Of a stretch of 64,000 nt of DNA, positions 1 to 64,000 are shown piece after piece. The notes beneath the pieces were generated by a model, which was given only the letters and a program-made list of their open reading frames with translations, did not search any database and was not told the DNA's origin. The position numbers and the translations under genes were made by a program. Origin of the DNA: a virus. How positions within the stretch are numbered: position 1 is the stretch's first letter; each line of letters begins with the position of its first letter. Location of the stretch: IMG/VR virus record IMGVR_UViG_3300009159_000048, positions 30,242 to 94,241 of that record; one strand, written 5' to 3'.

Positions 1-1199
1 ACTGGATCCTTTACCCAACCACCAGCAATTGTGGATTCTGCATCTCCTTTCTCATCTCTAAAAAGAACAATGTTATCCATCTCACGGAATCTGTTTCTTA
101 AAACGCCTTCTGTAATAGCAAGTGAACCTAGGGCATTATTCATTTGTGAAACAACATCAACAATTCTAATACGAGCCAATGATGAAATCGCATAAATAAT
201 TGAAATGTAGTTACGAGATTCATGAATCTTTTGCACTAGAACCGAATCGACCGCGTTATAATACATAAAAGTCTCAAAATCATCTTCATAAAGTTTCTGT
301 AAAGATCCGTTATATTTAATCTTTTCAACACCAACAAGTTTACTAGCAACAAAGTCTAATGATGATGACTCTTTTACTTTAATAGAAGTATCACAGATTT
401 CATATAACTGCATGTAATCAAAAATCATTCTATGAGCAGGTACCTCAAATTCAGTAGACCATATTTTATTCATCTTTTTAGTTAAAGAAGAAACAGCAGG
501 ATCGATTTTATATTCTTTGCCATTAACCCATTTAGATATCTTTCTAGAACGATTTACTAAATATAACCAGTCATATTTAAGGAAGTTCCATCCAGTTAAA
601 ATAGGCATTTTAGGAATCATCTTATAAAAGAAAGAATACAACATATCAAATTCATCATCGTATTTGATGTATTTAAATTTGTACTCAGTGCCAAACTTCT
701 CAAAATACTTATTAGTATTTTTTGTGATTCTGTCTTGCATATCTTCTGGCATATCTTTCAACCCAAGAAGTATTATTTTATCATCATAAACAATAGAAAT
801 AGAAAGAACTTGTGTAGAAGCTCCTTCTTTTGTTACATTACCGTTTATGTCTTTTATATCAGCTGCTTCCGGAAAACCATCAACGATTTCCGTTTCAATA
901 TCTATAAAATATATCTTAGGTAAATTGAACTCAAAGATTTCATCTTTTTCATGCTCAGGTAAAGCATCTAAAAACTCATAAATTGCATATCTATCTGGGT
1001 GATTTACTTCAATCTGTTTAACCGACTTATCATCCCAAGAACGGAAAGTAGGATGTCTCTGAGGATCATTATCTTCACAGGAAACATATTTCATTGGATT
1101 ATCCCAAGAAAAATATTTTAATTTAATATCACCAGTTTTATCAACATAACTAACTACTAGTTTTTTACTATTCGATAAATATTGTGTTTCTACAAGCAT
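1..1199 (-). CDS. Family B DNA polymerase (T4 gp43-like), N-terminal/exonuclease part; runs off the window start
   Basis: Not in the ORF track. Manual translation from ATG at 1199 (MLVETQYLSNSKK...) is open to base 1 and contains ExoI FIDIETE, ExoII TGWNFLKYDW, ExoIII YNAVDS and the GGWVKDP segment that precedes the polymerase domain. Confidence 0.92.
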   Translation of the reverse strand, partial: MLVETQYLSNSKKLVVSYVDKTGDIKLKYFSWDNPMKYVSCEDNDPQRHPTFRSWDDKSVKQIEVNHPDRYAIYEFLDALPEHEKDEIFEFNLPKIYFIDIETEIVDGFPEAADIKDINGNVTKEGASTQVLSISIVYDDKIILLGLKDMPEDMQDRITKNTNKYFEKFGTEYKFKYIKYDDEFDMLYSFFYKMIPKMPILTGWNFLKYDWLYLVNRSRKISKWVNGKEYKIDPAVSSLTKKMNKIWSTEFEVPAHRMIFDYMQLYEICDTSIKVKESSSLDFVASKLVGVEKIKYNGSLQKLYEDDFETFMYYNAVDSVLVQKIHESRNYISIIYAISSLARIRIVDVVSQMNNALGSLAITEGVLRNRFREMDNIVLFRDEKGDAESTIAGGWVKDP

Positions 1200-1224
1200 T
1201 TTAATTTGTATTATTTTTATAAAT

Positions 1225-1251
1225 ATTATACAATTTAATGAGATTAAGTTT
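1225..1251 (-). promoter_or_regulatory. AAAC-N17-TATAAT putative phage promoter upstream of the DNA polymerase
   Basis: Minus strand reads AAAC TTAATCTCATTAAATTG TATAAT; the same architecture recurs at six other gene starts. Confidence 0.55.
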
Positions 1252-1287
1252 TTAATAGATACTCAATATTAAAAAAGTTATTATAAT

Positions 1288-1318
1288 TTTGATTATTAGA
1301 TAAAATAGCTTATCTTTG
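1288..1318 (+). promoter_or_regulatory. Bacteroidota housekeeping sigma promoter (-33 TTTG / -7 TAnnTTTG)
   Basis: TTTG at 1288-1291, 19-nt spacer, TATCTTTG at 1311-1318, upstream of ATG 1345. Confidence 0.8.
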
Positions 1319-1344
1319 TTAGACAATTAAAAAATCACTACGAC

Positions 1345-1665
1345 ATGAAAACACTTTTTGAAATCAAACAAAGTCTTTTAGAAAAAAATTACACAAAGAA
1401 AAATCTTAAAGTTAAGATTAATTTGGCTAAATTAGCAATCTTAATCACTTCTGAAATGACTATCACATTGATTACCACAATTCCATTTATTATTGGATTC
1501 TCATTTTTTGAATTCAATACACAAATTGCTATCATTTATGTAGTTGCTCACTTTTTATTTTATGCTCTTTACTTAAAGAAGTCATACAAAAAAGAATTAT
1601 TACCAACTCACTTAGAAGCTAAATTAGAACTTCAAGCTTTGAGAGAAATCAAATCTACCAAATAA
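1345..1665 (+). CDS. Hypothetical membrane protein (two hydrophobic segments), probable early gene
   Basis: 106-aa ORF bracketed by a host-type promoter and a terminator. Confidence 0.75.
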   Translation: MKTLFEIKQSLLEKNYTKKNLKVKINLAKLAILITSEMTITLITTIPFIIGFSFFEFNTQIAIIYVVAHFLFYALYLKKSYKKELLPTHLEAKLELQALREIKSTK

Positions 1666-1697
1666 AAAAAACCCCACTATAAATAGTGGGGTTTTTT
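1666..1697. terminator. Bidirectional intrinsic terminator
   Basis: AAAAAACCCCACTAT-AA-ATAGTGGGGTTTTTT between convergent genes. Confidence 0.85.
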
Positions 1698-1711
1698 AAT
1701 ATTAAAATTAA

Positions 1712-2275
1712 TTATAATTCACCAGATAACGAAGCACCAGTAGTAATTAAAATTGGACCAACTAAAACAGCTGTAATAACAGCAACAACAGGAACCCAAG
1801 CAACTGAATATAACATCACACCACCAATAGCACCTAACATACCATATCCTTGTAAACAAGCAACTCCCCATGTTAATAAACCAGCTAAAGAAGCACTTAA
1901 TCCCAAATATCTAATAACTCTACCAGTAATAAACTTCCAGTCAATTTCTTCATTTAATCGAAGACTTTCAGTGACTTCGTCTTGTACTTCTTTAAGAGCT
2001 TCAATAGTTTCTTGTGGATTACTTTTCATTTCTTCAAGTTTAGCTTTATCTTCAGCAGGTAGATCGCTAATTCTTTTTTGTAATTCTTTTAAGAATTCTT
2101 GAATTTTAGGGTCTTCTTTTCTACTTTCTAACTCGGATTTAATTTTTTCACCAACTTCTTGAGCAGCTTTATCTTTTAAGCCTGAAAAAAAGTTTTTAAT
2201 TTTTTGGTAAATATCACCAAAAAATCCTTCTTCTTCATTAATTGAGAAATTTTCAAAAGTTTTAACATATTTCAT
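1712..2275 (-). CDS. Hypothetical protein with MKYVKTFENF leader and C-terminal hydrophobic helices
   Basis: 187-aa ORF; TAATATATA motif upstream at 2301-2309. Confidence 0.8.
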   Translation of the reverse strand: MKYVKTFENFSINEEEGFFGDIYQKIKNFFSGLKDKAAQEVGEKIKSELESRKEDPKIQEFLKELQKRISDLPAEDKAKLEEMKSNPQETIEALKEVQDEVTESLRLNEEIDWKFITGRVIRYLGLSASLAGLLTWGVACLQGYGMLGAIGGVMLYSVAWVPVVAVITAVLVGPILITTGASLSGEL

Positions 2276-2341
2276 GTCTAATAGTTTAATTTTTATAATG
2301 TATATATTAGATTGAAAAAGTCATTTTTTATAATTAAGTTA

Positions 2342-2845
2342 TTAGAAAGTACAATCAAAGTAATCTAACGTGATATCATTTTTTTTATCAATAAATAATA
2401 GTTCTGTTCTACGCATTATCTGATACTCATAATGATAACCGGTTTTAAATAATGTTCTAATGAATGGAATCTCATCACTAAAATTAACTTTGGAACTGTC
2501 TATCATCAAACAAAGACATTTTTCGTCATCTTCAGAGTTATAACCAGTAATTTCACCTTCATAATCTCTATCCATGTTTTTCTTACCGAAACAAATAAAT
2601 TTAGTTTCTAATTCCTCGACTACATCTTCACTACGATTTGGTTTGTGACAAATAGTAATATCAGAACCTACTTCAACAGAAGGAGAATTTTCCGTCAAAT
2701 AAAGTCTAATCCAAAAATAAACTTTTTGTTCTTCTATTACTTTTGTAATAGACCCTTCTTCGTAATTCCAATCACTTGTAGTATCTATATCTTTAATAGA
2801 TTCTAATAACTGTTCTCTATAATCACCTTTAACTAACTGATTCAT
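2342..2845 (-). CDS. Hypothetical protein
   Basis: 167-aa ORF directly downstream of thyA on the same strand. Confidence 0.75.
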   Translation of the reverse strand: MNQLVKGDYREQLLESIKDIDTTSDWNYEEGSITKVIEEQKVYFWIRLYLTENSPSVEVGSDITICHKPNRSEDVVEELETKFICFGKKNMDRDYEGEITGYNSEDDEKCLCLMIDSSKVNFSDEIPFIRTLFKTGYHYEYQIMRRTELLFIDKKNDITLDYFDCTF

Positions 2846-2861
2846 ATATTTAATTTATTTT

Positions 2862-3959
2862 TTAATTTGATAATGGGAATTTAACCGTTTTAGAAGAGTT
2901 ATATCCCACAACTTTTATATCATCATACCTTAATTCATCAATAGAAGAATTTGATAATTCTAACTTTGGGAGCTTAAATGTCTCATTATTTAATTGTTCC
3001 TCAACTCCACTTACTTGATTCGAGTAGATATGACAATCACCTCCAGAAAAAATTAGTTGGTTTGGAATCATATTGACTTCTCTACATAGTAAGTGTAATA
3101 ACAAACCATAAGATGCAATATTATAAGGAATACCCAAAGGAACATCACAAGATCTCTGAGTCCATTTAAGACTTAACTTTCTTTTTGGAACATTAAGTTC
3201 ATCTAATCTATCACTACTCAAATCTTCAGCGTAGCTTATATGTTTATCTAACGAATCACACAAAAGTTTTTTTCTTTCTTCTAAATCAATTTCGGTTGTA
3301 TAACACTGAAAACCGTAATGACAAGGTGGAAGAACCATTTGGTCTAATTCACCTACATTCCAAGCTGAAACCATTAATCGTCTACTATCAGGATTTGTTT
3401 TAAGATCGTTGATTAGGTTTGCGATTTGGTCTATACTCGATTCATATACTCCAGGTTCAACAATCTTTTCAACTCGTGTAGTTTTTCTAACCCAACTTCT
3501 CCATTGCTTACCATACACTGGACCTAAATCACCCCACTTCTTAGCAAACTCCGTATCTGTTTTGATTTTGTTGATAAATTCTTCTTGTGTATATGCTCTA
3601 TTAGAAGAACCATTCATTCCATTAATAACAACATCTTCTTTTACATTATCTTTATTAGAAAACCTATCTCTAGTCTTTAAATAATTGGAGAAGCAGTCAC
3701 CATCCCAGATATGAACACCATTATCAACAAGATATTTAATGTTTGTATCTCCACGTAAAAACCAAATAAGTTCATGGAAAATTCCCTTAATAAACATTTT
3801 CTTCGATGTTAAAAGAGGAAATCCTTCAGACATATCAAATTTCATAGTATAATCAAAAACAGAAATAGTTCCTGTTCCTGTTCTATCTTTTTTTAACACA
3901 CCATTATCTAAAATGTATTTTAAGAATTTTAGATATTGTTTATCTACATTATTTTTCAT
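2862..3959 (-). CDS. thyA: Thymidylate synthase
   Basis: DRTGTGT, FPLLTSKK, ELIWFLRGDTN, GPVYGKQWR, catalytic LPPCH, QRSCDVPLGIPYNIASY, GDCHIY. Confidence 0.97.
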   Translation of the reverse strand: MKNNVDKQYLKFLKYILDNGVLKKDRTGTGTISVFDYTMKFDMSEGFPLLTSKKMFIKGIFHELIWFLRGDTNIKYLVDNGVHIWDGDCFSNYLKTRDRFSNKDNVKEDVVINGMNGSSNRAYTQEEFINKIKTDTEFAKKWGDLGPVYGKQWRSWVRKTTRVEKIVEPGVYESSIDQIANLINDLKTNPDSRRLMVSAWNVGELDQMVLPPCHYGFQCYTTEIDLEERKKLLCDSLDKHISYAEDLSSDRLDELNVPKRKLSLKWTQRSCDVPLGIPYNIASYGLLLHLLCREVNMIPNQLIFSGGDCHIYSNQVSGVEEQLNNETFKLPKLELSNSSIDELRYDDIKVVGYNSSKTVKFPLSN

Positions 3960-4407
3960 CCAATAATAAATTTATTTTTTTATCTCTTATTTTTTCTTTA
4001 AGCAATTCAGACACAGATGAAATTTGCAAAGGTTCTATGTCTAATTCTTTTGGCTTATTTAGAATTACAAACTCAGTAAATGTGAATAGTTTCTTCACCG
4101 GAATTTTAATAAGCTCTAAAATGCAATCTTTTGTTAAAAAGTCTATGTCATCCACTACTAAATAATCAAATCTTCCATCTTTAACCAATTCATCAATTAC
4201 CTGAATAGTCTTTTTATTATTATATTCTGTTGAATAAAGACTTTTAGTTGTATCAAATATTTTACCCATATAATCTACACTATCAGAACAACTAACAAAA
4301 CAAATTTTTGATCCAATAGAATTAAGATACTTAGCAAACTCGTAAATAAATATACTTTTACCTGAGTTTCTTTCTCCTTGAATCAATATCAAATCTTCAT
4401 CAAACAT
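3949..4407 (-). CDS. Small degenerate P-loop (RecA/KaiC-like) protein with C-terminal IRDKKINLLL tag
   Basis: Walker A-like GERNSGKS, Walker B-like YLVVDD; only 152 aa. Confidence 0.65.
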   Translation of the reverse strand: MFDEDLILIQGERNSGKSIFIYEFAKYLNSIGSKICFVSCSDSVDYMGKIFDTTKSLYSTEYNNKKTIQVIDELVKDGRFDYLVVDDIDFLTKDCILELIKIPVKKLFTFTEFVILNKPKELDIEPLQISSVSELLKEKIRDKKINLLLDEK

Positions 4408-5224
4408 TAAGACTTATATTAGACTTTGATAAATTAGTTTTATATGGACAACTATCTATCCATTTTTCTTGAAACCAAAATGTTCTACCAGTTGAATCTT
4501 TACAGGAAACTCCCTTTTGATAATAAACCCATTTTATAAATTCATCATAGTCGGTATCAAAAGGATTTTTCCAATCAGATAATTGACCACCGTTTAGATT
4601 ATAAGCCATAATCGGAATATCTCTACACATAGATAATATCTTATCATTATTTTCTATAACATCTCTAGCTTTTAAGAATGGATCGATATCTAAATAATAA
4701 AGTATTGTACTTCTTAAGTAATTACCTATACCATTAAAATACTTTTGATTTAACAGAACTTCACAAATTGGACCATCAAAATCTTTTCTGTGTAAATTAG
4801 ATTTGACATTCTCATAGAAATCTGAAAATTCCTTTGTAGGGTCTGGTCCTCTTTTAACACCAGTAAATTCACCAATTCTATATTTAGGACCCATATATGA
4901 TCCATAAAGAAGTAGTGAATAACCATCAGTTGAGTCTAATCTCATTCTAACAAATTTAGTATCACTCCAACTTTCGGTAGGCACCCACTTCCAGTTACCA
5001 GACATACCCATAAAAACTGAAATTTTATGAATTTCAGAATCATTATAAAATCTTAATTTTAGTTCTTTACCAAATGATTCAGCATCGATGTTAAAATTTT
5101 CTAATAAAGTGAATTGCTCAGGATTATTTCCTTTTAGAACGTGGTATGATTTGTTAAATGTTTTTCTTTTAGTATTATGATTGATATAATCAGCCATAAT
5201 TTTTAATTCTGGTCCTTCCGGCAT
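4400..5224 (-). CDS. Fpg/Nei-family DNA glycosylase, NEIL1-like
   Basis: N-terminal MPEGPE, GKEL, GMSG, H2TH LLNQKYFNGIGNYLR, C-terminal GRTFWFQ with no four-Cys zinc finger. Confidence 0.9.
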   Translation of the reverse strand: MPEGPELKIMADYINHNTKRKTFNKSYHVLKGNNPEQFTLLENFNIDAESFGKELKLRFYNDSEIHKISVFMGMSGNWKWVPTESWSDTKFVRMRLDSTDGYSLLLYGSYMGPKYRIGEFTGVKRGPDPTKEFSDFYENVKSNLHRKDFDGPICEVLLNQKYFNGIGNYLRSTILYYLDIDPFLKARDVIENNDKILSMCRDIPIMAYNLNGGQLSDWKNPFDTDYDEFIKWVYYQKGVSCKDSTGRTFWFQEKWIDSCPYKTNLSKSNISLNV

Positions 5225-5273
5225 ATCATTATTTTAATAATCATGATATGAATTAAATAATAAATTGTTTAGA

Positions 5274-5699
5274 TTATTTTAGACCTTTAAGACAAGCTAC
5301 TACATTTGATATAATGTAAGCAATAACAGCTACTTTCAACACAGTCATATTATCGACTCCAAAACCGAAATAACCTACTAATCCACCAATGAAGGTCACT
5401 ATACTTGCGATTCTTAGGTACTTACTTACTTTATCTACAACCGTATACCAATTTTTAGAAAACCATTCACCAAATCCCTCATCAACTCCTAAAAGTAACG
5501 ATTTAACCAACTCAGGATCTTGTAGATCATCAAAAGTAACACCATGGTCTTTTGCAAATTTCTCTAAATCTTGTTTTATTTTGTTTTTATCAACACCATC
5601 TAATAAGTTAAAATACTCAGATGTTTTATTTTCGATATTAGAAAGATCAGTAGTTGGAATTTCTTGATTATATGATTCAAATTTTGATAAATATTTCAT
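5274..5699 (-). CDS. Hypothetical protein with MKYLSKFESY leader and two C-terminal TM helices
   Basis: 141-aa ORF; architecture parallels 1712..2275. Confidence 0.8.
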   Translation of the reverse strand: MKYLSKFESYNQEIPTTDLSNIENKTSEYFNLLDGVDKNKIKQDLEKFAKDHGVTFDDLQDPELVKSLLLGVDEGFGEWFSKNWYTVVDKVSKYLRIASIVTFIGGLVGYFGFGVDNMTVLKVAVIAYIISNVVACLKGLK

Positions 5700-5714
5700 A
5701 AAAACAAATTTAAG

Positions 5715-5732
5715 TTTTAATATATATTAAAA
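5715..5732. promoter_or_regulatory. Palindromic bidirectional TAATATATA element (putative late promoter)
   Basis: Perfect palindrome TTTTAATATATATTAAAA between divergent genes 5699(-) and 5748(+). Confidence 0.65.
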
Positions 5733-5747
5733 TTTTAATTAAAAAAT

Positions 5748-6839
5748 ATGAAAAGACTAAATAGTTATCAAAAGTTTTTTGAACAAAAACAATTAGAATC
5801 AATTCTGGAAGAATTTGGTAGTATTTTAGAATCCGATGAAGCGGCTGCCGCGACCCCAAAAGAGTCTCAGTCAGAAAAAGAGATTTTAGAAGAAATGCCA
5901 GAAGACCAAAAAACTAAAATAGAAGATATTTTAGCTAAACACTTTCCGGAAAGCAAAGGAAAACTAGATGTTGATGATTTAACAAAAGGTGAAGGTGAGA
6001 AAAAAGAAGGTGAGAAAAAAGAAGGTGAAGAATCTGAGAAAACAAATGAAGGAGCTATTCTATTAGCTATCACAATAGCATCACTAATACCAGTGTGTAT
6101 GGAAGCAGTTGGAGGTTTATCTAATCTTCTAAAACAAAAGTTCTCAATAAATCTAGATGATAAACAAATAGCTAATCTAAAAAGAATGAATGATGCAATA
6201 GCAACATACAATAAAATATTATCAAAAGGTACTGGTAAGTTTTCAGGTAAAGAATATGATATGAAAACATTTTCAGAAATTTCTAACATATTATCTAAAG
6301 AATTAACGAATCCAGAATTAGCATTTGGTAAAGGATATGAAGATGACCATGGACATGGGTCAAAAACAAATGAAGAGGCTGAAGTAGCTACTGAAGAAAC
6401 AAAACCTGAAGGAGATGATACAGAGTCATCAGTCAATAAACTAAAAAGTGTTGAATCTCAAATTAAAAAAGAAATAGCTAAATTAAAAAAATTCAGAGAC
6501 AAAATCTTTGGAAGTAACTTTGGAAACTGGATGAAAGAAAAAGGACATGCTTTACATCACGCATACACAGCTCCAATAAGAGCCGTACTTTGGACTATAT
6601 CTAAAGCAACTAAAAGTTCAAGTAAATTGAGAGATGAAAAGTTTAGAGAAAAAGCGGCTAATGTTATCTATGCAATCACAATGGTTGGTTTAGCTGGATA
6701 TGGAATATGGGCGACACTTGGACATATGGCTGGTGTTGGTGAAGTAGCACAAATTGTACTAAAAGGATTAGAAAGTGGTGTAAACACAAAAGAACTAATA
6801 AAAACTGCACTTACAGCTCTTATGGGAGGAACAGCTTAA
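5748..6839 (+). CDS. Hypothetical protein with MKRLNSYQKFFE leader, acidic linkers and hydrophobic helices
   Basis: 363-aa ORF with EGEKK repeats and TNEG/TNEE sites. Confidence 0.8.
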   Translation: MKRLNSYQKFFEQKQLESILEEFGSILESDEAAAATPKESQSEKEILEEMPEDQKTKIEDILAKHFPESKGKLDVDDLTKGEGEKKEGEKKEGEESEKTNEGAILLAITIASLIPVCMEAVGGLSNLLKQKFSINLDDKQIANLKRMNDAIATYNKILSKGTGKFSGKEYDMKTFSEISNILSKELTNPELAFGKGYEDDHGHGSKTNEEAEVATEETKPEGDDTESSVNKLKSVESQIKKEIAKLKKFRDKIFGSNFGNWMKEKGHALHHAYTAPIRAVLWTISKATKSSSKLRDEKFREKAANVIYAITMVGLAGYGIWATLGHMAGVGEVAQIVLKGLESGVNTKELIKTALTALMGGTA

Positions 6840-6855
6840 TCTTTACAAAATATCT

Positions 6856-6893
6856 AATAAAAAAGTCTTATCATATGATAAGACTTTTTTATT
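6856..6893. terminator. Bidirectional terminator (perfect 38-bp palindrome)
   Basis: AATAAAAAAGTCTTATCAT|ATGATAAGACTTTTTTATT between convergent genes. Confidence 0.8.
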
Positions 6894-7243
6894 TAATTAC
6901 ATTTTATTTTAACCCACTTAACTAGTATATCTCCGTGACATGATTTACCACCACCTCCTAAATTTTTACACCAACATCCAAGAACTTTATCTTTTAATTC
7001 GTGTAAATCATTCATTAGGTCTTCATTAGAAAGTAAATACTGTTCATAAGCATCTACAATGACTTTTCTTGAAGTTCCTTCTGGAAAACTTTCACGTAAT
7101 TCTTTTGGATAAGCCCATTTATTGTATTTACCACCAGGTAGACGACCAATATAAATATCAAAATCTTCCTTCTTAAAATGAACTACTCTGACTTTATGTT
7201 CGTATTTAGGATTACCCTTGAAGCTATCAAAAAAATCATCCAT
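6893..7243 (-). CDS. DUF4326-family protein
   Basis: VVH...DIYIGR...KW...LGCWC...CHGDIL signature. Confidence 0.8.
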   Translation of the reverse strand: MDDFFDSFKGNPKYEHKVRVVHFKKEDFDIYIGRLPGGKYNKWAYPKELRESFPEGTSRKVIVDAYEQYLLSNEDLMNDLHELKDKVLGCWCKNLGGGGKSCHGDILVKWVKIKCN

Positions 7244-7246
7244 ATT

Positions 7247-7720
7247 TTACAGATTGAATCTTATACATTGGTCTAAAATATATTTAGAGTGTTCTAATTG
7301 TAAGTGAGTAGCCAAACCAATAGTAATGTGGTAACCAAAATAAGGGTCAGGATTTAATCCAATAACACTTCTGATATTTCTAGCATCATCACTATCAGCT
7401 TTTATCCACCAGTGACCTTTGTCATTAGCTCTAATGATAGCAGGATCATACATTACTGTAATTTCTTTACCATGAAAAAGTTCCCGAGCTTGTCTGTAAA
7501 GTTCATCACTTTCAAATTTATCATTGATAATAGTTAAGTGAGTTCCTCTAAGTGGTTTATTTAGTTTTAGATTAAATCTTTTTTCAAGAAACCAAGAGTA
7601 GTAAGCGAAAAGATCACAATCAAAGCGAACCATAGCAGTTCTCTTCCAAGAAGACTGAGATAAGTGCTTCTTAGTCACGTTAACTGGGTCAAATTCTAAT
7701 ATACCTTTCAATTCAAACAT
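7247..7720 (-). CDS. 2H phosphoesterase-family protein (Acb1/LigT-like fold)
   Basis: Two HxT motifs (GTHLTII, GYHITIG) about 70 aa apart. ATG at 7720 preferred over TTG 7726, which lies inside a TATATTTG -7 element (7724-7731). Confidence 0.7.
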   Translation of the reverse strand: MFELKGILEFDPVNVTKKHLSQSSWKRTAMVRFDCDLFAYYSWFLEKRFNLKLNKPLRGTHLTIINDKFESDELYRQARELFHGKEITVMYDPAIIRANDKGHWWIKADSDDARNIRSVIGLNPDPYFGYHITIGLATHLQLEHSKYILDQCIRFNL

Positions 7721-7757
7721 ATACAAATATAAGAAAAAAAATTTAATATATAAAATA

Positions 7758-8192
7758 ATGATACTAACAACATTGATAATAACTAATCTTCTTTGGATAA
7801 TATATTCAATTACTGAAGGAGTAAGAGAGGGTTTCTACTGGAATTATGAAAATAAAAGCAAAAGAGTTTGTGATTTTAACATAAATCCTGTTTTTAATTT
7901 ACAAAGAATTATAGTTCTTACACTTATGGGTGGATTTTTAGTTCACTCACTTGGATTGTTTTCATTACTTTCATTAGCATGTATGATATTAATGTTTAGT
8001 TTTTTTCACAATGGAACTTATTACTATACAAGAAATAAACTACAAAGTGGAGTTTATCCAAAAGGTTGGTTTGACGAATCAAAAAGTTTTCCACCATTTC
8101 ACACATCACTATACACATATAAGAAAAGAACAATTTCTTTAATATTAGGATTGGCAACTCAGATTTTTGTATATATATTCTTATTATCTTAA
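7758..8192 (+). CDS. Hypothetical multi-pass membrane protein
   Basis: 144-aa hydrophobic ORF; TAATATATA at 7744-7752. Confidence 0.75.
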   Translation: MILTTLIITNLLWIIYSITEGVREGFYWNYENKSKRVCDFNINPVFNLQRIIVLTLMGGFLVHSLGLFSLLSLACMILMFSFFHNGTYYYTRNKLQSGVYPKGWFDESKSFPPFHTSLYTYKKRTISLILGLATQIFVYIFLLS

Positions 8193-8194
8193 TT

Positions 8195-8350
8195 ATGAGC
8201 AAACAACAACAAAATAAAGAAAGAGTCAGAATCTCAAAAGAAAAATTCATCTACGAGTTCTGTAAACAACGAGGATGGAATCCTAAAGAACTGACCACAG
8301 GTCAAATGTTATTTATTATAACACAATCTGATTTTAAGAACATCAAGTAA
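8195..8350 (+). CDS. Small hypothetical protein (51 aa, MSKQQQNKERVRISKEKFIYEFCKQRGWNPKEL...)
   Basis: Manual translation, below the track cutoff; fills the gap between 8192 and 8351 almost exactly. Confidence 0.65.
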   Translation: MSKQQQNKERVRISKEKFIYEFCKQRGWNPKELTTGQMLFIITQSDFKNIK

Positions 8351-9439
8351 TTAACTGATTATAAAAATCTCCTCCATTGGAATTTGAGATAAATCCTCAA
8401 TGTAAGTAGATAAATCACCACGATTACCAATCATTTCTTCATGTCCACTTTGCTTAACACCATATAGTATATCACCATTCCAATTAACATCAGAATACTC
8501 AATTAATCCAAAATGTATCATCCAAGATCTAATCTGAGATTTTTCATCTTCAATTTGTCTATCAGAAATCAAAGCCTTTACAGTTTTATCGTTATACATA
8601 ACATATGTATAATTTGACTCAGTAAATCCAAGTGGATAAGCATCATCACCACCAGGAGCGTCAAAGTCAAAATCATCATCCTCATCGTAATAATCATATG
8701 ATAATTCTTGATTTCTTTTAATTGGAAGTGTTTCCCAGTCTATTTTACAAACAGCTTTACAAAGTTTTCGTAAGTGATTCAAATCTTGAAGTTCAGAATA
8801 ACCATGTTCACCATAATAACCAACAGAAATATTTGTACATTCTTGAACCGAACTCATAAACTGAGCAGAGTCGGTGTAAATACCAGTTGGGTCAGGTTTG
8901 TAATTAAATGTAGAGTCTACTGAATTTAATCTTTTTGACAACTCAACAGCGAAGTCATTTGAGCAACAAACTCCAGTCCATTGTTCAGTAATAACAGAAT
9001 CTGTACCTCGTCTATCAAATGAAACGACTTTTGTAATATTTTTTGATAATGGATTACCAGACCAAACTCTAGAAACTTGTTTCGATCCGACACAACCACA
9101 CTCTTCACCAATAAAAAAGTAATAAAGACCTGGAATACCTTTTTCAATCATATAAAGTATAACAGTCATACCTGCCTTATCATCAGCCGAAAGAACAGTA
9201 GTACCATCAGTAGTAACTAAATCTTTCTCCTTAAAAACGTGGTTTATTTTTGATTGTGTAGAACAAGCGGTGTCTAAGTGACAAGTAAACATTGTAGAAG
9301 GATTATCACCTATTAGAATATAATAGTTTCCGAATTCATCTTTTGTATATCCTTGTGGTAAATAACTCTCGAGTTGAGACTCGGTCCCGTGCGGGTATGT
9401 TTTTTTTGTTAATTGTAAAAATTTTCTCGTAATACGCAT
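8351..9439 (-). CDS. M28/M20-clan zinc peptidase
   Basis: CHLDT, SADDKAG, IGEECG, SFDRRG, YTDSA, EHGYSE metal-ligand motifs. Confidence 0.85.
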   Translation of the reverse strand: MRITRKFLQLTKKTYPHGTESQLESYLPQGYTKDEFGNYYILIGDNPSTMFTCHLDTACSTQSKINHVFKEKDLVTTDGTTVLSADDKAGMTVILYMIEKGIPGLYYFFIGEECGCVGSKQVSRVWSGNPLSKNITKVVSFDRRGTDSVITEQWTGVCCSNDFAVELSKRLNSVDSTFNYKPDPTGIYTDSAQFMSSVQECTNISVGYYGEHGYSELQDLNHLRKLCKAVCKIDWETLPIKRNQELSYDYYDEDDDFDFDAPGGDDAYPLGFTESNYTYVMYNDKTVKALISDRQIEDEKSQIRSWMIHFGLIEYSDVNWNGDILYGVKQSGHEEMIGNRGDLSTYIEDLSQIPMEEIFIIS

Positions 9440-9455
9440 GTTATATAGATTTAAG

Positions 9456-9487
9456 CAAATATAGTGATTAAATTACAAATTTCCAAA
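9456..9487 (-). promoter_or_regulatory. Bacteroidota housekeeping sigma promoter
   Basis: Minus strand TTTG-N20-TATATTTG upstream of the peptidase ATG at 9439. Confidence 0.7.
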
Positions 9488-10006
9488 TAAATGCTCAATT
9501 TTTTTATCTCTGATATAAGACTTTTTAAGAGAATCAATAGTTGCGGTTGATCCATTTATTCTATCAGTGAGCCAAATATCACTTTTATGTAACTCTTTAT
9601 ACTCAGTTTGTAATAAGAAGTCATTGACATCATCGGTTGACTTATATTGAAATTCTTTACTAACTATTATAAAATTTTGAGGTAGGTCTTTTATAACTTC
9701 TAAATAAAAACCCCAATTCATTTTTCTTTTACTCCAAAAATCAAATACAATTAAATCAACACGAAATAAATTAGATTTATCAAGAATACTTTCCTTGAAA
9801 TCATCAATATTATCAAATTCTATTTTATTATTTAAATAATGATATAAACAAAGATCGTGTATTTTATTTGATTCGGATGGCTTTGGTGGAGTAAAAAGTA
9901 TATAATTATAACCAGCTAGGTCTAAAAAGTTCACAATGCTACTAACACCAGAAGCAACTGATGAAACGTCACCGGTGAAATAGTTATATTTTTTCAGATC
10001 TATCAT
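9473..10006 (-). CDS. Degenerate P-loop/helicase-like protein with C-terminal IRDKKIEHLF tag
   Basis: Eroded Walker A position (YFTGDVSSVAS) and Walker B-like DLIVFD. Confidence 0.5.
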   Translation of the reverse strand: MIDLKKYNYFTGDVSSVASGVSSIVNFLDLAGYNYILFTPPKPSESNKIHDLCLYHYLNNKIEFDNIDDFKESILDKSNLFRVDLIVFDFWSKRKMNWGFYLEVIKDLPQNFIIVSKEFQYKSTDDVNDFLLQTEYKELHKSDIWLTDRINGSTATIDSLKKSYIRDKKIEHLFGNL

Positions 10007-10388
10007 GTATGTTCTTTTTCTTTACATCAACGATGTAGTTATATTTATATAAAAATCTTCTTCCAATTAAACAAGGAAATTTCATACCTTTTCTATTTGT
10101 CAAAGATATAAAAACTTTATGAGATTTTTCACCTAGTGTTAATTTTGTTTTAATCAAAAATCTTTTCTGAACTCTACCAAAAGAACTTTTAACTTTAACC
10201 TCTTTAAAGTTATCAAAACATATTTTTTCACCCCCCTCAAACCAAAAGAATAGTTTATCTTCATCCACTTGAAATCCATCAACATGTAGTGCAATATTGA
10301 ATGCACCAGTATCTACTTTAGCGTCTAAAGAACTTATTCCAAGTTCAGGTAATGAAATTTTTTCAAATCTTCCTACTTTTTTACTCAT
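9984..10388 (-). CDS. RimK-associated putative protease (retropepsin-like, AKVDTGA)
   Basis: VGRFEKISLPELG, AKVDTGA, VKSSFG, LTNRKGMKFPCLIGRRFL. Start moved to ATG 10388, downstream of TAATATATA at 10408-10416. Confidence 0.8.
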   Translation of the reverse strand: MSKKVGRFEKISLPELGISSLDAKVDTGAFNIALHVDGFQVDEDKLFFWFEGGEKICFDNFKEVKVKSSFGRVQKRFLIKTKLTLGEKSHKVFISLTNRKGMKFPCLIGRRFLYKYNYIVDVKKKNIHDRSEKI

Positions 10389-10442
10389 TAGAGATGATTT
10401 TTTATGATATATATTACATAAGTAATAATAAAGTTTAATTTT

Positions 10443-13100
10443 ATGTCTAGACATCTCGAATTACAAAAAAAATATAATGAGTTAAACGCTCAGAATAAAA
10501 AGGAAGGAAGGGAAAAATTTTCTAAAGATCTTGGAAAGCCAAAAGTTAAAATTACCAAAGGAACAACACCAACATCAACAAAAGTAATTAGAAACAAAAA
10601 GTTAGATGTGGTTATAGTCTCTGTAAACTACAACGATTATTTATCAGTCACTTTATCACATAATAGTAAAATATTTGATAATATAACAGTTGTTACCTCA
10701 TCAGAAGACATACTTTGTCAAAAAATGTGTGAAAAATTTGGTGTAAATTATGTAGTTACTGATATTATGTATGATGGTAATGCAAAATTCAATAAGGGGA
10801 AAGCCATAAATGAAGGAGTAAGAAGTATTGAAAATCCTGATTTTATACTTTTAATAGATGCTGATATTATTGTTAGTGACAAAATAGATTTAGACTCAAT
10901 TGATAAAGATTATCTTTACACCTCAAATAGACATATTTGTAAGTCTTATAATCTACTACAAAGTTATATTAATGGTGAGAAAAAAATTGAAGATGTATTT
11001 AAGTGTGAAATTGATAAAGGAATGGGATTTTTTCAACTTTTTAATATAAATCACAATTCAATTGATAAAGATAAAGTATATCCAGAATTCTCCAATGACG
11101 CATCATGGGATGATTTATTATTCAGAGATAAATTTCCAAAAAGAGTAACTCTCGGTAATACAATAATTCACTTAGGAGATCCATATCAGAATTGGACAGG
11201 AAGAGTAACTAGCAGATTTTTATCAGATGAGGAACTTTTTAAGATTATCAACTCATATGTAGATAAAAAAGAATTAAGTCAAAATGATTGGGGTACATTT
11301 GATAAAAACATAAATACTTCAAGATATGGAAAATTCAATATAGTAAACACAATATCATTTGATTATCACTACTCAGGATGGTCATACTGCTTAGAACAAA
11401 TATCAATATTAAACTCAAAAGATGGAATAGATTTTGACCCATATCTAGAAAAAAACTTTTGTTGGTATGGATCAGAAAAAAAAATATATCAAAATCCTTG
11501 GGTTGGTATACTACACACACCGATAAACACAGATAAAGAATATATCAAAAAGGTGAATAATGTAGAAATTTTTAATATTCCAGAATTCATTGAAAGTCTA
11601 AAATACTGCGTGGGTCTTTATACATTTAGTGACTATGAAAAATCAAAAATTGAAGATAAAATTAAAAAATTAGAAATTAATTTAGATATAAATGTTATTA
11701 GACACACAACAAGAGAAAGTAATAATAAATGGAGTATTAATCTTTACAAAAAAGATAAAAAAATACTACATGTTGGTTGGTGGTTAAGAAATATTGACAG
11801 TTTCTATAATCTTAAGGTAGATTTAAAAAAGATAAGATTAAAGTTAAAAAATCCAATAGAAAAAACAATAAGTAGAATATTTAATATGCAAGGAAATTGT
11901 CAGGAACTTTCATATCTAAATAAAGATGAATATGAAAGTATATTGAACTCATCAGTTTTATTTTTAGATTTAATAGACTCTGTTGCTGTTAATACTTTAA
12001 TTGAATGTATCGAAAATAACGTACCTATTATAGTAAATAAAACAAAATCAGTAGAGGAATATCTAGGAAAAGATTATCCACTATATTATCAAAATTTAGA
12101 TGAGGTAAACGATCTACTAAATGATGATAAGATTTTAGAAGCATCTGAATACTTGTCAAAAATACCAAGATTTGATAGTCTAGGAAAACAAATTCAAATG
12201 TCAAATATTTATAAAAAGATAGATGGCTTACAAACTTACAATATTTTTAACCCTGGAGATTTAGGATTAGATTCATTAGGTGGAATTTATAATCCAGGCT
12301 ATATAAAATTTAATAATAAAGAGTATATTTTACCAAGAGTTGAAAAATTTACCGAAAACGAGAGAGGTCAAAACAATCTCTGGAGAAAAACCAGTTCTGT
12401 ACCATACTTAATAGAAATTGATAATGAATTTAATATTAAGGAAATAAACAAACTAAAACTAATTGGATTCAGTGAAAAAAGAATAGAAGATTTTAGAATA
12501 TTTGAATATAAAAACGAATTATACACAAATCATATATTAGTTGATGATGATAGTATTTATCCAGTAATATCGAAAATAGATATAAAAAATAATAAATTAC
12601 ATTTTATAGGAAAAATAAAAATACCAATTGACATAAAAAATGTAGAAAAAAATTGGACCTTTATTTCTATGAATGATGAACTTTTTTTAATCTACAATAT
12701 AAGTACTATGACAATATTCAAGGTCAATTTAGATAATTTAACTTCCGAATTATACAAAAATATTGATAGTAATATTGAGTGGTCAATAAGAGGATATGTA
12801 TCAGCAAGTACAAATCCTATAAAAATAAATAAAGATTCATATATAATGGGGTTTCACACTAGAGATAAAAATCTTATTTATCATCAAGGATTTTTGGAAT
12901 TTGACTCAAACTTCAATATAATAAATTACTCAAAAAAACCTGTTATATCATCAGGTGATTATCAAACTATAAATCCAAAAGTAATTTACACAATGTCATT
13001 AAAATTAAATAAAAAAGACGAGGAAATTGAATGTTTTTGTGGAGATGGTGATAGTAAAACAACAGTGATATCATATAAAATAAAAGAATTATTTAGATGA
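10443..13100 (+). CDS. Multidomain glycosyltransferase (GT2-like + GT-B-like + beta-propeller hydrolase-like)
   Basis: FNKGKAIN, LLIDADI (DxD); middle NTLIECIENNVPIIVN; C-terminal YNPG, RIEDFRIF, EKNWTF propeller motifs. Confidence 0.7.
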   Translation: MSRHLELQKKYNELNAQNKKEGREKFSKDLGKPKVKITKGTTPTSTKVIRNKKLDVVIVSVNYNDYLSVTLSHNSKIFDNITVVTSSEDILCQKMCEKFGVNYVVTDIMYDGNAKFNKGKAINEGVRSIENPDFILLIDADIIVSDKIDLDSIDKDYLYTSNRHICKSYNLLQSYINGEKKIEDVFKCEIDKGMGFFQLFNINHNSIDKDKVYPEFSNDASWDDLLFRDKFPKRVTLGNTIIHLGDPYQNWTGRVTSRFLSDEELFKIINSYVDKKELSQNDWGTFDKNINTSRYGKFNIVNTISFDYHYSGWSYCLEQISILNSKDGIDFDPYLEKNFCWYGSEKKIYQNPWVGILHTPINTDKEYIKKVNNVEIFNIPEFIESLKYCVGLYTFSDYEKSKIEDKIKKLEINLDINVIRHTTRESNNKWSINLYKKDKKILHVGWWLRNIDSFYNLKVDLKKIRLKLKNPIEKTISRIFNMQGNCQELSYLNKDEYESILNSSVLFLDLIDSVAVNTLIECIENNVPIIVNKTKSVEEYLGKDYPLYYQNLDEVNDLLNDDKILEASEYLSKIPRFDSLGKQIQMSNIYKKIDGLQTYNIFNPGDLGLDSLGGIYNPGYIKFNNKEYILPRVEKFTENERGQNNLWRKTSSVPYLIEIDNEFNIKEINKLKLIGFSEKRIEDFRIFEYKNELYTNHILVDDDSIYPVISKIDIKNNKLHFIGKIKIPIDIKNVEKNWTFISMNDELFLIYNISTMTIFKVNLDNLTSELYKNIDSNIEWSIRGYVSASTNPIKINKDSYIMGFHTRDKNLIYHQGFLEFDSNFNIINYSKKPVISSGDYQTINPKVIYTMSLKLNKKDEEIECFCGDGDSKTTVISYKIKELFR

Positions 13101-14131
13101 AAAGAATTATTATAAATGGTTTCTTCGGAAAGGGCAATTGCGGAGATGAGGCAATTTTACAAACATGGCATGAAAAGTTATCTAACAGATTTAGGATAGT
13201 AGCTTCTATGGATTCTAATGTTGTTGATCAAAAAGAATATGTAGATTTTGATTTTTATAGTGAAATCGATGTAATACAAAATAGAAGAGTTGACATATTT
13301 TGAAGAGAGGACATATACGCATACATAATAGGTGGTGGAGGCTTAGGATTAGGATTCGGGGTAGAACAATGGCTACACACCATATTAAGAAGTAAAAAAA
13401 GACTTTATCTAGGAACAATTGTACATAATGAGTTCTTTAATAATAATCAAGATTTGATAAACATTAATAAGTTATTTTTTAAGTCATTCGATATGATTTC
13501 CGTAAGAGATAAAAAATCAAAGGAAAATCTGAAAGATATATTTGACACCGAATCAAGTTTCTATCCAGATATAGCAACTGCTTTATCACTAGAAGAAGAA
13601 GAAATAAAAACTAATAAAAGATTTATAACAGTAACTGTAAGAGATAACAATGTAAATGATTTAGTGTCAATAAAAAAATGGATAGATAAAATTAAAAAAT
13701 ACGCAATTAAAAATAAGTTTGATATTATTTATTTACCATTTGACAAGACAGACGAAAAACTGATGGAATCTTTATCTCTAGATATTAAATACGAAAAGAT
13801 ATATTGGTATCCTAAAAAGACAAAATATATCATATCAAAATCAGAAATGTGTTTTTCAATTGGTAGATTTCATCCGATAGTTTTTGGTCTATCAACCGGA
13901 GTAACTTCATACTTTATAAATTGCCAGGAACAAGATAGTAAGTGGAGATATATCGATGGGGATAAAGATAAAAACTTTGAGATTCTTAATGATTACAACT
14001 CGTTGGAATTTTATCTAACAAATGATGATATTAAGAAAGAATTCAAGAAAAATTCAAGATCGAAGGAAATATCAAAAGAAATACAAAATAATATAAATGA
14101 ATTCTTTGAGAAACTAAATGAAATATTATGA
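13097..14131 (+). pseudogene. Polysaccharide pyruvyl transferase family gene interrupted by one in-frame TGA (13301-13303)
   Basis: GNCGDEAI before the stop; the same frame continues REDIYAYIIGGGGLG and joins ORF 13454..14131 (SVRD, PDIA, GRFHP). Confidence 0.8.
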
Positions 14132-15351
14132 CAGTACACCAAATAAAATCTGAGATAAACTATAGTTTTTTAATGTCTCCATTTTATTTGATAGGAGACG
14201 ATGAGTTATTGAAATCTCAACTACTAAATTTAAATAATCAAACTGATAAATCATTTGAGGTTATAATTCCAGATCCACATTATTCTAAAAGAGAATGGAT
14301 AAAAGATTTTTGTAAGAATCTTGATTATAATCTAATACACTATAAATACGAAACAAACTTTAAAATACCAAGAACATTCGATTATGGAATATTTAACAAT
14401 TCTTCTTTGATAAGCAATTCCGAAAATCTCATAATTTTTCAAGACTGGAGATTTTGTCATCATGAACTAGTAGAAAGACTTAAAAAAACTAATTATGAAT
14501 TTGTAGGATTTAACTGGCAGATTCTTTATACAGAGGAAATTCCACTCAACTCTTGCGATCCTCTTGGGAACTCTCAAGAATCGACGGTCACACATCACCC
14601 AAAATCAACAATAGAAATATCAATAGTAGAATCTAAGATACTTTATGAGAATGGTATATTTCCAATTATAAATATAGAAGAAAGTCTAGTAAACACATTT
14701 CATAATAGTTGTTGGGGTCATTATTGCATCTCAAAAAAACTTTGGATGGAAATAAACGGGATAGATGAAGTAGTAACAGGCACAAGACATTATGCAGATT
14801 TAGATATTAACGCAAGATTACAGGAATATTTTAGAAGAAATAATAAAATTATTGAAATTCCAATGTTGAAAAATGCAATGGTTAGATTAGCGCACATTAG
14901 AGGAAACTTCTTTGGTGGTTCAAATGTAGAATTGGATTACAAAGTAAATATTGAACACACAAAGTGTTGTTTTGTCGCAACACCAAATATAAGTATCGAC
15001 GAATTTACACATAATAAAAAATTTACACACTACGTTGTCGATAAAATTAAAAATGGAGAATATTCTAAATTATATGAAATAGAATATTCAGAATATTTTA
15101 GAAATAATAATAAGAATGAAAGTTTGGATGATGAGTATTGTATCATAGGATTTCAATGTAATAAATGTAAAGTAGTAGGTGAGACACCACACTGGTATGA
15201 TAAATCACCAAATTGTAGAGTAGAAGCTATGTTTGATATTGGTACTGAAAACTTTAAAATTGGAAAAAATATTAAATCTATAAATAATAATCTATTAGGC
15301 GAAACAATTCAGAAAAAAATAGAATTAGTCACTAATTACTGGAATGAATAA
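14128..15351 (+). CDS. GT2-like glycosyltransferase
   Basis: LNNQTDKSFEVIIPD, LIIFQD, EINGIDE, ADLDINARL. Confidence 0.65.
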   Translation: MTVHQIKSEINYSFLMSPFYLIGDDELLKSQLLNLNNQTDKSFEVIIPDPHYSKREWIKDFCKNLDYNLIHYKYETNFKIPRTFDYGIFNNSSLISNSENLIIFQDWRFCHHELVERLKKTNYEFVGFNWQILYTEEIPLNSCDPLGNSQESTVTHHPKSTIEISIVESKILYENGIFPIINIEESLVNTFHNSCWGHYCISKKLWMEINGIDEVVTGTRHYADLDINARLQEYFRRNNKIIEIPMLKNAMVRLAHIRGNFFGGSNVELDYKVNIEHTKCCFVATPNISIDEFTHNKKFTHYVVDKIKNGEYSKLYEIEYSEYFRNNNKNESLDDEYCIIGFQCNKCKVVGETPHWYDKSPNCRVEAMFDIGTENFKIGKNIKSINNNLLGETIQKKIELVTNYWNE

Positions 15352-15400
15352 TTTTTGACTAGAATAAAAACTTTCATAATAATTAAAAATACAATCAAAT

Positions 15401-16030
15401 ATGGCACACGGAGTTTATAAAGTAACAGAAGAATTTGAAAAAGCATTAGGAGACTACACAGGAGCTTCCTATGTTGTAACGGTAGACAATCAGAGCAATG
15501 CTCTTTTTCTATCCATGATGTATGAAAATGTAAAGGGTAAAGAACTAACAATTCCATCCAGAACATATCCATCAGTACCTTGTGAAATTATACACGCAGG
15601 AGCTAAGGTAAAATTTAAACCAGTTCAGGGAAAAACAATTAAAGGAGCTTACCAACTAGAAGGTTCCAATGTCTGGGATTCTGCTTTAAGATTCACTGCT
15701 GATATGTATATACCAGGAACTCATATGTGTGTATCATTCACTGGACCATATAAACACTTCAAGTTATCAAAGGGAGGAGCTATACTAACCGATAATTACG
15801 AAGCCTATCTTTGGTTTAAGAGAGCAAGATATTCAGGTAGAAGAGAGTGTTCTTATCATGACGACCACTTTGATATGTTAGGTTGGAATTTTTATATGAT
15901 GCCTGAATTAGCAGCGAGAGGTCTACTTCTGATGAGTCAATTTTATAACACTGATGGTACAAAAAAGATTAATGAAGATTTAGAATTACCTTATCCAGAC
16001 TTATCAAAATTTGATATTTATAAACAGTGA
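15401..16030 (+). CDS. Short DegT/DnrJ/EryC1/StrS-family PLP-dependent protein
   Basis: EEFEKAL, VWDSA, CVSFTGPYKHF, KGGAILTD, GWNFYM; 209 aa. Confidence 0.8.
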   Translation: MAHGVYKVTEEFEKALGDYTGASYVVTVDNQSNALFLSMMYENVKGKELTIPSRTYPSVPCEIIHAGAKVKFKPVQGKTIKGAYQLEGSNVWDSALRFTADMYIPGTHMCVSFTGPYKHFKLSKGGAILTDNYEAYLWFKRARYSGRRECSYHDDHFDMLGWNFYMMPELAARGLLLMSQFYNTDGTKKINEDLELPYPDLSKFDIYKQ

Positions 16031-16797
16031 AAATAGAACAATTTATAACGTGTCCCTCTATAGGATTCTTTGAATATGAGTTTCAAAAAAAATGGAGTTT
16101 GTCAAAATATTTTGATGATGATAAACCATTATTCTTCTTTGGATTTAGTGGGCTAGAAAATATTTTTGAATCCCACAAAGGATATAAAGTAGTTTTACCA
16201 TCTACACCGACTGACTTACCAAACTTTGGAATACTTAAAAATATAGAAAAGACTATACTTATAACCGAATGTTCTTTACCGAAAGACTATTATCTACCAG
16301 AAAATGTAATTCACAAACAAGAGGTTATAGAAATAAAAGACTATAACATGTTTAATCCTAGTACATTAGGAGACAAAATATATTATTACTCTGGATTTTC
16401 AAATGGTTGGACTCCAAGCCCAAAAGAAAAAATAGATTATATTCAATCTAAAATAGACTATGAAATTATAACAACTCAACATATCAACAAGTCAGATATG
16501 TATAACATAGAATTTTTAATTGAAAATTATTATAGAAAATGTTTTCTAAATCTCAACTTTTCACAAGGACACGGAATGACAACTACAAGAGAATTTTCAT
16601 TAATGGGTGTAAAAACATTGACATTTGAAAATCCATATCCATACGAATCATTAATTAAATGTAAAGATGTTGATGAAGTCTTAGAGAATATAAAACTTGA
16701 GTCTAAAAAAATAAACACAATACAACCAAGCATTAATCCACACACAACAGGAAAAGACTGGTTGGAACTAGACTACTGGATAAAAAATAAAAGATAA
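16027..16797 (+). CDS. Hypothetical protein, possibly glycosyltransferase-like
   Basis: GTGA-coupled to the upstream gene within the glycosylation island. Confidence 0.6.
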   Translation: MKIEQFITCPSIGFFEYEFQKKWSLSKYFDDDKPLFFFGFSGLENIFESHKGYKVVLPSTPTDLPNFGILKNIEKTILITECSLPKDYYLPENVIHKQEVIEIKDYNMFNPSTLGDKIYYYSGFSNGWTPSPKEKIDYIQSKIDYEIITTQHINKSDMYNIEFLIENYYRKCFLNLNFSQGHGMTTTREFSLMGVKTLTFENPYPYESLIKCKDVDEVLENIKLESKKINTIQPSINPHTTGKDWLELDYWIKNKR

Positions 16798-16802
16798 AAA
16801 CT

Positions 16803-17324
16803 ATGATATTGAAAATGAGAGGAAGTTCTAACACAAAAGGTCTATTAGACTTAATTGACTACATACCTAATAATTTAATAATGGCTGAAGTAGGTTGTTA
16901 CGCAGGCGAAAGTACTAAAATGTTTTTAGAATCAGGTAAAATTACCTTACTATATGCAATAGATATTTGGAAAGACGAAATGGACAACTTTAAAAAGATA
17001 CAACCAAGTCACGACTTTTCAATCGTTGAGAAAACTTTTGACGAATCTATGAAAGAATTCAATATAAAAAAACTTAAAATGTATTTCTCAGAGGCATTAG
17101 AATCTCTACCAACACTAGATTTTATATATATCGATGCAAATCATGATTATGAATTTGTTAAAGATGATATTACCAATGCTCTAAAAAAAATTAAAAAAGA
17201 TGGTTTGATAGCTGGACATGATTACAACAATGAAAGTCCTGGTGTTATAAAAGCAGTTAATGAATTTTTTGGTAAACCAGATATCATTTTTTCAGACTCT
17301 AGTTGGTTAGTAAAAATAAATTGA
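16803..17324 (+). CDS. Class I SAM-dependent methyltransferase (Methyltransf_24-like)
   Basis: AEVGCYAGES, YAIDIW, DFIYIDANHDYE, GLIAGHDY. Confidence 0.88.
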   Translation: MILKMRGSSNTKGLLDLIDYIPNNLIMAEVGCYAGESTKMFLESGKITLLYAIDIWKDEMDNFKKIQPSHDFSIVEKTFDESMKEFNIKKLKMYFSEALESLPTLDFIYIDANHDYEFVKDDITNALKKIKKDGLIAGHDYNNESPGVIKAVNEFFGKPDIIFSDSSWLVKIN

Positions 17325-18103
17325 AAAAATGTATGATAGAAGCTGAAGAAATAATTATTGGTAAAAATGTGATTATATCACCAACTGCAAAAATAAGAGG
17401 TATAAACGGTAAAGCAAAAAAAATCGTAATTGGTGATAACACTTTTATAGGTGATGATGTACAAATAATAGTAGACGAATTCCAGATAGGAGACTACTGT
17501 AAAGTGCAACATCACACAAACATACATGGATATAAACCAATAAACATAGGACATAATGCATGGATAGGCCAGTATACAATAATAGATGGAATCGGAGGGA
17601 CAACTATAGGAAACAATTGTGGAATCGGAGCTCACTCACAACTCTGGTCTCACATTTTATATGGAGATGATTTAGAAGGTTGTAACTACAACTCGTCAAG
17701 TGAACTTAGAATAGGAAATGACTGTTGGTTTGTTGGACATTGTATAGTTTCACCAATAGTAGCAGAAGACAAATCGATGGCATTAGTTGGTTCTGTCATA
17801 ACAAAAGATATGAAGAGCAATCACATATACGGAGGATCACCCGCAAAAGATTTGACTGATAAAATAAAACCCCAGTTCAGTGAGGTTAAACTGGAGGACA
17901 AATTATTAAAAATGAACAAACATTATGAACAGTTTGGTTCACCAAAAAATATCAAAATAGTAACAGATTTTTCTGAAATAATAAGTGAACATTACACCTA
18001 TTTTAATATATCAGATAGAAAATATACTAAGAGGTTGACAGAAGAGGAAATATCATTCATGAAATTTCTATTACCAACTAAAGCTAAATTCACACCATAT
18101 TAA
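17303..18103 (+). CDS. Hexapeptide-repeat acyltransferase
   Basis: Multiple I-G-x-N-x-x-I repeats, GSVITKD, YGGSPAK; the true start may be ATG 17333. Confidence 0.85.
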   Translation: MVSKNKLKKCMIEAEEIIIGKNVIISPTAKIRGINGKAKKIVIGDNTFIGDDVQIIVDEFQIGDYCKVQHHTNIHGYKPINIGHNAWIGQYTIIDGIGGTTIGNNCGIGAHSQLWSHILYGDDLEGCNYNSSSELRIGNDCWFVGHCIVSPIVAEDKSMALVGSVITKDMKSNHIYGGSPAKDLTDKIKPQFSEVKLEDKLLKMNKHYEQFGSPKNIKIVTDFSEIISEHYTYFNISDRKYTKRLTEEEISFMKFLLPTKAKFTPY

Positions 18104-18120
18104 AAAATATTATATAAATT

Positions 18121-18756
18121 ATGCCAATAAAAAAACATAACCCCTATAAAATTGTTCAGATGTTTGAGGAAGAAATTGCTCTATACACAAATGCACCCTA
18201 CGCTGTATCAATAGATAGTTGCACAAATGCTCTATTTTTGTGCTGTAAGTATTTAGAAGCCGAAGAAGTAACTATACCATCGAAGACTTATTTGTCAGTT
18301 CCAATGAGTATAATTCAGTCCGGTGCTCAATTAAGATTTGACAAAAGACCAGAATCAAACCATTGGACTGGAATTTACCAACTAAAACCATATCCAATAT
18401 ATGACGCAGCTAAAAGACTTACTTCCAACATGTACATTCCAGGAACATTTATGTGTTTATCTTTTCATATAAAGAAAAATCTTGGAATAGGAAAAGGGGG
18501 AATGATTCTCACTGATAATAAAGAAGCCGTTGATTGGTTCAAAAAGGCCAGATATGAAGGTAGAAGTGAAAAATACTACAAGGAGGACAATATATCATCT
18601 TTAGGTTGGAATATGTATATGACTCCACAAGAAGCCGCACAAGGACTTTGTTTATTACAAAATTATCCAGAACATATGTCCGATCAAGGAGAATTAAATG
18701 GATATAGAGATTTAACTGAATTTGATATATTTAAGAATTGTAAAACTATAGAATGA
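18121..18756 (+). CDS. Short DegT/DnrJ/EryC1/StrS-family PLP-dependent protein (paralog of 15401..16030)
   Basis: DSCTNAL, IYDAA, SFHIKKNL, KGGMILTD, GWNMYM. Confidence 0.82.
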   Translation: MPIKKHNPYKIVQMFEEEIALYTNAPYAVSIDSCTNALFLCCKYLEAEEVTIPSKTYLSVPMSIIQSGAQLRFDKRPESNHWTGIYQLKPYPIYDAAKRLTSNMYIPGTFMCLSFHIKKNLGIGKGGMILTDNKEAVDWFKKARYEGRSEKYYKEDNISSLGWNMYMTPQEAAQGLCLLQNYPEHMSDQGELNGYRDLTEFDIFKNCKTIE

Positions 18757-19337
18757 AAAAAGCTCTAATAGGATACGGTGGACATGCTAGAGAAGTAATG
18801 TGTCAGATGAATCAAAAACTAGATTGTTTTGTAGATGATGAATTTTTAGATTCTAATACACTTTCATTTTCTAAATTTGATCCAAACCTATATGAGGTAA
18901 TGATTTGTATATCAAATCCAAAGGATAGATACGAAATAGTAAATAAGTTACCAAAAGAAACAAAATACTTTTCATTTATACATCCAACTGCATTGATATT
19001 AAGTGACGATGTCTACATTGATGAAGGAAGTTTTATCGGAGCTTACAGTATACTCACAACAAATATAAAAATTGGAAAACATTCAATATTAAATAGATAC
19101 TGCCAAATAGGACACGATTCGCAATCAGGAGATTATCTAACAATGATGCCTGGTTCTGTAATTTCAGGTAATTGCAATATAGGAAACAGAGTTTATTTTG
19201 GAACAAATTCATCAGTAAAAGAAAAAATAAATATTTGTGATGATGTAACTATTGGATTAAACTCCGGAGTTGTTAAAAATATCAATGAATCAGGGATATA
19301 TGGAGGAGTTCCTTGTAAGTTAATAAAACAAATCTAA
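18753..19337 (+). CDS. PglD/NeuD-like sugar acetyltransferase
   Basis: IGYGGHARE, FIHPTA, IGHD, hexapeptide repeats, GVPCK. Confidence 0.88.
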   Translation: MKKALIGYGGHAREVMCQMNQKLDCFVDDEFLDSNTLSFSKFDPNLYEVMICISNPKDRYEIVNKLPKETKYFSFIHPTALILSDDVYIDEGSFIGAYSILTTNIKIGKHSILNRYCQIGHDSQSGDYLTMMPGSVISGNCNIGNRVYFGTNSSVKEKINICDDVTIGLNSGVVKNINESGIYGGVPCKLIKQI

Positions 19338-19372
19338 AACAAAAATCTATAATAAGAAAAATAATTATTAAA

Positions 19373-20134
19373 ATGACACCATTAAATTCTTTTACATACA
19401 TAATCGGGTACAGACACTCAACAGAAAGACTAAATAATCTAAAAAGAGTTTTAGATTGGATTAACGGATTTCAAGGAGTTGATGTTATTGTCATTGAACA
19501 AGATACACACAGTAAGATTTCTCATCTAAGTCTAAAATGTAGACATATATTTCTTAAATCAAATTTACCATATAACAAATCTTGGGCATTCAATGTAGCA
19601 ACTAAAATGTCAAGATCCAATATAATCGTGTTTGCAGACTCGGACTTAATTATGGATCCAAATAATTTTATTGAAGGTCTTAGATTACTAGAAAAATTTG
19701 AAATGGTAAATCCATATCAATCTGTAATAGATTTAGACCCACAAGAATCAGGTTCTCAACTTGAACAAATGACAAAGATCGAAAGATCTGGTAGAGGAGA
19801 AACAGACCATCAAAAAGTTCCAATCTGTGGAGGCATTTGTATGTTTAGAAGAGAAGCAATTATGAAAGTTGGTGGATGGAATGAAGACTTCATTGGTTGG
19901 GGAGCAGAAGATGATTTTGTATCTCATAAAGTAAAACAATTCTTAAATTGGCATCAATTGCCACATAAGTGCTATCATCTTTACCACACTAGAAATCAAC
20001 CAGATATGACTGCATATCAAAGAAACTTACAATTACTAAATCAGTTAATTGCGCTTCCAAAAGAAGAACTTGTTAAAACAATTAACAAGTCTATTCCAAA
20101 ACAAGCTATGTTAAATAAGTATGATAATTTCTAA
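19373..20134 (+). CDS. GT2/GT7-like galactosyltransferase
   Basis: YNKSWAFN, FADSD, GGWNEDFIGWGAEDD, YHLYH. Confidence 0.85.
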   Translation: MTPLNSFTYIIGYRHSTERLNNLKRVLDWINGFQGVDVIVIEQDTHSKISHLSLKCRHIFLKSNLPYNKSWAFNVATKMSRSNIIVFADSDLIMDPNNFIEGLRLLEKFEMVNPYQSVIDLDPQESGSQLEQMTKIERSGRGETDHQKVPICGGICMFRREAIMKVGGWNEDFIGWGAEDDFVSHKVKQFLNWHQLPHKCYHLYHTRNQPDMTAYQRNLQLLNQLIALPKEELVKTINKSIPKQAMLNKYDNF

Positions 20135-20897
20135 GAATCATTTACAATCAATTTGTAACTACACCGAAGTCAGTTCTATTAAAAATCCTCAATTTTCTTA
20201 CATTGAAATGGAAGAGAGTAATTCTGATGATTATAAAAGAAGAATACAATCTATAAATAGAGGACTTGCGATTGATGCTCTCCTAGACAATAAAGAAGAA
20301 GAGTATAAAAATAGAGAAAATTATTTAGAAGAAGATTTTGATTCAGAGAGTTATGTAAGTACTGTAACCCCAAAGATTAAAACTATAAGTCTAAACAATC
20401 CTATTAAGTATAATTCATTAGATAGTATTTTTGATTACACTCTAAATCAATTAGAATCACTAACATCAAATTCGATGACTGGTAAAAATATAGATTTAAC
20501 ACTATCAATAGATCCTTCTTTATCAGATTATGATAATTTTCAAGCAAACACTAGGAGAGTTTTGACTAGAATTATGTTAGTTAATAATATGATTACTCAG
20601 ACATCCAGAATAGGACCTGCTTCATCTATAATATTAGGAGAAGATGTATTTAAAATTATTTCTCAATCATCTAATTTCTCATATCAAGTATCAGGAACCG
20701 GACCGATAAACGGAACAATTGCTGGACTATCTGTTATTTTTTCAGAAAAATTAACAAAAAATAAAGTGATTTTAATTAGAACTAATTCCAACTCTGATAA
20801 TGGACTAAATGTAATTAATGATACACAAAATGGTGAGTTTTATATAAAAGAAACACCTAACTGGCAGAAAATGATACACTGGTTTAGTGTTATTTAA
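20121..20897 (+). CDS. Degenerate major-capsid-protein (gp23-like) derivative
   Basis: RRVLTRIMLVNNMITQTSRIGPASSII...GTIAGLSV...KVILIR resembles the gp23 A-domain segment; carries an NRGLAIDALL tag. Confidence 0.55.
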   Translation: MIISKNHLQSICNYTEVSSIKNPQFSYIEMEESNSDDYKRRIQSINRGLAIDALLDNKEEEYKNRENYLEEDFDSESYVSTVTPKIKTISLNNPIKYNSLDSIFDYTLNQLESLTSNSMTGKNIDLTLSIDPSLSDYDNFQANTRRVLTRIMLVNNMITQTSRIGPASSIILGEDVFKIISQSSNFSYQVSGTGPINGTIAGLSVIFSEKLTKNKVILIRTNSNSDNGLNVINDTQNGEFYIKETPNWQKMIHWFSVI

Positions 20898-21426
20898 GAG
20901 CAACTCTTAACTTATCATACTTAGATAATAACTTAAACATACGATCCCACTCATCTCCAGGATTCTCAATCTTCTTTTCAAACCACTTGTTATTATTAAG
21001 ATATTCAACTATCATACCAACCTTAAAGTCTTCTAACTTTGTTGGTTTCCAATATCTAACTTGTTCAACAAAAGAAAATGAAAGTCCATTATAAAGGTAG
21101 GAAACATTATCAGAGTCTGTATTATATAAAACTATACCTAACGGTTTTTCAGAACCATCTCTGAATAGTTTCTTCGCTCCTGTCTCACCTTTATATTTTA
21201 TTATACCACACTCTTGATTAAAATGATTCAGTAGAAAAATTAGTTCTTTTCTTAACACATCATTATCAACATCAGAAAAAGCTAAAGCAGAATCTTCATA
21301 TTGGTCTTTGTAGAATCCTTTTATAGGTAAAATTTGATAATCTTTAGCATATAGTATAGATAACATACTTTCTATCTTATCAGAAGAAAGCAAAATAAAA
21401 GAAAGATTCTTATTAGTTAGATCCAT
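20890..21426 (-). CDS. Hypothetical protein
   Basis: 178-aa ORF; TAATATATA at 21431-21439. Confidence 0.75.
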   Translation of the reverse strand: MDLTNKNLSFILLSSDKIESMLSILYAKDYQILPIKGFYKDQYEDSALAFSDVDNDVLRKELIFLLNHFNQECGIIKYKGETGAKKLFRDGSEKPLGIVLYNTDSDNVSYLYNGLSFSFVEQVRYWKPTKLEDFKVGMIVEYLNNNKWFEKKIENPGDEWDRMFKLLSKYDKLRVALK

Positions 21427-21452
21427 ACTTTATATATTAAAATATCAATATG

Positions 21453-22703
21453 CTAATTGACATCGACAAGTCCAAACTCTTTTTGTATCTCAGAATTAAA
21501 TAAATTTGATACTTCGTCTTTGTATTTTTTTGGATAAACTATACTATCATGTACAGTAATGACTTTTATATCTGGATATAACACCATCATCTTTTTGATG
21601 ACTTTATTATAAATTAATCTAGATTCAGCTCTTTGTAAATCATATGATAAAGATTTATAATCACCTGAGTCTTTTTTGTATAATTTAATGAAATTATGTA
21701 TGGTTGGGAAAATAGAAGCAAACTGTTTATCTATTTTACTATTTGATGAGTTTCTACCAAAAAGAACTTTATAAGTCATTTCCTTAACTAATTTTCTATC
21801 TTTGACATTAAGAGAAGTCATCATAAACTCATAGTAAGTTCCATTCAACGTAAGAGACTTAAAGAACTCAAATTCTTCTTTCTTAACCCATGATGTTTGT
21901 GTATCTTCTATCAAACGACAAAGGAATAAAGGTTGTGAATTTTTAATATCTATTTCGCAAGTTTCTTCACCGTCAATTAATAAACAATTTTTTCTAATAA
22001 AAGATCTTAATATTGTAAAATTCGTGTGCATTCTACCATATGAATCAAAATGAAAGAATATATGTTTATCTGAAATAGATTCAACCGAGTAAGAATTTCT
22101 ATTATAAATATCGATATCTTTTCTTTTCAATCTATTTAGAAAATCCATAGATCTTTCTTTATCAATACCAACAGTATATAAATCAGATACTAACTTTTGC
22201 CTTACTTCTAAATTTATAGGACTTAAATCAACAGAATCATAATCAATTGTTTGTATGATTTTATTCTTATATTTTTTCAACAATATCTTATCTTGATTAT
22301 TGTATCTAAGAATTCTGTTTCTAAAAAATCTTGGATTAAGTGAATAAGTTCTACTTTTTTGACCAGCCTTATAATTTCTTTCCATTTTAATAAAACCTTT
22401 CTCAACTAAATATGAAATGTAAAAATTATAAAGATGACCATACTTCTTTTTAAGAATAGTTGCATTGAGTACAAATCCATTTTCTTTCTTAAAGAAATAT
22501 TTTAATACCATATTGTGAACGATATCAATCAGATAATCTGATTTTAGTTTTTGATTATTGAAAAAAATATGTTTAGAATTTTTGAGGTATTCTAAATCTT
22601 CTGGTAAAAATTGCAATGAATTTTTTTTATTTTTTATCTTACTACTTATTAATCTTGTATAGTCTATATATCGAATTTCTTCTATATTATCGTAATGTCT
22701 CAT
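21453..22703 (-). CDS. Compact family A polymerase-fold protein with N-terminal HTH-like region
   Basis: YGRMHT, motif A EIDIKNSQP, motif B RKLVKEMTYKVLFG, LQRAES, motif C TVHDSI; no exonuclease motifs seen. Confidence 0.65.
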   Translation of the reverse strand: MRHYDNIEEIRYIDYTRLISSKIKNKKNSLQFLPEDLEYLKNSKHIFFNNQKLKSDYLIDIVHNMVLKYFFKKENGFVLNATILKKKYGHLYNFYISYLVEKGFIKMERNYKAGQKSRTYSLNPRFFRNRILRYNNQDKILLKKYKNKIIQTIDYDSVDLSPINLEVRQKLVSDLYTVGIDKERSMDFLNRLKRKDIDIYNRNSYSVESISDKHIFFHFDSYGRMHTNFTILRSFIRKNCLLIDGEETCEIDIKNSQPLFLCRLIEDTQTSWVKKEEFEFFKSLTLNGTYYEFMMTSLNVKDRKLVKEMTYKVLFGRNSSNSKIDKQFASIFPTIHNFIKLYKKDSGDYKSLSYDLQRAESRLIYNKVIKKMMVLYPDIKVITVHDSIVYPKKYKDEVSNLFNSEIQKEFGLVDVN

Positions 22704-22749
22704 ATAGATTTATATCAAAAATTAAAGTAGGTGTTTGTATAAAAAAAAA

Positions 22750-22950
22750 TTAATTATTAAAAATTTTGTTGATGGAATTTTTTCGATTTTGTCTTCTTAA
22801 TTCCTTAGCAAAATATCCCTCAAAAGAACTAATGTCAATATCACTAAATACCTCTAAATCTTTAGCCATCTCTCGAGTCCAAGAAGCCTTCAATGTTCTT
22901 GTTTGAGATTTAACTTCAACAGAAGTCATGCTAATATCAATCGATTTCAT
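22750..22950 (-). CDS. 66-aa gp23 major capsid fragment-like protein with C-terminal tag
   Basis: VEVKSQTRTLKASWTREMAKDL matches the gp23 signature (T4 gp23 as recalled: IEAKSRQLKAAYSIELAQDL); ends NRKNSINKIFNN. Confidence 0.7.
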   Translation of the reverse strand: MKSIDISMTSVEVKSQTRTLKASWTREMAKDLEVFSDIDISSFEGYFAKELRRQNRKNSINKIFNN

Positions 22951-24293
22951 TACTTAGTTGGTGTTTTAGGAGTTTCTTCTTCGGTCTCAGGTACAATAGG
23001 TAGTTTACCACCTTTGCCTTTTTTCTTCTTATCAGATTCAACACCTTTCTCGAATTCAGAATAAACATCTGGATAAACTTGACCCTCAGCATCTTGGTCA
23101 TATTGAATCTCAAAGAAATCACCAAAGTCTAAAAGACCAGCTCTACCAAGTTCAATTTGTTGCATCTTATTAAGATAAGTTGAAATATAACTATCTATAT
23201 CTGCTACAAATTTATTAAATAAAGTTACTGTATTATCAGTAAATATACCAATTGCTTTTTTCTTCTTTTTATTGAATGATCCCAAAACAACCTTGAAGAT
23301 ATATTCTAATTTCTCATCTTCTTTTATGTAATCTTTTGTTAATTTATTATTAATTAACTCTGTATTAATTTTAAATTTATCTTTATCAAAAAAATCAGGA
23401 ACAGTAAAATCAAAATTTAGTAAATCTTCTTTTACCTCAGAAACATAAATATTGAAAAGTTTACTAATCAAGTAAATATAGATATCGTCTTTTTTATCAC
23501 CTTTTAATTTAATATCTTCTAAATTGACTGACTGACAGAAGTTTAAGAAGTTAATTAGAATCAATGTGTATATTTCAACAAACTCTGTGTTATTTGTCTC
23601 ACTTAATCTTTTATATAAAGGATTCAATAACTCAAATGACATATCTTTACTTTGACATCTTATTATCATTTTTTCCAAGTTTTTCTGAAAATCTTCATCC
23701 ATTAAGAACGAATTATCAATTTTAGGATTTAATATCTTATAAAAGAAGTATGAGAATGATTTTTCACCAAAGATATATTCTAAATCATTTTCTGATGTAT
23801 TGATAAAATACTTTATAGCCTCTATCATATTTTCTGTTAATTTACCCTGATATATTATAGGAAGTAAATCCACGTTCAATAATCTTGAATACTCGGTGAG
23901 TTCATCAATGTTCAACTCATACTTATTTGATTTATAGATTCCAGTAAGAACTAATTGATTTTTAGGAACTCTATTATACTCAATATTAGCTGGTTGATTG
24001 TCGGGAAAATACTCAAAACAAAACCACCACTTTTTATTTAATAATCCTTTTATTCTATCATCTAAAGAATTAAAAAAGTCAATTGCTGGATTATAATAAT
24101 TTTGCATAGCCAAGTCTATAAGATTTATAGACTGTGATGTTACTGACTTTGGTTTAATTTGAAATTCTTTCCCGTTCCAATTAACCCATATTTTACTACC
24201 TTGTACATCTTCATATACAAATATCTCATCAGCAAATAGGTCATTTAGAATTTGGTCATCGGTTAGACCATTAAGTGTAATTAATTTACTCAT
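22950..24293 (-). CDS. Hypothetical protein with degenerate RNA-ligase-like N-terminal domain
   Basis: VYEDVQGSKI at the motif I position (normally EKxDG), FCFEYF, LLPIIYQGKL, LEKMIIR. Confidence 0.5.
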   Translation of the reverse strand: MSKLITLNGLTDDQILNDLFADEIFVYEDVQGSKIWVNWNGKEFQIKPKSVTSQSINLIDLAMQNYYNPAIDFFNSLDDRIKGLLNKKWWFCFEYFPDNQPANIEYNRVPKNQLVLTGIYKSNKYELNIDELTEYSRLLNVDLLPIIYQGKLTENMIEAIKYFINTSENDLEYIFGEKSFSYFFYKILNPKIDNSFLMDEDFQKNLEKMIIRCQSKDMSFELLNPLYKRLSETNNTEFVEIYTLILINFLNFCQSVNLEDIKLKGDKKDDIYIYLISKLFNIYVSEVKEDLLNFDFTVPDFFDKDKFKINTELINNKLTKDYIKEDEKLEYIFKVVLGSFNKKKKKAIGIFTDNTVTLFNKFVADIDSYISTYLNKMQQIELGRAGLLDFGDFFEIQYDQDAEGQVYPDVYSEFEKGVESDKKKKGKGGKLPIVPETEEETPKTPTK

Positions 24294-24332
24294 AAATTGA
24301 TTTCTGTTTTTATCAAGTTTATATATTAAAAG

Positions 24333-24614
24333 TTAGGAGTTCTGTAAAAAATCTAATATTTTGTCAATATTTTCTTTACAATAACCTCCTTGAAATGGAA
24401 TTCCACCTGATTTTAGATAGTTATTATAAAGATCATTAAATTCATCTTCACTGTAAAATTTATTATCTAAATCTGAAAATACTACTGTAGTATCAGAAGC
24501 GTCTACTGTTTTATTTTGTAGTCTTGTTTCACCATATGCTGGACCAATCGGACCAACCAATTCAGTACCAGAAATCTCTTCTGTGATAAATTTGTTAAAT
24601 TTTTTAATCTTCAT
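24333..24614 (-). CDS. Small protein with MKIKKFNKFITEE leader
   Basis: ATG 24614 preferred because it exposes the shared leader. Confidence 0.7.
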   Translation of the reverse strand: MKIKKFNKFITEEISGTELVGPIGPAYGETRLQNKTVDASDTTVVFSDLDNKFYSEDEFNDLYNNYLKSGGIPFQGGYCKENIDKILDFLQNS

Positions 24615-25062
24615 TACTAACATTTAATTTTTCAAAGTATTCATCTTGTTCTTGAAGAGAATATTGATTCTTCTTAATATTATATATTATATTATAAAGA
24701 AACTTATCATGCATTTTGTGTTTTTCATCAGACTTCATAATAATTAAAGACTCTTCACTTTCAAAATCGTCAGTGATATCAATTATTTGCAATCCAAACT
24801 TACCATTTCTATCATGTAAATCACAAATAATTTTTTTATCTTTTTCTAACAATTCTTTAACTTTTTTAGAAGTTGAATTTTTAGAAAGCATCATATAATC
24901 TCTATCCTCTATCTTAGAAGTTTGATTATAAAGGTCAAGAAATTCTCTTTCTCTCTTCGTTATACGAACCCTTTTTGAGATTTTATCCAATATTCTATTC
25001 ATCTCGATTTCTTTTATTGATTCACCAAGTATGTAGTATTTAAATAATTTAGATATCTTCAT
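24604..25062 (-). CDS. Hypothetical protein
   Basis: 152-aa ORF; TAATATATA at 25086-25094. Confidence 0.75.
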   Translation of the reverse strand: MKISKLFKYYILGESIKEIEMNRILDKISKRVRITKREREFLDLYNQTSKIEDRDYMMLSKNSTSKKVKELLEKDKKIICDLHDRNGKFGLQIIDITDDFESEESLIIMKSDEKHKMHDKFLYNIIYNIKKNQYSLQEQDEYFEKLNVSNED

Positions 25063-25142
25063 CAGATTGGTAAATTTTTATAGTTTATATATTATACATG
25101 TAATAACGGTTTTTATATATACTATCGAAATAAAAGTTTTTT

Positions 25143-28100
25143 ATGGATAAACAGTTATTAAAAGCTCTTGATAATTTAGGAAATGCTTTAGAACTTCTTA
25201 CAGATGCTCTAGCGAGTAAAAAAGAAGCTAAGTCTGATACTGCTCAAGCCATTAGTGGCGGTGACTTTGGTAAACAATTGGAGTCCATAAACTCAGGTAT
25301 AAAGTCTATTAAAGCAGACACTCAAGCAATACTTAATAATCAGAAGACAATTGTTGATTTACAGAAAAAAAAGAACTCAGATAAAAAAACAGATGAGTTT
25401 GAGTCAGCTGAAACAGACAAGAAAAAAGAATCAAATATAAAGAAAGGTGTTGGTACAATACTTTTAATAGCAATTGCGGTATTAGCAATCGGTATGGCAT
25501 TTAAGATTGTCGGAAAAGTAGATTTTCTATCAGTAATAGGACTTAGTTTGGCGATATTATTAATCGCAGTTGCTTTTGAGAGAATCGCAAAAAGTGGTCT
25601 TACTCCTAGATCAGCATTGGGTGCGTCTATAGTAATGGGAATAATTTCACTTGGAGTTCTCATATCATCATTTATTCTTTCTAAGATTCAGAAAATAACC
25701 ATTATGCAGTTCCTAAGCGCGGTAATGATAGCTACACTATTTTACTTTATCGCACCAGTAATGGCAGATGTCATAAATAGACTTCAAGATGAAACTGAAC
25801 TTTCGATGGATGATGGAAAGGGAGGTAAAACGAAGATGAGGACAAAAAAAATGTCTTGGGGTAAACTATTTGGCATGGTCATCGGGTTACCACTAATAAT
25901 GCTTGCTATGTCAATAGGTATAACTGTATCATCTTGGATATTATCTAAAATAAGACCAATGACTATTCCACAAATAATAACTGCTATTTTAATAGCAGGT
26001 ATGTTTACTGTTGTCGCATCAGGCATAAAAGGTTTATTACACGCATTGACTGAAGAAACTGAAGTACAAGCAAAAGGATTTGGAGGTAAACAAAAAGGTA
26101 TTAATATGGGTAAACTATTCCAATTATGTTTGATTTTACCAGTATTAATGGCATCAATAGCAGCGGGTATAACTTTATCATCTTGGATATTAAGTTTAAT
26201 TAAACCAATAAGTTTTAGTCAGGCTATAACTGCAATTGCGATTGGTTTTATGTTCGCTGTTATATCAATTGGTATTAAAGGTTTATTAACGGCTCTTGCT
26301 GTCGTACTACAATTATTCGGAATGGGAACTATGTTAAAACTAGCAGCTGTTGTAGTTTTGATACTACCAGCGATGGCATTGGCAATAACAGCCTCTTCTT
26401 GGATATTATCTAAAGTTAAACCGATGTCATTTATGCAAATATTTGTGGCTATCGTTATTACGCTTATGTTCGCAATATTGAGTTATGTAATGCCTTATTT
26501 AGCAGCTGGTATTATCGCAATTGACAAAATACTCGGAACTAAAAAACTGTTCTTAATTCCACTAACACTTGTGGCCATCTCGACCGCGATTTGGTTATCA
26601 TCTCACATATTAGCTGAGATGAAAGAGATTCCTTGGATGAAGATGTTAAAGATATTAGTTTATGGTATAATTATGGCACTTGTAGTAACCGCATTTACAC
26701 CAGCGGTCATATTCCTGGGACTATTACCACTTAGTAGTTTAATAAAAGGTGTTGTTGGTATTGTTCTTATATCAATGGCAATTGTAATAAGTTCAATGAT
26801 ACTAGCTAAAGGTAAATATGAAAAACCACCTAAATGGTCTTGGACTCTTCAAGTAGCTCTAGCATTTGCGGTATTCGCACCAGCAGTTGTTCTTTTAGGA
26901 TTGTTACCACTTCCTGTTATTATACTCGGTCTAGTCGCAGTAGCTATTGTTGCAGTTGCAATAGTTCTTACTGATAAAATATTAGCAAAAGGTCAGTATA
27001 AAAAATATCCACCAACTAAATGGACGTTAGGTGTAGTCGCTGTACTAGCACCATTTGCTTTAGGAATGGCATATTTAGGTCCATTAATAATTCCAATAGT
27101 ACTAGGAGCTGTAGCAATATTAGTAGTAGCAGCGAGTATAGTCGCGGTTTCTAAAATAATATCAAAAGGTAGTTACGATAAATTCCCTCCTTTAGAGTGG
27201 ACCAAATCAGTTACTCTAAGTATGGGAGTCTTTGGAGTTGCTATGTTAGGAATGGGTTCTCTTATTGTTGGGAGTTTAGGTTTAGGACTAGTAGCACTAG
27301 CAGCTGGTGGTGAAGCTGTACTGATGATAGCACAAACAGTCGTAGACACAGCAGCAGTTCTTGGAAGAGGTAGTTTTAATGGTGGACCAACAAAAGAATG
27401 GGCTCAAGGTGTATCAATAGCACTTGGTGCTTTCTCAATAGTTTATAAAATGTTAGCAGATAATGCCTTCTGGTCATTCTTTGGAATGGGTGGAATAGGT
27501 CCAAATGAATTTGCTGCTGGTATTAAAGTAGTTACAAAAGGAATTATCGTGGCTGCAAAAGAATTTGAGTTAAACAAAGCGGCATTTAAGGAAGGTCCTT
27601 CAGAAAAATGGGCCAAAGGTGTTGCTATAGCAATCGGAGCATTCGCACCAGTTTATAAAGTTCTACTTGGTGAAGGAAGAAGTTTATTTGATAAAGTATT
27701 CGGAGGACCAGCACCTAAGCCAGAAGATATGGCCAAAGCAATTAGAACAATATCTTCTGGTATTATAGTTGCCGCTCAGTTCTTTGCGAAAAATAAAGTT
27801 GCATTTAAGGAAGGTAACTACCCATCTAAAAAATGGGGTGTTGGTGTAGGAAAAGCAATTGGAGCATTCGCACCGGTTTTTCAATTATTATCAGGAAAAA
27901 GTTGGTATCAGTCAAGTGATGATGTGATACGTGGAATGGGCAAAGCAATAAAAGCGGTCAGTAAAGCGATTATTTCTTCAGGTGAAATATTTGGAAAAGC
28001 AGAGGATGGAGTTTTTAACTGGAAAAAAGCACCAAATAAAAAATGGGCATCGGGAGTATCAGCAGCGATAGAAGCATTCGCTGGTGTATTCGAGTATATG

Positions 28101-29174
28101 TTTGCCAACTCAGGATGGTTCACAGATGGAGATGAGGTGATAGATAACATGACATATGCCATAAGAAAGATTTCTTATGCAATTGCTGATGTGGCAAGAG
28201 AATTTGGTTCCGTTGGTGAACAAAACTGGAAAGCTTATCCATCAGACTCTTGGGGATCAACTATTAAATCATTAAATGAGACAATGACCTACTCCGCAAA
28301 GTTCTTAGTTGATCAATGGGGTGAAGGTGATTACGAAATAGGATGGGGTCTTTATACAATGGCTAATAAAATGAAAAATGTAGCTCATGAATTTGATGGA
28401 TCTGATAGTTGGCAGGCACCTGACAAGAAATGGGGAGCTTCAACATCATGGAATATGAAATTCTTCTCAAAATTAGCAGGATGGATGATTGTTAATGGAA
28501 GTTTCGTTGGTACAGAAATGTTAGTTTACACTGCTGATAAGATGAGTAAAATAGCTAATAAGTTATACTCAACTAGAAAAGCATTTGATTATAATATACC
28601 AGAAAATTTCATACCTAATCTAAGAAAAAACATGTTAGACTTCCAATCGTTGGTACATGAACTAGCTAAAAATGAAGAGAAAGGTATGTTAGAGTTGATG
28701 GGAGACGCATTTGGTAAAGCGATGGGTGAAAAAGATCCTATTATACAAATGGCTAATAGAATGGTGGCTCTCGCAAAAGGATATTCAGCCTTAGCTAGAT
28801 CTCTTACTGAATTAGGATCAGCAATGAAATCAGTGAATGCTAAAAGTCTTACAGAACTTGGTTCTATAACAAAAGGTGTTGCTGGTAAACCAATAGAAGG
28901 TAAAAAAGAAGAAAAACAAGGTCTATTTCAAAGTATAAAATCTTCATTCACTAATTTTGGAGGAGATGATAAGAAAGAAAAATCTGGATTCCAACCACCA
29001 CCTAAGAGTAAGAAAAACTCATTGGGTTATGTATCAGAAAAACTTGAGGAATTAATAAAAGTAATGCAAAGTATTAAGAAAGATACAAATAGCTTAGACG
29101 CTCAAGTAATGAAGATGGGTGATGGTAAAATCAAAACAGAGGTAGACAGTAGTGGGTTTGGATTAGACAATTAA
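25143..29174 (+). CDS. Tape-measure-like protein with long hydrophobic helical repeats
   Basis: 1343 aa, Ala/Gly/Ile-rich; repeats SSWILSKI(R/K)P, KGxYxKxPxxxW, P-x-x-x-WAxGVxxAIGAFAPV. Confidence 0.6.
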   Translation: MDKQLLKALDNLGNALELLTDALASKKEAKSDTAQAISGGDFGKQLESINSGIKSIKADTQAILNNQKTIVDLQKKKNSDKKTDEFESAETDKKKESNIKKGVGTILLIAIAVLAIGMAFKIVGKVDFLSVIGLSLAILLIAVAFERIAKSGLTPRSALGASIVMGIISLGVLISSFILSKIQKITIMQFLSAVMIATLFYFIAPVMADVINRLQDETELSMDDGKGGKTKMRTKKMSWGKLFGMVIGLPLIMLAMSIGITVSSWILSKIRPMTIPQIITAILIAGMFTVVASGIKGLLHALTEETEVQAKGFGGKQKGINMGKLFQLCLILPVLMASIAAGITLSSWILSLIKPISFSQAITAIAIGFMFAVISIGIKGLLTALAVVLQLFGMGTMLKLAAVVVLILPAMALAITASSWILSKVKPMSFMQIFVAIVITLMFAILSYVMPYLAAGIIAIDKILGTKKLFLIPLTLVAISTAIWLSSHILAEMKEIPWMKMLKILVYGIIMALVVTAFTPAVIFLGLLPLSSLIKGVVGIVLISMAIVISSMILAKGKYEKPPKWSWTLQVALAFAVFAPAVVLLGLLPLPVIILGLVAVAIVAVAIVLTDKILAKGQYKKYPPTKWTLGVVAVLAPFALGMAYLGPLIIPIVLGAVAILVVAASIVAVSKIISKGSYDKFPPLEWTKSVTLSMGVFGVAMLGMGSLIVGSLGLGLVALAAGGEAVLMIAQTVVDTAAVLGRGSFNGGPTKEWAQGVSIALGAFSIVYKMLADNAFWSFFGMGGIGPNEFAAGIKVVTKGIIVAAKEFELNKAAFKEGPSEKWAKGVAIAIGAFAPVYKVLLGEGRSLFDKVFGGPAPKPEDMAKAIRTISSGIIVAAQFFAKNKVAFKEGNYPSKKWGVGVGKAIGAFAPVFQLLSGKSWYQSSDDVIRGMGKAIKAVSKAIISSGEIFGKAEDGVFNWKKAPNKKWASGVSAAIEAFAGVFEYMFANSGWFTDGDEVIDNMTYAIRKISYAIADVAREFGSVGEQNWKAYPSDSWGSTIKSLNETMTYSAKFLVDQWGEGDYEIGWGLYTMANKMKNVAHEFDGSDSWQAPDKKWGASTSWNMKFFSKLAGWMIVNGSFVGTEMLVYTADKMSKIANKLYSTRKAFDYNIPENFIPNLRKNMLDFQSLVHELAKNEEKGMLELMGDAFGKAMGEKDPIIQMANRMVALAKGYSALARSLTELGSAMKSVNAKSLTELGSITKGVAGKPIEGKKEEKQGLFQSIKSSFTNFGGDDKKEKSGFQPPPKSKKNSLGYVSEKLEELIKVMQSIKKDTNSLDAQVMKMGDGKIKTEVDSSGFGLDN

Positions 29175-29215
29175 CGCAGTTACTAAACTTTGTTAATAAA
29201 TTAAATATAAATGTT

Positions 29216-29644
29216 ATGGACGTTGGTTTTATAAAAAAATTAAAACTGTTTGGAACTTTTGGTAAAGTTCTTAGAAAAAACAAAGTTGAATTAAGAAGTA
29301 AATTCTTTATAAGAATAGATAATGCTCGTAGATTGTATACGGTTGTAAACATACCCGAAGAGTTAATAGGAGAAGCTTACTCTCTAAAAAAATCAGATAT
29401 AGATAGAATATCACAAACCTATATTCAAGAATACACAAAGGATTTGGCAAAATTTCTAAACGAAAAAGGATTTGGTGAGTTGTATGAGGTTTATGAAATA
29501 AAAAAAGTTGATAAATATTCTTATTTAGTAATTATTGGATTCAGTGGATTCAAATCAACAATTTTCTTCAATTGGTTTTATTACGCTATTATTCCAGTAA
29601 GTATTTTATCTGGAATAATAATTTCTCTACTTTTATTAATATAA
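29216..29644 (+). CDS. Hypothetical protein with C-terminal TM helix
   Basis: 142-aa ORF; AAAC-N17-TATAAA at 29185-29211. Confidence 0.75.
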   Translation: MDVGFIKKLKLFGTFGKVLRKNKVELRSKFFIRIDNARRLYTVVNIPEELIGEAYSLKKSDIDRISQTYIQEYTKDLAKFLNEKGFGELYEVYEIKKVDKYSYLVIIGFSGFKSTIFFNWFYYAIIPVSILSGIIISLLLLI

Positions 29645-29695
29645 ATCTAAACAATTCAAGTCAATTATATTATAATAAATAAAATAATTACTTAT

Positions 29696-30124
29696 ATGGA
29701 TAATTTTTACGAGATATCAGAAGATACAACAGGTAAATTCTTTGAAATTTTTAACAAAAAATCATTTCCACTTTCAATTAAATTTCAATTTATTGGAGAT
29801 GAAAAACAAAAGGAGCTTATTAAAGTTTCACTTATCAACCCAAAAATTTCTTTCCTTTTAGGAAAAGAGATTTTAATCTCAGTAAATGAGGACATCATGA
29901 ACGCATTTGATGATGAATCAGTTACAATCTTAATGGAACAAGAAATTGACAAAATTTACATTAATATTGAAACTGGTAAAATGAAACTTATTAAGACCGA
30001 CTTAAATACATTTTCTTCACTAGTAAACAAATACGGAGTAGAAAAAGTAGCAAGAGCTAATAAAGTTGAAGAACTTTACCAAGATCAAAAAAGAGACGCA
30101 AGAGACGAAGAATTTATAGCTTAA
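29696..30124 (+). CDS. Hypothetical protein
   Basis: 142-aa ORF; AAAC-N18-TATAAT at 29649-29676. Confidence 0.75.
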   Translation: MDNFYEISEDTTGKFFEIFNKKSFPLSIKFQFIGDEKQKELIKVSLINPKISFLLGKEILISVNEDIMNAFDDESVTILMEQEIDKIYINIETGKMKLIKTDLNTFSSLVNKYGVEKVARANKVEELYQDQKRDARDEEFIA

Positions 30125-30141
30125 AAATAATAATAATAAAC

Positions 30142-30372
30142 ATGATAACTAATAATCAAAATCACGGACAAAATTACGTTCAAGCACTTAAGAAAAAATA
30201 TGAGTTTCAGATGGAAGAAGCTAAAGCAAATTTAGCTCTTTATTTTTCTAGCTCAAATTTAGCAGCAATTGGAGAACACTCTGATTTACTAGCTGAACAT
30301 GACAGATGGGTTGAACAATATGCAAACGCAAAAGATAAACTAGAAGCTCTTATGAGCCTATATGAAAATTAA
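30142..30372 (+). CDS. Small coiled-coil hairpin protein (IGEHSDL)
   Basis: 76-aa ORF in a co-oriented run. Confidence 0.7.
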   Translation: MITNNQNHGQNYVQALKKKYEFQMEEAKANLALYFSSSNLAAIGEHSDLLAEHDRWVEQYANAKDKLEALMSLYEN

Positions 30373-30386
30373 AAATAAAAAATAAC

Positions 30387-31040
30387 ATGGGACAATTAGA
30401 AAGTAACGTAGTAAAACCACAAGTTTCATTCGTAGAAAACGAACAAGAAATAAGAACAATTGACTTAAATGTCGAGGAAAACTTAGATAGTAGGATAAGT
30501 GACATCAAACGTCATATTACTGATAAAAACGGAAAAGGGCAATCTGATAAAATTAAAGATGAACTTTATTTAGAAGCACAAAGATTGTGGAAAGAATTCG
30601 CAACAACTTTAAAGGAATCTAAATACAATTTCTATTTAGACAGACCACAACACAAATTCTTAACCGATTTGATTCTTAATAAATTAGAATATGATATTAA
30701 TTCAGTGTTCTTTGCAATTCAATTAAAAGATTTATTTGATGTTATGAAAGATTCTAAATATAAAGATGATAGTCAATTAATTAGTTACAATGTAAATGCA
30801 ACTGAAATCACTTATATTTATCACTTGATTTCTACTCATAAAGTAAAAGGACTAACAAAAGATTCTTATCTTTTTGCTGAAATTCTTATGAAAATAGGAA
30901 ACATCAGTAAAGTTATCAACTACTATGACGCAACTGGTAAAAACTTATCAGTAGAAATCAATGATTGGGTTGTAACATTCGAAGATGGAGTTATTAGAGA
31001 AGTTCGAGAAGAAGAATCAGTTTCTGGTGTATCTTTGTAA
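30387..31040 (+). CDS. Hypothetical helical protein
   Basis: 217-aa ORF followed by a terminator. Confidence 0.75.
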   Translation: MGQLESNVVKPQVSFVENEQEIRTIDLNVEENLDSRISDIKRHITDKNGKGQSDKIKDELYLEAQRLWKEFATTLKESKYNFYLDRPQHKFLTDLILNKLEYDINSVFFAIQLKDLFDVMKDSKYKDDSQLISYNVNATEITYIYHLISTHKVKGLTKDSYLFAEILMKIGNISKVINYYDATGKNLSVEINDWVVTFEDGVIREVREEESVSGVSL

Positions 31041-31058
31041 TAAACGAATAACATAAAT

Positions 31059-31090
31059 AAAAAAGACCAAAATTAATTTTGGTCTTTTTT
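31059..31090. terminator. Bidirectional terminator (perfect palindrome)
   Basis: AAAAAAGACCAAAATT|AATTTTGGTCTTTTTT between convergent genes. Confidence 0.8.
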
Positions 31091-31095
31091 TTGTT

Positions 31096-34000
31096 TTAAT
31101 AAACTGGAGAAATTGGTTCAAAAGGACCAATAGGATCTATATAAGCATATTCTTCAGGTAAATCTTTTAACCCCTTTAAGTAATAACTTTTCTTATCAGT
31201 GTAAATTTGCCCATATCCATTATCAGACGTAACTTCAATTACTACAAATGGATCAATATTACTATCTGCGGTAAAATTAAATGGTTTAAGACTCGTACCT
31301 TCTCTATACTCATGTATAGTTTGTACTGGTTCTAGACTAATTCTCTTCCATTCAGTTACTTTTAACCAATTCTGAGGATCTAAATTAGGAGGAAAATTTG
31401 GAGTTGGTGGTACTGTTAAAGAAACAGAGGCTGTTGAACCAAGACCACTATAAACATAAAAATCATCTTCATATTTAACTACAGAACTGACCGAATAATT
31501 ATCACTAGATGACCACAAAGCAGAATTTTCAAACTTTCTTGGATTCTTAACTCTATTATTATCGATTACAGACTCATACAACAATTCAAAATAAATAACT
31601 TTATCTCCTTTTTCATATGTAGTAAAAGGAGCCCATTCTTTATATGTCTTATAAGTTCTAATTCTAACATTAAAGTAATCAGGAGCACTCAGTGTAGCTT
31701 CTCTATAAGGAGCAACCTCAGGTCTAGGAAACTCAAAGTATGGACTAGTCAAACCTGGAATTATTGAATAAAAGTCAAGTACACAGTTATAAACAGTAGA
31801 ACCACTATTAACCGGTGATAAATAAGCCTCATTCATTTTAAATGTAACCGGAGTCATCTCTTGTTTCATGTTGAATATAGAAACATCAAAAGTTTGGTGT
31901 TGAATAGATGATCCAGAATTTAAGTAAGTCCTACCAGTAACATCCATTATTTTATGAGTCAATGGTATTATATTTCTTTTTAACCAATACTTTAATCCTT
32001 GAAGTTTAATAATAATCTCATCGAGTGTATAGTCAAGTATAAAGTTACCGTCAAAATCTGTTATAAAATAAGTTAAATTAAATAAATTAGTATCCTCATA
32101 ATTTGGATTAGGAAGAGTCATTTTTAGAAAATCTTTCTCATTCCAACCCTTTATAGTATTATCAAAAATATCAGGAATTTCAACTTTAAATAACTGACCA
32201 AATTGTTTAGACTCAGCATTTATATTTCTATAATACTCATTTAATTGTAAATCATTATAACCAAAGTAGTTTATAGCATTTATCAAAGATTTATAAGAAC
32301 CTATATAAGGATAAATCTGTGATTTATTCATCAACATTTCCTTTCTCTTTTTATTCAAGAAAGGCCAATCAATACCACCTTCATTTATATCATATTCTTT
32401 GAATATGAATACCTCATCAGGACTTATTAACTTACCAAGATTAGATAACTCAATTTTAAATCTGATATCTTCTTCTTCAGTTTGACCATATGTTACAAAT
32501 CTTCCAACCTCTTTATCTTTTACCTTAAATGTACATTTCAGATAAGTAGTCTTACCAGTTTGTGGATAATTCTGTAAAACAGTATTTTCTTGCAACATAA
32601 CATCAGTATTAACATTGAAGAAATCAACAATTAAATACTTAGTAAATACATTTCTTATTTTTACAATTATTGAATTATTTCTTGAGATGTATTGATTTTT
32701 ATTATTTGTATTATCCCTTATATAAATAACTAAATTTTGACCAGGTTTTAATCCTCTTCCAGTAAAAGTCTCACTAGATGTTTCATTTATAAAAATCTCA
32801 CCTCTTCTATCTCCGTTCACATCAGTAGTTCTAAATGTAATATTTGTATACTGATTTGATAGTATATTAAATTCAATTGGTTCACTTTTGAATAGTTGCA
32901 ATACTGTTCTTAAAGCTCCTTCATTTTCTGACCTATATCCTATAAAAGTCTCAAGTGCAACTGGAGAAACCGTAGTATCATTACTATCATCAATATAACT
33001 CAATTCATACTCAACCTTATCAAAAATAGTTTGTTGATAAGCAGCATAGTTAACTTTTGTTATATCCTTATTAGCAATTCTATTTAGTACAGGACTATCC
33101 AACGGCTTCACACCGGTATAAGCATAAGAACCAGTAGCTGGTAGTAAATCTCCAGAAAAATCATATAAAAAGAACTCAGTAGCTTGATCAGTAAGCCATC
33201 TCCAGTAGTATTTTACCTTTACATCACCCTCAAAATTTTCTCTAGGTCTTCTAAAGAATTCTCTTGTTTGTAACCAAATACTTTCACGAGGAACATAAGT
33301 TGGGTCAAAAATACCATAAGATCCATCATCGATTGAAGAGAAAGTAGCTGGATTAATTATTATAGAACCATTCAATACAACTTGAACTTCAGCAACTGAA
33401 TTTATAGACGGTTGTATTGACCAAACCGAATCCCTTTCTGGATTGTATATTATTTTAGTTGTAGGAGCACCAGTTGATTGATTCCACTTTACAGTACCAT
33501 CTAAAGCATCAACTGCGATTATTTGACCATTCGATCCTGTATATCCTTGTAACGAAACATATACATCACCATCATGTTGATTTAATACTAAATATCCATG
33601 ACCTGCTGTTCCTTGAATCTGAGTTGACGTATTTGACAATAAATCTAATCTATATAAACCTGAGTTATTAGATACATTCATCTCACCAGTCAAATTATTA
33701 AAAATTATATCATTAAAGTTAGTAGTAGTAATTGATAATGACTGCGTAACTCCATTATCAATTCTAAATAAACTAGCGGTTGAATAAACATAAACAGATT
33801 CATAAACTGGCTCATAAAATATTGAGTGAGTTAAACCACTTATACCATATGTTGTCTGAACTGTTCTATTAGAATTTACTCTAACTAATTCATCAGCATC
33901 AGTGGTAACATACATATCACCCTCAAATGAATTAAAAGTCATTTTACCAGTTCTGTTAGCAGAAACAGGAAATCCAGTCGTTGATGGAGATAAGGTAGCA

Positions 34001-36879
34001 GTTGGAGTTGAAGTTAAGTTATTGAATGCAAAAATATCAACTCTTGGTAAATTCTGATAAGTTACATAAATATCACCATTTATCGGATTCACTTCCATAT
34101 CAAATGACTCAGCAGTTGAGTTAGAAGCAGTTAAAGATATTACTGAAACAAGTGTATTCACAACAGGGTCAACAACATATAATTTATATCTTGATAAACA
34201 ATATAAATAATTATTGACCGTATTAAATTCCATCTCTATACTTTGAGTGTTACCAGGTAAAGATATTGTTGTTAAATAATCGCCATAGAATGAATCTATT
34301 GCAACTAAATCATCACCAAATAGTAATATAGAACTAGATAACTGAACATAGATTAAATCAACTAAGTTAGATGTACCAGGATATGTTGAATAGTTATAGG
34401 AATTAAAATTATAACTATTCGGATTAAATGCTAATGCAAAAGATAGTGGATTAAAATCACCACCAACAATACTATCAAATGGACCACCAACACCACCAGT
34501 AGGACCAGCAGGAACAACACATGCTGTCTGGCCAAATCCTAAACTAAAAGCCAAAGTTATAAATGCTGATGAGTTACATATAGCATTTGTTAATCCCCAG
34601 AATGGACCTTGATAACTCAAATTCATAACTGTTGGATCTAAGTACTCAATGACATACTCTTGGTTATTATAAGGATAAAACGTATTATTTATAGAGAATG
34701 CCATTCCGGTTGAGAATCCTTCCTGCTCAAATGAAACAGTAGCGGAACTTGGAAGTATAACCTCATTAGATGCGATTAATACACCCTCATTACCCTTTAA
34801 CTTATTTGTAATTTTATAATCTTCTATTCCTGGTAAATTTACTTTACCAGTTTTGATTGTATAATCTAGTCTTTGTTCTAAAGTTACAACATTAAAAACG
34901 ATTAAATTATTTATGTGTTCAATTATAATTCCAAAATCTAATAAGTATTCAGCATATTGAACATGCCACGAAGTAAGTGTAGAGTTTATATCCGGGAAAT
35001 TATTAGAATCATAAACAGTCGACTGTGGATAATCATCACCATTAATATTAATTGTTAAATAAGGACCTAAATCATAAAACAAAACTCTAGAATGTTCAAT
35101 GTAGTATGCTGCAGTGTCACCAACTTCAACAAAATCTAGTAACATTGGAACATTTGGATATTCAGTTCTAAAATGAATTGAATTATAAAAAACAGAAGTG
35201 AAACTCCCTGTATATTTCAATTCAGCGATTACTCCTAAAGAAAAAAGTCTAACATAATATAATGTCAACCAACTTCTTAAAGTTCTATCAATTGTTCTTT
35301 CCATATCTATTACAGAACCACTGTAAACAAAGATAGTCTCAACATCATATATTTGACCATTTATTGAAATTTTAAATCCAAAGGAATCTAAATCAGTGAA
35401 AATCACATTGATAGTGAAGTTTTCAGAATAGTTATAATTTAATTCTTTTGTTAAATTTTCTTTAACTCCTATTAATTTTTCATAAACACTCTTATAGTTA
35501 CCTATAGAATAAGTAGGACCAATAGCAGTATGGTAAAAATTAACTTTAGAATAATCACTAGCGTAAACTAAATCAGCTTTTAATTGATTGTTCTGATAAT
35601 AAAGGTCAATATTAAATATTGCTAAATCTTCTTTGTATTTTTCAACCGCCGAAGCTAATGTAACAGAAGCTGAACTAGTCCAACCAAAATCAAAATAATA
35701 TCTATCAGTAGTAAGATATATTTGAGCATTTAATAAATTTTCAACAGAAGTAGACTGGTCTACTTTTATATAAGTTGGATCACCCCAAAAATCTTCGTTA
35801 GTACTTGGATTTATATAAATCCAAGGAGAAACATAACTATGTGTATAAGCAATTTTACACTCTCTAATTTTATTATCATATAATACCTGTGACCCAGTAG
35901 CATAATAAGTAACGCTAGTTGTAGTATCAAAAAGAGGTATAGGAGCAACTGTAAAAAAGTTAACATTATTTATAGATCCAATTACCTTAAACTCAACTCC
36001 TGGTTTTAATATACTAGGATAGTTAGATGGATTTACATTTATTTTATTATCACCAGTGACATATAAATAATCATTATATACTCTAGGCACATCAGTTTTT
36101 GTAATAACCTCTATAATTAAATTTGTATCTATAGGTAAGGAAGACTTATTAACAAAATACTCAAAGTGATTCAAGTCAGTTAATCCTATATCATTAATAG
36201 TAAATGTATCATCATTTTTTACAGAACCAACAACATGTAATTTCTTTCCTTCATAAACTAAATCATAAAAATTTGGTTCAGACCACAATGCTAAATTATT
36301 CTCATAAAAGTTATTTATGTAATTATAAACACCGATTGCATTTATACCAGACATATAAACATCATTAAATGTTGTTTGATTAATATAGATATTATAATAA
36401 GTAGACTCAAATGTTGCATTATCCATTTGAGAAACTACCATTATTGCTCCCTTTTTACTACCAACAACAACATAAGTTCTATCTAAGTTATTGAATTCCA
36501 TTACAACAGAGTCAAACTTAACCAACGTTCCTAATGGAAAGTTAGTTTCAAAATTCTCACCATAAATCCACTTTGTGTAAAAAGTAGAATCATTATTTAC
36601 AGGTTCTATTAAATCAACTTTTAGATTTGAATATTTTGAACTATAGAAATGAGTACCATACTCATTAAAAAGTTGAAATTTTTGAGTTGTCAATTGACCG
36701 ACTAATTCAAAATCAAAAGTCGGAACCCTCTCAAGTGTATAAATACCATACGTCTTGAATGTATCAGTTGAGTTTTCATGGAATAGTATATCACCCTCCC
36801 ATCTTTGAGTTAAATCATTAAAATTAAAATTTAGGTAATCTCCCTCTTTATTAAAGAAATACAGATCCTGTTCTGCCAT
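31096..36879 (-). CDS. Large virion structural protein, probable baseplate wedge with beta-propeller region
   Basis: 1927 aa; YVTN-like blades (FNxxxGDxYVT), IYPYIGSYKSLINAINYFGY wedge-like motif, WxxxxxYxxGDxVxY carbohydrate-binding-like repeats. Confidence 0.6.
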   Translation of the reverse strand: MAEQDLYFFNKEGDYLNFNFNDLTQRWEGDILFHENSTDTFKTYGIYTLERVPTFDFELVGQLTTQKFQLFNEYGTHFYSSKYSNLKVDLIEPVNNDSTFYTKWIYGENFETNFPLGTLVKFDSVVMEFNNLDRTYVVVGSKKGAIMVVSQMDNATFESTYYNIYINQTTFNDVYMSGINAIGVYNYINNFYENNLALWSEPNFYDLVYEGKKLHVVGSVKNDDTFTINDIGLTDLNHFEYFVNKSSLPIDTNLIIEVITKTDVPRVYNDYLYVTGDNKINVNPSNYPSILKPGVEFKVIGSINNVNFFTVAPIPLFDTTTSVTYYATGSQVLYDNKIRECKIAYTHSYVSPWIYINPSTNEDFWGDPTYIKVDQSTSVENLLNAQIYLTTDRYYFDFGWTSSASVTLASAVEKYKEDLAIFNIDLYYQNNQLKADLVYASDYSKVNFYHTAIGPTYSIGNYKSVYEKLIGVKENLTKELNYNYSENFTINVIFTDLDSFGFKISINGQIYDVETIFVYSGSVIDMERTIDRTLRSWLTLYYVRLFSLGVIAELKYTGSFTSVFYNSIHFRTEYPNVPMLLDFVEVGDTAAYYIEHSRVLFYDLGPYLTININGDDYPQSTVYDSNNFPDINSTLTSWHVQYAEYLLDFGIIIEHINNLIVFNVVTLEQRLDYTIKTGKVNLPGIEDYKITNKLKGNEGVLIASNEVILPSSATVSFEQEGFSTGMAFSINNTFYPYNNQEYVIEYLDPTVMNLSYQGPFWGLTNAICNSSAFITLAFSLGFGQTACVVPAGPTGGVGGPFDSIVGGDFNPLSFALAFNPNSYNFNSYNYSTYPGTSNLVDLIYVQLSSSILLFGDDLVAIDSFYGDYLTTISLPGNTQSIEMEFNTVNNYLYCLSRYKLYVVDPVVNTLVSVISLTASNSTAESFDMEVNPINGDIYVTYQNLPRVDIFAFNNLTSTPTATLSPSTTGFPVSANRTGKMTFNSFEGDMYVTTDADELVRVNSNRTVQTTYGISGLTHSIFYEPVYESVYVYSTASLFRIDNGVTQSLSITTTNFNDIIFNNLTGEMNVSNNSGLYRLDLLSNTSTQIQGTAGHGYLVLNQHDGDVYVSLQGYTGSNGQIIAVDALDGTVKWNQSTGAPTTKIIYNPERDSVWSIQPSINSVAEVQVVLNGSIIINPATFSSIDDGSYGIFDPTYVPRESIWLQTREFFRRPRENFEGDVKVKYYWRWLTDQATEFFLYDFSGDLLPATGSYAYTGVKPLDSPVLNRIANKDITKVNYAAYQQTIFDKVEYELSYIDDSNDTTVSPVALETFIGYRSENEGALRTVLQLFKSEPIEFNILSNQYTNITFRTTDVNGDRRGEIFINETSSETFTGRGLKPGQNLVIYIRDNTNNKNQYISRNNSIIVKIRNVFTKYLIVDFFNVNTDVMLQENTVLQNYPQTGKTTYLKCTFKVKDKEVGRFVTYGQTEEEDIRFKIELSNLGKLISPDEVFIFKEYDINEGGIDWPFLNKKRKEMLMNKSQIYPYIGSYKSLINAINYFGYNDLQLNEYYRNINAESKQFGQLFKVEIPDIFDNTIKGWNEKDFLKMTLPNPNYEDTNLFNLTYFITDFDGNFILDYTLDEIIIKLQGLKYWLKRNIIPLTHKIMDVTGRTYLNSGSSIQHQTFDVSIFNMKQEMTPVTFKMNEAYLSPVNSGSTVYNCVLDFYSIIPGLTSPYFEFPRPEVAPYREATLSAPDYFNVRIRTYKTYKEWAPFTTYEKGDKVIYFELLYESVIDNNRVKNPRKFENSALWSSSDNYSVSSVVKYEDDFYVYSGLGSTASVSLTVPPTPNFPPNLDPQNWLKVTEWKRISLEPVQTIHEYREGTSLKPFNFTADSNIDPFVVIEVTSDNGYGQIYTDKKSYYLKGLKDLPEEYAYIDPIGPFEPISPVY

Positions 36880-36947
36880 TTATAAACTTAGGTTTTGATT
36901 ATATATTAATTTTAGATTTCTTGATAGACAAAATTAATATATAACTT

Positions 36948-37307
36948 ATGAAATTAATTAGATACTCTGAGTTTATTAATGAATCGTTCTTTAGAAAATT
37001 AAGAACAAAGAAGAATAAAATAAACTATTCTGATAAAATCGAAAATTGCAAAAACGAAATAATCTCTTTCTTAGAAGAAAATGGAGTTTTTAGCTGGAAC
37101 GATTTCGAGAAAATGAACACATTTAAAAGAGATGTCGTTAATAAGATAATTGATAAATCAGTAGATACTCTCAATGATGTGAAAGAAGTCGTTTTTAGAA
37201 TAAGATTACATCTATCTAATCCTTTACAACTGAGAGAATATGTAAAGGAACTAGAATATCAAGAGGAATATGAAAAATGTGCAAAAATTTTACAAAAAAT
37301 TAGATAA
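36948..37307 (+). CDS. Protein with MKLIRYSEFINES leader and C-terminal UVR-like motif
   Basis: Ends ELEYQEEYEKCAKILQKIR; TAATATATA at 36935-36943. Confidence 0.75.
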   Translation: MKLIRYSEFINESFFRKLRTKKNKINYSDKIENCKNEIISFLEENGVFSWNDFEKMNTFKRDVVNKIIDKSVDTLNDVKEVVFRIRLHLSNPLQLREYVKELEYQEEYEKCAKILQKIR

Positions 37308-37311
37308 AACT

Positions 37312-37770
37312 ATGAAAATAAAAAGATTTGAATCAAAAGAAGAAAAAGTAAAAAACCAAGAGGTTTTATTTACTGCTAAATCCTTAGAAAAAAATAAGGA
37401 AGAAAAACCATCATTCAAAACTGAAGTTGAGGATAATGAAAAAGTTCAGAAAGAATTCAAGAAGTCAATGGATAAAATTGAAAAGTTTGAAAATTTTATA
37501 ATTGAGATAGGAGTTAAACAAACTGATGATTCTGAAGAACAGAAACTTTTAGGTGGTCCTGAATCTTCACACACTGTACATGATAATAACATGAGAAATA
37601 TGGAGAGTGAGAAAGAAGTTGGTTGTGGATGTTGTGACCAATGTAATGGACAAGAAGACTGTGAATGTTGTAACGACTGTACTTGTGGTTCTGATTTAGA
37701 AGAGTCTAATCCAGAAACAGATGTTAAAGTTATGAATATTGCTGACTTTATAGAGTTATTAAATAAATAA
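37312..37770 (+). CDS. Acidic protein with MKIKRFES leader and Cys-rich cluster
   Basis: ATG 37312 follows the upstream stop; contains CGCCDQCNGQEDCECCNDCTC. Confidence 0.7.
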   Translation: MKIKRFESKEEKVKNQEVLFTAKSLEKNKEEKPSFKTEVEDNEKVQKEFKKSMDKIEKFENFIIEIGVKQTDDSEEQKLLGGPESSHTVHDNNMRNMESEKEVGCGCCDQCNGQEDCECCNDCTCGSDLEESNPETDVKVMNIADFIELLNK

Positions 37771-37778
37771 TCAATAAT

Positions 37779-38363
37779 ATGAAAATTATTAAATTCACAG
37801 AATCTATTAATATATCAGAGTCTCTAAAATACCATTTAGATAATAATAAACCTATTACTGAAAATATATTCAGACCAGGTTCAGAAGCTTTCTATGAAGT
37901 AATCAAAGAAGCTAGAGAACTATTTGACTTAGGTAGAGTTAATCTATGTGATGTTGATAAAGAACTTTACGAATCAACTGATATTGGTAAGTTTGGAATG
38001 TTCAACGGTGAACTAGTTCCTTTAGATTTACCAATGGAAAATATAGAAGAGATAAGAGAGGAAGCCGAATATAAAGGTAAAGAAGTTAAATTAAATTATC
38101 CTACAAGAAGCTCAGGTCCTAAGAAATATAAAGTATATGTAAAGAATCCTAAAACTGGTAGGGTTAAAGTTGTAAATTTTGGTGATGTGAAAGGTGGATT
38201 GACAGCTAAAGTTAATAATCCAGGGGCTAGAAAAAGTTTCGTAGCAAGGCATAATTGTAAAAGAAAATGGAAACCTGAAGACAAATTATCTGCTGGATTT
38301 TGGTCATGTAGACTTCCCAAATTTAAGCACTTAGTTTCAACAACTTACAATGGTTATTGGTAA
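37779..38363 (+). CDS. Phage hypothetical protein with MKIIKFTES leader and basic C-terminal domain
   Basis: KKYKVYVKNPKTG...VNFGD...ARKSFVARHNC...GFWSC. Confidence 0.75.
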   Translation: MKIIKFTESINISESLKYHLDNNKPITENIFRPGSEAFYEVIKEARELFDLGRVNLCDVDKELYESTDIGKFGMFNGELVPLDLPMENIEEIREEAEYKGKEVKLNYPTRSSGPKKYKVYVKNPKTGRVKVVNFGDVKGGLTAKVNNPGARKSFVARHNCKRKWKPEDKLSAGFWSCRLPKFKHLVSTTYNGYW

Positions 38364-38409
38364 TCCAATAACACTTTATAGGGACTGCATATTATTTAAT
38401 ATATAGAAT

Positions 38410-39837
38410 ATGAAAAATATTTTATATCAAATTGTAATAGAGGAACATAAGCATCTACTCAAAAAAACGGGTGTTTATAAGATACTAAATAAAGAAAACA
38501 ATAAGGTTTATATTGGTTCCACATCTCAAAGGTTTTCAAATAGACTCTCTAATCATATTAGAGAGTTAATTGAAGACAGACACCATTCAAAGTATTTACA
38601 AAATTCATATAATAAAAGAAAAGATATTAATAAATTTGAAATATCGATTTTAGATGTATGTGAACCAGAAGAATGTTTATTATTTGAGCAAAAGTGGCTA
38701 GACATTTATAAGTCATATATAAAAGAATTTGGATATAATATTTGCCCAATTGCTGGATCATGTTTAGGTATAAAAAAATCTAAAGAGGAAAAAATAAAAA
38801 TATTCGAAAGAAGTAGATGTCTATCAGATAACCAAATAATTGAAATATTCAAACTTAGGAATGACCTAAAACTCTCATATAGATTAATTTCAGAAGGAAT
38901 GAATATCACAAAAAATCAAGTTGCGTCAATTTTAACAAAACCTATTAAATATAAATATGTTAAAGAGAAATATAAATTAGAGTTAAAAGTAAGATTTGAA
39001 AAAGAGTTCACAAAATATGATATAATTAAAATTCACAATCTATATGAAATAGAGAAATTTTCTATTCGAGATATATCAGAGATAATGAAGTTAAGTCTTA
39101 TAAAATTAAAACATCTAATTTACAATGAAAAATTATATTTAATAGAAAAAGAAAATTTGAAATTTAATGTAGATAAAAATAGAAAAAATAAAATCTATAA
39201 GAGAAAAAAAAGACCATTTGGTATTAAAGTGAATAAGACCATTATATCGGAGCTGGAGATTAGTGAAGTTTTTAATCTTAAATATAATTCAAATCTTAAA
39301 AATGATGAAATATTAGAAAAGACAGGCATCACATTAAAGGATATTAAATTGATTCTATCTTATATATATCAAAGAAGAAAATACAATCAACTCTATATTT
39401 CTCTTAAAACACAATTTAATCTAAGAGAAAAAAGAACAGTTCTTAGTGAAGTGGATATAGTTGGGATATTTAATGACTATAATAGTGGAAAATATCTCAT
39501 AGAAGAATTAAATGAAAAATACAATTTTAATGATGTTGGTGTGATTATACAAAAATCGGATAGAATATCTAATTACTATAAGGATATAATTAATAAAAAT
39601 AACCTTAGAGTAGATAAATCATCAACAAAAAACAAAGAAATTAAATCCAAATCCATGTCTGAAATGAATAAAAAAAGAGCTAAGACTTATGAGATAGTAA
39701 ATCCAGAAGGAATTAAAACTAAAATAACAAATTTAGCAGAGTTTAGCAGAGATAATGGCCTGGATGCCGCGAATCTATCAAGAGTTTCAAAAAATGGGAA
39801 ATCATACAAAGGGTGGAAGTGTATTTGCTTAGATTAA
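38410..39837 (+). mobile_element. Free-standing GIY-YIG homing endonuclease
   Basis: GVYKILNKENNKVYIGST, R..H, HHSKYLQNSY, EQKWLD, GYNI; repeated HTH-like units and a C-terminal NLAEFSRDNGL...YKGW module. Confidence 0.88.
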
Positions 39838-39847
39838 TATATAGTAT

Positions 39848-40654
39848 ATGAAACACTTAAAAACATATCAAATATTTGAATCTGAATTTTTTACAATCAG
39901 TGACGAGAGAAGAAAAAAACTAATTGATTATATAAATAGTAGTTTAGATGGCGCGGATATGGATTTTTCTTCTTGGATATATCAAAATATAATTCGGGGA
40001 AAAGAAGAACATACAGAACTTAATGATTTTATTCAAAAATTATCTCCTAATTGGAAAAAAATACTTGATGAATACTTAGCTAAGTATAAAAGTGGAGTAA
40101 TGAAAATTGGACAAGATGACCAAAATGAGTGGTTTGGTGTAAATTATAACTCAAGTCTTAAACAAAAAGAAGTAATAGGTGATCAGGAGATAACAAAAAA
40201 CTTTTATGTAACATTTGAGAAAAGCGAAGACAACCTGAAAAGATGGTTCAATGGACTCGGAACTCTTATAAGTGACTTTTACAAAGCTTGCACAGAAGGT
40301 GAATTAAAAAACTCGGCAATTTCTTTCAAATGTGGATATGATGGTAAACATTTTATAGAAGACAATGACCATCTAAAGTTTTATTGGTATAAAGATGATG
40401 ATAAAAATAAAGTATTAGAAGTATATAATAATTGGTTGAAGAAAACTGGTATACAAACTAAGAAAAGAGCTTATGATTTTGGAATAGACACTGCAAAAGG
40501 TAGAGATAAAAATAGCTTTGGTCTAATGGTTGCAACTAAGGTGAATAACCAGTTTCAAAAACTTAAATCACAGTATGGAAAAAAGTTTACATCTGAACAA
40601 TATGCAGATTATATAATAGATATGTTAAACAAAACAAAGTTTAAAATTGATTAA
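39848..40654 (+). CDS. Protein with MKHLKTYQIFES leader; globular domain of unknown function
   Basis: 268-aa ORF; TAATATATA at 39835-39843. Confidence 0.78.
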   Translation: MKHLKTYQIFESEFFTISDERRKKLIDYINSSLDGADMDFSSWIYQNIIRGKEEHTELNDFIQKLSPNWKKILDEYLAKYKSGVMKIGQDDQNEWFGVNYNSSLKQKEVIGDQEITKNFYVTFEKSEDNLKRWFNGLGTLISDFYKACTEGELKNSAISFKCGYDGKHFIEDNDHLKFYWYKDDDKNKVLEVYNNWLKKTGIQTKKRAYDFGIDTAKGRDKNSFGLMVATKVNNQFQKLKSQYGKKFTSEQYADYIIDMLNKTKFKID

Positions 40655-40925
40655 TATGACACTTCCATTTCAAGAAACTAAATTAGGTGATAATACATTT
40701 ATCAGAGAGTTCGTTCAAGATACTGATTCTGGAGAGTTTACTTGGCATCGTGACCGTGAATCTCGTACAATTGAATCTATCGGTGAAACAGACTGGTTAA
40801 TTCAAATTGATAATGAACTTCCGAAAAAGATTGAAGGAGAAGTATTTATACCAATGGGTGTTTATCATAGACTAATAAAAGGAACTAGAAATCTTAAAAT
40901 TAAACTTCAGAAGATCCAAAATTGA
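40647..40925 (+). CDS. Small cupin-like protein
   Basis: WHRDRE ... FIPMGVYHRLIKG; likely start ATG 40656. Confidence 0.7.
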   Translation: MINMTLPFQETKLGDNTFIREFVQDTDSGEFTWHRDRESRTIESIGETDWLIQIDNELPKKIEGEVFIPMGVYHRLIKGTRNLKIKLQKIQN

Positions 40926-41160
40926 TATTTCCGTAAAAGTTATTATTTATAATCTTTTTAGAATATCTACTTGTAATTGATTTACTTGGAGAAAATTCAT
41001 CTTTAATATCTAATCCTAAATCAAATATCTTATTGATCTTTCTTTTTCTACTTACGTTCTTAGAAGTATATCCAGATATAACAGAAGTAGTAGTCATTGG
41101 AATATAAGGAGCATAAATATAACCACTTTCTAAACTACCTTTCTTACCTATAGCTGACAT
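40900..41160 (-). CDS. 86-aa gp23 major capsid C-terminal fragment-like protein with inserted tag
   Basis: GKKGSLESGYIYAPYIPM ... FSPSKSITSRYSKK...FYG matches the gp23 C-terminal G-x-K-G...G-x-x-YAPY...F-x-P...[TS]RY pattern; SRKRKINKIF inserted. Confidence 0.7.
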   Translation of the reverse strand: MSAIGKKGSLESGYIYAPYIPMTTTSVISGYTSKNVSRKRKINKIFDLGLDIKDEFSPSKSITSRYSKKIINNNFYGNINFGSSEV

Positions 41161-41341
41161 AGTTTAATTTATGGTTGAATCTAAATTCAATAAATTCTTT
41201 TATTTTTATACACTTCTCAAACTCGTCTTGTTGTTCAAGTTCTCTGAGAACTTTAGTCAAATAATTTTTAGAATATATTCTAAAATCAGTTGTGTAAGGT
41301 TTATTTGACATACATCTATCAAATATCTCTAAAGCATTCAT
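41144..41341 (-). CDS. Small protein with UVR-like motif
   Basis: LRELEQQDEFEKCIKIKEFI. Confidence 0.65.
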   Translation of the reverse strand: MNALEIFDRCMSNKPYTTDFRIYSKNYLTKVLRELEQQDEFEKCIKIKEFIEFRFNHKLNYVSYR

Positions 41342-41342
41342 A

Positions 41343-42470
41343 TTAATTTTTTTTAGAAAGGTAATTATCGTTGTAAATTCTTATAATTTCATCAAACTCA
41401 TTTATCATACCACTCTTAAACTTTTTATTATCATAAGTTTGTTTAAGAATATACTCTTTTATATAATCCTCATAGTCTAAGTTTATAGAAATATCTAAAT
41501 TTTCTTCATCAACACTCTGAGATTCATTTACTTCTTCACCATCAACTAGTTCTCTTGTAATATCATCAATATACTCAACAGAAGCAAAATTTGATTTTTC
41601 TAAAATTATTTCAAGTTTTCTTCTAAGTTTTCTATTATTAATTAATAAACTATTTGATATTGCAATATCAATATAATCTTTACTATCTTTTAATTTCTCT
41701 AACGTCTCTACGTCATCTTCTCCAACAACTCTAACTTTCTTAAATACAGGAGATACATTATTTGGAAAAAATTGCTCATTACCATCATTAGTATCTATCA
41801 CAAAGATTCCTTTTTGATCACCATAGTCATTTCTATCCATTTGGAATACAGAACCAACAAAGGTAAATTGTTTATTTTGTTGAACTAAATGTATGTGACC
41901 TGATCTAACTTTTGAGAATGAATTAAATTCTTCAATATCTATCTTATCTGAGTTTTTATGAGCAACCGATGTCAGGTGCATTTTACAACCATTAAGATCT
42001 GAGTGACAAAAAAGATAATCACAATCTTTATTCTGATTAATTAGATTAATTTGTTCTAATCTTTTTTCAATATAAGGCATCATCAAAATCTTAATACCGT
42101 TGAACTCTAAAATCTCAGATTTACTATACGTTTTAACATTAGGTATATATTTTAAGGGCCTAACTGAGTTAATTTCAGATGCACTTTTTGACCAAAGATC
42201 GTGATTACCTACAATAATATGTAAAGGGGCAATTTGTGAAATCTCTTCTACAATGTCAATTCCATAATTCAATAAGTTGATAGGTATGATATTTCTATTA
42301 TCAAACAAATCACCTAGATGAACAATTATATCACCAGAATTTACTTCTTTTTTAAGTAGTGGTATTAGAAAATCACTGAAGTATTGTTGATGGACTTTAA
42401 ACCATTTATCAACACTATTAGGATATCCTAGTCCTATGTGTGTATCACCTATTAGAAAAATTTTACTCAT
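41343..42470 (-). CDS. Recombination endonuclease, T4 gp47/SbcD/Mre11 family
   Basis: GDTHIG, HLGDLFD, VGNHD, FCH, SGHIH metallophosphoesterase motifs. Confidence 0.92.
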   Translation of the reverse strand: MSKIFLIGDTHIGLGYPNSVDKWFKVHQQYFSDFLIPLLKKEVNSGDIIVHLGDLFDNRNIIPINLLNYGIDIVEEISQIAPLHIIVGNHDLWSKSASEINSVRPLKYIPNVKTYSKSEILEFNGIKILMMPYIEKRLEQINLINQNKDCDYLFCHSDLNGCKMHLTSVAHKNSDKIDIEEFNSFSKVRSGHIHLVQQNKQFTFVGSVFQMDRNDYGDQKGIFVIDTNDGNEQFFPNNVSPVFKKVRVVGEDDVETLEKLKDSKDYIDIAISNSLLINNRKLRRKLEIILEKSNFASVEYIDDITRELVDGEEVNESQSVDEENLDISINLDYEDYIKEYILKQTYDNKKFKSGMINEFDEIIRIYNDNYLSKKN

Positions 42471-42603
42471 TAGTAAGACATAATTATTTTTTATAAACTA
42501 TCTATATTATATTGAAAAATTGTAAATAGTTTGGTGTAGTTATATTGTGAGTTTTCATACTATCAGTTAATTAAATTAATATATAAAAGAAAATGAAAGC
42601 TAA

Positions 42604-42981
42604 ATGAAAAGGATGCTATTTGAAGAAACTGACTTCACGTCTATGCCTAACCCACCAGAAGGGTTTAAATACGTTGGTTTTGATGGCCAAAACTTCACAG
42701 CAAAAGATGAAACGGGAACAGTTAAAACAATTGGAAGTAGTGATTTTTTTTATATAGCGATAAATTTTATTGATTTAGAAGAATTTTTATATATCGCTCC
42801 GGAAAATTTTAAAATACTAGATTTAGATTTGAACTATTTTGGAGACCCATCAGGAGTCACTGTTTCAATTTTAGTAAATAACTCAACTTATAATATCGGT
42901 GATAATATTGATGAATTTAGTGAAGTTAAAGTAACTATAAGTCAGACTGGATTTATAAAATTAAACTGTGAAAAAATATGA
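42604..42981 (+). CDS. Hypothetical protein, likely virion-associated
   Basis: 125-aa ORF; TAATATATA at 42577-42585; ATGA-coupled to the next gene. Confidence 0.7.
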   Translation: MKRMLFEETDFTSMPNPPEGFKYVGFDGQNFTAKDETGTVKTIGSSDFFYIAINFIDLEEFLYIAPENFKILDLDLNYFGDPSGVTVSILVNNSTYNIGDNIDEFSEVKVTISQTGFIKLNCEKI

Positions 42982-45900
42982 GTTCAAATAATAAATATTT
43001 TAATGTAAAAACCTCATCTGGTCAAATATTACCACCGGAAACTGAGGCGTTTATTTCAGCTGACTTTTCTGGAATCGCTGATGAATTACAACCCTTTTGG
43101 AGAGAAAGCGAAAACTACTACAAATCAGATAGTAGTTTTTCTTTAAGTGGTGATAGAAATAGTATAAGCTCTGGAAAAAGATGGACTGAGACACTATTAG
43201 TCTTACCAGTAAACACAGGAACAATAATTACAAAGATATTCTCAGTAGAAACTGGTCAATTATTAATAAAAAAGAATATTCCTATAATTGATGATAAATA
43301 TAATGTTTTAATATCAATAGATATGAAATCAATTGATATACCACTTATAAGAGCAAGATTTGAGATTGATGGAAAAGTTTGTGAACAAATATTTGAGAGA
43401 CATAGTGATTCTAGTTTTAATAGCTCAATACCTATCAATATCGATAATCTAACACCCGGTGAAGATGAAGTTCTTTATTTTGGTGTACCTTTTTCATCAG
43501 GATCTTTATGGGATGTAAATAATCTGATATTAGTTGATGAATTTGATACTGAAATACCTGCAGATTTTAGAGTAAAGGCAAATTGGGGACATGAAGGTTC
43601 TATTAAATGGGTTGGTGTTAATTCAATTATACCAGCAGACCTAACTCAAGTCTATGTAAAATCAGGAACAAGTTCAACTTCAATAAATGAGGTTATTGTA
43701 ACTGAAGATGGTTCGGAAATAACAGTAGATACTGGTGTAGCAACTTATGTTATAGATGATAGTCCATCAATTATAAAAATCGATTCAGCTCAAGTAGTAA
43801 AAGGTCTTTATGTTATAGACCAAAATGATAATGTTGCGAGTCATGAAGAATTAAGTAAAGTTATAGAAAAACAAAATTCAGTAACTGCTTGTATAAAAAT
43901 AGAGGGTATCTATAAAAATACAGGGACAGAATTTGCTAGACATATTACAAGATTAGAATTTTTCTACGGACAACCTCAAGTAAAAATAACACATACTTTA
44001 ATACTAACTAGAAATACCAATACTATTTGGTTTAAAGAAATGGGATGGGAACTACCTCTACCTAACACAGTTGGTAGTAATAAAATAATTAAAGTAAGTA
44101 CTGATAATACAGATAATTCTATTTTTGGAACATTTAGTTTAGGTTCTGGAATTAATATTAACCAGAAGTATGGTAAAAGAATGGGTATGCGACCTAATGC
44201 TACTAGTAAAACATGGAGCCCTAGAGTAGTTGGTGATGATGAGTTTGTAATCAATGATAACTCAACAACTCTGTACACAGGAGCAAACATGGGTGATTGG
44301 GTTTCAGTGTCAGGTGATACCGGTAATTTTATGATTTCTTGCAAAGATTTAGCTCTACAAAGTCCTAAATCTTTTGTAATTGATGACGACAAAATAGATT
44401 TTAAATTATTCACTTCTGGAACCGGTTTGACCGGATCTAATTTCTACGAAGGTCAAATGAGTTTTAGTATGAGTGCTGTCGGTGAAAGATGGGGATTAAA
44501 ACCATATATTTCAATGACCGCATCCGATCCAGGACATTTAGCCGGTACTGTAAGTGGTGAATCAAATGTAAGCAGAATAAATAGAGTAGTTTCAAGAAGC
44601 AGTAATGCAATTGGTTGGAGTAAAACACACGAGTTTATAATATCTTTAGATGATGATATTAGATGGGTGAATAACTTAAGAAATTCTCCGTTTGCTCACG
44701 CCGACACAGAGTGGATTTATTCAACTAATGTCATCGGAAGTATTCATCACAAAGATACTCAAAACTATCCTGTTCTAGAAGAGTTAATTGAAAGATCTTT
44801 TTATAATATAGCACTAGCTTTGCCATTACAACTTTCTATTCCAAACCATCCATCTTATTCTTTTAGAGGAAATAATTCTATTTTCAGAGGATTTTTTGAT
44901 TATTGTGCTGGACCAGTTTATGTTTATCCAGAAAGATGGAGATTTACATACTCATACACCTATGATGCTTGGTATTTATTTATAAGAAGTGGTGAAAGAG
45001 TTCTTAGAGAAATTGCAACAAAGATTAATAGAGCATTCATGGACAATTACATTTCTCACTGGGATAGTGATAGTCCATCCGAATTGGCTAAAGCTAAGGG
45101 TCTATTCATTGCTACTTGGGATCCAGGAGTAAATAATACCGGACCTGGTGACTTCCCAATTTATTGGGAACAGATTAGAGCTTATCAAATAACAACAACA
45201 ACCGATATAGAAAGATCAGTTCTAGATTGGTACTTAACTGATTATGGTAGAGCAAAAGATATTGTAGATCAATTTGAGGAAGCAATGTTACAAGAATGGG
45301 CGTTTGATTCATATAATTTTAGAATAATTCAAGTATTGAAACTATTAGACCAATGTTATAAATTTAGTTGGAATAAAGAAACTAAAATATTATTAGAAAA
45401 AACACTATGGGGCAATCCAGGAGTTTTAGATGATGAGGGAGAACTTTATATAAGTAAAAATAGAACATATGATAGTACTACATATAAATTACCAACCGAT
45501 GTTGATAATTTTACAAAAATAGGATACACATTAGACAGTCCATATATTCACAAAGTTGCTCAAAAAGCAGGTAGATTTATAATAGAAAGTTCCGGAATAA
45601 CTGGTCGTTCTTCAGGTATAACACCTCATTTTATCTACCAAAAAGAATCAGATAATACATTTCTTTCTATATTTGATTACATGACAACTGACTTAGTTCG
45701 TTATCTAAGATCAGACGGAACGGCAAATATTGGATATTCAGACTTTCCGAAATACTTTAGAGGAATACCATTATATATGGATATATTTACTCAAAATGTT
45801 TCATCTTGGTTACATATAATAAAAATTGCTAACTCAGACACTAGATTTTTAGTTTACAAATCTGATAGTGAACGTCTAAATTTACTATTACAATGTCCAA

Positions 45901-46856
45901 ATACTGGAAGTACACAATCTTTGATAGATAATACAATTACATATGGATTCGTTGGATCCGCAGTCTATGTCACACCACAAAAACCTTCATCACCTGAATC
46001 TTTTTCTGGACAAGATTTACACCAGATAACAGAATACAGTTCAAAACAAGACGATGAAAGATCTTTAGTTAAAGTAGTAATTCCAAAAGATGCACCTGAG
46101 GGAGTTTATGAGATAATTTTAAATAGAGATGGTGATTATCGTATTTTTTCAGATAAGAATACACCAATGATGTTCTATGCATCAAATGGAGTAAAATTAC
46201 CACCTTTAAGAGTATCAACTCAGTTTTATGGAGCCACTAGTGGAGTCGCTGATACAAGAAAAGTATATTTTCAAGTTCCGTCAGACGCATTACCAGGTGG
46301 GATTAGTGTAACTAACGCAGATGCTCAGAAAAGTATATACTATAGAACTAGTACAATATTCGAACCAGATGTGTTGATAACTCCAACTTCAGTGAACTCT
46401 GGTGTTACACAAAGTCTAACAGCTAGTGGAATTTGGAGTTTAAAAGTAAAACTTCCAATCAACACTGGCGCAAATCTTACCGAATCTGGTATAGTAAGGA
46501 CTAGTTTTCCGACTTATTTTAGTTTTAATAAGGAATTTTATAGTCAGATATTTGTAGAAAATCCACCAGAAACTACACAGTTAAGAGCCGACTTTAGAGG
46601 AATAACTCTCAATACACTAGACCAAAATATATATGCGGATTCAAAATCTGGAGTAATTACTTATAGATACAGAATTGAAGATATTCAGACATCTACTATT
46701 ACGTTCTACGATAGAAATCTAAACTATTTTAACCTTATAAATGCAGGAGTTTCTCCTGATTATGACAGAGAGTATTCAATAAGGGTTACTTTTGATAAAG
46801 GAAGTGGATTTAGCAACTATGGTGCATCCTATAGTGTATTTACACCAGAGAGTTAA
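42978..46856 (+). CDS. Large polysaccharide lyase-like protein (YetA/PcRGLX-like)
   Basis: FGVPFSSGSLWD...ANWGHEGSIKWV, ITVDTG, beta-sandwich then helical region; Bacteroidota surface-protein-like C-terminal domain. Confidence 0.55.
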   Translation: MSSNNKYFNVKTSSGQILPPETEAFISADFSGIADELQPFWRESENYYKSDSSFSLSGDRNSISSGKRWTETLLVLPVNTGTIITKIFSVETGQLLIKKNIPIIDDKYNVLISIDMKSIDIPLIRARFEIDGKVCEQIFERHSDSSFNSSIPINIDNLTPGEDEVLYFGVPFSSGSLWDVNNLILVDEFDTEIPADFRVKANWGHEGSIKWVGVNSIIPADLTQVYVKSGTSSTSINEVIVTEDGSEITVDTGVATYVIDDSPSIIKIDSAQVVKGLYVIDQNDNVASHEELSKVIEKQNSVTACIKIEGIYKNTGTEFARHITRLEFFYGQPQVKITHTLILTRNTNTIWFKEMGWELPLPNTVGSNKIIKVSTDNTDNSIFGTFSLGSGININQKYGKRMGMRPNATSKTWSPRVVGDDEFVINDNSTTLYTGANMGDWVSVSGDTGNFMISCKDLALQSPKSFVIDDDKIDFKLFTSGTGLTGSNFYEGQMSFSMSAVGERWGLKPYISMTASDPGHLAGTVSGESNVSRINRVVSRSSNAIGWSKTHEFIISLDDDIRWVNNLRNSPFAHADTEWIYSTNVIGSIHHKDTQNYPVLEELIERSFYNIALALPLQLSIPNHPSYSFRGNNSIFRGFFDYCAGPVYVYPERWRFTYSYTYDAWYLFIRSGERVLREIATKINRAFMDNYISHWDSDSPSELAKAKGLFIATWDPGVNNTGPGDFPIYWEQIRAYQITTTTDIERSVLDWYLTDYGRAKDIVDQFEEAMLQEWAFDSYNFRIIQVLKLLDQCYKFSWNKETKILLEKTLWGNPGVLDDEGELYISKNRTYDSTTYKLPTDVDNFTKIGYTLDSPYIHKVAQKAGRFIIESSGITGRSSGITPHFIYQKESDNTFLSIFDYMTTDLVRYLRSDGTANIGYSDFPKYFRGIPLYMDIFTQNVSSWLHIIKIANSDTRFLVYKSDSERLNLLLQCPNTGSTQSLIDNTITYGFVGSAVYVTPQKPSSPESFSGQDLHQITEYSSKQDDERSLVKVVIPKDAPEGVYEIILNRDGDYRIFSDKNTPMMFYASNGVKLPPLRVSTQFYGATSGVADTRKVYFQVPSDALPGGISVTNADAQKSIYYRTSTIFEPDVLITPTSVNSGVTQSLTASGIWSLKVKLPINTGANLTESGIVRTSFPTYFSFNKEFYSQIFVENPPETTQLRADFRGITLNTLDQNIYADSKSGVITYRYRIEDIQTSTITFYDRNLNYFNLINAGVSPDYDREYSIRVTFDKGSGFSNYGASYSVFTPES

Positions 46857-46979
46857 GTTTAGAAAAAAATCACTTTTGGTAACTAATATATACAATGAAA
46901 AAGATAGAGACAGATTACAAAATAATATATAATTTATAATTTGTTGACTAAAAACAAAAGAAAAAAAAATTAAAATAAG

Positions 46980-47612
46980 ATGCCATTACCACATTTTAAC
47001 CAAGTAATTAATGTAGGCGCACCAGGTGGTCCTGGTACTGCACCAGACGAAGTAGTTTACTTGAACCTCTTTGAGATTACCTTTATTTTACCAGTAATCT
47101 TACAACAGACACAGAGAAATCCATTTTTGTTACTACAAAATGCAACAAAAATAGATCTTAACCTTACAGAGTTTGACGTAGCTGCTAAATCACAAAGATT
47201 CAAGTATTCAACAAGAATGTTTATGACTTCACCTACAAAAACTGACGGTACACTTTCTATTCCGATTCAGGTGAATGTTAACGACCAAGGCTCTATGGAA
47301 ACATGGAATACGTTGAAAGCTTGGTATGACTTAGTATTTAACTCACAAAATGGTGCACTTCACTACAAGAGTGATATCATCGGTACTATTATTGTTAACC
47401 AACACGATAAAAAAGGTATTGTATTGAGACGTGTAACTTTCCAAAACGTACAAATTAGTAAAATAGCAGGTTACTCACTTGACTGGTCATCTAACAACAT
47501 CATTGAGTCAACTCAAGCTGATTTCGTTTATGATTACTTTATCGACGAATATATCGACCAAGGATTAGGAATTGGAGCACCTCAATTAGTTTCAGGATAC
47601 GGAATAGACTAA
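46980..47612 (+). CDS. Tail tube protein (gp19-like)
   Basis: VYLNLFEITF, LKAWYDLVFN, G..HYKSDIIGTIIV...DKKG...RRVTF; close to the sheath gene; two TAATATATA motifs upstream. Confidence 0.8.
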   Translation: MPLPHFNQVINVGAPGGPGTAPDEVVYLNLFEITFILPVILQQTQRNPFLLLQNATKIDLNLTEFDVAAKSQRFKYSTRMFMTSPTKTDGTLSIPIQVNVNDQGSMETWNTLKAWYDLVFNSQNGALHYKSDIIGTIIVNQHDKKGIVLRRVTFQNVQISKIAGYSLDWSSNNIIESTQADFVYDYFIDEYIDQGLGIGAPQLVSGYGID

Positions 47613-47639
47613 TAAAATTAAGACATCTTTAACAAAATA

Positions 47640-47665
47640 AAAAAACCCACAAATGTGGGTTTTTT
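47640..47665. terminator. Bidirectional intrinsic terminator
   Basis: AAAAAACCCACA-AA-TGTGGGTTTTTT between convergent genes. Confidence 0.85.
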
Positions 47666-47686
47666 CTTTTTAAAGTATTTCTAAAT

Positions 47687-47941
47687 TTAGAAACTAGGTA
47701 TGTTAAAGTTGTTAGAACCAAAGCTAGAAGCACTTTTCATCATAGAGTTAGTGTCTGGCATTGACTTAGATTGTTCACCTTCTTGTTTCTTTCTAGAACT
47801 TTCTTCCTCTTCAACGATCTCATTAACTAATTTGATATTCTCCTCGAATAACCAAAAAGGCCATAAATCCATTGCAAATTCAGAAAGATGAAAGTGTTTC
47901 TGAAGTAGAAGCTTATTCTTTAATATATGCTTCAAAGGCAT
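47687..47941 (-). CDS. Small baseplate hub/tail assembly protein, or frameshift extension of the upstream gene
   Basis: MPLKHILKNKLLLQKHFHLSEFAMDLWPFWLFEENI; overlaps the 3' end of 47913..48866 in the +1 frame. Confidence 0.55.
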   Translation of the reverse strand: MPLKHILKNKLLLQKHFHLSEFAMDLWPFWLFEENIKLVNEIVEEEESSRKKQEGEQSKSMPDTNSMMKSASSFGSNNFNIPSF

Positions 47942-48866
47942 CGTGAATAACGAAAATACCTGACGCTCCGGTGGGAAATTGCATGTCTGTGCGGACCTCC
48001 TCACCACACTCACAATTTCTTTTTAATTCCTTAATACCAAAGGTCATTTTACTAACGGCTGAATTTAGAAATTGAAATGAGATATCATCGATTTCTTCAA
48101 ATTCTTTAACTTTAGCTTTAATACCATCATAAGTGATTGATGTTCTATTTGACATCATAAATGGAATAATCTTTAAGAAAGCTAAGTTTGGAGTACGTTT
48201 TTCATTATTCTCTTTAACAATATAGTCTGTAAAAGCTTTCTGTAATCCAATATTAGGTGGAGTAAGTTCAAAGAATTTACCATTAACAGTTTTAAAGTTA
48301 TAGCATCTACTAGAGTGATTAAAGAATCTTTCTAATTTTTCATCAATATCATGAGAAACAAAGTTTTCTCTTTTTAACTCAATAACAACATCTTGACCAC
48401 AAGTACATCTTTGAGTTACCGTAAGTGAATTACCTTGTTGAAAAGTAAGTTCTCTGATTAAGAAAATCAAGAATAATCTATCTTGGTCTTTTACTTCTAA
48501 GAAAGATCCTAATTTTCCATCAGGATATTTAATTCTAACACAAGCTTGTAGAATATCATTCATTTTCTCAATAATATCATAAAAGTTATTATCATCTACC
48601 ATTGAGTATGCTTGAATTTCTCTAACTTGAGCTGGTCGAACCATAAATAAAGATCCAGTTGGATAAAACTCACCACAAGGAAGTTCTCTAACATCCATAT
48701 TAAAAAACTGTAAATCAGTAGTTCTAGAATTATCTACAGGTTGAACAAATGGAATATCACCTTGTGATGATTTTTCTTCTGCTTGTTTTTTTCCAGTTTC
48801 TAAATCCGAAAGATGTCTCTTTAGGTATTCTTCTTCTGTCATTTCATTTTTATTATTATCAGACAT
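47913..48866 (-). CDS. Baseplate hub subunit / tail assembly chaperone (T4 gp26/gp51-like)
   Basis: LPCGEFY, VRPAQVREI, DRLFLIFLIRELTF, CTCG and CECG zinc knuckles; between the sheath and tube genes. Confidence 0.7.
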   Translation of the reverse strand: MSDNNKNEMTEEEYLKRHLSDLETGKKQAEEKSSQGDIPFVQPVDNSRTTDLQFFNMDVRELPCGEFYPTGSLFMVRPAQVREIQAYSMVDDNNFYDIIEKMNDILQACVRIKYPDGKLGSFLEVKDQDRLFLIFLIRELTFQQGNSLTVTQRCTCGQDVVIELKRENFVSHDIDEKLERFFNHSSRCYNFKTVNGKFFELTPPNIGLQKAFTDYIVKENNEKRTPNLAFLKIIPFMMSNRTSITYDGIKAKVKEFEEIDDISFQFLNSAVSKMTFGIKELKRNCECGEEVRTDMQFPTGASGIFVIHDAFEAYIKE

Positions 48867-48950
48867 ACGTTTGTATTTTTTTTTATATATTAGATATATT
48901 TCTTCCTCTATTATAATAGTTAAATAATAATAAGTTTATCTTTAAAATAA

Positions 48951-48978
48951 AAAAACCCTCAATTTCTTGAGGGTTTTT
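48951..48978 (-). terminator. Intrinsic terminator after the tail sheath gene
   Basis: AAAAACCCTCAA-TTTC-TTGAGGGTTTTT. Confidence 0.8.
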
Positions 48979-48996
48979 ATAATTTTATTTTTATTA

Positions 48997-51900
48997 TTAT
49001 CCATTGATGAATCCACCAGCACTAATTGCTCCTGTTCTAAGTATTGTAATATTATTAACAATAATACCCATACCTTTGATTGGTTCAACATAAGTGTCAA
49101 GTACACCAATTTGATTGTCAATAATCTCAGCAGTGTTGTTCTCATCATCCATCTTGTTAAAGAAGTTGTATAGACCGTTTCTACTAACATATGTTTCACA
49201 GATAACGTCAGCTCTAAGTTTAATCTCAGCTCTAATATCTGGAGTATTAAATCTCCATTGGAAGTCTAATAACATTCTTGAAAGTTCTCTTTCAAGTTCG
49301 ATTAGAACTTCTCTTACGTGAATGTAAGAAAGAGCAGATGTATAAAGAGTTTGACCTGTATTCTCAGTCTCGATAACAAATCCTCTGTTTCTCTTGAATA
49401 CTAATGGGTTCATTTGAGCCTGATTTAAGTATTCAATGTCAGTTGGTGTAAACATCATTTCTAAGTCATTGATTGCTAAAATTCTACCATTATTAACACC
49501 AGCAGCGATTGTCCAAGGTGTAACGTTACCAATGTTAGAAACGTGTTTTCTCATATAAGTTGTAGCTACGTAAGACGCTGGAGGAAACTCAATTGGTCTA
49601 CCATTATCATTTACAATAACATATGGAGTGAAGTATCCAACACAAGTTGTACCAGCACCATCACCAAATGAGTAAAGGAATGCTGGTGAACTCTCAGGGT
49701 CACCACCTTTTGCCACATATTCTAATTGAAGAACTCCTTCTGTGTTTACGAATGTAGGAGAAGATGAATTCTTAAATTGTCTTAATGAAGGCATATTCAA
49801 GAAACCAAATATGTCTAATCTATCACCACAAATATCAACCAACTGTTGTTTAGATCTTTCTGTAAGTCCTAATCCGAATGAGTCAATTAAATATCTAAAG
49901 TCAATAGCTTCTTTATTTGTAATTGCCTTAAATAAAGGTGTTCCTTTAGCTACAAGATTTAAGACTGTATTTTGTCTTGTTTCAGTACCATCAGGTAAAG
50001 AAGCTTGTCTAATTCTAAATCCATTAAGTGATAAAGCTTTGTAAGTTGTAGCGTAAGTATCAATTGTTACATATCTTGTAGTTTGTAAGTCACCACCGAA
50101 GTTTGTGATAGCGATTGTAGAGTCACAAGTAATTTCAACTAGTTCTGTATTACCAGCGTATAGTTTTTTACTCAAGATTCTTGTTAATCTTCTTGGAGCT
50201 TCTCCTATTTGTAAAGCGTTAACATCATAACTTGCTTCTAAGAAATCACCTACTCTAATTTCAGTATATCTAGCACCATTTACTAAACATTTGTTAGCAG
50301 TTTGTATATATCCAGCTGGAACTTCAATCTCTACAGTTTGTTTGTAGTTAGTTTTCTCAGACTGAATGAAGAATGTGTTATTAGCATAAATATCAACATC
50401 AACATCAGAATCAAGATTTTCATCTTTAAACTCTACATCTAACACACCATTTGAGTCTAAGAACATTCTTAGATAATGTTTTGTTAAGTAATCATTAACT
50501 AAATTAACATCAGTTAAGTACTCATAAACAACCTCCTCATTCACTTGATAAGCGTAGTATGTAGAACCAATAAATCCTAATGCTGTTGCTAATCCATTTG
50601 CTGATTGTAAAGGGTTTACAACATTTTGTACTATAGTAAATACTCCTTTATTATCTGTTGATGATGGAAATTGAATTTTCTCTTGTGTCTGAAGATCGAT
50701 TTGAGCATCAAATCCAACTACAGAAGATTGGAATACTATATAATCGTACCCAGCGTATGATGATGTAGCTGTTGTTGCGACCTCACCGTCTATAAATGTT
50801 ACATTAACTGTATCACCAAGAACGTTATTTGAAGAACCAGCTGAGTCAACATACAATCTATTATCATAGAAGAAGTCTTTACTATTGATGATACCATCGA
50901 AATATCTTGTGTAGAATTTAGAGTATTTACCAACAACTCCAATTCCACCTTGTGTAGTATCTGTTACAGTATCTTTAGTAATAACACCATCAGTTCCAAG
51001 TAAGAACTCATTATCTTCTGTATATAATACAAAATATCCTTTTGTGATATCAATTAACTTAGAAGAAGCCAATTTAGTATCTAAAATGAATGACTTGTTT
51101 TGTGTAGTATTTGTAACAATGTTACTAATCTCCATATTAGCCAAAGATGACTTCTCAAAAGAAGCACTTGGACCTAAACACATAGTCATTTTATATTTGT
51201 TTGGACCATCAATAAGTCCAACTAATCTATTAAACATCTTAAATCTTCTCCACTGTTCGTAGTTACTTGTTTTAGATGTAGTGTTAGTACCAGTAAACTC
51301 AAACTTAAGAATACCCGTAGATGTTTCAGTAATTGTATAATCATCACCTGATTGAGTACCATAACTTAAGTCATTAAATCCTAAATGATTTGCAGAAACA
51401 TTATTCACAGAAAGAGCTCCTAAGTTAACAAAATTTCCTTGATAAACATCAAAATCAAGATATCCAAGTACGATGTCGTTTTGACCAACAGATGGATTAG
51501 TATCTTTTACTAAACTATTCAGACTTAAAATCTCACCAGTAGCATCGATAATAAATGTTGATGTGTACGATGCAGTTGCGTTTGTAACTGGATAATCAGA
51601 AGAACTAATTGTAAGAGAAGCTGTTCCTAAAACAGTAACATATTGGTCACCAATTATAGCAAATGGCTCACCAGGTAAATATCCAGCATCATAAGTAACA
51701 GTAATAGATTGCGTAGATGAAGTAAGAGTTGAATTTTTCTTCACTCCATAAACTGAACCCTCAGCGAACCAAGATGTTCTGTTATTACCGTTATAAGCGA
51801 TACCACTTGTTAATGGACCTGTACTACCAGAATCATCAAATGCGTGAAAATTTTGACCATCATATGAGTAAGTACCTCCGTAAACACCATCAGTGTCACC

Positions 51901-52953
51901 AGTTAAAGCAGTTACGTTACCTGGTAAGTCAAGAGGAACTGCTGTAATTTCAACACTCTCAGCGATAGTTTCTTTATATGATAAGAAATCTATTTGAGTT
52001 TCTTCTTTGGATACTAATGTATTACCAAGTAAGTCAAGTAATCCTGTGTAGTAGTCTTTTTCTACTAAATCGTTGTTAAATGAACAGAATAAACCAGTTC
52101 TATCAGTATCTCTATTTACAGTAGTTTCAATAAATATATTTCTACCATTCAAATCTCTAAAATATGGAATTAATGAAAGACCTTCATAATATGATAACAA
52201 AGTAACGTTTCTATCATTAGCAAAATTTCTAATTTGCTCTTTTCTAAGACCAGATGCGTTAAAGTATGCACTCCATCTTGTCTCTACAGCAAGTTGTTGA
52301 TAATTAGACCAATCACCACCAACAACTACAACATCAACTAAGTAGTCAGATGCAAAATCATTTTTATTAACATAAGGAGGCATTTTTTCAACGGAACCAT
52401 ACCACTCAAGTAATGTTCTATCAAAACCAGTAACTTGAGACTTAAATATAAACACAGTAATAGATTTATCTGAAAGGTTTGTTATATTAAACGCTCTCTC
52501 AGAATAACCTGTATTGTTCTTAGTTAAGTTAATGAAAGACTCAGTGTCTCTCTTCCAGAATCCAGTTGTGTCAAAGAATCTTCTATAAGCTCCCAATCTT
52601 TCGATATCATTGTTGAATCCAGCTGATGTAGATAAAGATTGATATTCAATAGTATCTAAGTTATCATCTGTAACAAGCAGGTTGATAGCGAAAATCGGTG
52701 AAGTTTCTAACATTTTAGAAATAGTTCTATGAAAGAATGAACCTTTTCTTTCTAATCCTCGATCGAGTTGTCCAAATACCGCTTCCAATTCACCAGTAGA
52801 AGTAATTCTGATTGGTGTATTAACTGGTCCTTTTTTAGAAACCCCGATTACAAGGTTAGTAATACCTTCCTGAACAGGGCTAGTGATTATTGATTGGTCA
52901 AATTCTTCTATGAAGATTCCTGGTCTTTTGTATTTTCCAATTTGAATAGCCAT
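48997..52953 (-). CDS. Tail sheath protein (gp18-like) with large internal insertion
   Basis: RPGIFIEEFD, KGPVNTP, PPASYVA, AGVNNG, NPLV, SALSYIHVREVLI, FNTPDIR, NTAEIID, VEPIKGM. Confidence 0.93.
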   Translation of the reverse strand: MAIQIGKYKRPGIFIEEFDQSIITSPVQEGITNLVIGVSKKGPVNTPIRITSTGELEAVFGQLDRGLERKGSFFHRTISKMLETSPIFAINLLVTDDNLDTIEYQSLSTSAGFNNDIERLGAYRRFFDTTGFWKRDTESFINLTKNNTGYSERAFNITNLSDKSITVFIFKSQVTGFDRTLLEWYGSVEKMPPYVNKNDFASDYLVDVVVVGGDWSNYQQLAVETRWSAYFNASGLRKEQIRNFANDRNVTLLSYYEGLSLIPYFRDLNGRNIFIETTVNRDTDRTGLFCSFNNDLVEKDYYTGLLDLLGNTLVSKEETQIDFLSYKETIAESVEITAVPLDLPGNVTALTGDTDGVYGGTYSYDGQNFHAFDDSGSTGPLTSGIAYNGNNRTSWFAEGSVYGVKKNSTLTSSTQSITVTYDAGYLPGEPFAIIGDQYVTVLGTASLTISSSDYPVTNATASYTSTFIIDATGEILSLNSLVKDTNPSVGQNDIVLGYLDFDVYQGNFVNLGALSVNNVSANHLGFNDLSYGTQSGDDYTITETSTGILKFEFTGTNTTSKTSNYEQWRRFKMFNRLVGLIDGPNKYKMTMCLGPSASFEKSSLANMEISNIVTNTTQNKSFILDTKLASSKLIDITKGYFVLYTEDNEFLLGTDGVITKDTVTDTTQGGIGVVGKYSKFYTRYFDGIINSKDFFYDNRLYVDSAGSSNNVLGDTVNVTFIDGEVATTATSSYAGYDYIVFQSSVVGFDAQIDLQTQEKIQFPSSTDNKGVFTIVQNVVNPLQSANGLATALGFIGSTYYAYQVNEEVVYEYLTDVNLVNDYLTKHYLRMFLDSNGVLDVEFKDENLDSDVDVDIYANNTFFIQSEKTNYKQTVEIEVPAGYIQTANKCLVNGARYTEIRVGDFLEASYDVNALQIGEAPRRLTRILSKKLYAGNTELVEITCDSTIAITNFGGDLQTTRYVTIDTYATTYKALSLNGFRIRQASLPDGTETRQNTVLNLVAKGTPLFKAITNKEAIDFRYLIDSFGLGLTERSKQQLVDICGDRLDIFGFLNMPSLRQFKNSSSPTFVNTEGVLQLEYVAKGGDPESSPAFLYSFGDGAGTTCVGYFTPYVIVNDNGRPIEFPPASYVATTYMRKHVSNIGNVTPWTIAAGVNNGRILAINDLEMMFTPTDIEYLNQAQMNPLVFKRNRGFVIETENTGQTLYTSALSYIHVREVLIELERELSRMLLDFQWRFNTPDIRAEIKLRADVICETYVSRNGLYNFFNKMDDENNTAEIIDNQIGVLDTYVEPIKGMGIIVNNITILRTGAISAGGFING

Positions 52954-53013
52954 ATTGTTTTATATTTTTTTTTATTTTAATGTATATATAAAATAGAAAA
53001 AACGATATTTTTT

Positions 53014-53577
53014 CTATTTTTGTTTCTCATCTTGTATTTTCTTAGTATATTCATTAATATCTTTTTGAACTTGATTCATTTTTTGACCAAGTTCTGTTTT
53101 CTTTTGCTGTATTTCTTTTCCCATATCAAGTATCTTCTTTGACTTTTCAGCCAATTTAGTATTTAAGTCATTGATATTTGATTTGGTTAGTAGTTTTGTT
53201 TCTTCTTTATCAAGTAAACTTAACTCTTCTTGAAACTCTTGAATCTTCAATTTATCTTTAGTCCTTTGGTCTTGTAGATTACTAACTTCCTTTTCTAATC
53301 TACATATGTTAGAGTATTCAATTAAAAATGGATTTCTATCTCTATCAGGACTTTCTTCTTCCAAACCAATTACTTGTTTTAGTTTCTCTTCTACTTGTTC
53401 AGGTGTTAACTTTTCGTCTTTATAAATATCGTCAATTGAGGCTTTCTTTTGATTGAACTCTGTAAACTGATCCTGTAAAGAATTCATTTTTTCTTTTGCC
53501 ATCTTTACATCTGGCTCATCAGAATCTAAAATCTCAAATTTCTCAAGAAATTTCTGATAGTTAAGCACATATTTCAT
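53014..53577 (-). CDS. Coiled-coil protein with MKYVLNYQKFLE leader
   Basis: 187 aa, E/K/Q-rich heptads. Confidence 0.78.
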   Translation of the reverse strand: MKYVLNYQKFLEKFEILDSDEPDVKMAKEKMNSLQDQFTEFNQKKASIDDIYKDEKLTPEQVEEKLKQVIGLEEESPDRDRNPFLIEYSNICRLEKEVSNLQDQRTKDKLKIQEFQEELSLLDKEETKLLTKSNINDLNTKLAEKSKKILDMGKEIQQKKTELGQKMNQVQKDINEYTKKIQDEKQK

Positions 53578-53582
53578 TTTCT

Positions 53583-56500
53583 TTAAGTAAATTTCACTGT
53601 AGTAGGTTTCTCAGCCGCTTCTAAATCTATTTTAATATTCTCAAAACCACCATGAATTTTAATAGCAGTTTTAAGTTTCACCATATCATCATTTATATCA
53701 ACAGCTTTAGTTGTAACAGTCTCCTTACCTTTAACATCCTCTTTTGTCTCTTTTATAAGCCAAAACATTCTTTTAGTAATAAACTTCATATTTTCAACTT
53801 TTTCAGGTTCTTTTCCAGAAGAAACACTATTAATCTTTAGAGGGAGTTTGTTATTTATTATACACTCTAGGAAAGTATTTTTAGAAATAATTGTACCTCT
53901 AACTTTTTTTCTAACCTCTAAATCCATTACACCATCACCTTTTTCTGTTTTAATTGATTCTCCATCATAAACTTTAAGTAAATAGTTCTTAAATGTTAAA
54001 AAAGAAGGTGAATAAGATATGTAATAGAAATCACCAATGACATCTTGAATAAAAAAGTAATATGTTATATCTTTATTTGCATCATCAATACCATCAACTT
54101 GTAGACATTTACCACTGAAATTTTGTTCTTTAATAAAGTCATCAACTTCAGCCTCACCATCCGCACCACCTTTAATACTTTCTGGTTTAACAAATTTATA
54201 AATTGACTGCTTAATCAAAGCTGCTTTAGAATAAGCATCTTTAACATCTAATTCACCGGTAGTAGGATTCTTCCAAGATAAATCAGACTCTGGTAATCCT
54301 TTGAAGTTTTCATCAGACATGTCACCAAAGTATCTATCAAGCATCTTTTGTTGAGCTCCTTTCTTAAATGGTTCTTCACCATCTAACATTTCTGTTATGA
54401 ATTTTCTTAAAGCCACACCAGCTCCTCTTTTTAATACATTACCGACTCTAATTTCGGTGTTTTTATTAAAAATAGGTTGGAAAATTCTCTCTCCCATAAT
54501 TTTAATTACAGCATCATTCCAAATAGCAAATGTCTTTTTGTGTCTATATGGACCTTCTGTTTGAGCATTTGGTTCACCACCACCACTTCTACCAAAAGGA
54601 ATATATTCATTATAAACAGATCTTGAAACCTTACCACCAGTTCTAGCACCAGGGATAGTATTATTTGTATGTAGATTATATGATCTATTGAATATTCTAA
54701 CAATATTCATAATAGGATCCATACCATCAATAACTATAGCATCTTTTTTCTCAGCAAGTTTCTTTTCTAAATTAACTTTAATTTTTTCAACTTCAGATTC
54801 TTTAATAACCCAAGCATTTAAGTCCATTTTCTTTTGCCACCAATCCTGAATCTCATTTGCTAATTTTTTTGGCATTATTTTCTTAGGATCACCTGTCTCT
54901 GGAGTAGTCTGACCTTCTGGTTCTTTATCAGTTTTTGATTTTTCATCATCTGTTTTATCAGTTGTTTCAGTTTCATCCGCTTCAGTAATCATTCTATGAA
55001 TGAATCTATCATATCCTAATAATAATTTTTCTTCAGTTTTTTCATCTCCCGACTCAGGTTTACCAAATTGTAACTCAGGATTTATAACTCCTCTCATAGT
55101 CGCATTGAAATTGACTAATTCTTTCATCATTTTATTCCACAACACTAAATTCTCATTGTTAGAAGCAAACATCTTTTTAATCTCATCATTAGTAGCATTC
55201 ATTACATCATTTTTAACAGTAATTGAGTAAAGAGCAACTATCTTTTGTGCGATATTTTCAGGTCTTGTTAAAAAATTATCAAGTCCTTCTTTTATTTCAT
55301 ACTTTTTTCTAAAATTCTCATCTCTTACAGACGTGTAAATTTTCTGAATTGGAGATTTTGTTTTACCTTGTGCAATTCTTTGTTCAGGAGTCAATTTAAA
55401 ATAAGCCTCTAATTCTTCTATAACACCGGGTTCGCTTTTTAATAAACTATAAAGTGGTTTAATTCCCTTATTAACGTGAGTACCTTTTGTCTTAACAGTA
55501 AAATCCCACTCAATGGAATCACCAGTAGAAACAGCAGCAGGAGCTTCTTCAGCTTTATAATCAACTTCTTCATAAATGTAAATTGATTCTCTCGTTGCAG
55601 TATTTGTTGTAGGTTTTACAGGAACAGGTGCAGTAACTTTAGCAAGTTGTTCTTTATTATGAACACTAACATCTATAGGTTTCTTTTCACCTTTCTCAGC
55701 TTCAGCTTCTTTTCTAAGTCGATCTCTTGTTCCTTCACCAGCATTTGTGTTTTTACCAGCTTTCTTTTGTTCTTCAACCCACTTAGCTAATTTTTCTTTA
55801 TAAATATCATCAACTGATTTAGAGATGTTAGAAACAAACTTTTTATCACGACCACTTTTCTCTACAGCATCGTCAGCAGAAGTAGCACTCAATTCTCTTG
55901 CACTACCACCAACCGGTGATCCTTTAACAGCAGCATAGAAATAAAACTTCTTTTTCTGCATCTCATCATATATCTTAACGACACTTAAAACACTTTTTAA
56001 GTTTTCTGTACAAAGATTAAATAATTTATTCTCTGATTTTTCTTCAAATGTTTCTTTCTTTTTATAATCATCAGGATTAATACCTTCTAAATACTTTAAA
56101 AAGTCATTTAATTGTCTTAAAAGCTCATTCTTTTTCTCAATTGGTTCTGTCTCTTCTACCTTAGAGATAGTTTCTTTTGTTAAATCTATTAAACCAGGTA
56201 AGTTAACAGGATCGATTCTGCCCTTAAATTTCTTAAAATCATGAAGGTGAGCAACATTCATCTCTAATCTGTTTAGAAAAGCATAGATAGTTACATTACC
56301 AAGCATTTTTTTATCATCCATATCTAACTCTGCAAGTTGTGATGTATTCAATATATCTTCAAATTCAGCTCTTAATCTTGAAATTAAAGGTTTCATTAAA
56401 ATCATATTTGCGCCAATTTGAGTTTTTCTGATTATTGCATTTATTAATCTACCAACAAGTGAATCACCCCAGGTAATTTCATTACCCATAGCACCAGAAC

Positions 56501-56618
56501 CTGGCATTGTTTCAAGTATTAAATCACCTAACTTTTTTTCTAAATTATTATGGACTTGTATTTGTCTTCTTTCATTAACTTGTTTGAGATAATTATCTCT
56601 TGAACTAATATACTTCAT
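53583..56618 (-). CDS. Large hypothetical protein, possible internal virion protein
   Basis: 1011 aa; leader MKYISSRDNYLKQVNE; internal ILET/IKEG/ITEA sites; TAATATATA at 56639-56647. Confidence 0.75.
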   Translation of the reverse strand: MKYISSRDNYLKQVNERRQIQVHNNLEKKLGDLILETMPGSGAMGNEITWGDSLVGRLINAIIRKTQIGANMILMKPLISRLRAEFEDILNTSQLAELDMDDKKMLGNVTIYAFLNRLEMNVAHLHDFKKFKGRIDPVNLPGLIDLTKETISKVEETEPIEKKNELLRQLNDFLKYLEGINPDDYKKKETFEEKSENKLFNLCTENLKSVLSVVKIYDEMQKKKFYFYAAVKGSPVGGSARELSATSADDAVEKSGRDKKFVSNISKSVDDIYKEKLAKWVEEQKKAGKNTNAGEGTRDRLRKEAEAEKGEKKPIDVSVHNKEQLAKVTAPVPVKPTTNTATRESIYIYEEVDYKAEEAPAAVSTGDSIEWDFTVKTKGTHVNKGIKPLYSLLKSEPGVIEELEAYFKLTPEQRIAQGKTKSPIQKIYTSVRDENFRKKYEIKEGLDNFLTRPENIAQKIVALYSITVKNDVMNATNDEIKKMFASNNENLVLWNKMMKELVNFNATMRGVINPELQFGKPESGDEKTEEKLLLGYDRFIHRMITEADETETTDKTDDEKSKTDKEPEGQTTPETGDPKKIMPKKLANEIQDWWQKKMDLNAWVIKESEVEKIKVNLEKKLAEKKDAIVIDGMDPIMNIVRIFNRSYNLHTNNTIPGARTGGKVSRSVYNEYIPFGRSGGGEPNAQTEGPYRHKKTFAIWNDAVIKIMGERIFQPIFNKNTEIRVGNVLKRGAGVALRKFITEMLDGEEPFKKGAQQKMLDRYFGDMSDENFKGLPESDLSWKNPTTGELDVKDAYSKAALIKQSIYKFVKPESIKGGADGEAEVDDFIKEQNFSGKCLQVDGIDDANKDITYYFFIQDVIGDFYYISYSPSFLTFKNYLLKVYDGESIKTEKGDGVMDLEVRKKVRGTIISKNTFLECIINNKLPLKINSVSSGKEPEKVENMKFITKRMFWLIKETKEDVKGKETVTTKAVDINDDMVKLKTAIKIHGGFENIKIDLEAAEKPTTVKFT

Positions 56619-56834
56619 GAAGTATTAATATTTTTTCATATATATTAAAAAGTATTCTCTATTTTTTACTAAAATATTTTTTAATTCTTTAGGATTTAAT
56701 AAAAATGAAGGATTCACTCAAATTCAAAAATTAATCTAAAATTACCTACTCTAAAAAACCGCAAAATTTCGGAGGTAGCTCAAATAATAGTATTTTCATA
56801 GTAATATATAACACTGTAAATTATAATTCGCAAT

Positions 56835-57122
56835 ATGAATTTTTTAGAACTAAAGTATAAATCAAAAACTTATACTACAAATAGTAAAATCTTAGAGATA
56901 TTAACAAACGAAAAACTTTATTGGTTAGTTGACTCCGAAGTAGACGGAGCAATTATTGAAATCCATAATAGTACTCTTATATGGCACGAAGGAATCTTCA
57001 TGTCAGGAGACTGGCATTATGGAATTTTTAAGAATGGAGGATTTTACGGAAACTGGGAAAATGGAATATGGGAAAACGGGTATTTTAATGGGAACTGGAT
57101 AAGCGGGATAAAGCTTAATTAA
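56835..57122 (+). CDS. Small protein with [WF]-x-x-G pentapeptide-like repeats
   Basis: WHEGIFMSGDWHYGIFKNGGFYGNWENGIWENGYFNGNWISG. Confidence 0.75.
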   Translation: MNFLELKYKSKTYTTNSKILEILTNEKLYWLVDSEVDGAIIEIHNSTLIWHEGIFMSGDWHYGIFKNGGFYGNWENGIWENGYFNGNWISGIKLN

Positions 57123-57138
57123 AAAATAATTTACTACT

Positions 57139-57594
57139 ATGAAAAGAAAAAGAGACGCAATCAAATCTGAAAACTCAGATTTATTGTTTAGAAACCACAG
57201 AGTCTCAATCTTCAAATCAAAAGATGATTGGTACTTCGAGATTGGAAGAGAAGTAACAAACGATTTAGCAGAAGCAGTAACAATTTTAATGAAAACAAAA
57301 GGAATAACAGAAGATATATGGAACATAGAAATAAAAAGTGTAAATTTAGATGAAATATCACCATCAAGAAGTCTTTTCTATCTAACAGGCGGAGAAGAAG
57401 AGTGGTGTGTTATGTCAAATTATAATAAAACTTGGTCAGAATGTTACTTAGACTTTCAAGAAGAGTTTGGATTTATGGTAATAAAAATATTAAAAAGATC
57501 AAAAAAATTATCTGATATAAGAGACGGTCTCAAAAAATATCTTAATTTACCAATATTATATGATTTTGCACTTAGTAAAAATATTGTAAAATAA
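57139..57594 (+). CDS. Hypothetical protein
   Basis: 151-aa ORF followed by a terminator. Confidence 0.75.
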   Translation: MKRKRDAIKSENSDLLFRNHRVSIFKSKDDWYFEIGREVTNDLAEAVTILMKTKGITEDIWNIEIKSVNLDEISPSRSLFYLTGGEEEWCVMSNYNKTWSECYLDFQEEFGFMVIKILKRSKKLSDIRDGLKKYLNLPILYDFALSKNIVK

Positions 57595-57599
57595 ATCAA

Positions 57600-57627
57600 G
57601 AAAAACCTGTCGAAAGATAGGTTTTTC
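57600..57627 (+). terminator. Intrinsic terminator with GAAA tetraloop
   Basis: GAAAAACCTGTC-GAAA-GATAGGTTTTTC followed by a T run. Confidence 0.8.
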
Positions 57628-57646
57628 TTTTTTATATATAATACCA

Positions 57647-57886
57647 ATGAATACTTTCAACTCAATATGCTCAAACCCATGGTGTAAGGTTAGCTTTTCT
57701 TATACAGAAAAAGACTATATAATAAACGATGGTGTAGTGTCAGAACCAAAAGTTTGTAAAAAGTGTTTAAGCTTTGATAATGAACTTTCAGGTGGGATTG
57801 AATGGATAGATAAAAGTTATGAGGGTAATAGATTTGATAATGAACCTCATCAAATTAGATATAAAGTAACCAACTACAAGTTATGA
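57647..57886 (+). CDS. Small zinc-ribbon protein
   Basis: CSNPWC ... CKKC. Confidence 0.7.
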   Translation: MNTFNSICSNPWCKVSFSYTEKDYIINDGVVSEPKVCKKCLSFDNELSGGIEWIDKSYEGNRFDNEPHQIRYKVTNYKL

Positions 57887-58731
57887 GAGCTCACTTTTTC
57901 GACTTATCAGTTTTAATTGGATTGGAAAGTAAAGTTTGGATTGTATCAAAAATCAAACCATCTATACCTATTATAAAAATATCAGAATCTGAATTTAATT
58001 TAATTAAAAAAGGAATCTATATAAAATATAATCAAAAGTTCAGATTTGGAAATCAAGATTATTGGATATCCGAGGATTTAGCAAATCAGATAAAAATTAA
58101 ATGTATAAAGTCTAACATAAATACAACAGAATTAGTTTTCTCTTTACAAGAATTTATGAATCCTGAAATAATAGAAAAGTCAAATTATACTATTCATAAA
58201 GAAAACTTAGTAGATATTAAAAACTCAGATGATGATATTTATGTAATTTGCTCGAAGAACACTAAGAAAAACTACGAACCTATAATAAAAAAACTTGAAG
58301 ATTATCTATCAAGTATAGGTCTGAAGGTCAAAACATACTATTACATATCAGAAACATTTTTTAATAGAAATCAAGATGATATATGTCATAAGAAAGTTAG
58401 ATTGTTATTACAACACTTAGTTGGACTTAAAACAGATGATGATAAATTTACAGATGAAGAAATAACAAGATATGAAACAGTATACTTTTATGATGATTCG
58501 AATGATTCTATAGAAATGTCTAAAACTATAAATGACACTATGGTGTTTATTGAAAAAAATTCAGATAAGAATCTATTAGGTAAAATTAAAGATATAGTCA
58601 AATCCGAAAATATTCAACTTATTATTAATAAAGTGACTTTTAATAAAGTGAATAAGTTTATAACAACAACTGTGAAGTTAACTCATCAGAATATAATAAA
58701 AACTTTTGAGTCATTTAGACATAAAGGTTAA
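57883..58731 (+). CDS. Degenerate HAD-like protein
   Basis: HFFDLSVL (motif I without second Asp), YVICSK, YFYDD; ends IIKTFESF. Confidence 0.55.
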   Translation: MRAHFFDLSVLIGLESKVWIVSKIKPSIPIIKISESEFNLIKKGIYIKYNQKFRFGNQDYWISEDLANQIKIKCIKSNINTTELVFSLQEFMNPEIIEKSNYTIHKENLVDIKNSDDDIYVICSKNTKKNYEPIIKKLEDYLSSIGLKVKTYYYISETFFNRNQDDICHKKVRLLLQHLVGLKTDDDKFTDEEITRYETVYFYDDSNDSIEMSKTINDTMVFIEKNSDKNLLGKIKDIVKSENIQLIINKVTFNKVNKFITTTVKLTHQNIIKTFESFRHKG

Positions 58732-59354
58732 TCCTTTTTCTTATCATTATCTTTACTCAACATCGCGTTTTTAATCATCTCATTTAACTTTCTATTGTCA
58801 GTTATTTCACCACCATCAGAGACATTATCATCTTCCTCTACCTTAGTAGACTCTGGTTCAATTTCATTATAACCTAAATCTTTTCTTAATGTCTTGTAGA
58901 ATTTCTCTAATTCTGTTTTTTGACCAGATAAAAACTTAGCATTTTCTCTAATTTGACCAATTGTTTGATTAACAACCTCATGCATTCTAGCAGAATTATC
59001 ACCATTATCAACTTGTCTTAATTGTGATAAAAAGTTTTTTCTTGTCATCTTTGTTAAGAATATACCTTCAGCGTACACTGTAGCATCTTCTTTCATTTTA
59101 TTTTTAATATAAGGATGTTCTTTTAATTGAGGAACGTCACCTAAATACAAATCAACAAGAGACTCTAACACATCCATAGACTGCTGACTAGCAACTGTCA
59201 AATCAGAGTCATAATCATATATTTCTATTTCACCTAAATCAGGTAAGTCCTCAGGTCTCGCTAAGTGTTTTGATAAATCATAATCTCCTCCTTCTGATTG
59301 TATTTGGTCAAATTCATCTTGAAGACGGTTTCTTTCATTTTCGGTTTTAGACAT
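58728..59354 (-). CDS. Hypothetical helical protein, candidate terminase small subunit
   Basis: Divergent from terL across a shared AATATATATT element; SARMHEVVNQTI resembles the gp16-type helix. Confidence 0.45.
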   Translation of the reverse strand: MSKTENERNRLQDEFDQIQSEGGDYDLSKHLARPEDLPDLGEIEIYDYDSDLTVASQQSMDVLESLVDLYLGDVPQLKEHPYIKNKMKEDATVYAEGIFLTKMTRKNFLSQLRQVDNGDNSARMHEVVNQTIGQIRENAKFLSGQKTELEKFYKTLRKDLGYNEIEPESTKVEEDDNVSDGGEITDNRKLNEMIKNAMLSKDNDKKKD

Positions 59355-59395
59355 AGAAGACGGTTTTTTACAATATATATTAAAAAATATTTCCT

Positions 59396-61549
59396 TTGAT
59401 GAGTATTAAAGAGACACAAGAAAGGCAAATGATATTCACTACTAAGTTAGTAGATGAGGCAACAGATAAGATAAATGATGGTATTGTTGTTAAACGATAT
59501 CAAAATCCATGGCTAAAGAGTGAAGTAGGTCTTAGAAGACAAGGTGTTACTTTTAAGATGACCGCGAGTGAACAACAAGAGTATGTTAGATGTGCTGTTG
59601 ATGTTCACTACTTTGTAGAAAAATATTGTAAGGTGAAAAGAGAGGATGGTTCTATAGGATCTATCAAACTAAGAGATTATCAGAAAGAAATGCTTGACAA
59701 CTTTGTTAATAGTAGATTTAATATACTAATGGCTTCTCGTCAAGTTGGTAAGACTATCTCATCTTCTATTTTCATGTTACATAAAATACTATTTGACAAC
59801 GATAAAAATATAATGATTGTTGCCAACAAAGGAGATACGGCTGTAGAGATTGTTGATAAGATTAAGTCAATCTATTCATTATTACCTTTCTTCTTAAAAC
59901 CAGGTATTAAAACTTGGAATCAAAAGTCATTAACATTTGAGAATGGTTGTAGAATTAAAACATCAGCTAGAACAAAGACACCAGCCATCGGTTTTACCAT
60001 TGACGTTCTTTATCTTGATGAGTTTGCTCACATTCCGTCTAATATTATTGAACCATATTATACAGCCGCTTTCCCAACCACAGCAGCCGTTCAGAATTCT
60101 AAAATTATTATTACATCTACTCCCAACGGTATGAACTTATTCCATAAGTTATTAACAGATGCGGAAAGACCGGATGGTGATCCACAGAAAAACAACTACA
60201 AACCGATGAGAGTTTACTGGTATCAAGTACCGGGAAGATTCGTTACTTACATACGATTAAATCCACATAAGATGTACGAACACGGTGTTGATAAAGAAGA
60301 TATATTTAATCTTGTTAACGAGACTTGGGGACCACAAACTAAGGTTTTCATGGAATATAATATGGATTTATTAAAAGATGTCATAAATGTTTTCAATAAT
60401 GATTTGTGTACAGATGAGAATGTTAAAAAAATGATGTTTATTGATAAAAATGGTCTTGAAGTACCTATTATGGCAATTGCTGAAATGACAACTTGGAAAG
60501 AAGAAGCTATAAAAGATATTGGTGGAGAAGACGCATTTAACCAAGAATATGGTTTGAGATTTATAAACTCAAGTAAGTCACTTCTAAGTGAAGGAATAAT
60601 TGAAGAATTACTTAAAAATAAGAAAAATTACACATACGAAGATATATTTGAATTCGATAAGTTTATTAGGTTCAGTTATGAAGGATTAAAGTGGATTGAT
60701 GATGATGATGTATTCATACCAATTAAAAGAAAAAATTATAAAATTGTACTATCGGTCGATATTTCAGAAGGTCTCGGACAAGACTACTCTGTTATAAATA
60801 TATTTAAAATTGTCAATAAGTCAAAAGATATAATAGACCAACAAAAACTCTCATATAAATCAATTGTAGACTTTTTCAGATTAGAACAAATTGGATTGTT
60901 TAGAAGTAATATAATATCAGTAAAACAATTATCAGAACTATTATATGTTTTAGTATTTGAGTATCTTAATCCAGAAAATGTAAAGGTGGTCTTAGAATTA
61001 AACAACTACGGAAATGCTCTTCTTGCTGAAATGCCTCACGTATTTGATGGAAATAATAATTATGGATCTAGTGTATTTGTTAGATACAAACACAGAGCGG
61101 ATTCAACCGAAGAAAAAATAGGTCTAAAAGTAGGTGAAAATAAAAATATGTTGGTAAAAGACTATCAAGATTTAATGCTAAACAAAGGATTTTCAATAAA
61201 CAACGAAGAAACAATTAGAGAAATAACAACTTTTGTTAAACACACAACATCGGCCGGAAACATAAAGTACGCAGCTGATGTAGGACACGACGACTGTGTA
61301 ATGACTATTGTCAACGCCACTTCAATATTTAATAAAAATGAATTTAGAGAAATGGTAGATGAATGGATGTCTAAAGAACTTGAAAAGGAATTTTCAAATT
61401 ATATAAACCAATGTTTATCAAATATTGATTATGTAGAGGGAGTAGACTATGGTCAGGTACTGAAAGTAAGAAAACAATTTCAGAACAGATATAAATCAGG
61501 AGGATCTTCTGGGGGAAATAACTTAGACTGGTTTAATAGAAAACTTTAA
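59396..61549 (+). CDS. Terminase large subunit (T4 gp17-like)
   Basis: LRDYQ, ASRQVGKT, YLDEFAH, ITSTPNG, FNQEY, SVDISEGLGQDYS, HDDCVM. Confidence 0.96.
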   Translation: MMSIKETQERQMIFTTKLVDEATDKINDGIVVKRYQNPWLKSEVGLRRQGVTFKMTASEQQEYVRCAVDVHYFVEKYCKVKREDGSIGSIKLRDYQKEMLDNFVNSRFNILMASRQVGKTISSSIFMLHKILFDNDKNIMIVANKGDTAVEIVDKIKSIYSLLPFFLKPGIKTWNQKSLTFENGCRIKTSARTKTPAIGFTIDVLYLDEFAHIPSNIIEPYYTAAFPTTAAVQNSKIIITSTPNGMNLFHKLLTDAERPDGDPQKNNYKPMRVYWYQVPGRFVTYIRLNPHKMYEHGVDKEDIFNLVNETWGPQTKVFMEYNMDLLKDVINVFNNDLCTDENVKKMMFIDKNGLEVPIMAIAEMTTWKEEAIKDIGGEDAFNQEYGLRFINSSKSLLSEGIIEELLKNKKNYTYEDIFEFDKFIRFSYEGLKWIDDDDVFIPIKRKNYKIVLSVDISEGLGQDYSVINIFKIVNKSKDIIDQQKLSYKSIVDFFRLEQIGLFRSNIISVKQLSELLYVLVFEYLNPENVKVVLELNNYGNALLAEMPHVFDGNNNYGSSVFVRYKHRADSTEEKIGLKVGENKNMLVKDYQDLMLNKGFSINNEETIREITTFVKHTTSAGNIKYAADVGHDDCVMTIVNATSIFNKNEFREMVDEWMSKELEKEFSNYINQCLSNIDYVEGVDYGQVLKVRKQFQNRYKSGGSSGGNNLDWFNRKL

Positions 61550-61830
61550 CTGTTAACTTCCATTGTTACACTCAGACCAGAAATTTGAAGTTTTTCCTTC
61601 ATTTTAGAAACTGTATCATAATCACCATATTTAACATCACATTTACCGTTAAAGTGAACAATATGAGCACATTGAGAAGCTTGTTCAAGCTCATGTCCAC
61701 ATATTTTCATCAAACAGTTGATAACATGTTCAAATGTATTATAATCATCATTATGTAAAATTATTCGATAAGGTGAAGATAAAATCTCTTCTACTTTTGA
61801 ATTAGTTTTGGTTTTAGTAATTGTTGCCAT
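61546..61830 (-). CDS. clpS: ATP-dependent Clp protease adaptor ClpS
   Basis: ILHNDDYNTFEHVI, QASQCAHIVHFNGKCDVK. Confidence 0.92.
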   Translation of the reverse strand: MATITKTKTNSKVEEILSSPYRIILHNDDYNTFEHVINCLMKICGHELEQASQCAHIVHFNGKCDVKYGDYDTVSKMKEKLQISGLSVTMEVNS

Positions 61831-61848
61831 AATTATTTTATTTGTTAT

Positions 61849-62361
61849 TTAATTAAAAGTTTTAATTGTTTTATTTACAACATCAACAACTGTAACTTTA
61901 CAAGGTTGTGTTTTAGCCCATTCCTCAAATTTTGGTAAATGCTCTTGTCTATCATCATACATAATAAACTCTTCCGGTTTAATCTTATTGATTAAATTCT
62001 CAAAAAGTCTCGTCTTAAAATTGAAAGTATCTCCACCAAAATTTAAATAAACTTCATCAAAAGAAAGATTATGATGATTTAAAACTATCTCCACTTCTTT
62101 TCTTAAAGGCTCAATACGACCAGTAGCCATAATTAAATAAACAGATTCATCTGTAACAGCTTCTAAGTATTTTTGATAAACCCAATCATTAATAGGAATA
62201 TCAAAAACATTCAAATCCAAACTTTCAGGCTTTGACCACCATCCTCTATGAGGCCATTCAGTACCGGTTTTCTCGAACCAAATTTCTTTACCGTCTTCCG
62301 GTAATGGTGTGTGACAAAGTGTGTCATCAAAATCAAAACAGATTAATTTAGAATATTTCAT
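61849..62361 (-). CDS. HAD-superfamily phosphatase (Swiss Army Knife RNA-repair-like)
   Basis: CFDFDDTL, WWSKPESL, MATGR, FK, MYDDR; TATATTTG -7 element at 62367-62374. Confidence 0.8.
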   Translation of the reverse strand: MKYSKLICFDFDDTLCHTPLPEDGKEIWFEKTGTEWPHRGWWSKPESLDLNVFDIPINDWVYQKYLEAVTDESVYLIMATGRIEPLRKEVEIVLNHHNLSFDEVYLNFGGDTFNFKTRLFENLINKIKPEEFIMYDDRQEHLPKFEEWAKTQPCKVTVVDVVNKTIKTFN

Positions 62362-62429
62362 AAGTACAAATATATATCAAATTTTTAAAATAAAAAATAA
62401 AGTAGATTACTTTTTTATATATATCAAAA

Positions 62430-62496
62430 AATATTAAAATGATGAAATTAGATATTAAAAAAAAGAATATTAAAATGATGAAATTAGATATTAAAA
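62430..62496 (+). repeat. 31-bp direct repeat (36-bp period) duplicating a translation start
   Basis: AATATTAAAATGATGAAATTAGATATTAAAA at 62430-62460 and 62466-62496. Confidence 0.9.
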
Positions 62497-62897
62497 CAAT
62501 AATAATCTTGATTTTATTAGTAACTTCTTTATTCTTTGGATTAAAGTGGTTCTGGGGTGGAAACAAAGATTTAAAAAATGAAGCAAATCGATTAGAACAA
62601 GAATTCAAAGAACTAGAAAAGAGGAAAAAAGAAACAGATTTAGAAATAGAATCTTGGAAAGAAAAATTTAATTCTCTAAAATCTGAAGAATCAAAATTAA
62701 AACAAGAAAACGAAAAACTTGAACAACAAACAAAAAAAGCCGAACAAGATGCTAACATATCGAAAGCTAATTTAGACAAACTAAAAGTCGAGATTAAAGA
62801 AACTCAAGAAAAAATTGAAGAATTTAAGAAAAATCCACCAAATAGAACTGGAGACGCTCTTTTAGAATCAATAAAAAATAAAACAAAAACTCTATGA
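62439..62897 (+). CDS. N-terminally anchored coiled-coil membrane protein (i-spanin-like)
   Basis: One TM helix then a long coiled coil; ATGA-coupled to the next gene. Confidence 0.55.
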   Translation: MMKLDIKKKNIKMMKLDIKTIIILILLVTSLFFGLKWFWGGNKDLKNEANRLEQEFKELEKRKKETDLEIESWKEKFNSLKSEESKLKQENEKLEQQTKKAEQDANISKANLDKLKVEIKETQEKIEEFKKNPPNRTGDALLESIKNKTKTL

Positions 62898-63394
62898 AAA
62901 GTATTTTATTAATTTTTGCATTAATTATAAGTCTTTTTTCTTACTCACAAAAGATAGACTATCCAAAATTTGAAATAGACTCACTTGGTCAACAAGTAGT
63001 TGTAATGACAATTGAACAAGCTCAGGCACTTGATAACAATTCAGAACTTCTTTTACTTTTTGAGAAATTAAATTCTCAAATGACAGATTATGACTCAGTT
63101 TGTGTGAAAGTAATCAATGATAAAGATAACGTAATTGCTTCTCAGAAAATGGAAATATCAAATCTTAAAAAATCACTAGAAAATAAAGATGACCAAATTA
63201 CATCTTTACAAGGTGAAATAAGCGGATATGTTAAGAAAATTTCGATTTTAGAATTAGAGGTTCAAAATAGACAAAACCTAGTAGACGTAAAAGACAAACA
63301 AATCAAAAGATTGAAAACAAAAATGATACTAGGAGGAGCAGGTGGAGGACTTGCAATTATCGGTCTAATACTAGGAATTATCCTTATAAACTAA
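62894..63394 (+). CDS. Signal peptide + coiled coil + C-terminal TM protein (spanin-like)
   Basis: MKSILLIFALIISLFSYSQ signal; C-terminal GGAGGGLAIIGLILGIILI. Confidence 0.5.
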   Translation: MKSILLIFALIISLFSYSQKIDYPKFEIDSLGQQVVVMTIEQAQALDNNSELLLLFEKLNSQMTDYDSVCVKVINDKDNVIASQKMEISNLKKSLENKDDQITSLQGEISGYVKKISILELEVQNRQNLVDVKDKQIKRLKTKMILGGAGGGLAIIGLILGIILIN

Positions 63395-63451
63395 AGTAAA
63401 AAAATGACTTTTTTTACTTAATATATAAGTTATAAAAAATATTTATAAAAA

Positions 63452-64000
63452 ATGAAGCATATTAGAACATTTGAAAAATATCGCATTACAAAGAATAGAG
63501 AAGAAATAATCAAAGAATCTGTTCTTCAAGTAAATGATATTTATAAAGTTAAGACTATGATTGATATCCCACAATCATTAATCAATGCTTATGTTAAGAA
63601 AGTTAAAGATACTACTGGTAAAAACTTACGTCAGTTTTTTGGTGATGTAGATATCGCAGAAGAAATAGTAAAATTCATCAACTTAAATAATCTTGATGTT
63701 GAAAAAATCCCAGGAAATGCAATAATGGGTGGTGCACAAGGACAAGTTCAAGGACAACCACAGGTACAAACTGAGGGAGAAGCGCAAACTCAACCACAAG
63801 CTCAACCACAAGCTCAAGAAGAGCCACAAGCTCAGCCACAAGCTCAGCCACAAGCTCAGCCACAAGCTCAGCCACAAGCTCAAGGTGAAGGCCAAGGACA
63901 GTTTGAGGAACCACAGGCTCAAGGTCAAGGACAGGCTCAAGGTCAAGGACAGGCTCAAGGTCAAGGACAGGCTCAAGGTCAAGGACAGGCTCAAGGTCAA
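63452..64000 (+). CDS. Protein with MKHIRTFEKY leader and Gln/Pro/Gly/Ala low-complexity tail; runs off the window end
   Basis: Manual translation from ATG 63452 is open to 64000; TAATATATA at 63419-63427. Confidence 0.85.
   Translation, partial: MKHIRTFEKYRITKNREEIIKESVLQVNDIYKVKTMIDIPQSLINAYVKKVKDTTGKNLRQFFGDVDIAEEIVKFINLNNLDVEKIPGNAIMGGAQGQVQGQPQVQTEGEAQTQPQAQPQAQEEPQAQPQAQPQAQPQAQPQAQGEGQGQFEEPQAQGQGQAQGQGQAQGQGQAQGQGQAQGQ
63791..64000 (+). repeat. Coding tandem repeats: 12-bp (QPQA) and 18-bp (QAQGQG)
   Basis: AGCCACAAGCTC x5 at 63822-63881 plus two variants from 63791; ACAGGCTCAAGGTCAAGG x4 plus a partial copy at 63913-64000. Confidence 0.95.

What the first reader, a model, noticed from the sequence alone, without database searches (positions are those of the whole stretch)
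3949..41160. A portable R-x-x-[KSA]-I-x-x-[LI]-[LF] tag shared by five unrelated degenerate proteins
Seen in sequence: IRDKKINLLL (end of 3949..4407), IRDKKIEHLF (end of 9473..10006), NRKNSINKIF (end of 22750..22950), SRKRKINKIF (41023-41052), and the weaker NRGLAIDALL (in 20121..20897). Every carrier is a shrunken or catalytically eroded copy of a core phage protein: two P-loop/helicase-like and three capsid-like. Inference: a bait-plus-tag design, in which a mimic domain binds a target and the basic amphipathic helix docks onto one common partner such as a protease/unfoldase, scaffold or compartment. ATPases and capsids are typical triggers of bacterial pattern-recognition defences.
Basis: partly seen in the sequence, partly recalled or inferred. 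Interest (0 to 1): 0.85.

Follow-up and report, generated by a model that had tools for sequence, protein, structure and literature searches.

The report
Portable helix tag on huge-phage proteins
This uncultured huge phage and its closest relatives attach one short peptide (Arg-x-x-Lys-Ile/Leu-x-x-Ile/Leu-Leu/Phe), mostly at the very C-terminus, to up to one in eight of their otherwise unrelated, mostly small proteins, including mini-proteins made from pieces of the capsid protein. It behaves like a shared address or docking label whose reader is still unknown.

Summary
All five peptides are present at the stated places. The pattern occurs 7 times in the 94-kb contig (0.4 expected) and 55, 45 and 31 times in three complete relatives of about 635-640 kb (about 3 expected). 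It occurs once in a 735-kb relative. A looser form marks about 131 of 969 proteins in the closest relative, nearly all within 10 residues of the C-terminus. The constraint is on the peptide, not the DNA. The tagged proteins are unrelated outside the tag. Orthologues keep the tag while the rest of the protein diverges, and the tag has lineage dialects. Three window carriers are genuine pieces of a gp23-type capsid protein. One carrier is a RecA/KaiC-like fold without a P-loop, and one is a mini ATPase with intact Walker motifs. Most carriers in relatives are orphans, so "every carrier is a mimic of a core protein" does not generalise. Tagged genes mostly lack the late-promoter motif and never overlap the N-terminal T4-CTS-like leader class. 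That argues against capsid loading. Phage ClpS and a PrkA-YeaH-SpoVR operon share the tag's phyletic pattern. A clamp reader is not supported by co-variation. This scan already noted the same tag on other DNA of this clade.

The parts
3949..4407 (-). 152-aa mini P-loop ATPase (AAA/KaiC/RecA-like; Walker A GERNSGKS and Walker B VVDDID intact). It ends in the tag IRDKKINLLL + DEK (tag nt 3961-3987).
   Evidence: ORF and peptide. Pfam AAA_14 E 1.8e-6, with weaker AAA_22, KaiC and RecA hits. Orthologue in LR756502.1 (32% identity) ends ..TRELKINNVLK.
9473..10006 (-). 177-aa RecA/KaiC-like fold lacking a Walker A motif. It ends in the tag IRDKKIEHLF + GNL (tag nt 9485-9511), and the tag lies in the terminal helix (residues 156-173).
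   Evidence: ORF. No Pfam or PHROG hit. 150 homologues. In 24 diverse orthologues R165 and K168 are invariant and Y163, I164 and D166 nearly so. AF2 pLDDT 88.8, pTM 0.85. Foldseek best matches KaiC, RadA, Rad51, RecA and Twinkle, TM about 0.5, E about 2e-4.
20121..20897 (+). 258-aa paralogue of the C-terminal half of the gp23-type capsid protein. It carries a tag variant NRGLAIDALL near the N-terminus (residues 47-55; nt 20259-20285), followed by an acidic stretch.
   Evidence: Pfam Gp23 E 7e-4 (model 212-277). PHROG 138 major head protein E 0.004. BLASTP against the relative's capsid protein residues 408-505, E 3e-5. Orthologues keep NRQNAINSIL and NRNLALDVIL.
22750..22950 (-). 66-aa mini-protein: a capsid-protein segment (Pfam Gp23 model positions 132-172) plus the tag NRKNSINKIF + NN (tag nt 22759-22785). 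Its start overlaps the stop of the upstream 447-aa gene.
   Evidence: Pfam Gp23 E 5.2e-6, 26.6 bits, above the 24.4 cut-off. PHROG 138 E 2.6e-5. 17 stand-alone homologues of 59-67 aa, nearly all with PF07068 precomputed. Tag nearly invariant. BLASTP against the relative's capsid protein found nothing.
40900..41160 (-). 86-aa mini-protein derived from the last ~45 residues of the capsid protein. The tag SRKRKINKIF (nt 41023-41049) sits in a ~27-residue insertion in the middle of the protein.
   Evidence: Pfam Gp23 E 0.0018 (model 310-334). BLASTP against capsid protein residues 493-523, E 0.007. 368 homologue clusters. The alignment shows that the LR745206.1 orthologue lacks the insertion and carries IRKRKIENIF at its C-terminus instead.

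Best explanation
The motif is a portable short docking helix, an 'address label'. Its consensus is [IL]-R-[DEKN]-x-K-[IL]-[DNEK]-x-[IL]-[LFG], and it is usually 0-7 residues from the C-terminus. One subclade of Bacteroidota-infecting huge phages ('Mahaphage' relatives) has spread it over roughly an eighth of its proteome. The invariant Arg and Lys, together with the Ile/Leu face of one helix, are read by a single common partner. That partner most likely co-evolves with the tag and is phage-encoded, because each genome has its own dialect: RDxK[IL]xx[IL][L/GI] in this contig, LR745206.1 and LR756502.1, and RKx[KR]IExLL-COOH in LR756504.1. The label marks a class of mostly small, fast-evolving, mostly non-late proteins. 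This class is distinct from the late, N-terminally labelled (T4-CTS-like) class. In this window the label sits on three capsid-protein fragments and two RecA-like mini-proteins. These would therefore be brought to the same partner as about 100 orphan proteins. Shown: the enrichment, the C-terminal bias, peptide-level selection, unrelated bodies, retention in orthologues, positional portability, the dialects, and the expression-class contrast. Inferred: that a single reader exists. My leaning for its identity (about 25-30%) is the phage's own AAA+ proteolysis or remodelling machinery: ClpC-like unfoldase with ClpP and ClpS, or the PrkA-YeaH-SpoVR module. Under that reading the tag acts as a C-terminal degron or tether for timed removal or hand-over.
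For: Enrichment: 7 against 0.4 in the contig. 55 against 2.9 in LR745206.1, with the reversed motif at 3. A DNA-pattern scan gave 53, 31 and 14 against 0-3 for the controls. C-terminal bias: 41 of 55 strict hits lie within 7 residues of the end. The looser pattern marks 131/969, 134/993 and 55/951 proteins, but 1/1040 in LR756501.1, a genome of like composition. Peptide-level selection. Unrelated bodies: 131 carriers fall into 130 phmmer clusters once the tag is removed. Retention: 35 of 57 W01-W02 orthologue pairs with a tag in at least one member match the regex in both; by eye most of the other 22 still show a tag-like variant, so about 52 of 57 keep it; median body identity of the 35 pairs is 40%, against 55% for untagged pairs. 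The tag residues are the invariant ones in the 9473 and 22750 families. Portability: the same tag is internal in the window's 86-aa protein and C-terminal in its orthologue. It is also inserted inside UvsW-like and XPD-like helicases. Dialects. Expression class: the TAATATATA motif seen upstream of the capsid, scaffold, portal-like and terminase genes heads 10-23% of the transcription units that hold tag genes. It heads 75-85% for leader genes and 36-45% for other genes (Fisher P 4e-6 and 6e-15). The tag and leader classes overlap in 1 and 0 proteins, where about 10 and 13 are expected (P 1e-4 and 4e-7). Reader leads: ClpS and PrkA occur in exactly the three tag-positive genomes and in none of four tag-negative ones. 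The tag-positive genomes hold the full set of ClpC-like (VGF loop, UVR motif), ClpP and ClpS.
Against: No binding or turnover was tested, and no multimer modelling was available. The phyletic match of ClpS and PrkA rests on one clade, so in effect on one evolutionary event. At least 55 other genes are shared by the tag-positive genomes and absent from LR756501.1. ClpP also occurs in the tag-negative Lak-C1 and LR756500.1, and the ClpC-like protein also occurs in LR756501.1 and Lak-C1. Conserved internal and N-terminal copies (the helicases, ORF 20121-20897) do not suit a simple C-terminal degron. In the AF2 model of ORF 9473-10006 the tag is part of a confident long helix (pLDDT 87-92), so it may pack on the domain rather than hang free. 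In this window, carriers 9473 and 22750 lie downstream of late-type motifs, so the 'non-late' rule is statistical and not absolute. Gene calls are crude.
Confidence: 0.6

Rival explanations
1. Sliding-clamp (PIP-box-like) binding motif. The tag would dock client proteins on the phage clamp, as the interchangeable C-terminal tails of T4 gp43, gp33 and gp55 do.
For: The hydrophobic spacing i, i+3, i+4 with upstream basic residues and an extreme C-terminal position fits PIP-box and RB69/T4 tails. That comparison is recalled knowledge, supported by the review PMC2988020. That review also says the T4 tails are interchangeable and still work when placed internally. Carriers include two helicases, a nucleotidyltransferase-like protein and RecA-like mini-proteins. 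The relatives encode a gp44-like clamp loader. In LR745206.1 and LR756502.1 a tagged 53-59-aa ORF overlaps the end of the gp55-like late sigma gene.
Against: The polymerase C-termini (..VVMDIFGGFK in LR745206.1..KLTFTLSLF in LR756504.1) and the gp55-like C-termini (..DGQGIHSL..EGDGMYNI) do not carry the tag and do not follow its dialects. The tagged ORF after gp55 is absent in LR756504.1 and LR756501.1. About 130 mostly orphan small proteins is far beyond any known set of clamp clients. The tag is absent from LR756501.1 and Lak-C1, although LR756501.1 has homologues of the clamp loader and polymerase. No clamp gene was found by Pfam.
Confidence: 0.12
2. Capsid or scaffold targeting signal. The tag would dock cargo on the capsid protein or the protease-scaffold fusion, so that tagged proteins are packed in the head, like encapsulin cargo-loading peptides or scaffold C-terminal helices.
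For: Five capsid-derived fragments and one fragment of the scaffold repeat carry the tag. Small size would suit ejection. Basic C-terminal helices of scaffolding proteins bind HK97-fold coat proteins (recalled knowledge).
Against: Tag genes are depleted of the late-promoter motif that heads the capsid, scaffold, portal-like and terminase genes. A separate class of 76-97 late proteins carries an N-terminal leader like the T4 capsid-targeting sequence and is mutually exclusive with the tag. The scaffold repeats also exist in tag-free LR756501.1. The scaffold's own C-terminus lacks the tag.
Confidence: 0.1
3. Bait-plus-tag decoys. Tagged mimics of capsid and ATPase proteins would bind host pattern-recognition defences and deliver them to a protease or sequester them.
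For: The capsid-derived mini-genes are real, conserved as stand-alone genes in many contigs and always tagged. They tile consecutive capsid segments: Pfam model positions about 102-172, 164-194, 210-323 and 302-356. The phage encodes Clp components.
Against: Only a small minority of carriers resemble core proteins. No defence gene or sensor is implicated by any result. The mini-genes are restricted to the contig/LR745206.1/LR756502.1 subclade, while the tag is wider.
Confidence: 0.1
4. Common descent. The carriers would be one hugely diverged family of small proteins whose only surviving conserved element is a C-terminal helix, rather than a tag that moves between proteins.
For: Many carriers are small and lie in tandem arrays: 38 adjacent tagged pairs against 18 expected. 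LR756504.1 has clear paralogue runs. In Ralstonia phage RsoM2USA a different C-terminal motif sits mostly on paralogue families.
Against: The tag sits on proteins of demonstrably different folds and origins: gp23 fragments, a RecA-like fold, SF2 helicases and a PolyA_pol-like protein. It also changes position within one orthologous family. There are 130 clusters among 131 carriers.
Confidence: 0.06
5. Chance, composition, or a DNA-level element (promoter, terminator or selfish insert) that happens to be translated.
For: The proteome is rich in K, I and N. The three C-terminal window instances lie just upstream of the next gene's start.
Against: Shuffles, the reversed motif and a like-composition genome give 0-3 hits against 31-55. 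Third codon positions and flanks carry no information. Codon choice mirrors genome usage.
Confidence: 0.02

Closest known systems
[quoted passage not shown]
   Same: A short, interchangeable peptide at the extreme C-terminus of unrelated proteins, joined by a variable linker, which docks them on one partner. The hydrophobic residues sit at i, i+3 and i+4.
   Different: T4 has three or four clients, whereas here there are about 130 per genome. The T4 tails are hydrophobic and acidic, whereas this tag has an invariant Arg and Lys. The phage's own polymerase and gp55-like C-termini do not carry the tag or follow its dialects.
Capsid targeting sequence (CTS) of T4 internal proteins IPI-III and Alt (recalled knowledge)
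   Same: A roughly 10-residue portable address label shared by unrelated phage proteins.
   Different: The CTS is N-terminal, is cleaved by the prohead protease and sits on late proteins. These genomes have a separate CTS-like N-terminal leader class that excludes the tag class and has the opposite promoter association.
C-terminal degrons and tethering peptides of AAA+ proteases: the ssrA tag, the MuA RRKKAI tail, the SspB XB tail (recalled knowledge)
   Same: Short C-terminal peptides with basic and hydrophobic residues, placed on many unrelated substrates and read by one unfoldase or adaptor. The tag-positive phages encode ClpC-like, ClpP and ClpS proteins.
   Different: There is no sequence match to any known degron. 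The tag is helical and sometimes internal. No degradation was tested. ClpS is known to read N-terminal residues.
Encapsulin cargo-loading peptides and the C-terminal coat-binding helices of scaffolding proteins (recalled knowledge)
   Same: A C-terminal peptide that docks diverse cargo on an HK97-fold shell protein. Here, capsid and scaffold fragments are among the carriers.
   Different: Carriers are mostly not in late transcription units, and there is no sequence similarity to those peptides.

Membership tests
T4-type clamp-binding tail / PIP-box | The replicative polymerase of the same phage ends in the same motif | tested here: not met
   The PolB C-terminal halves end ..RRLSVVMDIFGGFK..VVMDIFGGSGF..KLTFTLSLF and ..DYVDEDDLLD. 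The first is RB69-like. None matches the tag consensus or its dialect in that genome.
T4-type clamp-binding tail / PIP-box | The late sigma (gp55) and co-activator end in the motif | tested here: inconclusive
   The gp55-like proteins end ..G[IMF][HY][SN][LIF], which is not the tag. A separate tagged 53-59-aa ORF overlaps the gene's end in two genomes only.
T4-type clamp-binding tail / PIP-box | Physical binding to the clamp's hydrophobic pocket | not testable with these tools
   No clamp gene was identified (Pfam gp45, DNA_PPF and DnaN searches were empty), and no multimer modelling was available.
T4 capsid targeting sequence | N-terminal position followed by a prohead-protease site, on late proteins | tested here: not met
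   The tag is C-terminal or internal. Tag genes are depleted of the late motif. A distinct N-terminal leader class fills that role.
C-terminal degron of an AAA+ protease | Located at or near the free C-terminus of unrelated substrates | tested here: met
   41 of 55 strict hits lie within 7 residues of the end. In LR756504.1 most end exactly in LL-COOH.
C-terminal degron of an AAA+ protease | Cognate unfoldase or protease present wherever the tag is present | tested here: inconclusive
   ClpS and PrkA occur only in the three tag-positive genomes. This is one clade. ClpP and the ClpC-like protein also occur in tag-negative genomes.
C-terminal degron of an AAA+ protease | The tag confers degradation on a reporter | not testable with these tools
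   This needs an experiment.
Gp23 major capsid protein family (PF07068), for the three mini-proteins | Significant profile match to the family | tested here: met
   The 66-aa protein scores 26.6 bits, above the 24.4 cut-off. The 258-aa and 86-aa proteins fall below the cut-off (E 7e-4 and 2e-3) but give BLASTP E 3e-5 and 0.007 against a relative's capsid protein.
Gp23 major capsid protein family (PF07068), for the three mini-proteins | Full-length HK97-type fold able to form a shell | tested here: not met
   Each covers only part of the model (positions 132-172, 212-277 and 310-334). The full-length 560-571-aa capsid protein is a separate gene in relatives.
RecA/KaiC-like P-loop NTPases, for ORF 9473-10006 | RecA-like core fold | tested here: met
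   AF2 pLDDT 88.8. Foldseek matches KaiC, RadA, Rad51, RecA and Twinkle with TM about 0.5 and probability 1.0.
RecA/KaiC-like P-loop NTPases, for ORF 9473-10006 | Walker A GxxxxGK[ST] | tested here: not met
   The loop after strand 1 reads TGDVSSVASGVS. No GK[ST] is conserved in 24 orthologues.

The most novel reading that the evidence does not exclude
These huge phages run a proteome-sorting system of their own, built on two mutually exclusive address labels. An N-terminal CTS-like leader marks late virion-bound proteins. This C-terminal helix marks about 13% of the proteome, mainly fast-evolving non-late accessory proteins. A dedicated, co-evolving phage-encoded reader handles the second class, for example the ClpS/ClpC-ClpP set or the PrkA-YeaH-SpoVR module. 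It removes, remodels or relocates the whole class on cue.
Probability: 0.2. Interest if true: 0.85.

Novelty: new variant of a known kind. Interest (0 to 1): 0.65.

Why it matters
Portable docking tails are known in phages for a handful of proteins, such as the T4 clamp clients, the T7 acidic tails and the T4 CTS. Here one peptide marks roughly an eighth of a 600-kb phage proteome. It changes dialect between sister genomes and is complementary to a second, N-terminal label. If a single reader exists, finding it would assign a shared fate to more than 100 orphan proteins per genome at once. That would open a way into the otherwise uninterpretable 'dark' gene content of huge phages. It would also provide a compact natural tag-reader pair. 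The tagged capsid-protein fragments are an unusual gene class in their own right. I found no description of this motif in the paper library.

Tried and rejected
1. DNA-level element or selfish insert: rejected. There is no nucleotide information outside codon positions 1-2 and none in the flanks.

2. Split capsid gene: rejected. The three fragments lie on different strands and far apart. Relatives have an intact capsid gene as well as the mini-genes.

3. gp55 carrying the tag through a +1 frameshift: considered because a tagged ORF overlaps the end of gp55 in two genomes. Rejected because the 121-124-aa gp55 form with its own conserved ending is present in all four relatives, and the extra ORF is missing in two of them.

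4. Clamp search with Pfam gp45-slide_C, DNA_PPF and DNA_pol3_beta: empty.

5. PDZ or tail-specific protease as a reader of hydrophobic C-termini: no S41 and no credible PDZ.

6. ClpP as a phyletic marker: fails, because it is present in tag-free Lak-C1 and LR756500.1.

7. Test of a PrkA link in an unrelated PrkA-positive jumbo phage (RsoM2USA). That phage has an abundant C-terminal motif of its own, which is absent from its PrkA-negative relative XacN1. The motif sits mostly on paralogue families, so this is only weak support.

8. Half of a SAP/Rho_N-like helix, the ParB N-terminal peptide, and the MinD/FtsA membrane-targeting helix: all considered from memory. The spacing or the acidic residues do not fit, and none was tested further.

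9. Profile search of the 9473 family against PDB sequences: nothing.

10. Literature search for the motif strings: nothing relevant.

Full report
**What the window is.** The 64-kb window is part of a 94-kb contig with 29% G+C. Its nearest database relatives are the metagenomic huge phages LR745206.1 (635 kb), LR756502.1 (642 kb), LR756504.1 (636 kb) and LR756501.1 (735 kb). The source paper places these genomes in the 'Mahaphage' clade and predicts that they infect Bacteroidetes (PMC7162821). The genome is T4-like in several ways. It has a gp23-type capsid protein, a T4-type terminase, a gp47-like nuclease, a UvsW-like helicase, a gp44-like clamp loader, a gp55-like late sigma and a split family-B polymerase.

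**Check of the observation.** Shuffling gives 0.35 and the analytic expectation is 0.40. Two of the seven lie outside the window and so are independent of the pattern's definition. One is in a 152-aa ORF and one is inside a DinG/XPD-like helicase. The underlying DNA uses different synonymous codons.

**The pattern in relatives.**
- I fetched four complete relatives and repeated the count. LR745206.1 has 55 hits against 2.9 +/- 1.8 in shuffles, and the reversed motif has 3. Of the 55, 41 end within 7 residues of the C-terminus.
- LR756502.1 has 45 hits, LR756504.1 has 31 and LR756501.1 has 1.
- A back-translated DNA pattern gave 53, 31, 14, 0 and 2 hits for these four genomes and Lak-C1. The reversed controls gave 0-3.
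A looser C-terminal pattern marks 131/969, 134/993 and 55/951 proteins in the three tag-positive genomes. It marks 1/1040 in LR756501.1, which serves as a composition-matched negative control.

**The constraint is on the peptide.** Codon choice at the fixed residues mirrors genome usage. Per-nucleotide information is confined to codon positions 1-2 of the fixed residues and is absent from third positions and from 30-60 nt of flank.

**The tag is portable.**
- With the tag removed, 131 carriers of LR745206.1 form 130 phmmer clusters.
- Carriers with recognisable folds are unrelated to one another. They include gp23 fragments, a RecA/KaiC-like fold, a mini AAA ATPase, UvsW-like and XPD-like helicases (tag inserted internally) and a PolyA_pol-like protein.
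- Among reciprocal best hits between LR745206.1 and LR756502.1, 57 pairs carry the tag in at least one member. The regex finds it in both members of 35 pairs, and by eye most of the other 22 still show a tag-like variant, so about 52 keep it. The bodies of the 35 pairs are only 40% identical at the median, against 55% for untagged pairs.
- In the 9473 family (24 orthologues down to 45% identity), the tag's R and K are invariant columns of the alignment and Y, I and D nearly so. The 66-aa family behaves likewise.
- In the 86-aa family the window lineage carries the tag inside a ~27-residue insertion. The LR745206.1 orthologue has an uninterrupted body and carries the tag at its C-terminus.

**What the window carriers are.**
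- Three are pieces of the capsid protein. The 66-aa protein matches Pfam Gp23 above the gathering cut-off, at model positions 132-172. Nearly all its stand-alone homologues carry that annotation.
- The 258-aa protein aligns to residues 408-505 of a relative's 560-aa capsid protein (E 3e-5).
- The 86-aa protein aligns to residues 493-523 (E 0.007).
- Relatives hold the intact capsid gene plus these mini-genes, plus two further tagged mini-genes. One (67-70 aa) covers model positions 164-194, and a 243-aa protein covers the C-terminal half. There is also an 83-aa tagged fragment of the 14-residue repeats of the protease-scaffold fusion that sits beside the capsid gene.
- ORF 9473-10006 gives a confident model (pLDDT 88.8) with a RecA/KaiC-like core. 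It has no Walker A motif, and the tag lies in its terminal helix.
- ORF 3949-4407 is a mini ATPase with intact Walker motifs.
The generalisation is not. In LR745206.1 only about 8 of 55 strict carriers resemble any larger protein of the same genome.

**Which partner?**

*Capsid loading.* I regard this as unlikely.
- A motif TAATATATA lies just upstream of the capsid, scaffold, portal-like, terminase and large structural genes.
- It heads the transcription units of 75-85% of the proteins that bear an N-terminal MK-x-h-[KR]-x-[FY]-[EN] leader resembling the T4 capsid-targeting sequence. It heads only 10-23% of units holding tagged genes and 36-45% for the rest.
- The two labelled classes overlap in 1 and 0 proteins, where about 10 and 13 are expected.
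- In this window, however, two carriers (9473 and 22750) do lie downstream of such motifs.

*Sliding clamp.* This is attractive on geometry and by analogy with T4, where the gp43, gp33 and gp55 tails are interchangeable (PMC2988020). The phage's own polymerase and gp55-like C-termini differ from the tag and do not change with its dialects. The number of carriers is also implausibly high for clamp clients.

*AAA+ machinery.*
- The tag-positive genomes encode a ClpC-like unfoldase with a VGF loop and no N-domain, ClpP (two copies in LR745206.1), and ClpS. They also encode a complete PrkA-YeaH(DUF444)-SpoVR operon.
- ClpS and PrkA occur in exactly the three tag-positive genomes and in none of four tag-negative ones.
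- ClpP and the ClpC-like protein are more widely spread.
- The three tag-positive genomes form one clade, and at least 55 genes share the pattern as far as it was tested. This is therefore a lead, not evidence of binding.
- An unrelated PrkA-positive jumbo phage, RsoM2USA, has its own abundant C-terminal motif that its PrkA-negative relative XacN1 lacks. That motif sits mainly on paralogue families.
- No PDZ domain or S41 protease was found.

**Verdict.** The motif is a genuine, selected, portable peptide label with lineage dialects. The presence of dialects points to a co-evolving reader, most likely phage-encoded. I put 0.6 on the single-reader address-label model. Within it, about 25-30% goes to AAA+ proteolysis or remodelling, about 12% to the clamp and about 10% to capsid or scaffold. 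The remainder goes to an unknown reader.

**Relation to earlier notes of this scan.** Several earlier notes describe the same tag in other genomes of this clade, also without a reader. My counts were made independently. Unlike one of those notes, I find that the capsid-fragment carriers are real in this genome.

Noticed in passing
window 1712-2275(-), 5274-5699(-); contig upstream of the window; relatives genome-wide: A second label: an N-terminal leader MK-x-h-[KR]-x-[FY]-[EN] resembling the T4 capsid-targeting sequence. It occurs on 6 contig proteins and on 76 and 97 proteins of LR745206.1 and LR756502.1. It is mutually exclusive with the C-terminal tag, and 75-85% of these genes lie in units headed by the late-type motif.
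   Followed up: partly
window 2301-2308(-), 5719-5728, 24320-24327(-), 36900-36943, 59372-59381 and others: The motif (T/A)AATATATA lies just upstream of structural genes: capsid, scaffold, portal-like and terminase in relatives, and large structural genes and the terminase in the window. It is probably the late promoter read by the gp55-like sigma. The window has 26 copies against 16 expected.
   Followed up: partly
LR756501.1 (735 kb), loci L089-L125: This tag-free relative has a quite different, very abundant motif, DPYGEExW, on about 94 proteins. It occurs at the C-terminus (40 proteins), directly after an MIKKFKIFE-type leader, or between domains. I found no description of it in the paper library.
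   Followed up: partly
LR745206.1 480112-484920 (L039); also LR756502.1 and LR756504.1: A complete PrkA - YeaH (DUF444, vWA-like) - SpoVR operon is encoded by the phage. PrkA is 84% and 65% identical between these genomes. The operon is absent from four tag-negative phages and present in Ralstonia phage RsoM2USA.
   Followed up: partly
LR745206.1 423224-425329, 75119-75859, 123556-124221, 180414-180695: The phage encodes a ClpC-like unfoldase (no N-domain; UVR motif; VGF loop), two ClpP proteins and a ClpS. ClpS did not ring in the Bacteroides thetaiotaomicron control genome.
   Followed up: partly
window 3-1199(-); LR745206.1 232803-234344 and 130568-131992: The family-B DNA polymerase is split into two genes about 100 kb apart. 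The window's first ORF is the N-terminal (exonuclease) half. The C-terminal half ends in an RB69-like tail, VVMDIFGGFK.
   Followed up: partly
LR745206.1 189151-189649 (L024 9151-9649); LR756502.1 (L047 1501-2005): The gp55-like late sigma gene (121 aa) is overlapped at its end by a +1-frame ORF of 53-59 aa that ends in the tag and is followed by a terminator hairpin. This is seen in these two genomes only.
   Followed up: partly
contig 15173-15199(-), about 15 kb before the window's start: A 33-codon stop-to-stop frame reads ..NRRKKSIEKIFRKSGN, which is little more than the tag itself. I did not check whether it is expressed or conserved.
   Followed up: no
window 9984-10454(-): A retropepsin-like 'putative ATP-dependent zinc protease' domain protein (PF05618, E 2e-17) overlaps the start of the tagged RecA-like gene 9473-10006. 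A late-type motif lies inside its annotated 5' end, which suggests a later true start.
   Followed up: no
Ralstonia phage RsoM2USA (MG752970.1), 57-213 kb, loci L160-L177: About 59 proteins end in [VI]F[DE]LQDW[LI]IxNG[FY]E. They fall mostly into tandem paralogue families of about 200 aa (16 clusters). The motif is absent from XacN1 and from all the Mahaphage genomes tested.
   Followed up: partly

Follow-up and report, generated by a model that had tools for sequence, protein, structure and literature searches.

Here we describe two classes of Gp23-family proteins in a window of 64,000 nucleotides (the whole stretch of DNA that was analyzed), which belongs to the 94-kb record of a freshwater megaphage, kin of the uncultured "huge phages" of ~480-640 kb. 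P2 (66 aa) and P3 (86 aa) are excerpts of a major capsid protein (MCP) that carry a common peptide tag. They are real, conserved and fast-evolving genes, and belong to a clade-specific family, not described before, with about 17 tagged mini-ORFs in each genome. P1 (258 aa) is a compact paralog of the resident MCP with a predicted HK97 fold. A previous sequence-only reading of the window had treated the three as one kind of object; this stands for P2 and P3 as tagged excerpts, and fails for P1, which has no appended tag. As to function, we tentatively favor, at somewhat less than an even chance, that the tagged mini-proteins act as competitive capsid mimics in conflict with rival phages or host sensors.

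The three ORFs and the motifs quoted from them are present in the window: P1 at 20121..20897 on the plus strand, and P2 and P3 at 22750..22950 and 40900..41160, both on the minus strand. Their starts or stops overlap adjoining genes, as had been described. A gp23-type origin of all three is borne out by matches to the Pfam Gp23 profile (PF07068; 376 positions, cut-off 24.4 bits). P2 matches positions 132-172 (E 5e-6, 26.6 bits, above the cut-off), P1 positions 212-277 (E 7e-4, 19.5 bits, below the cut-off) and P3 positions 310-334 (E 2e-3, 18.2 bits, also below), and the best scores among proteins of relatives reach 38 bits. When all six frames of the 94-kb record were scanned with the HMM, these were the only sites with Gp23 matches, and no full-length MCP emerged. 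The MCP of this phage thus lies outside the record, and our view of the resident MCP comes from four relatives. Profile coverage amounts to 41 of the 376 positions for P2 and to about 25-55 for P3, and none of the three ORFs has the full set of N-arm, E-loop, P- and A-domains and the ~400-650 aa of a complete shell-forming subunit. This partial coverage, together with the incomplete folds, indicates that P1, P2 and P3 are Gp23-family derivatives and not usual capsid subunits. Recoding of TAG was excluded as the reason for the short ORFs: all three end in TAA and have in-frame TAA or TGA stops shortly upstream, so that such recoding cannot alter them.

The finding that the pieces match successive positions of the profile, as the sequence-only reading had claimed for three gp23 blocks, would fit a split capsid gene, its pieces made whole by trans-splicing or protein splicing or else assembled without covalent bonds into a single HK97 fold. 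However, the blocks are not complementary. On an HMM of canonical MCPs, P2 covers positions 364-400, a "T4-type" mini-protein 389-424 and P3 538-595. P1 comprises a strand, the spine helix, the A-domain and the C-terminus; it spans all of these and therefore overlaps the regions of P2 and P3. Pieces that overlap in MCP coordinates do not make a split gene. In addition, they lie on both strands and up to hundreds of kb apart, and complete relatives have an intact MCP. The codons of the tag vary synonymously, which points to selection on the peptide and rules out a DNA- or RNA-level element behind its conservation. A split gene is thus the least credible of the explanations considered, and a highly improbable one.

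Comparison of the P1 family profile with PDB sequences gave no capsid match by sequence, and fold comparison was therefore needed. The AlphaFold2 model of P1 (pLDDT 78.5, pTM 0.72) was compared with T4 gp23, as the sequence-only reading had proposed, and shows the same fold (7vrt; Z 17.4, rmsd 3.5, 207 residues aligned). T4 gp24 follows (1yue; Z 14.5), and hhalign relates P1 to the resident-type MCP (E 6.6e-6). P1 is in this model a near-complete, compact T4-type HK97 fold that lacks the N-arm and the insertion domain. The P1 sequence NRGLAIDALL, previously taken as another copy of the tag, scores 7.4 against the tag PSSM, below the shuffled maximum of 10.5. It lies in the motif NRxLAIDxxLD (20256..20288, plus strand; invariant columns N46 R47 L49 A50 I51 D52 L55 D56), which forms the C-terminal half of the predicted spine helix (residues 35-55). 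Being part of P1's own predicted helix, it is not an appended tag. The P1 family comprises 234 representative clusters, nearly all of 230-280 aa, and may contribute a minor component to the capsids of the largest known phages. Near-identical metatranscriptome contigs from four freshwater or riverine libraries overlap the 3' end of P1 (20708-20980) but leave P2 uncovered; as they are sparse and DNA carry-over is possible, they say nothing on the expression of either gene.

P2 and P3 do share the tag that had been claimed for all three ORFs. P2 consists of a P-domain strand and the spine helix of an MCP and ends with NRKNSINKIF (residues 55-64; 22759..22788, minus strand; PSSM 29.5 vs. the same shuffled maximum). 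P3 consists of two C-terminal MCP strands of the P-domain around an insertion of ~20 residues with SRKRKINKIF (residues 37-46; 41023..41052, minus strand; PSSM 28.9), which confirms that the tag sits between two capsid blocks. The common consensus is [RK][RK]x[KS]I[NE][KN]IF. The segment LESGYIYAPYIPM of P3 is identical at 13 of 13 positions to the C-terminus of authentic 554-aa MCPs (L085, L095), further evidence of a gp23-type origin, and the alignment of P3 with the C-termini of ~55 full-length MCPs (554-680 aa) leaves the tag as an insertion. The P3 family has 346 metagenomic clusters of ~85 aa, and among 36 of its sequences the tag residues R38 K39 K41 I42 I45 F46 are invariant. The P2 family has 28 metagenomic clusters of 59-67 aa. 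Co-folding of P2 with P3 from family alignments scored 0.00, which gives no verdict either way.

The tag extends well beyond these two genes. In the near-complete relative G001, about 17 mini-ORFs have a tag score above the shuffled maximum, and the relative W01 has nine matches to the tag pattern vs. one in the control. Tagged mini-ORFs occur singly or in tandem arrays and are able to move within the genome. The family is not specific to capsid proteins, since some tagged mini-proteins contain pieces that are helicase-like (E 0.002) or like the tail-fiber domain DUF2793 (E 3.6e-4). Likeness of one to TerL motif III reached E 0.21 only. Assignments by eye of others to a tail-sheath N-terminus, PolB motif B and terminase Walker A found no support in Pfam or PHROGs. 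When tagged mini-proteins were compared with the large proteins of their own genome by blastp-short, nothing was significant beyond tag-to-tag matches and the helicase piece. Whatever its function, the family is large and conserved, consists of small proteins of huge phages that lack annotation, and can be searched by its peptide tag. The automatic label "Gp23 domain-containing protein" on ORFs of ~80 aa hides a distinct gene class.

Gene debris, left from duplicated or captured capsid genes in decay and open by chance, would explain why dN/dS in P1 and P2 is 3-10 times that of their neighbors (0.28-0.6 vs. 0.02-0.12 in flanking genes), and why P3 folded alone gives no confident structure (pLDDT 48) and is predicted to be unfolded. 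The neighborhood of the relocated P3 could be read in the same way. Synteny of the window with W01 stops at position ~37.8 kb, and a free-standing GIY-YIG gene of the homing-endonuclease type (38410..39837, plus strand; PF01541, E 2.4e-8) lies at this break, ~1 kb from P3, which has moved there from an ancestral slot. However, the relocation was ORF-precise and P3 was retained intact, with a start and a tail that are both new and common to a whole subclade. P1 is syntenic in 27/27 related loci and P2 in 24/26, and the ORFs are intact and stable in length across divergence at which synonymous sites are saturated. Their dN/dS, although raised, is below 1 (~0.28 for P1 and ~0.55-0.6 for P2), and the tag is conserved as a peptide. 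Presence in relatives and dN/dS had been proposed as checks, and with both families widespread and constrained, the earlier argument against pseudogene debris is upheld. We regard debris as very improbable and close to refuted.

Although P2 and P3 derive from capsid proteins, the resident MCP does not appear to be their nearest kin. We compared HMMs built from 12 canonical MCPs and from four resident-type MCPs. Tagged mini-proteins scored 15-33 bits with the canonical HMM vs. -3 to 9 bits with the resident-type HMM (P2, 19.0 vs. 0.0 bits; P3, 23.4 vs. 2.2 bits), with the exception of the P3 of W01, which reached 17.2 bits with the resident-type HMM. Judged by these scores, they are far closer to the canonical MCPs of other phages than to the divergent MCP of their own. 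This likeness to foreign MCPs is more easily reconciled with interference with rivals than with a decoy that stands in for the capsid of the phage itself. The same contrast could instead reflect descent from an ancestral canonical paralog. Sample numbers of megaphage loci and canonical-MCP loci do not overlap, which carries no information, as sequence patterns had driven the scans.

The combination of sequences probably too short to fold alone, conserved buried core motifs of canonical capsid proteins and likeness to foreign MCPs makes competitive mimicry the most likely reading. The fast evolution of the mini-proteins and their place in non-structural operons agree with it. P2 and P3 would offer a canonical capsid segment to any factor that binds canonical capsid protein before its assembly. 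The candidate target would be either the assembly pathway of a co-infecting rival or a host sensor of capsid peptides, and the common tag would dock all members of the family onto one putative partner. Other observations count against it. Most known sensors read folded surfaces, which buried core strands mimic poorly. P1 and P2 are syntenic and core-like across a deep clade, which would suit a housekeeping role and is not usual for genes of conflict, and the tagged mini-proteins without capsid segments show that the family extends beyond capsid pieces. If mimicry is nevertheless true, it would represent a new principle of viral conflict, in which conserved segments of hallmark virion and replication proteins are cut out and put to new use as tagged decoys or interfering peptides. 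It would bear directly on the sensing of the core phage proteome by bacteria and on the response of phages, and the mini-proteins could serve as ready-made peptides that inhibit T4-type capsid assembly.

A broader form of competitive mimicry, which we consider doubtful, is a modular arsenal of "bait plus tag" proteins. Each of ~17-20 mini-proteins per genome would join the common docking peptide to a conserved core piece from a canonical protein of phages (capsid, replicative helicase, tail fiber, perhaps terminase), and would poison the folding or assembly of rivals or blind host receptors of the core phage proteome, while the resident capsid is spared.

Known systems provide partial parallels to competitive mimicry. 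The Gol peptide of T4 gp23, acting with Lit and EF-Tu, and the capsid trigger of CapRel are capsid-derived triggers of abortive infection or immune sensing. Host receptors that sense core phage proteins exist, among them Avs7, which binds MCP together with EF-Tu (10.64898/2026.01.04.697583). In Lit/Gol, CapRel and Avs7/Dsr1 alike, a host factor reads a short linear stretch of the MCP or its fold. However, these are host sensors that read the real capsid, whereas the mini-proteins found here would mimic a canonical MCP and not their own. In the literature that our searches found, no phage-encoded decoy made of a capsid fragment is described. The mechanism that we favor for rivals has a parallel in satellites: Sid of P4, CpmB of SaPIs and TcaP of PLE are small proteins by which a mobile element hijacks how its helper phage builds a capsid. 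They are scaffolds and are not known to derive from the capsid protein itself, whereas the agents proposed here would interfere as capsid-protein excerpts with a tag.

A different possibility, unlikely but second to mimicry in weight, is that the mini-proteins and P1 are accessory factors of the phage's own head (minor capsid, vertex, scaffold-like or assembly-regulating proteins), with a tag that docks to the prohead or its core. T4 vertices use gp24, a paralog of gp23, and P1 is likewise a paralog of a gp23-type MCP with the same predicted fold, closest to gp23 and gp24 themselves. In contrast to gp24, P1 lacks the N-arm and the insertion domain, has only 258 aa, does not adjoin the MCP gene and is conserved far less than the MCP (36-42% identity between genomes with MCPs that are 72-79% identical). 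A role in the head would also agree with the core-like, syntenic placement of P1 and P2, 12-23 kb from the MCP gene in relatives, and with the conservation of canonical core motifs in P3. The genes on either side of the ancestral P3 slot have N-terminal leaders that presumably resemble the T4 capsid-targeting sequence. On the other hand, the mini-proteins resemble the canonical and not the resident MCP, evolve 2-3 times faster than the latter, and vary in copy number and position. They are embedded in non-structural operons (replication, repair), beside a glycosyltransferase gene and an SbcD-like gene, and some contain the helicase-like or tail-fiber-like pieces described above. Complete relatives have one full-length MCP each, plus 4-6 fragments. 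Encapsulin cargo-loading peptides and the T4 capsid-targeting sequence are similar to the tag in that one short conserved peptide is found on many unrelated small proteins in an HK97-fold shell system. They differ in that the tag can be internal; its sequence is also unlike theirs, and T4-like N-terminal leaders seem to be already present on other proteins of this genome.

It is also conceivable, if rather improbable, that the tag is the functional part, that the family consists of small adaptors or regulators acting on one hub (a chaperone, a protease, the membrane, or a replication or packaging factor), and that the N-terminal parts are recycled gene fragments. In every mini-protein the tag is the best conserved block, its placement varies freely (at the C-terminus of most, but within P3), and it is found on mini-proteins without capsid segments. 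Against this, the capsid-derived parts are conserved too, with G13 Y14 P18 Y19 and S64 R65 Y66 invariant in P3 and E12 R18 W24 in P2. The tag resembles the C-terminal sliding-clamp-binding peptide of the T4/RB69 type. However, a search of G001 and W01 for gp45-type or DnaN-type clamp genes (PF09116, PF02916, TIGR00663) gave no match; a divergent or host clamp is possible. An amphipathic helix was also considered and rejected, as the hydrophobic moment of the tag (0.33) does not exceed that of shuffled tags (0.43). In agreement with a function of the peptide itself, a looser version occurs on many proteins of 100-270 aa. One example in the window is a 177-aa protein (9473..10006, minus strand) ending in IRDKKIEHLFGNL, with a borderline PSSM score of 11.7, whose ortholog in G001 gives tag-to-tag matches.

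The three ORFs singled out in the sequence-only reading, P1 (20121-20897, plus strand, 258 aa), P2 (22750-22950, minus strand, 66 aa) and P3 (40900-41160, minus strand, 86 aa), were recovered with identical translations, and their proposed kinship with gp23 held. All three have a Pfam Gp23 (PF07068) match, and their matches follow one another along the profile without overlap (212-277 for P1; 132-172 for P2, with 26.6 bits, over the family cut-off; 310-334 for P3). PHROGs agrees with Pfam in assigning P1 and P2 to phrog_138, major head protein. When all 94 kb of the viral record were searched in six frames for Gp23, only these three places matched, and no full-length major capsid protein (MCP) turned up; the record is 17% complete (CheckV), which implies a genome of about 500 kb. 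TAG recoding occurs in some megaphages. It was rejected as the cause of the short ORFs because all three end in TAA and have an in-frame TAA or TGA shortly upstream, so that recoding could neither merge nor extend them. The 53 long ORFs of the whole window stop at TAA (42), TGA (9) or TAG (2), and few extra long ORFs appear when TAG is read as sense. Contigs near-identical to window positions 19300-24400 are present in freshwater and riverine metatranscriptome libraries from four studies, which makes this an aquatic phage and not a Lak phage of the gut.

Homologues of P1 and P2 were found by tblastn in two uncultured huge-phage records, LR745206 (W01, 634 kb) and LR756502 (W02, 642 kb), in both of which they are convergent and about 2 kb apart, as in the window. 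The window is collinear with W01 over positions 1-37.8 kb, where flanking proteins are 53-86% identical, P2 42% and P1 32%. Synteny is conserved in 27/27 related viral loci for P1 and 24/26 for P2. At 90% identity the P2 family falls into 28 clusters, with lengths of 59-67 aa; the P3 family numbers 346 clusters, about 85 aa long. For P1, 25 near relatives were found, and an exhaustive search with its profile gave 234 representatives clustered at 50% identity, almost all 230-280 aa in length and none of the best 150 a full-length MCP. Pairwise Nei-Gojobori dN/dS in low-divergence pairs was about 0.28 for P1, 0.55-0.6 for P2 and 0.4 for P3, against 0.02-0.12 for four flanking genes. Selection is purifying, yet clearly relaxed, or the genes evolve fast. 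MCP identity between these genomes is 72-79%; the deeper pairs give 33-42% for P1, 36-58% for P2 and 39-49% for P3. With stable lengths, synteny and dN/dS below 1, P1, P2 and P3 are genes rather than debris, as had been argued from the sequence, and an origin as debris is very improbable.

P1 had also been described as a capsid fragment fused to the same tag as the other two. Its AlphaFold2 model is confident (pLDDT 78.5, pTM 0.72) and matches HK97-fold capsid proteins with probability 1.0 in Foldseek. VIA-align placed T4 gp23 first (7vrt, Z 17.4, rmsd 3.5; 207/258 P1 residues aligned to chain positions 106-519), ahead of gp24 (Z 14.5) and of generic HK97-fold and encapsulin matches (Z ≤ 12.7). 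The supposed tag, NRxLAIDxxLD, is invariant across the P1 family and forms the C-terminal half of its predicted spine helix. P1 also scores higher with the divergent MCPs resident in related phages than with the canonical T4-gp23-type MCPs of other phages, and its family aligns to the resident type with E 6.6e-6 (hhalign). By these matches and the helix position of the motif, P1 is a compact MCP paralogue that lacks the N-arm and insertion domain, and not a tagged fragment; of the three proteins only P2 and P3 carry the strict tag. Taken alone, P1 would be another variant of the gp24-type paralogue. A role in the head of this phage itself, as accessory factors, is possible though unlikely for the set as a whole and would be the most plausible one for P1.

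P2 and P3 are of another kind: conserved small genes shown here to be excerpts of a canonical capsid protein, each with the shared peptide attached. P3 matches the C-terminal ~55 residues in about 55 authentic MCPs (554-680 aa) from other large phages, and its segment LESGYIYAPYIPM is identical to two of them at 13/13 positions; the tag lies within a ~20-residue insertion relative to these MCPs. P3 by itself could not be modelled with confidence (pLDDT 48). P2 is collinear with the MCP strand and spine helix. Whole-record scans of W01, W02 and two IMG/VR relatives, G001 (476 kb, 97% complete) and G002 (175 kb), found one full-length Gp23 MCP of 560-583 aa in each, and further small Gp23-matching ORFs (three, two, six and five, respectively). 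Four kinds of the latter lack a counterpart in the incomplete 94-kb record. The relatives' small ORFs include a 67-75-aa 'T4-type' spine-helix piece, a 56-aa A-domain piece and, in G002, a 165-aa paralogue of the MCP N-terminus (L130, 1477-1974, minus strand) and a second C-terminal-half paralogue of 249 aa, near the resident MCP at 21 bits (L128, 1258-2007, minus strand).

HMMs were built from 12 canonical and 4 resident-type MCPs. Canonical against resident-type scores were 12.7-33.5 against -2.9 to 3.2 bits for P2, 18.4-25.0 against 2.2-6.4 for P3 (except W01's P3, 17.2 with the resident type), 17.1-19.2 against 6.1-8.7 for 'T4-type' minis and 23.4 against 2.2 for the A-type mini. By these scores the Gp23-derived tagged minis copy a canonical gp23-type capsid protein and not the phages' own divergent one, the resident type being inferred from four relatives, as the window's MCP is off-record. 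A single capsid gene split into pieces is barely conceivable, since the pieces overlap in canonical-HMM coordinates (P2 364-400, 'T4-type' 389-424, with P1 spanning all these regions).

The tag (NRKNSINKIF in P2, SRKRKINKIF in P3) recurs on the relatives' minis as IRKESINKIF, RRKNSINKIF, IRKEKIKRLF and similar. Its codons differ synonymously (Ser TCN/AGT; Arg CGA/AGA/AGG/CGT; Ile ATC/ATT/ATA); it is therefore conserved as a peptide, and a DNA or RNA element is ruled out. No block of P3 is more conserved than the tag, which is internal in this lineage's P3 and C-terminal in P2, 'T4-type', A-type and W01's P3. The tag may derive from the spine-helix end, whose position it takes in P2 (canonical EIDREILRDL); against this, 'T4-type' minis carry the native helix end plus an additional tag. 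A degenerate DNA pattern gave nine matches in W01 and one for the reversed control, every new match lying in an ORF of 35-60 aa. Across the G001 genome a tag PSSM found about 17 ORFs of 40-97 aa (score 15-30; shuffled maximum 13.1), several in tandem arrays; in almost every case the tag lies a few residues or less from the C-terminus.

The strict tag occurs at three places in the 94-kb record: P2, P3 and, outside the window, a 32-aa ORF holding little besides RRKKSIEKIF (record positions 15155-15253, minus strand), upstream of a 545-aa Ser/Thr/Gly-rich protein. Similar ORFs in relatives begin MPLP. A looser form ends many proteins of 100-270 aa, among them a 152-aa degenerate AAA/RecA-like P-loop protein (window 3949-4407, minus strand; IRDKKINLLLDEK) and a 177-aa protein (9473-10006, minus strand; IRDKKIEHLFGNL). 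One tagged mini matches the tail-fibre-associated DUF2793 (E 3.6e-4), another resembles the Walker-B strand of its own genome's DnaB-type helicase (E 0.002) and one shows weak likeness to TerL motif III (E 0.21); other identities assigned by eye were unsupported on checking. Some tagged minis have an origin other than the capsid protein. It is doubtful that the minis act as a family of hub-binding adaptors for which the capsid part would be incidental.

We tentatively favour competitive mimicry in conflict as the role of the tagged minis, a reading that is plausible rather than probable. It is preferred because the excerpts appear to be buried core segments, presumably unable to fold alone, because they resemble foreign MCPs and because their evolution, within non-structural operons, is fast. 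One candidate target is the pathway by which co-infecting phages of the canonical gp23 type assemble, which would leave the divergent resident MCP untouched. Another is a host factor that recognizes capsid peptides in unassembled form, proposed because receptors by which hosts sense MCP with EF-Tu, and other core phage proteins, have been documented (10.64898/2026.01.04.697583). The tag would serve as a docking peptide common to the minis. In full-text searches that covered huge phages, Lak phages among them, comparative genomics of jumbo phages, capsid decoys and dominant-negative fragments of capsid proteins, no report of such proteins turned up. The ESM Atlas contains many viral clusters of ~80 aa automatically named 'Gp23 domain-containing protein', so the ORFs are present in databases, yet uninterpreted. 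We rate the tagged-fragment family as outside any known kind of system, the function given above being a proposed one.

P3 has moved in this lineage. In W01 and four IMG/VR relatives it is in the ancestral setting, where it forms a tandem array together with one or two further tagged minis; a 105-aa gene flanks the array on one side and a ~190-aa DUF5856 gene on the other. In the 94-kb record these two genes are directly adjacent, with just a terminator hairpin between them, and P3 lies ~60 kb away beside an SbcD-like gene. DNA homology with the ancestral copy runs from codon ~3 through the FYG motif; the start of the relocated gene is new, and so is its nine-residue tail, which is common to a whole subclade of the protein family. 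Exactly at the end of synteny with W01, ~1 kb from P3, is a gene for a 475-aa GIY-YIG protein (window 38410-39837, plus strand, E 2.4e-8) of the free-standing homing-endonuclease type, with a weak sigma-70 region 4 match. This gene may have mediated the relocation.

Elsewhere on the record, a RecA/UvsX-looking ORF (22-921, plus strand) with an acidic C-terminal tail ending DDIFG had no Pfam match. Many ORFs within record positions 1-20000 (L018), such as 5233-6786, 6783-7040, 8520-9107 and 9149-9466, start with leaders like MK..[FY].[ES]F (e.g., MKSFSEFLKEE and MKRFSEI), which may resemble the T4 capsid-targeting sequence.
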